IMG/VR virus record: IMGVR_UViG_3300045836_000189 | Span: 116,296 to 136,295 of that record | Origin: an uncultured virus (IMG/VR IMGVR_UViG_3300045836_000189) | Taxonomy: Duplodnaviria > Heunggongvirae > Uroviricota > Caudoviricetes | Length of the DNA stretch: 20,000 nucleotides | Reading direction: 5' to 3' (one strand) | Shown: positions 1-20,000 of the stretch, one piece after another | Layout: each line of letters begins with the position of its first letter | How positions within the stretch are numbered: the stretch's first letter is position 1 | Made by a program: the position numbers and the translations under genes | The notes under the pieces: model-generated | What the model was told of the DNA's origin: nothing | What the model saw: only the letters and a program-made list of their open reading frames with translations | The model's database searches: none

Positions 1-284
1 TCCTGGAATATTTTACTAGATCCATTGGCGGATTCCAGCTTCATTTGTGCAATAGCTACTTCCGGGTACTTGACGTGTAGCTGTCTTAAATAATCACGAA
101 CCTTGATCTCAGAAAAGGGGTCATTGAGATCATAGACGATCTGGGTGCTTACGCTCTGTTGTGTAACTGTCCTAGGTTCCTGGAACCTGGCTGTATAGGC
201 TATGTAGCTAAAGCCTATCAGAAAAACAGTAAGGGTGGTAATAGTTACAGTGTCTTTTAAAGAGATTTTCTTAAATAAATTCAT
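1..284 (-). CDS. GH73-like glucosaminidase/peptidoglycan hydrolase with N-terminal membrane anchor (partial, runs off window start)
   Basis: Not in ORF track. My translation from ATG at 284 is MNLFKKISFKDTVTITTLTVFLIGFSYIAYTARFQ...LHVKYPEVAIAQMKLESANGSSKIFQ, open to the window edge. YPEVAIAQMKLES resembles the GH73 'AQAILES/T' catalytic-Glu motif. Confidence 0.7.
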   Translation of the reverse strand, partial: MNLFKKISLKDTVTITTLTVFLIGFSYIAYTARFQEPRTVTQQSVSTQIVYDLNDPFSEIKVRDYLRQLHVKYPEVAIAQMKLESANGSSKIFQ

Positions 285-329
285 TAGGGATTAGGGTTAG
301 TGAACAAATGCTTTCCCGGTCAGGAAAGT

Positions 330-403
330 TGGCACGGGCAGACAGACTCGAACTGCCAATCTCCCCCTCAAATGGGGTGTCCTATCCATTAGACGATACC
401 CGT
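330..403 (-). tRNA. tRNA-Gln(TTG)-like, atypical anticodon arm
   Basis: Reverse complement: ACGGGTA TC GTCT AATGGATA GGAC A CCCC ATTTGAG GGGG AGATT GGCAG TTCGAGT CTGTC TGCCCGT G CCA. It has a 7-bp acceptor stem, D arm, TTCGA T-loop and encoded CCA; the anticodon stem is only 4 bp. Confidence 0.75.
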
Positions 404-410
404 GTGTAGT

Positions 411-433
411 AAGCCCGGATCACTCCGGGACTT
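411..433 (-). other. GC-rich hairpin between CDS and tRNA (terminator or processing site)
   Basis: AAGTCCCGGA-GTGA-TCCGGGCTT inverted repeat on the minus strand; no strong U-tract. Confidence 0.4.
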
Positions 434-438
434 AAAGC

Positions 439-726
439 TTATTTTACCTGGAAGACGGTACCACCAATCCTTACGGAACGGAGGGTACGGGGATCCACGT
501 TTTTGAATGATTTGGTTCTGGTCTCCTTAACAGGGAGGTAACCAAGGTTGGTCAGGGTCTGACCTTTGGCCACTTTACAGTTCATGGTGCGTTCCTCTTC
601 ATTTTTCTTCTGAAAGGTCACAGTCAGGAACCGGCCATTGGACTGGTATCTCATCAGATCTACCAGTGCAGTACGTGATACTTTTTGAATGCTTGGAGCT
701 GTCTGCTCCATTTGTTTGGTTGCCAT
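439..726 (-). CDS. Phage protein, probable Sm/SH3-like beta-barrel (DUF2693/WYL_2-like)
   Basis: FLTVTFQKKNEEERTM...SFKNVDPRTL pattern resembles phage 'FxKKDGxxRxM...WRSF' barrel proteins; A-rich start context. Confidence 0.5.
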   Translation of the reverse strand: MATKQMEQTAPSIQKVSRTALVDLMRYQSNGRFLTVTFQKKNEEERTMNCKVAKGQTLTNLGYLPVKETRTKSFKNVDPRTLRSVRIGGTVFQVK

Positions 727-759
727 AAGGATTTGAATTATTGATTTTTACTTGGTTGA

Positions 760-1062
760 TTAGTCCTCATCATAGAGGATAGTGAACAACATTTTTTCTT
801 CTAACTTCTCCAGCCCCGCATCCAGTTCACCGAAGATGCTGTCCAGGCTGGACATTGACTCATTATTGGCCCATTCCACACGGTATCCCTTTCCCAGTTT
901 TTCGTTATACTTCTTGTCCCAGTCATCTATGTGATAAGTGTATTTGGTTCCGGCAGTACCTACTTTTCCGTAGGTTGCCACGAACTGATTTCCACTAATC
1001 TCTTCCATTTCATAGAACTTATGACTGGAACCGTCCTTAAAAACGAGTCTTGCTTTTTTCAT
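760..1062 (-). CDS. WGR-domain protein with shared C-terminal helix
   Basis: SSHKFYEM...TYGKVGTAG...KKYNEKLGKGY is a typical WGR signature (YGK variant); tail FGELDAGLEKLEEKM. Confidence 0.85.
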   Translation of the reverse strand: MKKARLVFKDGSSHKFYEMEEISGNQFVATYGKVGTAGTKYTYHIDDWDKKYNEKLGKGYRVEWANNESMSSLDSIFGELDAGLEKLEEKMLFTILYDED

Positions 1063-1063
1063 T

Positions 1064-1552
1064 TTACTGCTTGTATATAACTACTGTGACATCACAGTAC
1101 GGAGCCAGTTCCTTCTGGATGATCTCTTTGATCCGATTCCAATCCCCACCGGCAAGTCCGGCACCGATCTGTGGTAGCCCTACACGCTTTTGAAAATAGC
1201 GTGAGGCCAGCTTACGCATAACCAGGGTCAGTGCCTCATAGTCAATATCTCCCTTGGGATTGCCATAACCAAACTGGGTGTAGGCATTCACTACATCCAG
1301 GAAGGATGTCTTGGGAGAGCTTCGGGCATCCAGTACAAACCGCATGGCTTCTATCTGTCCTATCTTATTTACGTCCCCTTTGTACTCCTTGGCTTCCATC
1401 GGATAGGTATCCGTAGCAAAGGCAGCTACCATCTGGGTAGCCAGTCCTTTTTTCTGTGTACAGAAACAGTTGCAGCCATGGGCTATGGCATCAAAGTGAC
1501 CTTCCCTGGCCAGGGTTATGAGGTTTCCCTCTACTTCATTGTATGTCCCCAT
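1064..1552 (-). CDS. Macrodomain (ADP-ribose binding/hydrolase, T4 Tk.4-like)
   Basis: EGNLI, IAHGCNCF..GLA, VVNAYTQ and PQIGAGLAGGDWNRIKEII are macrodomain motifs. Confidence 0.9.
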   Translation of the reverse strand: MGTYNEVEGNLITLAREGHFDAIAHGCNCFCTQKKGLATQMVAAFATDTYPMEAKEYKGDVNKIGQIEAMRFVLDARSSPKTSFLDVVNAYTQFGYGNPKGDIDYEALTLVMRKLASRYFQKRVGLPQIGAGLAGGDWNRIKEIIQKELAPYCDVTVVIYKQ

Positions 1553-1595
1553 AGTGTAAGTTGTTCCGGTTGACCACCACCGGAAGGAGTTAAGG

Positions 1596-2651
1596 TTATA
1601 CCATGAACCGATAAGGAGCTGTGAATTTCAGGACGATCTTATGGAATGGAGGATCGTCTGTCTGACTACCATTGTACTCAATAAGCAGGTCTTTCTCTTC
1701 CTGAGTAACTTTACATTCAGCAAGCCTTACCTGGCAGCGGTAATTATTTACTTCCGGTTCTATATCATTATCTGCATCAAAGCCCTCTGGTAATTTTGGA
1801 TACTTACTACGGTTAAATAAGAACATTTCGGTATCCCCGGATATTTCTACAAAGGATTGCCACTCCCACTTGCCGTCTACCAGCTCATTTACTTCGTATC
1901 TCCGATTGGTGCTCTCCAGGTTCAGGTGGGCAGCACAGGCTATAGCATCTTCATTAAAAAGATTCATCTCTTTAATAAGATTTACCAGCAGGTCAAACGT
2001 CTGCATGTTGGTTTTCCGGAAAAATTTAAAGATGGAAGCCTTGTGTGCTTTGTTTACCAGCAAGTCATCTATTACTTCATTCATAGTGGCTTCATCCAGA
2101 TCCGTGTAATCCTTACGGTATTTAACCCTGTTTAGCCTGTTCATGAGGAAGTTATTGATCTTCATCTCATTAACAGTCAGCAGGAATATAAACCGGGTAG
2201 GATAGTTCCCATCCATCAAAAGAAGTAAATCATTACTCTTATCACCATTGGGATAGATCTTTTCAAATTCATCAATGAAGATGATAGCATCCGGATACTG
2301 GGTCAGGTAGTCAATAAAGTCACTACCAAAGAATGGTTCAGTAATCATGATTACCGGCTTACCGGAATCAATACAGAACTTCTGGGCAGTAATGGTTTTA
2401 CCAGAGCCTTTTAGTCCGGAAAGAATGATACCCATGTTTTTCTCCGAGTTGTGCTCGTATGATTTCATCCACCGCTCAATAATGCTTTGGTCTCCGTAAA
2501 TTTTTTTAGGGAGTCTGAAATTCTCTTTCTGCACCAGGTAGTAACCATCCCTGGGATCAAACTTCAGCATGTAATTACCCGGAGGCAGGGAATCATGAGT
2601 GTTGGATACGTTTGCTGTCTTAAAGACACCATTTGATTCAATGATTTTCAT
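1596..2651 (-). CDS. AAA+ ATPase (phage, single AAA module)
   Basis: Walker A GLKGSGKT, Walker B IIFIDEFEK, LLLMDG and NRLNR motifs. Start placed at ATG 2651 (MKIIESN) rather than GTG 2708, which lies inside a hairpin. Confidence 0.85.
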   Translation of the reverse strand: MKIIESNGVFKTANVSNTHDSLPPGNYMLKFDPRDGYYLVQKENFRLPKKIYGDQSIIERWMKSYEHNSEKNMGIILSGLKGSGKTITAQKFCIDSGKPVIMITEPFFGSDFIDYLTQYPDAIIFIDEFEKIYPNGDKSNDLLLLMDGNYPTRFIFLLTVNEMKINNFLMNRLNRVKYRKDYTDLDEATMNEVIDDLLVNKAHKASIFKFFRKTNMQTFDLLVNLIKEMNLFNEDAIACAAHLNLESTNRRYEVNELVDGKWEWQSFVEISGDTEMFLFNRSKYPKLPEGFDADNDIEPEVNNYRCQVRLAECKVTQEEKDLLIEYNGSQTDDPPFHKIVLKFTAPYRFMV

Positions 2652-2747
2652 ATAATTATCTGTACGGATTAATGGAGTGACAAAACAATAGCCGGTAGCG
2701 GTCACCACCGGCTATAAATAGTTTAAATGATGGTTAGTGTTACAGGC

Positions 2748-3536
2748 TTAGAGGCTTACCTCTTTAGTCTGTTTTTTCTCTGCAGGTGCAGTGATAAAGT
2801 GGGCATACCGGGTAAAGAAATCCTTTACCTTCTGCTCATCTATGCATTCTGCAGCAATAGTTTGTTTCTGCTTTCCGATGTAACGGAGCATGACATTGTG
2901 GTCATAGGCTTTGCCCAAAGATCTTACTGTGTTCACAAACTCCTGGATGAAGTACTTTTGACAAGTCCTTCCCATCTCCGGCATGAGTTTCATCACTTCT
3001 GATGTCTGGGAAACCAATAGTTCAGCAGGGCCCTCATTCACAACGGTAAAGGTTCCGGTCTTCAGGGCTGAGTTGATACGGTGACCGAAGAAAAAGCCTG
3101 TATTGCTTAAGATACCTGCTGCTATGGTGATCTCTATATCATACTTGTTATAGATAACCATCAGCTTGCGGTAGTCCGGCTTAATACTGCTCCAGGCATG
3201 GATGTAATCATCCAGCTTCCAGGATTTGGAGCTTGAGTTTAAAAGAGCAATGGTCTTCACCAGGTCCTCATAATTACTGATGCCATGGATGGTCACATAG
3301 GGAATATCTATACCCAGTGCCATACAAGCTTCATACTTGTGCTGGCCTTCTATGATATAGGTTTCCTTCTTTCCGGTAATAAAGCTCAGTTCTGCTACAA
3401 TGATTGCCTGAAGCATCCCTATTTCAGAGATGGATTTTTTCAGCTTGGCAATGTGTGCAGGGGCTGTTTCACGGTTGATCCCAACTAACTTCTTGAAGCC
3501 CTTCTTGGAATCCTTTTTGAGAATTTGGATGTTCAT
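2748..3536 (-). CDS. ParB N-terminal-like domain protein
   Basis: INR...HIAKLKKSISEIGMLQAIIV...YIIEGQHKYEAC resembles the ParB/Srx 'IIDGQHR' family; followed by 'WKLDDYI'. Confidence 0.7.
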   Translation of the reverse strand: MNIQILKKDSKKGFKKLVGINRETAPAHIAKLKKSISEIGMLQAIIVAELSFITGKKETYIIEGQHKYEACMALGIDIPYVTIHGISNYEDLVKTIALLNSSSKSWKLDDYIHAWSSIKPDYRKLMVIYNKYDIEITIAAGILSNTGFFFGHRINSALKTGTFTVVNEGPAELLVSQTSEVMKLMPEMGRTCQKYFIQEFVNTVRSLGKAYDHNVMLRYIGKQKQTIAAECIDEQKVKDFFTRYAHFITAPAEKKQTKEVSL

Positions 3537-3544
3537 AGTTTATA

Positions 3545-3850
3545 CTAATTGTTACTTGTTTGCTTGTCTTTAAGCATTTGGCTGAGATCCTCCCCATATT
3601 CCTTGTTAAGTGCCTTGTGAATAGCCTCTTCCATGCTAATACAGTATTCAGTGGCATCAATACAGGCCAGGAACAGGGCTACTATACCTAAATCCATGGT
3701 GATGGCCGCTACCTTGTCACAGAGTCTTTCTATGAAATGAGTAGCAGTCCAGTGCCAGCCATAAATAATTTGAAACAAGATTGTTTCAGCAATGCTGAAG
3801 TAAAGGCCCCATTTGGTAAGCCATACTCCTATTTTCAGTTTGGTCTTCAT
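3545..3850 (-). CDS. Hypothetical membrane protein
   Basis: Two hydrophobic segments; ATGA overlap with the upstream gene. Confidence 0.7.
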   Translation of the reverse strand: MKTKLKIGVWLTKWGLYFSIAETILFQIIYGWHWTATHFIERLCDKVAAITMDLGIVALFLACIDATEYCISMEEAIHKALNKEYGEDLSQMLKDKQTSNN

Positions 3851-4377
3851 GATACGGTTACGTGATTAAGTTCTTTCCACCGGGCAACGACAGACCTGCC
3901 AAGGTCCGTGTCCCACAGGACTGAATAATGAATATTGTCTTTTGCAGTATCCTGGTCTCTCTTACAGCACGCTTCCCTTCCCTGTTCCGGTTTAAGACCC
4001 AGGTCATGCAGACCACAGAGATTATCCTCTGTAAGCATGATACATTTTCCACTTGGATTCAGGGGAGCGTACCTGCCTCCGGTATGTTCGGACTTGTATT
4101 TCTTCTCCTCACCGGTTGCCCTGGCAATCATGGAGAGCATCATACTGAACATATCTGCCAGTTCACTATCTCCAAGACCCATATCTTCCGGGTAAATAGC
4201 CATGGTCAGCACATGTATATCATGCTTACCTTCTCCAATACCGTGATAGACATCACGCTGGATGAGTCCTGCATATCCGGCATCCAGAAGCTTTGAAAAT
4301 TCTTCCGGAGTACCCCAGCAGGGACGTTTATAACACATAGCTACTCCCTTAGAGCAGCCCGTACAGGTAACTCCCAT
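3847..4377 (-). CDS. Cys-rich metal-binding protein (YkgJ/CxxCxxCC-like)
   Basis: CTGC...C...PC at the N-terminus; CIML-x4-LCGLH...KP...CC at the C-terminus. Confidence 0.6.
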   Translation of the reverse strand: MGVTCTGCSKGVAMCYKRPCWGTPEEFSKLLDAGYAGLIQRDVYHGIGEGKHDIHVLTMAIYPEDMGLGDSELADMFSMMLSMIARATGEEKKYKSEHTGGRYAPLNPSGKCIMLTEDNLCGLHDLGLKPEQGREACCKRDQDTAKDNIHYSVLWDTDLGRSVVARWKELNHVTVS

Positions 4378-4421
4378 TACATTTAATAAGTTTAACGGTA
4401 AGACTTACAAACCTGTGAGGT

Positions 4422-4682
4422 TTACTTCAGTATCACAGTGACACTGGTAGACCTCTGGTCCAATTGTGATCGGGTTATGATACCAGCTGCTTTCAATTCC
4501 TTCAGCCAGCGTTTAATGGTTGAATGACCCGCATTCAACTCATCAGATAGACGGTTGATACCTGGATTACAGGTGTTGGTGATGCTGTCTTTGTAACAGC
4601 ATAATAGTGCATAGAGGCTTTTTGCTCCGGGAGACAAGGAAGGATCAGCCAATACTTCTTTACTGACCTTGCCAAAACCCAT
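4422..4682 (-). CDS. Standalone winged HTH protein (HTH_36/replication-initiator N-terminal-like)
   Basis: LSPGAKSLYALL...CNPGINRLSDELNAGHSTIKRWLKELKAAGII. Confidence 0.8.
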   Translation of the reverse strand: MGFGKVSKEVLADPSLSPGAKSLYALLCCYKDSITNTCNPGINRLSDELNAGHSTIKRWLKELKAAGIITRSQLDQRSTSVTVILK

Positions 4683-4706
4683 AAAAGTGTGATTAAAATG
4701 GGTGAC

Positions 4707-5333
4707 CTATTGATCACCCATGTCTGGATCTTTTCCAAAAAGTTTTCCCAGCAGCTCATTGAGGTTGCCTTTAACACCGGACTTCTTCATACTCTGAATT
4801 TCAGAATCAATCTGGTCCATTTTGTCTTTGGGGCAAACCTTTTCTATGAACTTATCCCAGGTAAAATTGCTGTCCTTGATAGCTTTGATGGCCATTTGGA
4901 TAGGAGTATACCGTGATTTGGTAAACATATCCTCAATAACCATCCTCAGTCCTCTGACGAATTTATCCTGAGCATCCTCTTCCTTCTTGTCTCCCTCCGG
5001 CTTCTTTTCGGATTTTTTGTTCTCCATTGCCTCAAGCTCTTCATAGAGCCCCAGCACTTCTGAACGGACATCCCTGAAGATCAATAGACAATAGGTCTGC
5101 TCTTCCGGGGTTCTCAGATGAGAAAAGGCCAGGTCAAGAGTGCCTGTTGCAGTGGTCAGCTCATCCGGAGCCTCATCCGGGCTGTCATACAGGTCTTTAA
5201 CCAGCATCCTGGCGGACAATGCCTCAAACAGGATGGCATTGCTCACAAAGTTTCTCTGATAGAAAGAGAGACCCAGGGAATCTTCCCAGTTCTCTGCTTT
5301 GTGGTTCAATTTGGGTAGGATTAGCTTTTGCAT
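4707..5333 (-). CDS. Hypothetical protein
   Basis: 208-aa ORF with A-rich start, collinear with neighbours. Confidence 0.75.
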   Translation of the reverse strand: MQKLILPKLNHKAENWEDSLGLSFYQRNFVSNAILFEALSARMLVKDLYDSPDEAPDELTTATGTLDLAFSHLRTPEEQTYCLLIFRDVRSEVLGLYEELEAMENKKSEKKPEGDKKEEDAQDKFVRGLRMVIEDMFTKSRYTPIQMAIKAIKDSNFTWDKFIEKVCPKDKMDQIDSEIQSMKKSGVKGNLNELLGKLFGKDPDMGDQ

Positions 5334-5351
5334 GTTCTTTTAAAGATTGGG

Positions 5352-5382
5352 TAAAAATAATAAGATTCTGTAGAATACCAAA
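5352..5382 (-). promoter_or_regulatory. Putative Bacteroidota-type sigma70 promoter
   Basis: Minus strand reads TTTG-19 nt-TATTTTTA, matching the -33 TTTG / -7 TAnnTTTG consensus with one mismatch, about 18 nt upstream of ATG 5333. Confidence 0.4.
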
Positions 5383-5424
5383 AAACTTCTACAGTTTAAA
5401 CCTAAAAAATTTGTAGAGTTAGGC

Positions 5425-5844
5425 TTATTTGGACAGCTCTTTCACCAGCCTGTCAATGATTTGCTCAGAGGTTTCACCGGCCTCATTCTGGAAATGCTCT
5501 ACAAGAATCCGGTCTTTCAGATCCTCTACGTCTACATTTTTTCCAGCAGCCTGGAAATTCGGAGTATAATATCCTTGTTCATCTCTGCTGTATCCAAATC
5601 CGGTTACCTGAACATCTTTAGTGGTGAATGCTTTTACAAAAGCTGCTTTGGTATCTTGTACTTTTTGAGCGGCAGCCTTAATTACAGCTTTTTCATCATC
5701 CACAGCTTTCTTATAAGCTTTATACTCTTTTGAAGACTGGTAGCTTTTCTTTACAGCTTCCACATTTGCTCTCTGAGCTTCTTCAATTCTGTTTTTTACT
5801 TGGTTAGCTAAGGCTTTAGCTACGGGTACGGTTAACTTTTTCAT
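5425..5844 (-). CDS. Hypothetical helical protein
   Basis: 139-aa K/A-rich ORF; start context TAAAAAAACCAAAATG. Confidence 0.75.
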   Translation of the reverse strand: MKKLTVPVAKALANQVKNRIEEAQRANVEAVKKSYQSSKEYKAYKKAVDDEKAVIKAAAQKVQDTKAAFVKAFTTKDVQVTGFGYSRDEQGYYTPNFQAAGKNVDVEDLKDRILVEHFQNEAGETSEQIIDRLVKELSK

Positions 5845-5878
5845 TTTGGTTTTTTAATAAGAATGGATTATTAATTAG

Positions 5879-6220
5879 TTATTTCAGCTGTTCAGCTAAT
5901 TGGTCAAGAGCTTTGTCAATTTCCTCTATATAGTTAGTAGCATAAGAGAGGGCCTGAAACCTCTTACGGCAATAGTATCCGGCACCAAGTCCCAGGTTCT
6001 CATCATTGGTGATATTATCCCAATGGACGTATACAATGGTTCCTTTTTTCTTTTTTCCAAATGTATTTTGGTCTACATAGTTCGGACCTATGGCTGTGAT
6101 GGTGCCCTCCGTAACGTTGGCATAATGACCAGTGAAATATCCGGGAGCTTTCCCCCAGTCTGGTCCTTTTGTTACCCGGTCTCCAATACTTGCTTCCGGG
6201 GCATAAACAGGCTTGTTCAT
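5879..6220 (-). CDS. MIB/HERC2-like (SH3-fold) protein with shared C-terminal helix
   Basis: IGDRVTKGPDW...GTIT...VYVHWDN; tail IEEIDKALDQLAEQLK. Confidence 0.7.
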   Translation of the reverse strand: MNKPVYAPEASIGDRVTKGPDWGKAPGYFTGHYANVTEGTITAIGPNYVDQNTFGKKKKGTIVYVHWDNITNDENLGLGAGYYCRKRFQALSYATNYIEEIDKALDQLAEQLK

Positions 6221-6516
6221 GATTTTTGTAGTTTTTCTTCCAGCTTATCAAGGGCTTCTGTGAGTTCATCCAGGGACGGAGGTTCATCAAGGTAATACAG
6301 GTCATAATAACCAGCATGTCCCACTCTGTAATTCCAAATAACCTTGGAGCCTTCCCACTGTACATCTGCCCAAAAGCCTGTACTAATTGATTCGCTCACA
6401 AGGGTGCCTGTTCCTGTACCTCCTCCATGTATATCCTGGTCACCCCATTCCCAGTCTCTACCCCGTTTTACACGAGCTCCTTTCCTGTAGTTCTCAGGAG
6501 TTACCGGTATCTTCAT
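6217..6516 (-). CDS. MIB/HERC2 domain protein with shared C-terminal helix
   Basis: GARVKRGRDWEWGDQDIHGGGTGTGT...WADVQWEG...NYRVGHAGYYDL closely follows the recalled MIB/HERC2 consensus; tail LDELTEALDKLEEKL. Start placed at ATG 6516, after AAGGAG. Confidence 0.85.
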   Translation of the reverse strand: MKIPVTPENYRKGARVKRGRDWEWGDQDIHGGGTGTGTLVSESISTGFWADVQWEGSKVIWNYRVGHAGYYDLYYLDEPPSLDELTEALDKLEEKLQKS

Positions 6517-6811
6517 CACTGCTCCTTTCCAGCTTGGAAGCAAGCCTGTTCAGAGCAGCTTCAATATCCTTAAACTCTACTTCGGGGTAGATCAGAGGAA
6601 TCTTTCCAGACTTTATCTGGTACCCTGGCCATATCCCTTTGGCAAGCTGTGGAAATCCTTTCCATTTTACCTGGATGATTTCTGAGTACTTGTGGATCTC
6701 TACAATCCTGCCCTTTTTTACTCCTTTAAACCGGGAATCGTGAGGTCCCCAGTCCGGACCGGGAGCCACTATGTCTCCAATTTTGGCAGTATTAACGTTA
6801 ACTGGTTTCAT
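6494..6811 (-). CDS. MIB/HERC2-like protein with shared C-terminal helix
   Basis: IGDIVAPGPDW...GRIVEI...IQVKW; tail FKDIEAALNRLASKL. Confidence 0.7.
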   Translation of the reverse strand: MKPVNVNTAKIGDIVAPGPDWGPHDSRFKGVKKGRIVEIHKYSEIIQVKWKGFPQLAKGIWPGYQIKSGKIPLIYPEVEFKDIEAALNRLASKLERSSDEDTGNS

Positions 6812-7112
6812 GATTTATCCTTTCTTGCTTTTCAATGAGTTTCTCCACTTCCTGGAATAAGGTTGTTAAATCCTCTGTAGTTGAATCATAGACTGACAGT
6901 TCGTATTTTCCCGCCGCTCCAATTCGGTAAGAATAGTTGAATCCTCCTGGTTTCCACCTCACATCAGCATACCATCCGGCAATGTCATCACATACTTCGG
7001 TAATAATACCATACTGACTAACACCAACGTGATGATTCTCCGAATGATTCCAATCAGGGCCTTTGCAGACTTTCATGCCTACAAAAGCATTTTCATGCGT
7101 CACCTTTTCCAT
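6798..7112 (-). CDS. MIB/HERC2-like protein
   Basis: VGMKVCKGPDW...GIITEV...ADVRW...YSYRIGAAGKYEL; tail LTTLFQEVEKLIEK. Confidence 0.8.
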   Translation of the reverse strand: MEKVTHENAFVGMKVCKGPDWNHSENHHVGVSQYGIITEVCDDIAGWYADVRWKPGGFNYSYRIGAAGKYELSVYDSTTEDLTTLFQEVEKLIEKQERINHETS

Positions 7113-7714
7113 AGAACTTTACTCATCAGATACAGTGTTTCTATAAATATCCTGGGGATACTCAGCAGGAACTTCTTGATCTTCCTGGGAAGACGTAGCA
7201 GCCAGGCTATCAGGTTACCATGCTTTTTACCCAGCATGATGTCTGCCTGGATCTGGTCCAGTCCATCCATGATCTGTTCAATGGTCTCCTGTTTCTTCTC
7301 CACTGTAGATTCAGATACATCTTCTGCTGGAAGGGTAGCACCTGTGTAAACAGGTTTTGAGAAAGAGGAAGATTTACCATGTGCAGCCAGGAAGTTATCT
7401 TTGTATTCCTGCCATTGATCCACGGTTGGGAATCCTTTTCCAGGAGAAAGTTCCTGTTCATAAACATGCCTTAAATCATGCCGTGAACTGAGTCCTGTTC
7501 TATATTTAGCTGACTTTCCATTATCCCATTCTACTTCACAGTACAAGCCGTTCTTAAACACAATAACAATAGTCCCCATGGTTCCGGGAAGCATCTCATA
7601 TATAGTGAAGGGAAAGTCAAAAGTGGTATCCCTGAACCAATCGGGGCCACCCGCCATTACTCTTAGTCCGACTCTTACTTCATCATAGCGTACAGGATCT
7701 CCTGGTTTTAACAT
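7100..7714 (-). CDS. MIB/HERC2-like protein with C-terminal extension
   Basis: VGLRVMAGGPDW...GTIV...CEVEWDNGKSAKYRTG...HDL; helix IEQIMDGLDQIQADI, then a basic amphipathic tail. Confidence 0.75.
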   Translation of the reverse strand: MLKPGDPVRYDEVRVGLRVMAGGPDWFRDTTFDFPFTIYEMLPGTMGTIVIVFKNGLYCEVEWDNGKSAKYRTGLSSRHDLRHVYEQELSPGKGFPTVDQWQEYKDNFLAAHGKSSSFSKPVYTGATLPAEDVSESTVEKKQETIEQIMDGLDQIQADIMLGKKHGNLIAWLLRLPRKIKKFLLSIPRIFIETLYLMSKVLWKR

Positions 7715-8040
7715 TGGTTTCCTCCTTTCTGCTCTGCCACTTTAAGCAGGAGCAGATCCAGATTAAAATAGATTTGTTCAATAACAGGGAGCTGCTTCAC
7801 CAGATTCCTGGGAAGGTCTCTAATGGATACCTTGAAGTACTTATTCTTCCTGTTATTCTTACAGCCCCAGGCATACTTGATTTCTTCAAACCTGAGTTTT
7901 TTGTTGTGTGTGATCTCTTTAACTGTCAGCACCTGTCCCGGCTTTACCCAGGACTGCTCACAGTCATTTAGTATTTTGATTTTGCAGCCTATAAGGGACT
8001 GGCTGATTTCAGGATGGATAAGATCTTCATAAGTAGCCAT
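7708..8040 (-). CDS. Hypothetical beta-rich protein (paralog of 8043..8351)
   Basis: LIGCKIKILN...GQVLTV...EI...WGCKNN...YFKV; tail IEQIYFNLDLLLLKV. Confidence 0.7.
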   Translation of the reverse strand: MATYEDLIHPEISQSLIGCKIKILNDCEQSWVKPGQVLTVKEITHNKKLRFEEIKYAWGCKNNRKNKYFKVSIRDLPRNLVKQLPVIEQIYFNLDLLLLKVAEQKGGNQC

Positions 8041-8042
8041 AA

Positions 8043-8351
8043 TTAACTCAGTTTATCTTCTAGCCGCTCCAGATGAAGTAGTATATCATCCATCAGCGGT
8101 GAGAGTGCTTTATCAATATGTTTTAACTCATAGATCATCTCCTGACCTTCCAGTACCTGGAATAATTTTCTACCGGAGTTATTGGCACATGACCAGTAAC
8201 GGCCTCCTATTTCCTTGATACCCAGGTTCTTTGACCGGTATCCGGAAACAGTATAGATCTGTCCATTCTTCAGGCGTTCAAACCCATTGTTGTTCAGGAT
8301 CAGGATCTGTTTGCCTATTAACTCCCTGCAGGCATCCGGGAAATAGCTCAT
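8043..8351 (-). CDS. Hypothetical beta-rich protein (paralog of 7708..8040)
   Basis: LIGKQILILN...GQIYTV...EI...WSCANN...LFQV; tail MDDILLHLERLEDKLS. Start likely ATG 8351. Confidence 0.7.
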   Translation of the reverse strand: MSYFPDACRELIGKQILILNNNGFERLKNGQIYTVSGYRSKNLGIKEIGGRYWSCANNSGRKLFQVLEGQEMIYELKHIDKALSPLMDDILLHLERLEDKLS

Positions 8352-8461
8352 GATGATTGAAATTGAATACAGTACTAAATGGTAAAGCATGACAGACCAA
8401 ACCTGGAGAGGAGTGGATATTACTACCCCTGTGTCCCCATTAAGCCTGCCATGCTTATGTC

Positions 8462-8821
8462 CTACTTCTTTGCTTTCAAAGCTTCCAGTTTCCGGTTCAG
8501 CAGATACTTGGCCACTGGTTCATAAGCACGTAAAAGCACATAGTGAACCATCCCCTGGATAGCACACATTATAAAGGCCGTAAACAAGAAGTTGTACAGC
8601 CAGTAGTGTGATACTACCACCACAGGGAGATCGCTCGTCAGAAGCAGGATAAACACGCACCAGTGGCCAAAGCACCAGGGACAGTGAATCAGGTCTTCTA
8701 TCTTTTGATTGAGAGGGCTGATCCACTCCCGGAATGGTTTGAAGATACCGGTGGATGTGACGGTGAAGGAGATGGAAGCACAGCATAGTGCTCCCATGAC
8801 CAGGAATAGGAACTCTTTCAT
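8462..8821 (-). CDS. DUF1360-like membrane protein
   Basis: IFKPFREW...LIHCPWCFGHW motif with flanking transmembrane segments. Confidence 0.65.
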   Translation of the reverse strand: MKEFLFLVMGALCCASISFTVTSTGIFKPFREWISPLNQKIEDLIHCPWCFGHWCVFILLLTSDLPVVVVSHYWLYNFLFTAFIMCAIQGMVHYVLLRAYEPVAKYLLNRKLEALKAKK

Positions 8822-8822
8822 G

Positions 8823-9125
8823 TTATATTACCTCATCAGCTTCTTCAAGGCCATCTTCCGAAATCCGGTCCCCATCCTGCAGATCTGAGTCTTCAGGGAC
8901 TTCCCTTAAGATCTCAAAGTCTGATCCTCCACATCCACAACCTGAGTACACCACCAGCCTTACTTTGCGGGTCTTTGGCATATAAGCTCCCAGAATGTCC
9001 TCTATACTCATCTCTTCTGCCTTTTTGATCACAGGAGCTTTTTCCTGTTCCTTGTGGAACTCTTCTCTCAGTTGGGCCAGGTTGTCCTTCTCCTGACCGG
9101 CTTTACGGTTTTTAAGCTTTTGCAT
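8823..9125 (-). CDS. Hypothetical protein with GCGCG motif
   Basis: Overlaps the ATPase stop; YSGCGCGGS and an acidic C-terminus. Confidence 0.7.
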   Translation of the reverse strand: MQKLKNRKAGQEKDNLAQLREEFHKEQEKAPVIKKAEEMSIEDILGAYMPKTRKVRLVVYSGCGCGGSDFEILREVPEDSDLQDGDRISEDGLEEADEVI

Positions 9126-10281
9126 AACTTGAGTTTATTAATTTGATTGATTCTTCCAGGTCTGCTGCAGTAACCCCCTTAGGAGTTTTCTTGGTAGTAG
9201 TCATCCTGGTCAGGGCTTTGCGTACAGCACCTTTGGCAATGGCTTCCACCATAGCTCCCGATACTTTACTCTTACAGGGAAGACTAAATAACATATCAGC
9301 TCCTTTGATGGCCAGGTCTTCTACCTTGTCATGGCATTTTACCTTCTTAAGGTGGATCTCAAAGATCTCCTTGGTATCCGGGTGATCCGGACGGTTGATG
9401 CCAATCTTCAAGTCTATCCTTCCTTCCCGGACAATAGCCTCATCCAGTGCATTAGGGAGATTAGTGGCCAGGATGAAGATGGGATTGTGCTCTTTTTCCA
9501 GTCCGTCCATTTCTGAAAGGAACGTAGGCACAATGGTCATCTCCACGTCTGATGATTTACCGCTGCCTCTCTGACGGAGCAGGGCTTCTGCTTCATCCAT
9601 GAATACAACTGCACGCTGGCCGGTCTTTTTACAGTACTGGCGGGTAGCATGGAACATGTGGGCTACTTTCTGCTCTGCCTCACCTACGAACTTACTCAGC
9701 ATCTCAGCTCCTTTTATGTAAACAAAGGCTGCGGGATCCACTTTTGTGGAACCAAGGATCGTAGAGGCAATGGCTTTACCGATCAGGGTCTTGCCACATC
9801 CCGGAGGACCGTAGAGTACCAGGCCGGGAAAATCTCCCAGACCCATCTCTTTTGCCAGCTCCTGGTGTTTCAGGGGCAGCTCAATGGCTTCACGGATGTT
9901 GCTTAACTGTGATTTAAGTCCACCGATCTCATTCCAGTCAATCAGGTTGAAATGAGGAATGTCAGTTACTTTCTCCAGCTCTTTGGGAACCACGGCAATG
10001 ATGGCGGATCCAATACAGATCACCTCTGTTCCCGGCTCAAGAATTTGGGTAATAGGGTCTCCGAAGATAGGCTCTTCATTCAGGAACATAACCGTTCCGT
10101 TTACCCGGTAATACTGGGCATTGTTATGAACAAAAGGGCCAGCTACAATGGTGTGTACTTCTTTTTTCTCACCAAGGAACTGCTCCAGCATCTGCTCATA
10201 TTTATCAACCTGCTCTCTGAGGGCTGATAATTCGTCTGTTGGGGCTACGGGAGCCTCAAATGTTGCTTCTTCCTGAAACAT
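9112..10281 (-). CDS. ARC/Mpa-like proteasome-type AAA+ ATPase
   Basis: WNEIGGL; Walker A GPPGCGKT; pore loop KGAEMLSKFVGE; Walker B VVFMDE; RGSGKSSDVEMTIVPTFLSEMDG; SRH ATN...LDEAIVREGRID; SGAMV; N-terminal coiled coil LSALREQVDK. Start placed at ATG 10281. Confidence 0.85.
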   Translation of the reverse strand: MFQEEATFEAPVAPTDELSALREQVDKYEQMLEQFLGEKKEVHTIVAGPFVHNNAQYYRVNGTVMFLNEEPIFGDPITQILEPGTEVICIGSAIIAVVPKELEKVTDIPHFNLIDWNEIGGLKSQLSNIREAIELPLKHQELAKEMGLGDFPGLVLYGPPGCGKTLIGKAIASTILGSTKVDPAAFVYIKGAEMLSKFVGEAEQKVAHMFHATRQYCKKTGQRAVVFMDEAEALLRQRGSGKSSDVEMTIVPTFLSEMDGLEKEHNPIFILATNLPNALDEAIVREGRIDLKIGINRPDHPDTKEIFEIHLKKVKCHDKVEDLAIKGADMLFSLPCKSKVSGAMVEAIAKGAVRKALTRMTTTKKTPKGVTAADLEESIKLINSSYAKA

Positions 10282-10389
10282 GTTAAAGTAGGATTTATGA
10301 GTAAATAATTGTTGATGGATTAAAAAGGCCAGGACAGGAATATCCCAGGCCGTCTTACTAACCACATAATGTTTTTGTTACGTTACTAC

Positions 10390-10432
10390 AAAAAAAGCCG
10401 AACTTGTAGAGGTTTATTCTACAAATCCGGCT
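10390..10432 (-). terminator. Intrinsic terminator
   Basis: AGCCGGATTTGTAGA-ATAAACC-TCTACAAGTTCGGCT followed by a T-run on the minus strand. Confidence 0.8.
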
Positions 10433-10509
10433 CTAACTTAGAGATATATGAGGAGTGTGGACAACCTGAGTTCTCCACAACGTTAAGTGGTGGTGTGGGT
10501 CAACTCAGG

Positions 10510-10890
10510 CTAAATCTGCTCTGCAGACCCCTCTTTCTGTGAACAAAGATTGTCTATAACTTTTTGAGTTTGCTTGTGCTTATAATACACAATGGCCCTT
10601 CTAAGGGTCAGGTCCAGCATGTGGTAGAAGTCAAACTCCCCATACTGGATCTCAGCATCTGTGATCGTAAGCCGTACTGCAGGATAACTGAGCAGCACAT
10701 GGATATGGCCCACATGTCCCAGTATTTCATTTACCGTGCATTCAGTGGTGACATACGTATCCAGGAAGCATTCCCTTCTCAGGAAATCCTGTGCATGTGT
10801 ATACGGGATCCTTTCACGGGGATGTCCGGGATAACCCATGGCTATCAGGTCTTCAGCAACGTCAAGTGGTACGAATAGAGGCTTGTTCAT
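10510..10890 (-). CDS. Hypothetical phage protein
   Basis: 126-aa ORF; VPLDVAEDLIAMGY...AQDFLRR pattern; A-rich start. Confidence 0.7.
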   Translation of the reverse strand: MNKPLFVPLDVAEDLIAMGYPGHPRERIPYTHAQDFLRRECFLDTYVTTECTVNEILGHVGHIHVLLSYPAVRLTITDAEIQYGEFDFYHMLDLTLRRAIVYYKHKQTQKVIDNLCSQKEGSAEQI

Positions 10891-10907
10891 TTTATAGTGT
10901 TTAATTG

Positions 10908-11228
10908 TTAATCTTCCATGGAGTCCAGGAGCTTCTTGGATGGATCATAGGCTTCCTGTTTGTAAACCTGAAGCATACTGTTTATGAACTCCTCATCCTC
11001 AAAATGCTCATCACGCAGATACTCTGAGGTAGTCCGGTGGTATAGACATGGGTTAATCTCCACATTATCATTTTCCAGGGTGGTAGAGATCTTGATGCCA
11101 TATGGCTTCTCTTCTTCTGAGTTATACTCTTTTTCAAGGGTCACCTGGATGTCAGTCCCAGGGATGGCAACTAATTTTTTCATTTCAGACGGTATTAAAA
11201 GGGGCTTTGATGTGATCTCAGCCCCCAA
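10908..11228 (-). CDS. Hypothetical protein
   Basis: Acidic ORF filling the gap between neighbours; start uncertain (TTG 11228 or ATG 11183). Confidence 0.65.
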   Translation of the reverse strand: MGAEITSKPLLIPSEMKKLVAIPGTDIQVTLEKEYNSEEEKPYGIKISTTLENDNVEINPCLYHRTTSEYLRDEHFEDEEFINSMLQVYKQEAYDPSKKLLDSMED

Positions 11229-11247
11229 CAGTTAAACAAGTGGTTGA

Positions 11248-12195
11248 TTATTTTTTGTTGTCCTGGTTTACAGTAACCTCAGACTTGGCAGCTTCAACAG
11301 CTTTAGCCAATTGGCCAGGGAAAGCTTTGATCTGCTCTTTTAGTTCAGCAATCAGTGCTTCCTGGGTAGAGATGGTACCTTTCAGGTAATCCACGTCTTT
11401 TTCCAACAGGGCTATCTTAGCATCTTTCTCTGCTTTCAGAGAAGAGATCTTAGAGCCTTCTGAAGCAAACACTTCAGATTTGGCGGCTTTCACAGCAGCT
11501 TCGATCTGAGCCTGTACGTCTTTAGCCTCAGTAGCTTTGAAGTCTTTAAGCGTAGTGTACTCTTTAGCGTCCACCAGCACTTTTTCATAAATGGAGGCAA
11601 TCTTTTCAGCGGCCTTCAGGTTCTCATCCCTTAAAGCAATACTGTTGTCATAACGGGTCTGCTCCATTTTACGGCTGTGCTCCAAAGCAAGTTTGGCAAT
11701 TTCCTCACCAGACTTCACACGGGTTTCTTCTACACGGGCATTAGAGGCCGCAATCTTCTCTTCATTTTCAGCAATGATCTGATCCAGGCGGGCATTGAGG
11801 GCATCAATTTTCTCCTGGTTCTCAATCTCTGCTTTCTTCAGACCAAAGCTCAGGTCATCAGCAGCTACCTGGGCACGTTTTTCCAGGTCAGCAAATAATT
11901 TTTCCAGGTTAAGGGCTTCAGTACCTTCTTCAGATACAAAATCCAGCTCCATTTTACGCTTAGCCAGGTCAAACTGGTTTTGTAACTCCTGGAGAGCTTT
12001 GGTATGTTCCTGTTCACGTTTAACAGCATTGTCTTTTACGGTCTGGGCCTGACGAGCAAGGTCCAATAAGGCACGCTCAATCTGAGAAGAGCTTAGTGGG
12101 CCGTTCTGATACGCAGCCAGACGTAATTGTAGTTCTGCAGCTAATTCTACTAATTGTGATTTGTTTTTGCTGTTTAATTGTGCTTCTGTAAACAT
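11248..12195 (-). CDS. Long coiled-coil protein, possible Rho-N/HeH-like N-terminus
   Basis: Heptad-rich A/E/K/L composition throughout; N-terminus QLNSKNKSQLVELAAEL. Confidence 0.8.
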   Translation of the reverse strand: MFTEAQLNSKNKSQLVELAAELQLRLAAYQNGPLSSSQIERALLDLARQAQTVKDNAVKREQEHTKALQELQNQFDLAKRKMELDFVSEEGTEALNLEKLFADLEKRAQVAADDLSFGLKKAEIENQEKIDALNARLDQIIAENEEKIAASNARVEETRVKSGEEIAKLALEHSRKMEQTRYDNSIALRDENLKAAEKIASIYEKVLVDAKEYTTLKDFKATEAKDVQAQIEAAVKAAKSEVFASEGSKISSLKAEKDAKIALLEKDVDYLKGTISTQEALIAELKEQIKAFPGQLAKAVEAAKSEVTVNQDNKK

Positions 12196-12233
12196 GATAG
12201 TTTTTAATAAATGGATAAATGGATTTGGGTGAA

Positions 12234-12599
12234 TTAACTCTTTTGAGCTCTAAGCTCTTTTAGTGTGACCTGCTGCACTCCGCATTGGAATGCTTCCTGG
12301 GACGTAGGTGGCCCGAGCTGTGATATTTTACCAAAAATGGGATGCTCACAATCAAACACCTGCTCGATCTGGGTACGGATTTCATTGCTATAGTAGCCTG
12401 CCCAATAAGCCAGGTTAGATTTGGCTGTCTTCATGCCTTCCTGGTAGTCTTGAATGGTTCCTTTCAAACGGGAAGCTTTGATGATGACTGTAGCATAGTC
12501 AATCAGGAATCGTTCTGCTTCTTCTGGGTCTGTAATCATACAGGCAGCTCCCATGATCTGATCCGTGGTGGAATTGCTGTCAAAATCAAATGTTCTCAT
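12234..12599 (-). CDS. Hypothetical phage protein
   Basis: 121-aa ORF; AKSNLAYWAGYY...HPIFG. Confidence 0.75.
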   Translation of the reverse strand: MRTFDFDSNSTTDQIMGAACMITDPEEAERFLIDYATVIIKASRLKGTIQDYQEGMKTAKSNLAYWAGYYSNEIRTQIEQVFDCEHPIFGKISQLGPPTSQEAFQCGVQQVTLKELRAQKS

Positions 12600-12694
12600 A
12601 GTCCGGATAGTAAGGTAATAAGTGCGTCCAGTCCTACTATGGCTGCTAAAGCCAGGAAGTAGAACAGGTAATGGTGTTTTCTAACGGTTTTCAT
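12596..12694 (-). CDS. 32-aa single-pass membrane peptide
   Basis: Not in ORF track. MKTVRKHHYLFYFLALAAIVGLDALITLLSGL; ATGA-coupled to both neighbours. Confidence 0.7.
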   Translation of the reverse strand: MKTVRKHHYLFYFLALAAIVGLDALITLLSGL

Positions 12695-12975
12695 AACCAT
12701 TTGGGTGGTTTGGGCTGTCTATACTCTATCCACTCTTTAATGAACATAAAGGGCATCATGATGATTACGCCTGCAATCAATACCCAGGAAAAAGCGGATA
12801 TGACTAAGTTTTCCTTAACATCCTCCCAGGAGTAGAAAGAACCTCTCTCATCTCTGCTTTTTGCACGTACAAAAAAGTACACAATAGCAACTCCCAACAG
12901 GTAGATAAGGACATAGAACCACCAGTGGTGATGTGTCACTGGTGGTGTCTGGCTAATTACTTTCACAAGCTTCAT
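12691..12975 (-). CDS. Two-TM membrane protein
   Basis: Two hydrophobic stretches. Confidence 0.75.
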   Translation of the reverse strand: MKLVKVISQTPPVTHHHWWFYVLIYLLGVAIVYFFVRAKSRDERGSFYSWEDVKENLVISAFSWVLIAGVIIMMPFMFIKEWIEYRQPKPPKWL

Positions 12976-12977
12976 GA

Positions 12978-13283
12978 TTATTTTCCAGCGTAATATTGTT
13001 CACGGGTAATAGTAGTAGTGGTATATCCTTCCAGGTGTTTTTGCACCATGTCTTCAGGACCCCACCAGCATTCACAGCCCCATACATCCTCACCACTGTC
13101 CAGGGTGATTTTAGGGTTCTTGATCCCGTTCTCATGAAGCATTCCCATCATGGGATTACGCTCATCTGCAGGAGGAACCTCTTCTCCCTGGTAGATGCCA
13201 TAGCCAAACAAAGTGGCTGTTTTGTCTTTCTGGTTCGTGCTAACTATTGCACCAGCACGGTCACCAACATTTAATCTTGCCAT
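12978..13283 (-). CDS. Hypothetical protein
   Basis: VGDRAGAI...NPKITLDSGEDVWGCECWWGP; ATG 13283 sits just after the upstream stop. Confidence 0.7.
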   Translation of the reverse strand: MARLNVGDRAGAIVSTNQKDKTATLFGYGIYQGEEVPPADERNPMMGMLHENGIKNPKITLDSGEDVWGCECWWGPEDMVQKHLEGYTTTTITREQYYAGK

Positions 13284-13287
13284 TTCT

Positions 13288-13596
13288 TTAATCAGTTGTT
13301 TCTGTGACTTTTCCCAATAGAGCATCTATGGGATTTCTATAGTACCTGTGGTACCTGATTACGTTAAACTCCGGGTTATGCTCCGGATCTTCCTTATAGG
13401 CAGGGTTATCTATCCATCTCCATCCGCTGTCCAGTGGAAATCCAAAGATTCCCTCCTCGTCCCATATACACTGCACATCAGAGATCCTGAATCTCCATAG
13501 GAAGACCAGCAGGGAAACAATCAGAATCATTGCTCCGAAAAGGAGCTGGGCAATGACCACTATGACCATTACCACCAGTCTCCAGATCCATTTCAT
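13288..13596 (-). CDS. Membrane-anchored hypothetical protein
   Basis: Long hydrophobic N-terminus; TAATG coupling. Confidence 0.7.
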   Translation of the reverse strand: MKWIWRLVVMVIVVIAQLLFGAMILIVSLLVFLWRFRISDVQCIWDEEGIFGFPLDSGWRWIDNPAYKEDPEHNPEFNVIRYHRYYRNPIDALLGKVTETTD

Positions 13597-13925
13597 TAGT
13601 ACCCCCGCATCTGTACAAGGAACTGCCTCAGTTCAGGGACGTTATCCATGGTAGTGGCATCAAAGTTTGTATACCGGTCCCGGACCACATTCTGAATGAT
13701 TTGTTTGTCCTGAGGATCCTTTGCTTTTTCGTATTGCTCTTTATAAGAGGCCAGGTCCTGGATCTTTCCATCCACGTAACTCTGGGTGTGTTCAAACACG
13801 TTACGTTTAACGTTCTCCTGCCTGGGGGCCCAGAAAGCAAATGATCCGAGTTCAATGGCTGAAACAATCCATGTAAATGCTATCAGGGTCACTATGACTC
13901 CAATAGCTTTAAAAGCGGTCTTCAT
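13596..13925 (-). CDS. Membrane-anchored helical protein (partner of adjacent lipoprotein)
   Basis: N-terminal TM segment; ENVKRNVFEHTQSYVDGK; TAATG coupling. Confidence 0.75.
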   Translation of the reverse strand: MKTAFKAIGVIVTLIAFTWIVSAIELGSFAFWAPRQENVKRNVFEHTQSYVDGKIQDLASYKEQYEKAKDPQDKQIIQNVVRDRYTNFDATTMDNVPELRQFLVQMRGY

Positions 13926-14443
13926 TATATGTTAAGCTTGAATGGTGATACGATAACACGCGGCTCTATATAAACCGGCTTACGCTGGTTAGTTTCAGGG
14001 TCAATCATTATTAACCAGGTTCCTTCTGCATCATTGGGCATAAACAGACCATTGGGCTCCGATTGAGGTAGTGATCCAAAGCTCTCCTGGTATCCTCCTG
14101 GATAAACCTGCTTCTGAGGATTGGAGAACTGTGCAGCGTAAGGAATACCGTATCCAATGCACTTACCAAAGAAGATCAGCTTCCCGGTCATCTCTGAATA
14201 CAGGTAAGCATAGCAAACCAGATTGGGATTATCCCTTAACTCATAGAGATCAGCAATCTGCTTTTTCTCTGTAAAGTTGTGGATGGCAGGCATACCTACC
14301 TGGCGGGTAGCTTCCTGCTGAAGTTGTTCCTGCCGGTTCTGGTCTATACGGTCCGCATTCGGCTGGGCAGGTACATTGGTACAAGAGAATAGCCCTGTGA
14401 TAGCTACACAGGTTAACAGGCTGAGAATAGCTCTTTTTTTCAT
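13925..14443 (-). CDS. Phage lipoprotein
   Basis: Signal peptide MKKRAILSLLTCVAITGLFS-C lipobox; IGYGIPYAAQFSNP, QSEPNGLF, EGTW, YIEP. Confidence 0.8.
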   Translation of the reverse strand: MKKRAILSLLTCVAITGLFSCTNVPAQPNADRIDQNRQEQLQQEATRQVGMPAIHNFTEKKQIADLYELRDNPNLVCYAYLYSEMTGKLIFFGKCIGYGIPYAAQFSNPQKQVYPGGYQESFGSLPQSEPNGLFMPNDAEGTWLIMIDPETNQRKPVYIEPRVIVSPFKLNI

Positions 14444-14520
14444 GTTTTGAATTGATGTATAAAAGTGTGAATAATAGGTTACAGTAGTTGATTATCAGGG
14501 GTAGAGTTACAGACATGTTT

Positions 14521-14551
14521 AAAAAAACCGGGAAGGATTGCTCCCGCCCGG
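14521..14551 (-). terminator. Intrinsic terminator
   Basis: CCGGGCGGGA-GCAA-TCCTTCCCGG followed by T7 on the minus strand. Confidence 0.8.
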
Positions 14552-14735
14552 CCCATCAACATAAACACATAAAACAACTCTTTATATCTTCCTAATGGTA
14601 TAGCCAAACTTGCTGAGCAAGCTATTGACATTTTCCAATGTAGGCAGGGACATGCTCTGTAGAGCAGAACAGATCCCACGGATAAGTACGGATTCTTTCA
14701 CCTTCTGATCCTTGTCAGAATGGGTGATAGTGTGA

Positions 14736-15032
14736 TTATTTACGGGCATAGGTTTCTTTAAGATGACTCATACCTTTTTTAATCAACTCATCCAATGGAC
14801 TCAGACCAATGGTATGGATCATCAGCCCCAGGGATTCTGTTATAAATCCAAAGGCTCCTGCTTCCACTTTCATGATCTTATATCCTACTACAGCTATAAG
14901 TGCTCCCACACTCATACGATGGTAAAATGTGTGATCTTCTCCCAGGAGATGATTACAGATTCTACGGGTAGGACTGAAGTCCTGGACCCTGTTATTAAGG
15001 TAAAGCACGTTCCGTAAGATGTATTTGTGCAT
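14736..15032 (-). CDS. Hypothetical membrane protein
   Basis: 98-aa ORF with moderately hydrophobic segments. Confidence 0.65.
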   Translation of the reverse strand: MHKYILRNVLYLNNRVQDFSPTRRICNHLLGEDHTFYHRMSVGALIAVVGYKIMKVEAGAFGFITESLGLMIHTIGLSPLDELIKKGMSHLKETYARK

Positions 15033-15067
15033 AACTTGTTGGTTGGTTGGTTGTCACAATGGATTAA

Positions 15068-15679
15068 TTATAATTTGCCAAAAAGCTCCTTGAGGTTATT
15101 GAAGCAAATACCTTGATTTTCTTTCTGTTTCATGGTATGGCTGGTATAGGTCACCTCATCTTCTTTGGGTAGCCTGAAGGTCTTTCCAGGCTGATATACT
15201 TCCAGGAGACCAAATACATAGTCCAGCCGCTCCCGGATAAAACCGGTGCAACCTCTGTCAAAGACTGGATTCCATTCACCCTTTTCAACAAGAAGGTTTA
15301 GCTGCTCAGGGTTCATGGGAAAGAAATTATCACAGTGCTCAATGACCGTATTGATAATACCACGGGAATCTATGTACAGGTCCTGCAGCTTGATCACAAT
15401 ATGATCATCACCTGCTTTTTCCACGTCTGATCCGTCTTTCAGGAAATTCTTCATGGCTTTCCTGGCACCCTCAGTGAATTTGTGGGTATCATCATAGAAC
15501 AGTCCTATGATCTCAGGCTCCTGGCCCATCTCTTTTAGCTTGTTATAAAGCAGTCCTGCAAACACACCACAGCCCCCGGAATTGATGTCCGTAGGTGTCC
15601 ATGCGTCTACAAAGGGTAAGGCTTCCTGTAAAAATGCTACAAAATGCAATGTTTCTTGTGGGTTAGTTAGTTGATACAT
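15068..15679 (-). CDS. Putative Cys-His-Asp (papain/transglutaminase-like) protein
   Basis: INSGGCGVFA...DHIVIK...YIDSRG order and spacing. Confidence 0.55.
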   Translation of the reverse strand: MYQLTNPQETLHFVAFLQEALPFVDAWTPTDINSGGCGVFAGLLYNKLKEMGQEPEIIGLFYDDTHKFTEGARKAMKNFLKDGSDVEKAGDDHIVIKLQDLYIDSRGIINTVIEHCDNFFPMNPEQLNLLVEKGEWNPVFDRGCTGFIRERLDYVFGLLEVYQPGKTFRLPKEDEVTYTSHTMKQKENQGICFNNLKELFGKL

Positions 15680-15725
15680 TGTCTTAAATGGTTTTTATGG
15701 ATGAATGGATGAATTAGTTCAAATG

Positions 15726-15757
15726 AAAAACCCTGGCAGCCGTTACACATGCCAGGG
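15726..15757 (-). terminator. Intrinsic terminator
   Basis: CCCTGGCA-loop-TGCCAGGG followed by T5 on the minus strand. Confidence 0.75.
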
Positions 15758-15788
15758 AATAAACAGAAATTATGGTCAGTTAAAGCGT

Positions 15789-16070
15789 TTACTGTTTGTA
15801 CTTGCGAAACCGCTCGTTCACTTCCTTGTAGGCATCTTCAGCACGCTGGATGTTCTCCTCAATCCTCTTTATACGGGCACGGTGTTTATCCTCTTCCCGG
15901 ATAAACTGATTGGTTTTGTGAATAATGTAGATAATGGTAAGCAGGTAAGCTATGGCCATCATATCCCAGGGAACCTGGCTGCCTGAATACAGGATCAGTC
16001 CTGCATATACTCCCCAGATGATATGGGCTAATAACAGGGATCCCCAGGCTTCTTTAAAGAATCTTTTCAT
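15789..16070 (-). CDS. Two-TM protein with coiled-coil tail
   Basis: Two hydrophobic segments, then a charged helix. Confidence 0.75.
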   Translation of the reverse strand: MKRFFKEAWGSLLLAHIIWGVYAGLILYSGSQVPWDMMAIAYLLTIIYIIHKTNQFIREEDKHRARIKRIEENIQRAEDAYKEVNERFRKYKQ

Positions 16071-16072
16071 GG

Positions 16073-16363
16073 TTATACCAGCTCTAAATCATCAGTAAGT
16101 TTTTCATTCAGGCCAGTAGCCTCACGAACTGTCTGTCCAAGGTCTGATTGTTCTAAATCAATACACTTCAGGAATACTTTATCCTGAGCTTCCCTGAATT
16201 CCTCAAAGGATTTGTTACCGTCCCAATGGTTCTGGAACTCCAGTAACTCGACACGGGACAGGTCCGTGAACTTTTTGATCAGGGACTGGAGGTTTTGTGC
16301 TCTTTCTTCTTCTGAAGAGAAAGAATTGGTAGCAAGGGCTTGTTTTAAAGCTGCTAAGTTCAT
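16073..16363 (-). CDS. Hypothetical protein
   Basis: 96-aa ORF with A-rich start. Confidence 0.7.
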   Translation of the reverse strand: MNLAALKQALATNSFSSEEERAQNLQSLIKKFTDLSRVELLEFQNHWDGNKSFEEFREAQDKVFLKCIDLEQSDLGQTVREATGLNEKLTDDLELV

Positions 16364-16397
16364 AGTGTTTTGAATGAGTTAATGAGTTTGTGGATTG

Positions 16398-16470
16398 TGG
16401 GGAGAGAAGGATTCGAACCAACGACCTTCCGGGTATAAGCCGGATGCTCTATCCACTGAGCTATCTCCCC
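16398..16470 (-). tRNA. tRNA-Ile(TAT)
   Basis: Reverse complement: GGGGAGA TA GCTC AGTGGATA GAGC A TCCGG CT TAT AC CCGGA AGGTC GTTGG TTCGAAT CCTTC TCTCCCC A. Full cloverleaf with A73; CCA not encoded (CAA follows). Confidence 0.9.
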
Positions 16471-16477
16471 ATATAAT

Positions 16478-16503
16478 AAGAGCTAGAAGTTAATCCGGCT
16501 CTT
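16478..16503 (-). other. Hairpin immediately upstream of tRNA-Ile
   Basis: AAGAGCCGGA-TTAACT-TCTAGCTCTT imperfect inverted repeat. Confidence 0.4.
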
Positions 16504-16514
16504 AAATAAGTTAA

Positions 16515-16874
16515 TTATTCAGCTGAGTTGAATTCAGCAAGAATACCGGAGAAGTAAGCTATTGAGTCCTCTGTGGCTGCTTTTACAGCAATAGCATTCT
16601 CCAGGTTTTCCTGGGCACGCACAATACCTTGTGCATAGGCTTTATTATCACTAAACAAGTTAGTGGGATACTTAGCTGCAGCCAATGCTTCTTCAGCTGA
16701 TTCCACTGCGTTCTCGTCATCAACGAGTTTAGCTTTCAGAGCGGCTACCTGACCTTCCAGGGCAGATACAGCTTTACGGGCAATTTTACCGGCTAATGCT
16801 TCAGTGTCATCACCTTTTAAACGGTTAAGAATTCCAGCTACTAAAATGGTCTTTTTTGATGTGTTTTTTGACAT
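16515..16874 (-). CDS. Hypothetical coiled-coil protein
   Basis: Ala-rich helical 119-aa ORF; start context AAAAACCATG. Confidence 0.75.
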   Translation of the reverse strand: MSKNTSKKTILVAGILNRLKGDDTEALAGKIARKAVSALEGQVAALKAKLVDDENAVESAEEALAAAKYPTNLFSDNKAYAQGIVRAQENLENAIAVKAATEDSIAYFSGILAEFNSAE

Positions 16875-16879
16875 GGTTT

Positions 16880-18472
16880 TTACGGATTAAGGATTATTAT
16901 TTTTGTTACTTGTTTCTTTTTGGTTAGTACTACGGGACTTTGATGACTAACCTGTGGCTGTCCCAGGGCTGCAGGTGTTTTTACGGGTAATGTGACAGGA
17001 GTGTTATCGGGCTGAGGGGATGGATTAACAGGGTAACAGAATGAATCCAATATTCTGATGTTTGCTGATTCATATATACCCAGATCTGCAGGCGTGATTT
17101 CTACATTGGTGTTTTCATCAAACCATTTTCTGTCATTGCCTAAGAAGGATAGAGTCAGGTTGTCGGAAAATAGTGCATAAGAATCAGTATACATAACCCA
17201 TCTTTCATTTAATCCCCACTTATGACCTAATTCAAACAACCTTTCCTGCACTCTTCTGGAGAGATCAGGGTTATTTCCTATCCAGATCTTGAACTTTTGT
17301 GGTAGGTTAATAACCGGCTTCTCTTCCTGGATGATTTCAGCCCATTTGTTATTATAGGCATAGTAAACACAGAGTTCATCTCCCTCAACAGGAACGAAAA
17401 CATCCTCATATCCATACCGTGGATCCCCTGCTACTGTTCCAGATTTCCCGGATAATGCACTCTTAATTTTAGTACCAACCGGATACCTACTAAGGGCTTC
17501 TGCTAAGAGATCGTCTTCTGGAGTTGATTTAGATTCCTGTGATTTCCAGAACTCTTCAAATCCTTCTGCTGCTATACGGACATCTGCTGAAGTACGATCA
17601 AGTTTGATTGCAGGTTTTCCTTTTACATAATCAATGTTAAGAATTCTCCGATCTCTATAAAAACCAGACATTGCAGTCCATTTATCAAATACACCGTTAG
17701 TGAAGTTTCCTTCTTTACTACTCCAATCATTGATTACTTTCTCAGGAACAGTTTTACCAACCAGGTGTTGATATTTGCTGAGATCTGGTTGCTGCTTAGG
17801 ATTCCACTCATCATAGAGGATTTGAGCTTTGTCAGTAGTATTACCCCCTCTAAGCTTTTCATACACTTCATCAAAAGGACAGGTAGAAGATGCCCCAATA
17901 TAGTTCCTAAGAGCACTTAAACTCAGGTTCATGGCCTTGGTTTCCCTAAGCCATTTATCCAGTATTGACTCTTGAGGTATATCATACTCTTCAAACTCTG
18001 ATTCCAGCATAGAGTACGCACCACCAGTTCTTGATCTTACTGACATTTTATAGCAACCTCTTTCAGGAACGTAATCGTAGTACTCTAAGATTTTGCCTTT
18101 ATACCCCCCTTGCTCATTACCTCCATGATAATAAGAAATAGTTATACCATTTGCATGAGTACAGTCTTCTCTGTTCTTATAAGTGACCGTATCACCTACT
18201 TTAAATCTTGGCTCCGGTTTTGTTTTTTTGGGTTCTGTAATAATTTCAGCCCAATTATTGTAAGTATAGATCCGGGCTTTTTTCCTACCTGCAGGATTGG
18301 GAGCTACGTCAATGTACATATGAACACTTGTCCACGCATCTGGTGCTTCCATCAGGCTTTTAAACGGATCATCTGCCACTATAAATTCTTTACCTTTTAC
18401 AAGGTCTTTGAAACGGGCACCAGGGACAAATCCTTTTTCTAAGGCCCTGGTCATAAATTCACTATTTCTCAT
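16880..18472 (-). CDS. Mosaic multi-domain phage protein with internal repeat
   Basis: Two copies of a module ending in W-A-E-I-I (RALEKGFVPGARF...YNNWAEII; EALSRYPVGTKI...YNNKWAEII), an FKVGDTV barrel start and a Pro-rich tail; AAGGAGG upstream. Confidence 0.8.
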   Translation of the reverse strand: MRNSEFMTRALEKGFVPGARFKDLVKGKEFIVADDPFKSLMEAPDAWTSVHMYIDVAPNPAGRKKARIYTYNNWAEIITEPKKTKPEPRFKVGDTVTYKNREDCTHANGITISYYHGGNEQGGYKGKILEYYDYVPERGCYKMSVRSRTGGAYSMLESEFEEYDIPQESILDKWLRETKAMNLSLSALRNYIGASSTCPFDEVYEKLRGGNTTDKAQILYDEWNPKQQPDLSKYQHLVGKTVPEKVINDWSSKEGNFTNGVFDKWTAMSGFYRDRRILNIDYVKGKPAIKLDRTSADVRIAAEGFEEFWKSQESKSTPEDDLLAEALSRYPVGTKIKSALSGKSGTVAGDPRYGYEDVFVPVEGDELCVYYAYNNKWAEIIQEEKPVINLPQKFKIWIGNNPDLSRRVQERLFELGHKWGLNERWVMYTDSYALFSDNLTLSFLGNDRKWFDENTNVEITPADLGIYESANIRILDSFCYPVNPSPQPDNTPVTLPVKTPAALGQPQVSHQSPVVLTKKKQVTKIIILNP

Positions 18473-18483
18473 GTTCCTCCTTT

Positions 18484-18663
18484 CTATGGACTCATTTGAT
18501 ACTCATCAAAATCCATGACCAGAAAATAGGCCAGGATCAGTGTTAAAACAATAGCAAGCCACATTTCAGGCTGACCTCTTAAGATCAGGATGACGGGCAA
18601 TAGGGTAAGGATGGCTATAATACGGAGTATAATAATCACCATAAGTGTTCTTTTACCCCTCAT
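18484..18663 (-). CDS. 59-aa two-TM membrane protein
   Basis: Not in ORF track. MRGKRTLMVIIILRIIAILTLLPVILILRGQPEMWLAIVLTLILAYFLVMDFDEYQMSP; ATGA-coupled to the upstream gene. Confidence 0.7.
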   Translation of the reverse strand: MRGKRTLMVIIILRIIAILTLLPVILILRGQPEMWLAIVLTLILAYFLVMDFDEYQMSP

Positions 18664-18866
18664 AACCTATCCCTTTCTTGAAATTCATCCCGGAAGCTAT
18701 CCAGGCTGGTAGCTATCCACAAAAGCATAATCAGGATCAGGTACAGAAAAGTAGCTGTAATAATATCCCCGGCAGACAGCTTGATCTGTAAAAACAGGGG
18801 AACAAGAAGTGCCATGGATATATAAAAGATCGTGCAGTAGCAAAATAACCTATTAAACGTTGCCAT
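18660..18866 (-). CDS. Two-TM membrane protein
   Basis: Two hydrophobic segments; TAATG coupling. Confidence 0.7.
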   Translation of the reverse strand: MATFNRLFCYCTIFYISMALLVPLFLQIKLSAGDIITATFLYLILIMLLWIATSLDSFRDEFQERDRL

Positions 18867-19096
18867 TATTTGTTAGTGGTTATGGATTTCCCACACTTCG
18901 TGCAGTACATCTCCTGGTAAGCGTAAGTAAGTGATTTGTATTGGATGATATGTTTTCCTCCTGCAGGGCAGTTCTCCTTGAGAAATGTCTTTTCCTTGGA
19001 AGGAGCAAGGTCTCCATTGAGCCAGGCAGCAAATATGAACACAAATGCTGTTGCTACAAGAGATCCGACAATGATATAGAAGGCTAACATAATCAT
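18866..19096 (-). CDS. Membrane-anchored protein with small Zn-finger-like tail
   Basis: N-terminal TM segment; C-x5-H...CTKCG. Confidence 0.65.
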   Translation of the reverse strand: MIMLAFYIIVGSLVATAFVFIFAAWLNGDLAPSKEKTFLKENCPAGGKHIIQYKSLTYAYQEMYCTKCGKSITTNK

Positions 19097-19157
19097 AATG
19101 CCAGGATATGTCCAAGGGTTAAGAGTAACCCCAGGATGTATACGATAAAGAATGTTT

Positions 19158-19499
19158 TCATGATTGTTTCAGTTTTTCAGAGAGCTGGTCTAATGCAGTC
19201 TCTATTTTGTCAATGATATGTGGATTTGTTAGTTGACTGATGTTAACGGGTCTGTTTACTTGGTCATAAGCCTCTATTTCATAATCTTCAGCATATCTCC
19301 AGGAATAGGATTTCCCTGCAGCACGGTAATTCAAAGGATCAAAACAGATTCTTGTGTTACCGTTTGTGTCATCTCCTCTTAAGTCTATTTCTGGCCGTAA
19401 CCAGTCACAGTCCTCCCGTTGCTTAAAGACAAAGTCTTTTTTCCAGGCATCAAACTCTGTGTTTTCCAATAAGACAATATAATCCCCCTGCTTAAACAT
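19158..19499 (-). CDS. Hypothetical protein with shared C-terminal helix
   Basis: FKQGDYIV...WRYAEDYEIEAY...PVNIS; tail IDKIETALDQLSEKLKQS. Confidence 0.8.
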   Translation of the reverse strand: MFKQGDYIVLLENTEFDAWKKDFVFKQREDCDWLRPEIDLRGDDTNGNTRICFDPLNYRAAGKSYSWRYAEDYEIEAYDQVNRPVNISQLTNPHIIDKIETALDQLSEKLKQS

Positions 19500-19842
19500 C
19501 TTTCCCCCCTTTTAACTTATCTTCCAGTTGATTTAAGGCTTCATCCAGTTTTTGTATGGTTGGTGTATAGTCTACCTCAGAGATGTTAATAGGACCCTCA
19601 GCTTTATTGTAAGCATCTATCTCCTCCTGGGTAGCAGGACGCAGATCTACTAAAGAAAAATTCATACCCCACCTATTATGTTCCAGGATGGCAACCTTAC
19701 GGTGAACATTTCCAGATGGTAGAGCATCATCTTCTTCATTATAAGTGCACATTGCCACTGTACCTATGAGAGATTGATATTTAAAATATCTTGAGGTACA
19801 TGATTTTATTACTACAATATCTTGATTTCTCACTGTTTCCAT
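19492..19842 (-). CDS. Hypothetical protein with shared C-terminal helix
   Basis: NQDIVVI...LRPATQEEIDAY...PINIS; tail IQKLDEALNQLEDKLK. Confidence 0.8.
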   Translation of the reverse strand: METVRNQDIVVIKSCTSRYFKYQSLIGTVAMCTYNEEDDALPSGNVHRKVAILEHNRWGMNFSLVDLRPATQEEIDAYNKAEGPINISEVDYTPTIQKLDEALNQLEDKLKGGKDV

Positions 19843-19895
19843 ACTGGTTCAGATTAAAGCCTGGAAGATGTTCCCCCCCCCCAGGCTTAATAGAG

Positions 19896-20000
19896 TTACA
19901 CTTTCCGGACGGACAGCCGGTTGATACTTGGTCTGTCAGCAATACATAGATCACTGAACATACTGCTGATTTCATCATGGATAGATTCCTGTGATGATTT
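19896..20000 (-). CDS. Probable 3' end of a gene entering from beyond the window
   Basis: Open frame KSSQESIHDEISSMFSDLCIADRPSINRLSVRKV*, followed by a hairpin (AAGCCTGG...CCAGGCTT, about 19857-19888). Confidence 0.35.
   Translation of the reverse strand, partial: KSSQESIHDEISSMFSDLCIADRPSINRLSVRKV

Follow-up and report, generated by a model that had tools for sequence, protein, structure and literature searches.

The window analyzed here, a 20,000-nucleotide stretch of the 136-kb genome of an uncultured crAss-like phage, contains ten open reading frames (ORFs) whose products share a 15-residue helical segment, tail A. All ten lie on the minus strand, as do the other window genes given coordinates below. 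The first, at 760 to 1062 (tail codons 790 to 834), encodes a WGR-domain protein that matches PF05406 (E = 7e-7; 29.7 bits against a cut-off of 22); its ortholog in G024, a distant clade-mate of ~29% GC, is 41% identical, scores 31.7 bits, and carries tail A too. Five further heads form one MIB/HERC2-type sequence group: 5879 to 6220 (tail, 5885 to 5929), 6217 to 6519 (tail, 6229 to 6273), 6494 to 6811 (tail, 6530 to 6574), 6798 to 7112 (degenerate tail, 6825 to 6869), and 7100 to 7714 (tail, 7238 to 7282). Against the PF06701 cut-off of 33.5 bits, the 6217 protein scores 51.4 (E = 1e-13) and the 6798 protein 41.9 (E = 9e-11); the 7100 protein falls below it, and the 5879 and 6494 proteins are joined to the group by sequence alone. 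In the 7100 protein, head and linker are followed by an internal tail and a 45-residue basic-hydrophobic end that is possibly a membrane anchor.

Two paralogs with beta-rich heads follow at 7708 to 8040 (weak tail, 7738 to 7782) and 8043 to 8390 (tail, 8049 to 8093; the start is probably at 8351), and alignment of the 8043 protein with the MIB/HERC2 group is confined to the tail. The last two genes, at 19158 to 19499 (tail, 19170 to 19214) and 19492 to 19842 (tail, 19513 to 19557), encode heads similar to each other in sequence; the 19158 head has no known family but has relatives in G024, and its Atlas model reaches TM scores of 0.42 to 0.46 to helicase subdomains, under threshold.

All ten 15-mers were recovered in minus-strand ORFs exactly where the original prediction had placed them. 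In leave-one-out profile scoring, 7 of the 10 reached 14.9 to 26.5 bits, and the three lowest scores (6798, −1.5 bits; 7100, 6.4 bits; 7708, 4.2 bits) fell on the copies it had called weakest. The check for C-terminal enrichment that it had proposed was positive as well: beyond the window, the ten-tail profile found five matches of at least 18 bits, all five C-terminal and in ORFs of 92 to 110 amino acids, compared with an average of 0.01 in shuffled proteins (200 shuffles). A control profile that retained the heptad and permuted the remaining columns averaged 0.8 matches and reached five in 0 of 200 trials. Unsupervised clustering of the C termini of 171 genes gave tail A as the sole dense group. 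The 7100 copy is an exception to C-terminal placement, being internal and 45 residues from the end, and the tally of about 10 proteins is too small for the genome, where 18 ORFs carry the tail.

The consensus, I-[ED]-x-[IL]-x-x-[AND]-L-D-x-L-x-x-K, has hydrophobic residues at positions 1, 4, 8, 11, and 15 and a negative net charge (means of −2.1 and −1.6). The polar residues flanking the heptad are conserved to a greater degree than the heptad pattern alone would give, and L8, D9, L11, and K14 are retained in two phages of ~44% and ~29% GC. Extensions beyond the motif vary between carriers, whose C-terminal ends differ.

The 18 heads of the genome fall into nine sequence groups, with MIB/HERC2 accounting for 6 of the 18. 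Most of the others are probably SH3-like barrels; a loose h-x-x-G-x-x-h start occurs in 11 of the 18, a count without a background control. Beyond the MIB/HERC2 and WGR heads there was no Pfam match above cut-off, and WGR was the sole head named by PHROGs and Atlas. The original prediction of different N-terminal domains stands for WGR and MIB/HERC2, both found with the tail in two distant phages, and for an alpha/beta head with tail A in G024. It overstated the diversity, because five of the ten window heads are MIB/HERC2 type and most heads probably share one SH3-like superfold. Head types of the carriers also occur with a different tail (tail B, below) or with none, the latter in tandem in a 530-residue protein at 16880 to 18472, where related modules match at residues 86 to 102, 189 to 224, 320 to 381, and 405 to 430 (E = 1.5e-5 to 3.5e-3) and the tail A profile has no match.

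Tail A is found on 19 ORFs in a sibling strain and on 21 in G024, where a profile trained on the present genome alone placed 19 of 22 matches at C termini. Eight complete relatives have no tail arrays. Successive scans of viral contigs by DNA pattern gave 11 matches, then more than 120 (80 of them listed), and then 42; among the matches listed, tail arrays were limited to G001, G024, and near-copies, and every other C-terminal match was an isolated helix resembling the tail, often with Arg or Phe at positions 7 and 8. A metagenome scan with three MIB/HERC2-tail proteins as queries gave six loci, and the 6217 protein had no match in cultured phages. Prophage searches found no locus with a MoxR query and, with a capsid query, 17 loci whose bins were taxonomically mixed and gave no usable host; four of these genomes and one fragment contained no tail match. 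The tail-bearing phages form one clade, so co-occurrence of the tail with any gene counts as one event.

The view that a constant tail is portable among variable heads is supported: WGR and MIB/HERC2 heads carry it in two distant phages, heads of the same types also lack it or end differently, and from strain to strain the heads change and the tail stays. Among 150 other MIB/HERC2-like proteins, one clearly carries tail A (P0153, 22.8 bits) and one is borderline (P0121, 7.3 bits). Between strains, the 5879 head has been replaced (36% identity), the 6217 and 19492 alleles are each 59% identical, and an additional tailed gene is inserted directly upstream of the 8043 ortholog in the sibling. Identity to the sibling counterpart is below 70% for 4 of 18 tailed genes versus 0 of 63 other small genes (P = 0.002), an excess that is lost (P = 0.46) once the other small genes that lack a counterpart, 10 of 73, are scored as diverged. 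At two swapped loci, a comparison that represents two independent strain types, the tail codons are DNA islands preserved between strains. A DNA repeat or cassette element was rejected: no repeat family covers the tails, and tail DNA identity has a pairwise mean of 48% and a maximum of 69%. Synonymous identity among tails is 318 versus 283 expected (P = 0.05), gene conversion among them is borderline, and a promoter scan stayed at chance level.

G024 has a second tail class, tail B, unrelated to tail A. Its motif, x-[DE]-L-x-x-[AI]-R-x-[IW]-[IL]-Y-x-D, is found on 21 to 23 further proteins; in 21 seeds, the Leu and Tyr are invariant and 0 to 4 residues follow the 12-mer. Small proteins with a shared tail make up ~1 gene in 10 in the present phage and ~1 in 5 in G024. 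Tail B looks like the ligand of a receptor, and the parallel suggests the same role for tail A.

The motif, its portability, its clade-wide conservation, the strain-level replacement of heads, and the second tail class in G024 are direct observations. The explanation that we favor, tentatively, is that tail A is a docking helix for one conserved putative receptor and carries fast-evolving recognition heads. A short linker would join this two-heptad amphipathic helix to a small head, in most cases an SH3-like barrel and in others a WGR or alpha/beta domain. All carriers would bind a single conserved receptor in the infected cell, encoded by phage or host, and each head would bring its own target to it, most likely host defense or regulatory proteins, or nucleic acid. 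We infer that the helix sits in a groove of that single receptor and that the heads are target binders; an arms race may drive head change, with the tail DNA acting as a crossover anchor. The shared helix looks like an address label for a common, predicted partner, and the label is apparently undescribed: a literature search of main texts, largely confined to papers outside subscription, found no earlier description of the tag, and the accessible part of PMC12373910 contained nothing relevant.

The a/d pattern of hydrophobic residues fits a short coiled coil equally well, however, and it is conceivable, though somewhat unlikely, that tail A self-associates as a trimer or tetramer. The heads would then be multivalent and mixable in hetero-oligomers, a noncovalent version of the tandem-head proteins, and the 7100 protein could tie bundles to the membrane. 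The concatenation of the same heads in the 530-residue protein and the tolerance of variable extensions beyond the motif are consistent with this, as are the PDB matches of the tail profile, which are weak and generic (best E = 0.015) and include GCN4 variants, a trimeric adhesin stalk, and an H-NS-like dimerization helix. Yet a stable bundle normally calls for a helix longer than two heptads, tail A is negatively charged overall, and tail B, which follows the same genomic logic, consists of a short motif at the terminus in which a Tyr is invariant.

A docking helix raises the question of its partner. The largest tail array adjoins the gene for a DUF1360-like membrane protein (8462 to 8821; PF07098, E = 0.004, below cut-off), the third gene of an ATPase module, and lies two genes from an Mpa/ARC-like AAA+ ATPase (9112 to 10281) with a coiled coil, one beta domain, and an AAA domain. 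The best NCBIfam match of this ATPase is TIGR03689, below cut-off (231 versus 505 bits), the top Foldseek matches of its model are Mpa structures 7PX9 and 7PXD, and HbYX, the motif that gates the proteasome from the C terminus, is found in 0 of 51 family members. It is a weak candidate for the tail partner because its helix is acidic, with the same charge sign as the tag, and because it is usually found without tags (a tail array in 1 of 40 records). Its presence in both tail lineages and absence from the eight complete tail-less relatives was rejected as support: the ATPase had led to G024 in the first place, all carriers belong to one clade, and ~20 other genes match the pattern. The tendency of tail clusters to lie next to five ATPase genes gave P = 0.003 to 0.04 in the present genome (post hoc) and 0.09 to 0.31 in G024 and was therefore not replicated. 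Complex prediction with two copies of ATPase residues 8 to 108 and either two WGR tails or the 6217 tail scored 0.00 in both cases, in a set-up unlike the calibration, and is no evidence either way. A likelier dedicated partner of the ATPase, rather than tail A, is a small Cys-Gly-Cys-Gly protein (8823 to 9125) that follows it also in tail-less phages. Another candidate tail partner is a protein without a known family (4707 to 5333), whose ortholog comes immediately after a tail array in G001 and G024. Two MoxR ATPases adjoin tail clusters, each alongside a conserved partner gene, a putative vWA protein without a family match.

A bolder extension of the docking model, which we consider unlikely, is a programmable adaptor system without covalent tagging, in which dozens of swappable heads on two orthogonal tails would each deliver host targets to the AAA+ machine of their tail, to be unfolded or destroyed there; this machine could be the ARC-like unfoldase, a MoxR pair, or an unfoldase-protease of the host. 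If true, it would be the bacterial-virus counterpart of ubiquitin ligase substrate receptors.

It is quite unlikely that tail A is just an end inherited within an ancient set of paralogs, where it would stabilize the protein or set its turnover and have no common specific partner. Most heads may derive from one SH3-like gene, to judge by the loose start noted above, some tails have decayed, and 8 of 70 other small genes have a generic heptad end; against this, WGR carries the tail in both lineages, as does an alpha/beta head in G024, tail similarity outlasts head similarity, and homologous heads terminate without it. Very doubtful is a virion packaging signal, comparable to the T-even capsid targeting sequence, by which counter-defense proteins would be loaded into the capsid and injected: T-even internal proteins follow the same logic of diverse defense proteins with a common targeting sequence (accessible part of PMC3012670) and crassvirus virions contain cargo proteins (accessible part of PMC10172136), but the cargo named in the latter comprises five large proteins, the motif is absent from 20 scored scaffold, capsid, portal, and cargo candidates (best, 9.4 bits), and the capsid protein is 79 to 82% identical across tail-bearing and tail-less relatives alike.

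If the docking model holds and one receptor serves each tail, just one pull-down would reveal what dozens of unknown genes do, explain how a changing set of host-binding modules stays linked to the same mechanism in phages, and provide a source of short orthogonal docking peptides. The tails also offer a homology-free route to candidate counter-defense genes.

Several known systems invite comparison. In T-even phages the targeting peptide sits at the N terminus and is removed by the prohead protease, whereas tail A is a C-terminal helix on probably SH3-like heads, with the motif on no scored structural protein. The likeness lies in diverse small proteins with one short common peptide, IPI* and its relatives being described, in the accessible part of PMC3012670, as highly diverse small accessory proteins in which only the targeting peptide is common. 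Phage MoxR AAA+/vWA pairs, proposed as assembly chaperones in jumbo phages (PMC7824862), resemble the two MoxR ATPases and partner genes that adjoin tail clusters here; the accessible part of that paper, however, draws no link to tagged small proteins, and G064 has a MoxR2-like pair without tail A. Pup offers a short helix that the AAA+ unfoldase Mpa/ARC recognizes through its N-terminal coiled coil (accessible part of PMC8142254), and here a short-helix tag lies near an ATPase of coiled coil, beta domain, and AAA architecture. In contrast to that system, the ten carriers have no Pup-family Pfam match up to E = 0.1, the ATPase lacks HbYX, has an acidic helix, and seldom accompanies a tail array, and Pup ligase, deamidase, and 20S subunits were absent from the 34 + 23 + 91 Pfam-scanned proteins, which represent part of the genome's genes. 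The closest relatives of the MIB/HERC2-type heads are the MIB/HERC2 domains (CPH, PF06701) of HECTD1 (2DK3/3DKM) and Mind bomb (4XI6/4XI7). This fold, an SH3-like barrel, is supported for the 6217 protein by its predicted model, a beta-barrel plus a helix at residues 83 to 99 (pLDDT 75.9), whose best Foldseek matches are 2DK3 (E = 7e-4) and 3DKM and one of whose PDB matches is, by title, a Mind bomb-Jagged1 peptide complex. Unlike the ligases, the phage carriers are stand-alone proteins without ligase domains, and their tail lies outside the domain.

All ten of the C-terminal helices (tail A) listed in the original prediction are present in the sequence. The three copies named there as weakest (6798, 7100, and 7708) also score weakly, and the other seven reach 14.9 to 26.5 bits when each is left out of the profile. 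Tail A is real and wider than reported: run on the phage genome outside the window, the ten-tail profile detected five additional copies scoring 18 bits or more, all C-terminal and in ORFs of 92 to 110 residues, versus 0.01 such matches when the proteins were shuffled and 0.8 when the profile was permuted with its heptad preserved (five reached in 0 of 200). A 17-tail profile at 12 bits or more retrieved 20 ORFs, comprising 18 small tailed proteins and 2 large proteins with internal matches. Unsupervised clustering of protein ends recovered the tail group without any seed and gave no comparably dense group in four other phage genomes (G002, G003, G027, and G066). No DNA repeat was found at the tails; mean tail DNA identity is 48%, and selection therefore acts on the peptide. 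At window positions 7100 to 7234, the tail is followed by a 45-residue basic-hydrophobic end, possibly a membrane-binding helix.

The diversity of the N-terminal parts (heads) had been overstated. The WGR head is a different fold, but five other heads in the window, plus one beyond it, make up a single MIB/HERC2 group, and the genome's 18 heads sort into nine groups by sequence. The predicted structure of 6217 is a beta-barrel followed by a linker and a helix (residues 83 to 99), its nearest structures being HECTD1 and Mind bomb domains. Because a loose SH3/KOW-type start motif is present in 11 of the 18 heads (a match made without background control), most heads may belong to one superfold. 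A 530-residue protein at window 16880 to 18472 is, by sequence matches, a tandem mosaic of related head modules without tail A; it is about 60% identical to the sibling strain's 463-residue allele, and the C-terminal ends are identical. Portability of the tail, also proposed originally, was borne out: for most homologs of the MIB/HERC2 group, similarity covers the head and ends before the tail, and among 150 MIB/HERC2-like proteins elsewhere the tail is clear in one and borderline in another. The 8043 protein aligns with the group profile over the tail only.

A distant clade-mate, G024 (134,893 bp, about 29% GC, capsid 82% identical), was found by way of an ATPase discussed below. When it was scanned with a profile from the window's phage alone, 19 of 22 matches of at least 10 bits ended within 12 residues of the C-terminus (P = 4e-17). 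Tail A occurs on 21 of its proteins, with heads including WGR, MIB/HERC2, and one alpha/beta type. Residues L8, D9, L11, and K14 are common to both phages; position 7 is mostly Ala in the window's phage and Asn or Asp in G024. One G024 carrier (L175:16840-17205) has a short Lys/Trp-rich stretch as its C-terminus. In G024, another C-terminal motif, tail B, recurs on 21 to 23 small proteins of several head types (L175:257-3368 and 5942-6253; L180:18493-19229; L181:7550-9705 and 12867-14735). Most copies end in Tyr-x-Asp/Glu, and tail B is absent from G000 (the window's phage), G001 (its sibling strain), G002, and G003. SH3-type starts are found with either tail. Two near-copies of G024 (G063 and G065) have the same tails, with one head replaced and one gene extra.

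Tail A is clade specific. A quick tree built on the capsid protein has a branch (SH-aLRT 97%) that sets apart the tail-bearing phages, together with five fragments lacking the tail region. Among 23 capsid relatives, the array occurs in the sibling strain only, with a single weak match in one other; eight of the tail-less relatives are at least 90% complete. In another phage, G064, two small clusters (L319:5278-6647 and L318:639-1367) contain neighboring genes with similar C-termini, and the four genes of the L319 cluster are paralogs over their full length.

Across most of the window, the sibling strain shows 97 to 98% identity; it carries 19 tailed ORFs, including one that is new. Among 18 tailed genes (degenerate g115448 included, g3029 excluded), four share only 36 to 62% identity with their counterparts. 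None of the 63 other small genes on the minus strand for which a counterpart exists is that divergent (P = 0.002), but the excess disappears (P = 0.46) if ten other small genes lacking a counterpart, some for technical reasons, are counted. Contigs covering the array show this strain type again, with 5914-6232 and 6276-6433 exchanged for different sequence of equal length and 308 nucleotides inserted at 8365; the retained islands, 5881-5914 and 6232-6276, are the tail codons. Two such contigs give identical figures and resemble the sibling strain, so this is one strain comparison rather than three. A 139-residue gene (window 5425 to 5844), flanked by the tail array and the 4707 gene, is deleted in the sibling strain, and a 315-residue coiled-coil protein of no known family (window 11248 to 12195) is 99% identical there. 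These comparisons show a conserved helix that is portable and sits on heads that can be exchanged; it comes in two classes, A and B.

The window is the final 20 kb of a 136,295-bp contig. The phage is crAss-like, as shown by a Pfam Crass_capsid match for its capsid protein and CrAss_Ring family matches for two tail-ring proteins (sibling strain's copies scanned). The array occurs in sequencing runs from soil and rhizosphere metagenomes, two of them possibly its source, and the hosts of Crassvirales are described as Bacteroidetes (PMC10136315). A tyrosine integrase gene on the opposite strand (G000:C1:109182-110297; L002:183-1298) suggests a temperate phage; the ten-tail profile gives 10.6 bits to the final helix of this integrase, probably by chance.

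We tentatively favor a docking role, in which the tail helix would fit the groove of a single receptor, the heads would bind varying host targets, and the conserved tail codons would provide short homology permitting head swaps. Oligomerization through tail-tail contacts is a rather unlikely alternative, and a nonspecific inherited helix is improbable. Capsid packaging through the tail is the least probable; the motif is in none of 20 structural proteins scored.

One candidate receptor is the Mpa/ARC-like ATPase at window 9112 to 10281 (minus strand); Mpa is described as recognizing Pup through its coiled coil (PMC8142254). This candidacy is weakened because, of 40 records containing this ATPase, a single one has a tail array, because in tail-less phages the ATPase keeps company with its own two neighbor genes, because the ATPase's N-terminal helix, like the tail, has a net negative charge (in 42 of 51 family members), and because the proximity of tails to ATPase genes was not replicated in G024. 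The ATPase, which lacks HbYX, forms a three-gene module (window 8462 to 10281) with a small Cys-Gly-Cys-Gly protein and a DUF1360-like membrane protein, also present in L125, L126, and L128. Further clade-specific candidates are the 4707 protein, two more ATPases (window 1596 to 2708; G000 508-1335), and two MoxR AAA+ genes, both accompanied by a conserved partner that we read as vWA-like (G000:C1:93338-96691 and 112760-115223; L001 and L002). These MoxR pairs and ATPases are common to the window's phage and G024; in G002 and G003 the search for them gave no more than one weak AAA match. The receptor could equally be a conserved protein of the host. In window 760 to 1552, the WGR-tail gene has a Macro-like gene as its neighbor (phrog_335; Pfam Macro E = 0.09), a combination reminiscent of ADP-ribose signaling.

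The literature searched, whose coverage is incomplete, yielded no earlier description of such tails. The Pup system was rejected as the identity of the tail system. The closest likeness is to the internal proteins of T-even phages, described as diverse defense proteins with only a targeting sequence in common (PMC3012670): diverse proteins bear one shared tag in both cases, but tail A sits at the opposite end of the protein.

Follow-up and report, generated by a model that had tools for sequence, protein, structure and literature searches.

A Shared C-Terminal Helix on Small, Diverse Proteins of a crAss-Related Phage Encoding an Mpa-like ATPase

A Library of Tailed Proteins

The 136-kb crAss-related phage genome studied here (G000) encodes a docking-tail library. 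The library is real and so far undescribed; no description of the tail, or of the three-gene module presented below, was found in open-access texts. The shared tail, tail A, is an amphipathic C-terminal helix of ~16 residues on small proteins with diverse heads. Nineteen tail-A genes, all small, were counted throughout G000, and 22 in its relative G001, in which 26 further genes carry a second tail type.

The window, a stretch of 20,000 nt within G000, contains an ATPase gene, two small genes, and then seven packed helix-bearing genes on the same strand, as the original prediction described. The shared tail, the core observation of that prediction, is confirmed and larger than claimed, while its interpretation as a whole is partly supported. 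The seven array genes run from 8351 to 5879 on the minus strand, the strand of all features given with coordinates below, and are spaced by 2 bases or overlap by 4–23 bases. Two more tail-A genes (19158..19499 and 19492..19842) lie upstream of the ATPase; the latter has a 57% identical allele in strain G027. A terminator-like hairpin (10394..10434) also precedes the ATPase, and an inverted repeat related to it is located near 5369–5420, after the tail array and a 139-aa gene. A promoter scan revealed no excess over shuffled sequences. The tail genes sit in the variable non-structural arm of the phage genome.

The helix had been attributed to all seven array genes. It is clear in four of them: 8043..8351 (102 aa, with its start placed by reference to the G027 allele), 6494..6811 (105 aa), 6217..6516, and 5879..6220 (113 aa), with strong tails in the last two. 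It is weak in 7708..8040 (110 aa), 7100..7714 (204 aa), and 6798..7112, the weakest. Their leave-one-out scores are 8.1, 8.8, and 3.0 bits, respectively, against 5.9 bits for the best non-member, and their shuffle p values are 0.03, 0.20, and 0.12. In the 204-aa protein, the tail helix is internal, near residues 144–159, and is followed by a basic amphipathic C-terminal segment, which may serve as a membrane anchor. Some tails sit internally or carry hydrophobic or basic extensions beyond the helix.

Heptad positions a and d of the tail pattern are hydrophobic. Leu is present in 39 of 40 tails, and both an Asp/Asn/Glu and a Lys position are conserved. A PSSM built from the seven array tails ranked eight ORFs of 92–116 aa as the top eight among the 618 other ORFs of G000, all with the match 18–25 residues before the C-terminus. 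A PSSM built from G001 alone gave at least 9 bits to 12 of the 19 tail genes of G000, and likewise to one non-member, an integrase. The background is low; only 3 of 3,326 ORFs from 13 other phage records reached 11 bits.

The codon usage and the G001-only PSSM fit the predicted behavior of the tail as a protein-level handle. Identical tail residues use the same codon at a frequency of 0.40 in G000 (0.35 expected) and 0.60 in G001 (0.56 expected). Such near-chance synonymous codon choice indicates that the tail is conserved as protein, not as DNA, and a DNA repeat or recombination site was rejected. An origin as a copy of the coiled coil of the ATPase itself is not supported either, as 59 of 60 ATPase N-termini scored below 11 bits. 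The tails are neutral to acidic. At one position of the consensus, G000 and G001 differ genome-wide, one having mostly Ala and the other mostly Asn/Asp.

The heads had been described as SH3-like or WGR domains. Only two of the seven array heads pass a Pfam cut-off, and both are MIB_HERC2 (PF06701; 51.4 bits for 6217..6516 and 41.9 bits for 6798..7112, gathering threshold 33.5). The 204-aa protein has a MIB_HERC2-like head below the cut-off, the head of 6494..6811 aligns with the MIB_HERC2-like group, and that of 8043..8351 belongs to no Pfam family. A WGR protein with tail A does exist, but at 760..1062, outside the predicted range; its G001 orthologue is also tailed. Most heads of tail proteins match no Pfam family; a MIB_HERC2 match at E ≤ 0.01 exists for 12 of 62 tail proteins. 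At outside loci with MIB_HERC2-like heads, the tail was found in 0 of 11 and the ATPase in 0 of 10 such records. The heads are fast-changing, being gained and swapped between strains. In G027, gene 6217..6516 of G000 is replaced by a 56–59% identical allele, and 5879..6220 by a different tail gene.

The Mpa-like ATPase and Its Conserved Partners

The intact 389-aa AAA+ ATPase (9112..10281, ATG at 10281) is ARC/Mpa/PAN-like by profile, model, and Foldseek, in agreement with the predicted Mpa/ARC likeness. The best NCBIfam match is TIGR03689 (231.5 bits, below the curated cut-off of 504.75) and the top Foldseek match of the model is Mpa (7px9). Both ATPase motifs that had been quoted are present, one at residue 237 and the coiled-coil one at residues 18–28. 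The model (pLDDT 90.0) predicts a coiled-coil helix (15–37), one OB barrel (41–97), and an AAA module with Walker A, F-V-G pore loop, Walker B, and arginine-finger motif. Two tandem OB domains are absent; only ~57 residues of beta barrel precede the AAA module. The protein ends in Ser-Tyr-Ala-Lys-Ala, with no GQYL/HbYX 20S-docking end, whereas true ARC loci from the same scan have the GQYL end.

Genes 2 and 3 follow the ATPase gene, and the three constitute a conserved module that is also seen in tail-less phages. The ATPase has its own conserved partners in these two genes. Gene 2 (8823..9125, 100 aa) is modeled as a low-confidence N-terminal helix and a beta-hairpin with an invariant Cys-Gly-Cys-Gly at its turn. 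At the corresponding position, distant phage loci carry a Pup-like, Cys-ended gene. That distant group matches Pup weakly in hhalign (probability 19%, E 0.0012, 17 columns), and gene 2 of the present clade at a probability of 0.1%. A weak Atlas hint at a ubiquitin-like fold for gene 2 was not supported; no chain among 48,161 reached Z ≥ 5, and only the helix filled the rows behind the hint. Helices of gene 2 are not recognized as tail A by score (best 5.6 bits among 26 distinct proteins).

Gene 3 (8462..8821, 119 aa) encodes a hydrophobic, probably membrane protein with an invariant Cys-Pro-x-Cys, and comes after the ATPase in 17 of 19 cases of distinct short members of this ATPase family. It scores 17.7 bits against DUF1360 (PF07098), whose gathering threshold is 21. 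One of five homologues tested exceeds the threshold (36.9 bits), and DUF1360 clusters are also indicated by Atlas features. In scanned cellular genomes, 17 gene 3 loci were found, with the ATPase at one and tails at none. The trio of ATPase, Cys-Gly-Cys protein, and DUF1360-like protein offers a first functional context for DUF1360.

Co-Occurrence of Tails and ATPase

In two genomes, tail genes are neighbors of the ATPase; in four further cases, both are on the same contig. These four derive from 30 looked-up tail proteins from other sources, 11 of which are on contigs of 16,431, 24,366, 27,595, and 61,949; co-occurrence was read from the fact that the contigs of four close relatives of the ATPase have these same sizes. 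For four tail proteins, located on contigs of 20–137 kb, no contig of equal size was present among the 120 ATPases listed.

Tail arrays without the ATPase, which the original prediction had named as contrary evidence, were looked for and none was found. There was none in eight near-complete capsid-related records lacking the ATPase, and two DNA-pattern scans (36 and 21 stretches) revealed arrays only within this clade. Searches via MoxR (5 loci), WGR (3), MIB_HERC2 heads (13), and two DNA patterns returned only G001, G027, and similar fragments, and word-indexed searches for tail proteins gave 2 and 8 matches. All tail-positive ATPases fall in one clade of 18 rows (SH-aLRT 97% in a quick tree). 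The co-occurrence may therefore represent a single inherited event. ATPases from six further contigs, 98–142 kb in size, belong to this clade.

The ATPase module is also present without tails in at least six records (G002, G004–G006, G009, and the fragments G007 and G008). De novo searches for other shared tails in ATPase phages negative for tail A found none in G002, G005–G008, and G011–G018; for G009, the graph was diffuse and contained no motif.

What the Tail May Bind

Tentatively, tail A is interpreted as the docking helix of ~20 interchangeable adaptors whose hub is the phage's own Mpa-like unfoldase. In the ancestral module, the small Cys protein would have been a ligase-free, Pup-like handle tying the motor to the membrane protein, and one phage clade would then have put the handle on many binding domains. 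Were the helix to pack against the coiled coil of the ATPase in the antiparallel manner of Pup, the folded head and its cargo would face the pore. The target would be unfolded or pulled from its complex. The adaptor would be spared, since it has no disordered threader of the kind found in Pup. Host defence or other host proteins are the proposed targets, wholly inferred from the turnover of the heads.

The arrangement in G001 argues for this hub. Fourteen of its 22 tail-A genes lie within 5 kb of the ATPase, and four of the fourteen interrupt the module between genes 2 and 3. The tail-A genes of G001 show greater proximity to the ATPase than do other small genes (p = 5e-7) or genes of the second tail type (p = 2e-6). 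In G000, tail genes show no such proximity relative to other small genes (p = 0.14). A complex prediction for the dimer of the ATPase N-domain (8–110) with the tail segment 62–99 of gene 6217..6516 scored 0.00 in two runs, the fold of the partner being uncertain, and argues neither for nor against binding.

It is rather unlikely that the adaptors dock on another phage protein (a MoxR ATPase or its partner, a second AAA ATPase, or a 208-aa protein) and that the Mpa-like ATPase serves genes 2 and 3 only. The module is kept without tails, which favors this explanation. MoxR2 with its partner, a helical extension of 88 aa at the C-terminus of MoxR1, and the 208-aa gene (4707..5333, unknown family) were found only in G000 and G001 in a comparison with 16–17 other records; a shorter MoxR1 without the extension occurs in the tail-negative G030 (43% complete). 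Among the fetched genomes, MoxR2 with its partner, the long MoxR1, and the 208-aa and 101-aa genes match the tail distribution better than the ARC-like ATPase, and other phage AAA+ ATPases fit this distribution as well as or better than it. The 208-aa gene follows a tail array in both G000 and G001, and in a ranking by proximity to tail genes over the two genomes, it and the 101-aa gene come before the ATPase. In G000, tail clusters border both MoxR genes; in G001, the orthologue of the second AAA gene (1596..2708, phrog_2376, presumably BCS1-like) is directly followed by six tail-A genes. However, MoxR1 of G001 has only 2 tail genes within 5 kb, whereas the ARC-like ATPase has 14, and short contigs carry three or four tail genes alongside the latter.

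An improbable alternative is that the tail binds a conserved host machine, such as a Clp-type ATPase, and that adjacency to the phage ATPase reflects a shared variable region. SPO1 Gp53, described in PMC6873191 as binding host ClpC, is a precedent. The lack of significant clustering at the ATPase in G000 is consistent with it, and so is charge. The mean charge in the tail-bearing clade is −3.7 for the coiled coil and −4.7 for the OB domain, compared with −1.7 and −0.8 in outgroups; tail and ATPase are both acidic, so the phage ATPase offers no charge match. The tight clustering in G001, including the insertion inside the module, speaks against a host hub. The genome-wide shift between Ala and Asn/Asp also suits a co-evolving phage partner, although different hosts would explain it as well.

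Self-association has a similarly low probability. The small proteins would form homo- or mixed oligomers, giving weak heads avidity with no separate hub, as the clean a/d heptad and the extra hydrophobic position in 65% of tails would allow. However, a stable coiled coil would usually be longer than these roughly two heptads, and a single receptor is suggested by the near-invariant Leu and the conserved Asp and Lys on unrelated heads and by the constant location at the end of the chain. Least probable is an address or turnover tag (particle packaging or degron) on proteins whose heads act alone: T4 internal proteins share a capsid-targeting sequence and the two tail types of G001 could be two addresses, but some tails are internal or extended by hydrophobic or basic residues, and the genes are located in the variable non-structural arm.

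If the Mpa-like ATPase is the hub, the phage would possess a ligase-free "programmable unfoldase". A proteasome-type motor without protease and a rapidly exchanged library of at least 20 adaptors, with a shared helix replacing pupylation, would dismantle changing host targets, and the relative would run two tag systems. This full scheme is doubtful. The second tail type of G001 requires a second hub or another explanation. One 16-residue handle would account for ~20 genes of unknown function per genome. Its binder, once found, would reveal a phage strategy to remodel host proteins without tagging enzyme or protease, and the heads would then be a list of host targets under arms-race pressure. 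Targeted disassembly of proteins in bacteria would also benefit from a compact unfoldase with a handle that can be genetically encoded.

Comparison with Known Systems

Mpa/ARC is the closest family and fold to the phage ATPase, which shares its coiled coil, OB domain, and AAA module with the F-V-G loop. PMC8755798 describes a double OB domain in Mpa/ARC and an antiparallel helix by which Pup docks on the coiled coil of Mpa. The phage protein differs in its length of 389 aa, its single OB domain, and the lack of the GQYL end. The absence of Pup, ligase (PafA/Dop), and 20S genes that had been noted for the window held when the search was widened beyond it. An 8-sequence Pup profile, run without a positive control genome, had no match in G000, and PF03136 (PafA/Dop) and PF00227 (20S) were each found in 0 of 5 phage records, with the controls detected. 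The proposed likeness of the tails to the Pup helix is weak (hhalign probability 1.8%); real Pups score only 2.5–9.0 bits on the tail PSSM, and tails and gene 2 lack the C-terminal GG[EQ] of Pup. Likeness to the Pup system is weakly suggested by the Pup-like small gene after the ATPase in distant phage loci. In contrast to Pup, the putative phage handle is gene-fused, C-terminal on folded heads, and without a disordered threader.

SPO1 Gp53 is likewise an adaptor-like phage protein redirecting an AAA+ machine (PMC6873191). It is a single protein on a host ATPase, without a shared tail library.

MIM1 of ESCRT-III, as PMC7240154 describes it, is a short leucine-rich C-terminal helix on several proteins that recruits the AAA+ ATPase Vps4. 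The MIM-bearing proteins differ from the tail proteins in being one homologous family and themselves substrates. The MIM1 consensus has leucines at i, i+4, and i+7, and the leucine spacing of the phage tail is similar. No Pfam or PDB sequence match to the MIT domain was found on the phage ATPases or the MoxR1 extension.

MIB_HERC2 and WGR (PF05406) domains are found here on stand-alone phage proteins of ~100 aa. Although F-box/SOCS-box adaptors belong to eukaryotic ubiquitin ligases and a sequence relation to the phage tails is not expected, their libraries, including the poxvirus ankyrin-F-box proteins, also combine a variable binding domain with a constant docking motif, and are expanded and swapped under conflict.

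Genome and affiliation

The window is the final 20 kb of a virus record of 136,295 bases. Its terminase, portal and capsid genes have matches in phage families; the capsid protein shares 22-28% identity with capsids of crAss-like phages, Cellulophaga phi17:2/phi4:1 and one Leptolyngbya phage. We call the source phage crAss-related, and we infer a Bacteroidota host. Around the array of small genes are a Macro-domain-like gene (1064-1552), a ParB-like gene (2748-3536), an HTH_36 gene (4422-4682) and a long coiled-coil-like gene (11248-12195). Related inverted repeats with TGTAGA/TCTACA arms (10394-10434 and about 5369-5420) flank the run from the ATPase to a 139-aa gene. There are four such sites in the genome, including those at genome positions 75909 and 91061. 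A putative tyrosine integrase of 371 aa is encoded at genome positions 109182-110297 (+); its C-terminus weakly matches the tail PSSM, probably by chance.

ATPase and its conserved module

The ATPase (389 aa; 9112..10281, minus strand) is Mpa/ARC-like, as originally predicted. Its best family is TIGR03689 (231.5 bits, under the family cut-off), and the best structural match of its model (pLDDT 90.0) is Mpa. The model comprises a helix (15-37), a single beta barrel (41-97) and the AAA module. Its sequence carries Walker, pore-loop and arginine-finger motifs. Two related phages (L006/L068 and L009/L071) encode the N-domain and the AAA part of the ATPase as separate ORFs in different frames. According to PMC8755798, Mpa has a second OB domain and a GQYL end that docks on the 20S core; the phage ATPase, in contrast, has neither. 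Searches of the whole genome revealed neither Pup nor a Pup ligase nor any 20S subunit, which extends the absence first noted for the window. The phage ATPase is best read as a predicted stand-alone unfoldase.

Gene 2 (8823..9125, minus strand; a Cys-Gly-Cys protein), gene 3 (8462..8821, minus strand; DUF1360-like) and the ATPase gene constitute a conserved module. Of 19 distinct short ATPases in this ARC/Mpa-like family, 17 are followed by a DUF1360-like gene with Cys-Pro-x-Cys, in phage records of 39 to 482 kb. Cys-Gly-Cys-Gly is invariant across 15 aligned gene 2 sequences and lies at a hairpin turn in the model. In more distant loci, the gene 2 position is occupied by a protein of 60-105 aa whose N-terminus is of low complexity; it contains an acidic helix and carries a Cys cluster at its end or close to it. 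This distant group aligns weakly with the Pup helix (probability 19%, E 0.0012). Gene 2 of the tail-bearing clade shows no match to Pup and shares only the Cys motif and position with the distant group (7.8%). The ATPase, a Cys-ended Pup-like gene and a DUF1360-like gene occur together (L405:3907-6282) on a contig of 125 kb that was binned into a Patescibacteria MAG.

Tail motif and its carriers

The gene order first described, with the ATPase followed by two small genes and seven tail genes, is confirmed. With a PSSM built from the seven tails only, the top hits among the other 618 ORFs of the source phage were eight further ORFs of 92-116 aa, each with the match at 18-25 residues from the end. 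Nineteen tail genes were accepted; of the top 15 rows outside the training set, an 83-aa ORF and two matches that lie within long proteins were left out. In leave-one-out scoring, 15 of these genes obtain 15-32 bits and the other four 3-9 bits. Three of the seven genes first proposed as tagged are among these weak four.

The consensus of 40 tails from the source phage and its relative G001 is hydrophobic at positions 1, 4, 8, 11 and 15, with Leu at 8 (39/40), Asp/Asn/Glu at 9 (39/40) and Lys at 14 (30/40). A PSSM from G001 alone picks up 12 of the 19 tail genes. Codon use at identical tail residues is close to random, indicating that selection acts on the tail peptide. In a near-identical strain (ATPase 99.8% identical), the same array differs by an additional tail gene, an allele at 56-59% identity and a gene that has been replaced, indicating turnover of the heads with retention of the tail. 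MIB_HERC2 heads are seen in 12 of 62 tail proteins and a WGR head also occurs; most heads match no family. The WGR protein (760-1062) has an ending after the tail that resembles the type-B motif of G001 but does not score as type B. Some tail proteins (7100-7714, L227:16840-17205 and P0184) have a basic, aromatic or amphipathic extension past the tail, which suggests membrane attachment.

Distribution of tails and ATPases

G001 (135 kb) encodes an ATPase 54% identical to that of the source phage and 22 tail genes. It also has 26 small genes (L227, L228 and L233: 257-6253, 19732-20663, 117013-119405 and 127550-134735) whose products end in a second shared motif, acidic-Leu-x-x-Ala/Ile-Arg-x-Ile-Ile-Tyr-x-Asp (type B); this motif is absent from the source phage.

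The original prediction would fail if tail genes occurred in related phages that lack the ATPase. No such case was found in the capsid-related, MIB_HERC2-head or profile-search material. Eight near-complete records chosen by capsid similarity have no ATPase and 0-2 isolated tail matches each. Eleven outside loci with MIB_HERC2-like heads have no tail, and no ATPase was found in the 10 of those records checked for it. When 1.84 billion proteins were searched with a profile, 94 matches were obtained, including 46 small proteins distinct from the queries, 43 of them tailed; because the profile itself included the tail and about nine of these proteins are strain variants, this shows spread, not enrichment. 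Thirty of the proteins were looked up and compared with the best 120 of 1,796 ATPases: 11 are on contigs equal in length to those of four close ATPase relatives, and 4 are on contigs of 20-137 kb that had no such match. A further 13 come from contigs shorter than 10 kb, and for 2 there is no contig record.

ATPase-bearing records of other subclades (G002, G005, G006, fragments G007 and G008, and most of G004) have no tails, and the sole match in G009 sits on a 1,789-aa protein. In a quick tree, all seven tail-positive ATPases fall within one clade of 18. The source phage shares 62 genes with G001 and 3-45 with any other record. The link between tail and ATPase may be one event. Another phage, G030, carries a short MoxR, lacks an ARC-like ATPase and has five tandem paralogues of 89-95 aa with similar N- and C-termini (L367:15224-16593).

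Candidate partners of the tail

The tail is probably recognized by a single partner, whether the Mpa-like ATPase, another phage protein or a host machine. The ATPase is placed first, as a tentative choice. In G001, 14 of the 22 tail genes are within 5 kb of it, four of them within the module, and the type-B genes do not cluster there; in the source phage, tail genes are not enriched near it (p 0.14). Compared with outgroups, the tail-bearing clade has a more acidic coiled coil and a more acidic OB domain, and the tails are neutral to acidic. Clade-specific residues lie mainly in the AAA part and the C-terminal extension, with one at the coiled-coil end. The similarity between tail and Pup is of a kind common among acidic amphipathic helices, although Pup is among ten stray single PSSM matches in 141 loci.

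Other phage proteins are a somewhat less likely hub. Tail clusters also lie beside two ATPases of the MoxR type; in G001 they adjoin a second AAA ATPase as well. The long MoxR1, MoxR2 with its partner, a 208-aa gene, a 101-aa gene and an SPFH-like gene were found, among 17 other records searched, in G001 only. The source phage has four AAA+ ATPases, two in the window and two of the MoxR type, the latter each with an adjacent partner gene (genome positions 95099-96691, 93338-95089, 113997-115223 and 112760-114013) and also present in G001. Reading by a host machine is improbable, and self-association of the tails equally so. That the tail is an address or degron is the least probable.

With the ATPase as partner, the favored model by analogy with Pup is that the tail would pack antiparallel on the coiled coil and direct the head toward the pore. 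The tail proteins would be adaptors, the ATPase would unfold, and the targets may be anti-defence ones.

Comparison with known systems

The available text of a comparative survey of jumbo phages (PMC7824862) covers MoxR-vWA, BCS1, ClpA and ClpX and mentions no proteasomal-type ATPase module. In the open-access literature searched, neither the tail library nor the three-gene module was found described. The tail/ATPase set does not belong to the Pup-proteasome system. Its mode of action may resemble the docking of Pup on Mpa, or that of MIM1 on Vps4 (PMC7240154), or the action of SPO1 Gp53 on ClpC (PMC6873191).

Follow-up and report, generated by a model that had tools for sequence, protein, structure and literature searches.

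A tandem array of five MIB/HERC2-like genes was found in a phage genome, where it forms part of a larger family of small proteins that carry mostly unrelated heads on one shared C-terminal helix (the tail helix; genes that encode it are called tailed genes below). The existence of the array and its place inside this family are well supported; the mechanism by which the proteins would act is one that we infer. MIB/HERC2 is regarded as a ligase domain of eukaryotes. The domain table of PMC2394772 marks MIB_HERC2 as Euk, and the passages on MIB-HERC2 in PMC3673628 concern eukaryotes.

The window, by which we mean the whole stretch of DNA analyzed, is the final 20 kb of a single virus record of 136,295 nt (G000). 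Outside the window, the record contains genes for a major head protein, a portal, and a terminase, which were recognized by PHROG matches, as well as an ORF of 4707 aa. Its capsid protein is 22-28% identical to the capsid proteins of cr10_1, csAssE-Sib, Cellulophaga phi17:2, phi4:1, and Lbo-JY46. We read the genome, from its sequence, as that of a crAss-like phage, and its host group is probably the Bacteroidota. The capsid protein has many close relatives (67-100% identity) in IMG/VR, and MIB/HERC2 was detected in none of 29 capsid-relative records, eight of which are at least 90% complete.

The five array proteins and their fold

All five overlapping ORFs that a preliminary description of this DNA had placed at 5879-7714 are present on the minus strand, and adjacent ORFs overlap by 4-23 nt. 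Read along that strand, the array begins with a 204-aa protein (7100-7714) that consists of a MIB/HERC2-like barrel (Pfam 21.1 bits), a linker, a weak tail-like helix (residues 144-160), and a basic hydrophobic end. It is followed by a 104-aa protein with a MIB/HERC2 domain and a weak tail helix (6798-7112, Pfam 41.9 bits), a 105-aa protein with a diverged MIB/HERC2-like barrel and a tail helix (6494-6811), a 99-aa protein with a MIB/HERC2 domain and a tail helix (6217-6516, Pfam 51.2 bits), and a 113-aa protein with a MIB/HERC2-like barrel and the shared tail helix (5879-6220, Pfam 11.4 bits). The start of the 99-aa protein was set at an ATG that follows a GGAG, and the longest possible frame would begin at 6543.

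A Pfam search, which had been proposed as a check of the domain call (MIB_HERC2, PF06701; curated cut-off 33.5 bits), bore it out for two of the five copies, namely 6217 and 6798, while the 7100 and 5879 copies fell under the cut-off and the 6494 copy gave no match. A profile trained without these three weak copies recovered all of them, with E values of 5e-8 (6494), 1e-5 (5879), and 4e-5 (7100); its training set did include the allele that a sister phage (G001) carries at the 5879 position. When a profile of all five copies was compared to PDB sequences, the matches were significant only for MIB1 (E 1e-20) and HECTD1 (E 1e-11). None of the five proteins belongs to a PHROGs family, and none has a RING or HECT match in Pfam. 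The motif G-x-x-V-x-x-G-[PR]-D-W, described as common to all copies, occurs exactly in four of them and with one extra residue in the 7100 ORF; a G, V-x-W, and a Y are invariant in the alignment of all five. Pairwise identity among the five barrels is 24-35%, which, together with the allele replacement in the sister phage, bears out the earlier suggestion of a diversified set. The suggestion that the modules stand alone had to be abandoned: four copies carry the C-terminal helix, the 204-aa copy is extended further, and the array is a subset of a genome-wide helix-sharing family.

Among the array proteins, only the 99-aa protein was folded, using an alignment that included MIB homologs. In the resulting model (pLDDT 87), a beta-barrel is followed by a helix that stands apart from it at the C-terminus (residues 82-98). 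The comparison to MIB1 by Foldseek that had been called for returned four matches at E<0.001 (1e-4 to 8e-4), and these are 3dkm, 2dk3, 4xi6, and 4xi7, all of HECTD1 or MIB1. VIA ranked MIB1 first (Z 9.6, rmsd 2.4, 68 aligned), followed by HECTD1 (Z 8.3) and KOW (Z 7.3), and the first three rows of an ESM Atlas structure search were MIB/HERC2 clusters. An earlier model, for which the alignment was limited to the five phage copies, likewise put MIB1 first in VIA (Z 7.3, tied within 1); with it, Foldseek found nothing under E 0.001 in the PDB or BFVD, and weak YorP and HspQ rows were disregarded. Taken together, the Pfam, PDB profile, Foldseek, and VIA results favor MIB/HERC2, the generic KOW/SH3 reading of the 6217 protein was rejected, and the original domain assignment is upheld.

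The phage copies resemble the MIB/HERC2 domains (PF06701) of MIB1, HECTD1, and HERC2 in sequence motif, SH3-like fold, and best structure matches. In contrast to those proteins, each phage copy is one domain in a protein of ~100 aa, without ZZ, RING, HECT, or ankyrin parts. The broad barrel is also common to small phage proteins of SH3 fold such as YorP (Z 6.0), DUF4314 (weak matches), and phage Tudor; however, the array has the MIB-specific G[PR]DW motif, and the shared tail is outside those families as far as tested. The MZM region of MIB1 binds a peptide, as described in PMC11887331, and by analogy with this eukaryotic domain the array heads may bind protein targets.

A tail helix with exchangeable heads

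At the C-terminus of four array copies is an amphipathic helix with the pattern xIxxIxxALDxLxxKL, and this helix is common to ~18 small ORFs across the 136-kb genome, with heads that are mostly unrelated. The tail profile was seeded on the four array copies and iterated, which placed 17 of 849 ORFs over the threshold. Fifteen of these encode 92-116 aa on the minus strand with the motif no more than 12 residues from the end, and the other two are unrelated. The family of 18 is made up of these 15 profile members and three weaker neighbors that were added by eye. In a leave-one-out analysis, 15 of the 18 own-genome members scored at least 10 bits, a score that was reached by 0.12% of 3459 control ORFs. 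Within the array, the tail scores are 30.7 bits (6217), 25.8 bits (5879, leave-one-out), 12.4 bits (6494), and only 3.9 bits (6798, leave-one-out), and the internal helix of the 7100 ORF scored 3.0 and -2.7 bits.

The helix is ~17 residues long, its positions 2, 5, 9, 12, and 16 are 83-100% hydrophobic, and its polar pattern (D at 10, K/R at 15) is kept in two lineages. Its first half is acidic and its end is basic. Between 0 and 12 unrelated residues follow the helix, and in most members the motif is at or near the C-terminus. The heads include one WGR domain, many begin like KOW/SH3 barrels by eye, and nearly all are without a Pfam match. Five further tailed genes of the window, each on the minus strand, were located outside the array. 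These are the WGR gene at 760-1062 (Pfam WGR 29.7 bits; tail 12.1 bits), whose counterpart in a distant relative (G037) is also tailed, and four genes with non-MIB heads at 7708-8040 (weak tail helix, 5.1 bits in leave-one-out; no Pfam match), 8043-8390 (tail 11.2 bits), 19158-19499 (tail 28.5 bits), and 19492-19842 (tail 30.8 bits; the sister allele is 57% identical). An additional MIB protein with the tail (13.6 bits) is P0273, and MIB/HERC2 genes without this tail are present in other phages (G002, P0137). Eight near-complete capsid relatives, one partial one, and G002 gave 0-1 short C-terminal tail matches each.

The sister phage aligns to 92% of the genome, for the most part with 95-99% identity, and three of the array genes are 94-99% identical in it. 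A block from ~6440 to 5420 is replaced, leaving the last two copies with alleles that are 59% (6217) and 35% (5879) identical. A 139-aa ORF at 5425-5844 is missing from the sister, a similar-looking ORF being found at L166:9409-9804, and one more tailed gene is inserted in the sister just upstream of the 8043-8390 ORF. The sister's arrangement was also found in a sister-like 136-kb contig (runs X3 and X4), which may be the same genome as the sister. In the swapped block of this contig, matches remain only at 5881-5914 and 6232-6276, which are the tail-coding ends, showing that heads were exchanged while the tail DNA was retained. Of the small genes that have a counterpart in the sister, four of the 18 tailed ones and one of the 41 others are below 80% identity (p 0.027), a difference that was gone when eight absent genes were counted as variable (4 of 18 and 9 of 49, p 0.74). 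Elsewhere in the record, at C1:58658-74500, the structural-arm genes for the 4707-aa protein and a 1714-aa protein have 64-77% DNA identity to the sister with flanks at 97-99%, which marks a large exchanged block.

The distant relative, a genome of 134,893 nt with a capsid protein 82% identical to that of our record, was found via its ATPase. It served as an out-of-sample test of the tail profile, which was trained only on the record and its sister. In the 21 kb around the ATPase, all 15 tail-profile matches were short and C-terminal. Genome-wide, 18 of 414 ORFs scored at least 10 bits, again all short and C-terminal, and 24 were counted at a relaxed threshold. Fifteen tailed ORFs are within 10 kb of the ARC-like ATPase, tailed genes lie both on either side of the ATPase module and within it, and one tailed ORF has a MIB/HERC2 head above the Pfam cut-off. 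Both the shared helix and its linkage to the ATPase therefore recur in a second lineage.

The neighboring ATPase and the proposed mechanism

The ATPase gene of the window (9112-10281, minus strand) is 1.4 kb upstream of the array and encodes a 389-aa ARC/Mpa-like AAA+ protein, a candidate docking partner for the tail. Its best NCBIfam model is pup_AAA (TIGR03689) at 231 bits, below the equivalog cut-off of 504.75, and its AAA part is 48% identical to the AAA domain of a Pup-linked ARC. By eye, the family alignment shows an N-terminal heptad helix and then a beta-rich stretch, and an N-terminal profile misses the Pup-linked ARC proteins. The likely architecture is an N-terminal coiled coil and a small beta domain followed by one AAA module. 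Proteins of this family are 360-420 aa long, several are encoded on contigs of 97-142 kb, and in two loci (L195 and L196) the N-terminal part is a separate ORF. The ATPase is followed on the minus strand by a gene for a small CGCGG-motif protein (8823-9125, no Pfam match), which immediately follows the ATPase gene in 11 further distinct loci, and by a gene for a DUF1360-like hydrophobic protein (8462-8821; Pfam E 0.004, under the cut-off), homologs of which are behind the ATPase elsewhere. The three-gene module also occurs at no fewer than 11 further distinct loci, which range from crAss-like genomes to a 429-kb record, and 10 distinct loci with the module have no tailed genes nearby. A low-confidence model of the CGCGG protein gave weak rows of ubiquitin-like fold, which we note as a lead only.

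All tailed genomes have the ATPase (three of three, from two related lineages), whereas most ATPase carriers are without tails. A single short terminal tail match was found in 2 of 44 other viral and 3 of 80 metagenome ATPase loci. No tail was found in 21 other whole viral records that carry ARC-like ATPases, which implies that tails are not needed for the ATPase to function. The ARC-like ATPase is not the only protein with its presence pattern: two MoxR-like ATPases, a vWA-like protein (assigned by eye and from gene position), and two other ATPases are likewise common to the tailed lineages and absent from nine comparison genomes, and co-occurrence is therefore no specific pointer to the ARC-like ATPase. 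All 18 tailed genes are within 3.4 kb of one of five ATPases; since these ATPases are spread through the same genome arm, nearness was not counted as evidence. The MoxR-like ATPases are encoded at C1:112760-115223 and 93338-96691 of the record, directly behind tailed-gene clusters, one of them beside the vWA-like gene, and both are present in the distant relative.

The closest comparison for the ATPase is the Pup-Mpa/ARC system of Actinobacteria, for which PMC8755798 describes Pup binding the N-terminal coiled coils of Mpa as a helix and GQYL docking the proteasome. The phage has a related AAA module with a predicted N-terminal coiled coil, and a short acidic amphipathic helix that is in register with that of Pup. 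Against a pairing of the two in the phage, the coiled coil of the phage ATPase is acidic (net -1 to -6), as is the first half of the tail. Unlike Pup, the phage helix is gene-fused and not ligated, and the phage ATPase is ~390 aa in length as compared to 560-630 aa for Mpa/ARC. The GQYL end is absent from the phage ATPase, and 17 family members end otherwise. No 20S subunit (PF00227) was found in the record, and the Pup ligase PafA was found in none of the three tail-bearing genomes (G000, G001, and G037), with a Corynebacterium positive control detected. One real Pup matched the tail profile at 10.5 bits, in register with the tail. Across 29 Pup homologs, however, the median was 1 bit (~99th percentile of controls) and one of the 29 reached 10 bits, so Pup ranks far below the family members.

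The anatomy of the family fits an adaptor library, in which variable heads are carried on one helix that docks some common partner, because the heads differ and are exchanged and the tail stays. We give this reading about an even chance of being correct. The small tailed proteins would be interchangeable adaptors, their heads would bind different host proteins, and the shared helix would dock all of them on one common partner. The likeliest partner is the coiled coil of the ARC-like ATPase, a suggestion that we make tentatively on the grounds of the Pup analogy and of the linkage found in both lineages. Against this partner speak the ten loci that have the ATPase module but no tailed genes nearby, the weak likeness of the tail to Pup, and the lack of proteasome and Pup ligase genes. 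If the ATPase is the partner, the helix would associate with its coiled coil in the way that Pup does with that of Mpa, and targets, e.g., defence or regulatory proteins, would be delivered to the pore for unfolding. A tagging enzyme would be unnecessary, and the phage would manage without a proteasome of its own. The complete form of this proposal, a targeted-unfolding toolkit whose ~twenty interchangeable receptors, several of them based on the fold with which eukaryotic ubiquitin ligases bind substrates, plug a fused Pup-like helix into the phage proteasome-type ATPase and dismantle chosen host proteins with neither tagging enzyme nor proteasome, is speculative, and we consider it rather doubtful as a whole. 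The substrate receptors of cullin-RING ligases (F-box, SOCS/BC-box) likewise combine many variable binding domains with one short shared docking motif. The likeness is in the variable heads and the common docking motif, and homology is not claimed. Redirection of an AAA+ machine by a phage is also described for SPO1 Gp53, an adaptor-like protein for host ClpCP (PMC6873191), but Gp53 is a single protein on a host ATPase, whereas here ~18-24 helix-sharing proteins accompany phage-encoded ATPases. In the literature found on phage proteasome ATPases and adaptors, Gp53 was the only relevant precedent.

Several other readings of the tail were considered. The tail could be a self-association zipper that forms homo- or hetero-oligomers and displays a multivalent mixture of heads with no enzyme involved. 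Antiparallel self-pairing would suit a heptad-like amphipathic pattern that starts acidic and ends basic, the ATPase is common without tails, and a weak, non-significant profile match to the hnRNP C zipper was obtained (E 0.63). However, a specific polar pattern that is kept in two lineages on so short a helix goes beyond what a generic zipper needs, and the tailed genes that flank and interrupt the ATPase module of the distant relative also speak against it. We regard the zipper as unlikely. A lower probability is given to a tail that docks on a host machine such as an AAA+ protease, or is a degron for it, which would make the proteins adaptors of host proteolysis or short-lived proteins. The lack of a proteasome-type peptidase in the phage, the terminal or near-terminal position of the motif in most members, and the precedent of Gp53 as an adaptor-like protein for host ClpC (PMC6873191) are in its favor. 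The unrelated residues behind the helix are unlike a strict end-degron, and the eight close capsid relatives, whose hosts may differ, are without tails.

The near-identity of the tail-coding DNA where heads were swapped could also indicate that the tail is mainly a DNA feature, i.e., a gene end that was spread by recombination and gives crossovers a fixed point when cassettes are exchanged, while its helix has little function. Yet conservation across members and lineages tracks the helical period of the protein and not a block of bases, and the tail persists on unrelated heads such as WGR, which leaves this explanation improbable. The original picture of five free-standing modules that act alone, e.g., by blocking host defence proteins, can draw on the untailed MIB/HERC2 genes of other phages (G002, P0137), but four of the five copies share their tail with at least 13 other genes, and we now consider it very improbable. 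Should the tail dock on the phage ATPase, as in the preferred version of the adaptor library, the result would be a compact, reprogrammable protein-remodeling system and a new counter-defence strategy. Should it only oligomerize, the family would still be an unusual modular binder library. The ~twenty small genes with one tail also provide a handle on anonymous phage ORFans.

MIB/HERC2 domains in other viruses

A pattern scan identified 13 viral loci with MIB/HERC2, five of which encode one identical protein. L172, which is 60 kb of a probable jumbo phage, has five or six tandem MIB/HERC2 copies that share an N-terminal helix. Some 2.4 kb ahead of this array are a JAB-like gene (below cut-off), a gene for ThiF (47.7 bits), and a small ORF that appears ubiquitin-like by eye and has no Pfam match. 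The region L172:2270-8527 (G032) is a candidate for a phage ubiquitin-like system with substrate receptors. In L166, two MIB/HERC2 copies and a third barrel share another C-terminal region, and in L164, L170, and L174 the domain is inside long proteins. A de novo search for shared ends in 27 loci gave clear results only in the window, L193, L172, and L166; shared-end clusters in L205 and L209 were rejected as shadow frames of repeats. The arrays in other phages are independent and have other shared helices, so that a variable barrel has been combined with a lineage-specific helix on more than one occasion.

The phylogeny that had been recommended was carried out as a quick tree of 169 domains and 64 columns, in which 4 of 165 branches were starred, and it shows neither a direction of transfer nor that the five copies share one origin. 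When cultured phages were searched with the 99-aa protein by tblastn, there was no match at E 0.1, and a scan of prokaryote genomes that reaches close relatives only found no close relative of an array protein. The best 150 of 2108 matches in a search of representative proteins were mostly multi-copy proteins, listed without taxonomy. We found no report of phage MIB/HERC2 in the published literature, where the supplementary tables of comparative-genomics papers could list it. The occurrence of the domain in several unrelated phages, repeatedly in tandem and with a lineage-specific helix, raises the questions of where MIB/HERC2 arose and what role it had before ubiquitin ligases.

A few additional observations were made on related proteins. 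In a giant-virus assembly (L165:1587-3509), MIB/HERC2 is part of a 640-aa protein whose C-terminal part includes a hydrophobic segment. At 1064-1552 of the window, a macrodomain-like protein with a weak DarG match (E 3e-5) adjoins the WGR protein, a possible tie to ADP-ribose defence. A 530-aa protein at 16515-18472 has several small barrels by eye and is only 52% identical in the sister phage. It adjoins a conserved 119-aa coiled-coil gene, and similar pairs are present in L170 and L174, where long neighbors of the barrel/coiled-coil pair contain MIB/HERC2.
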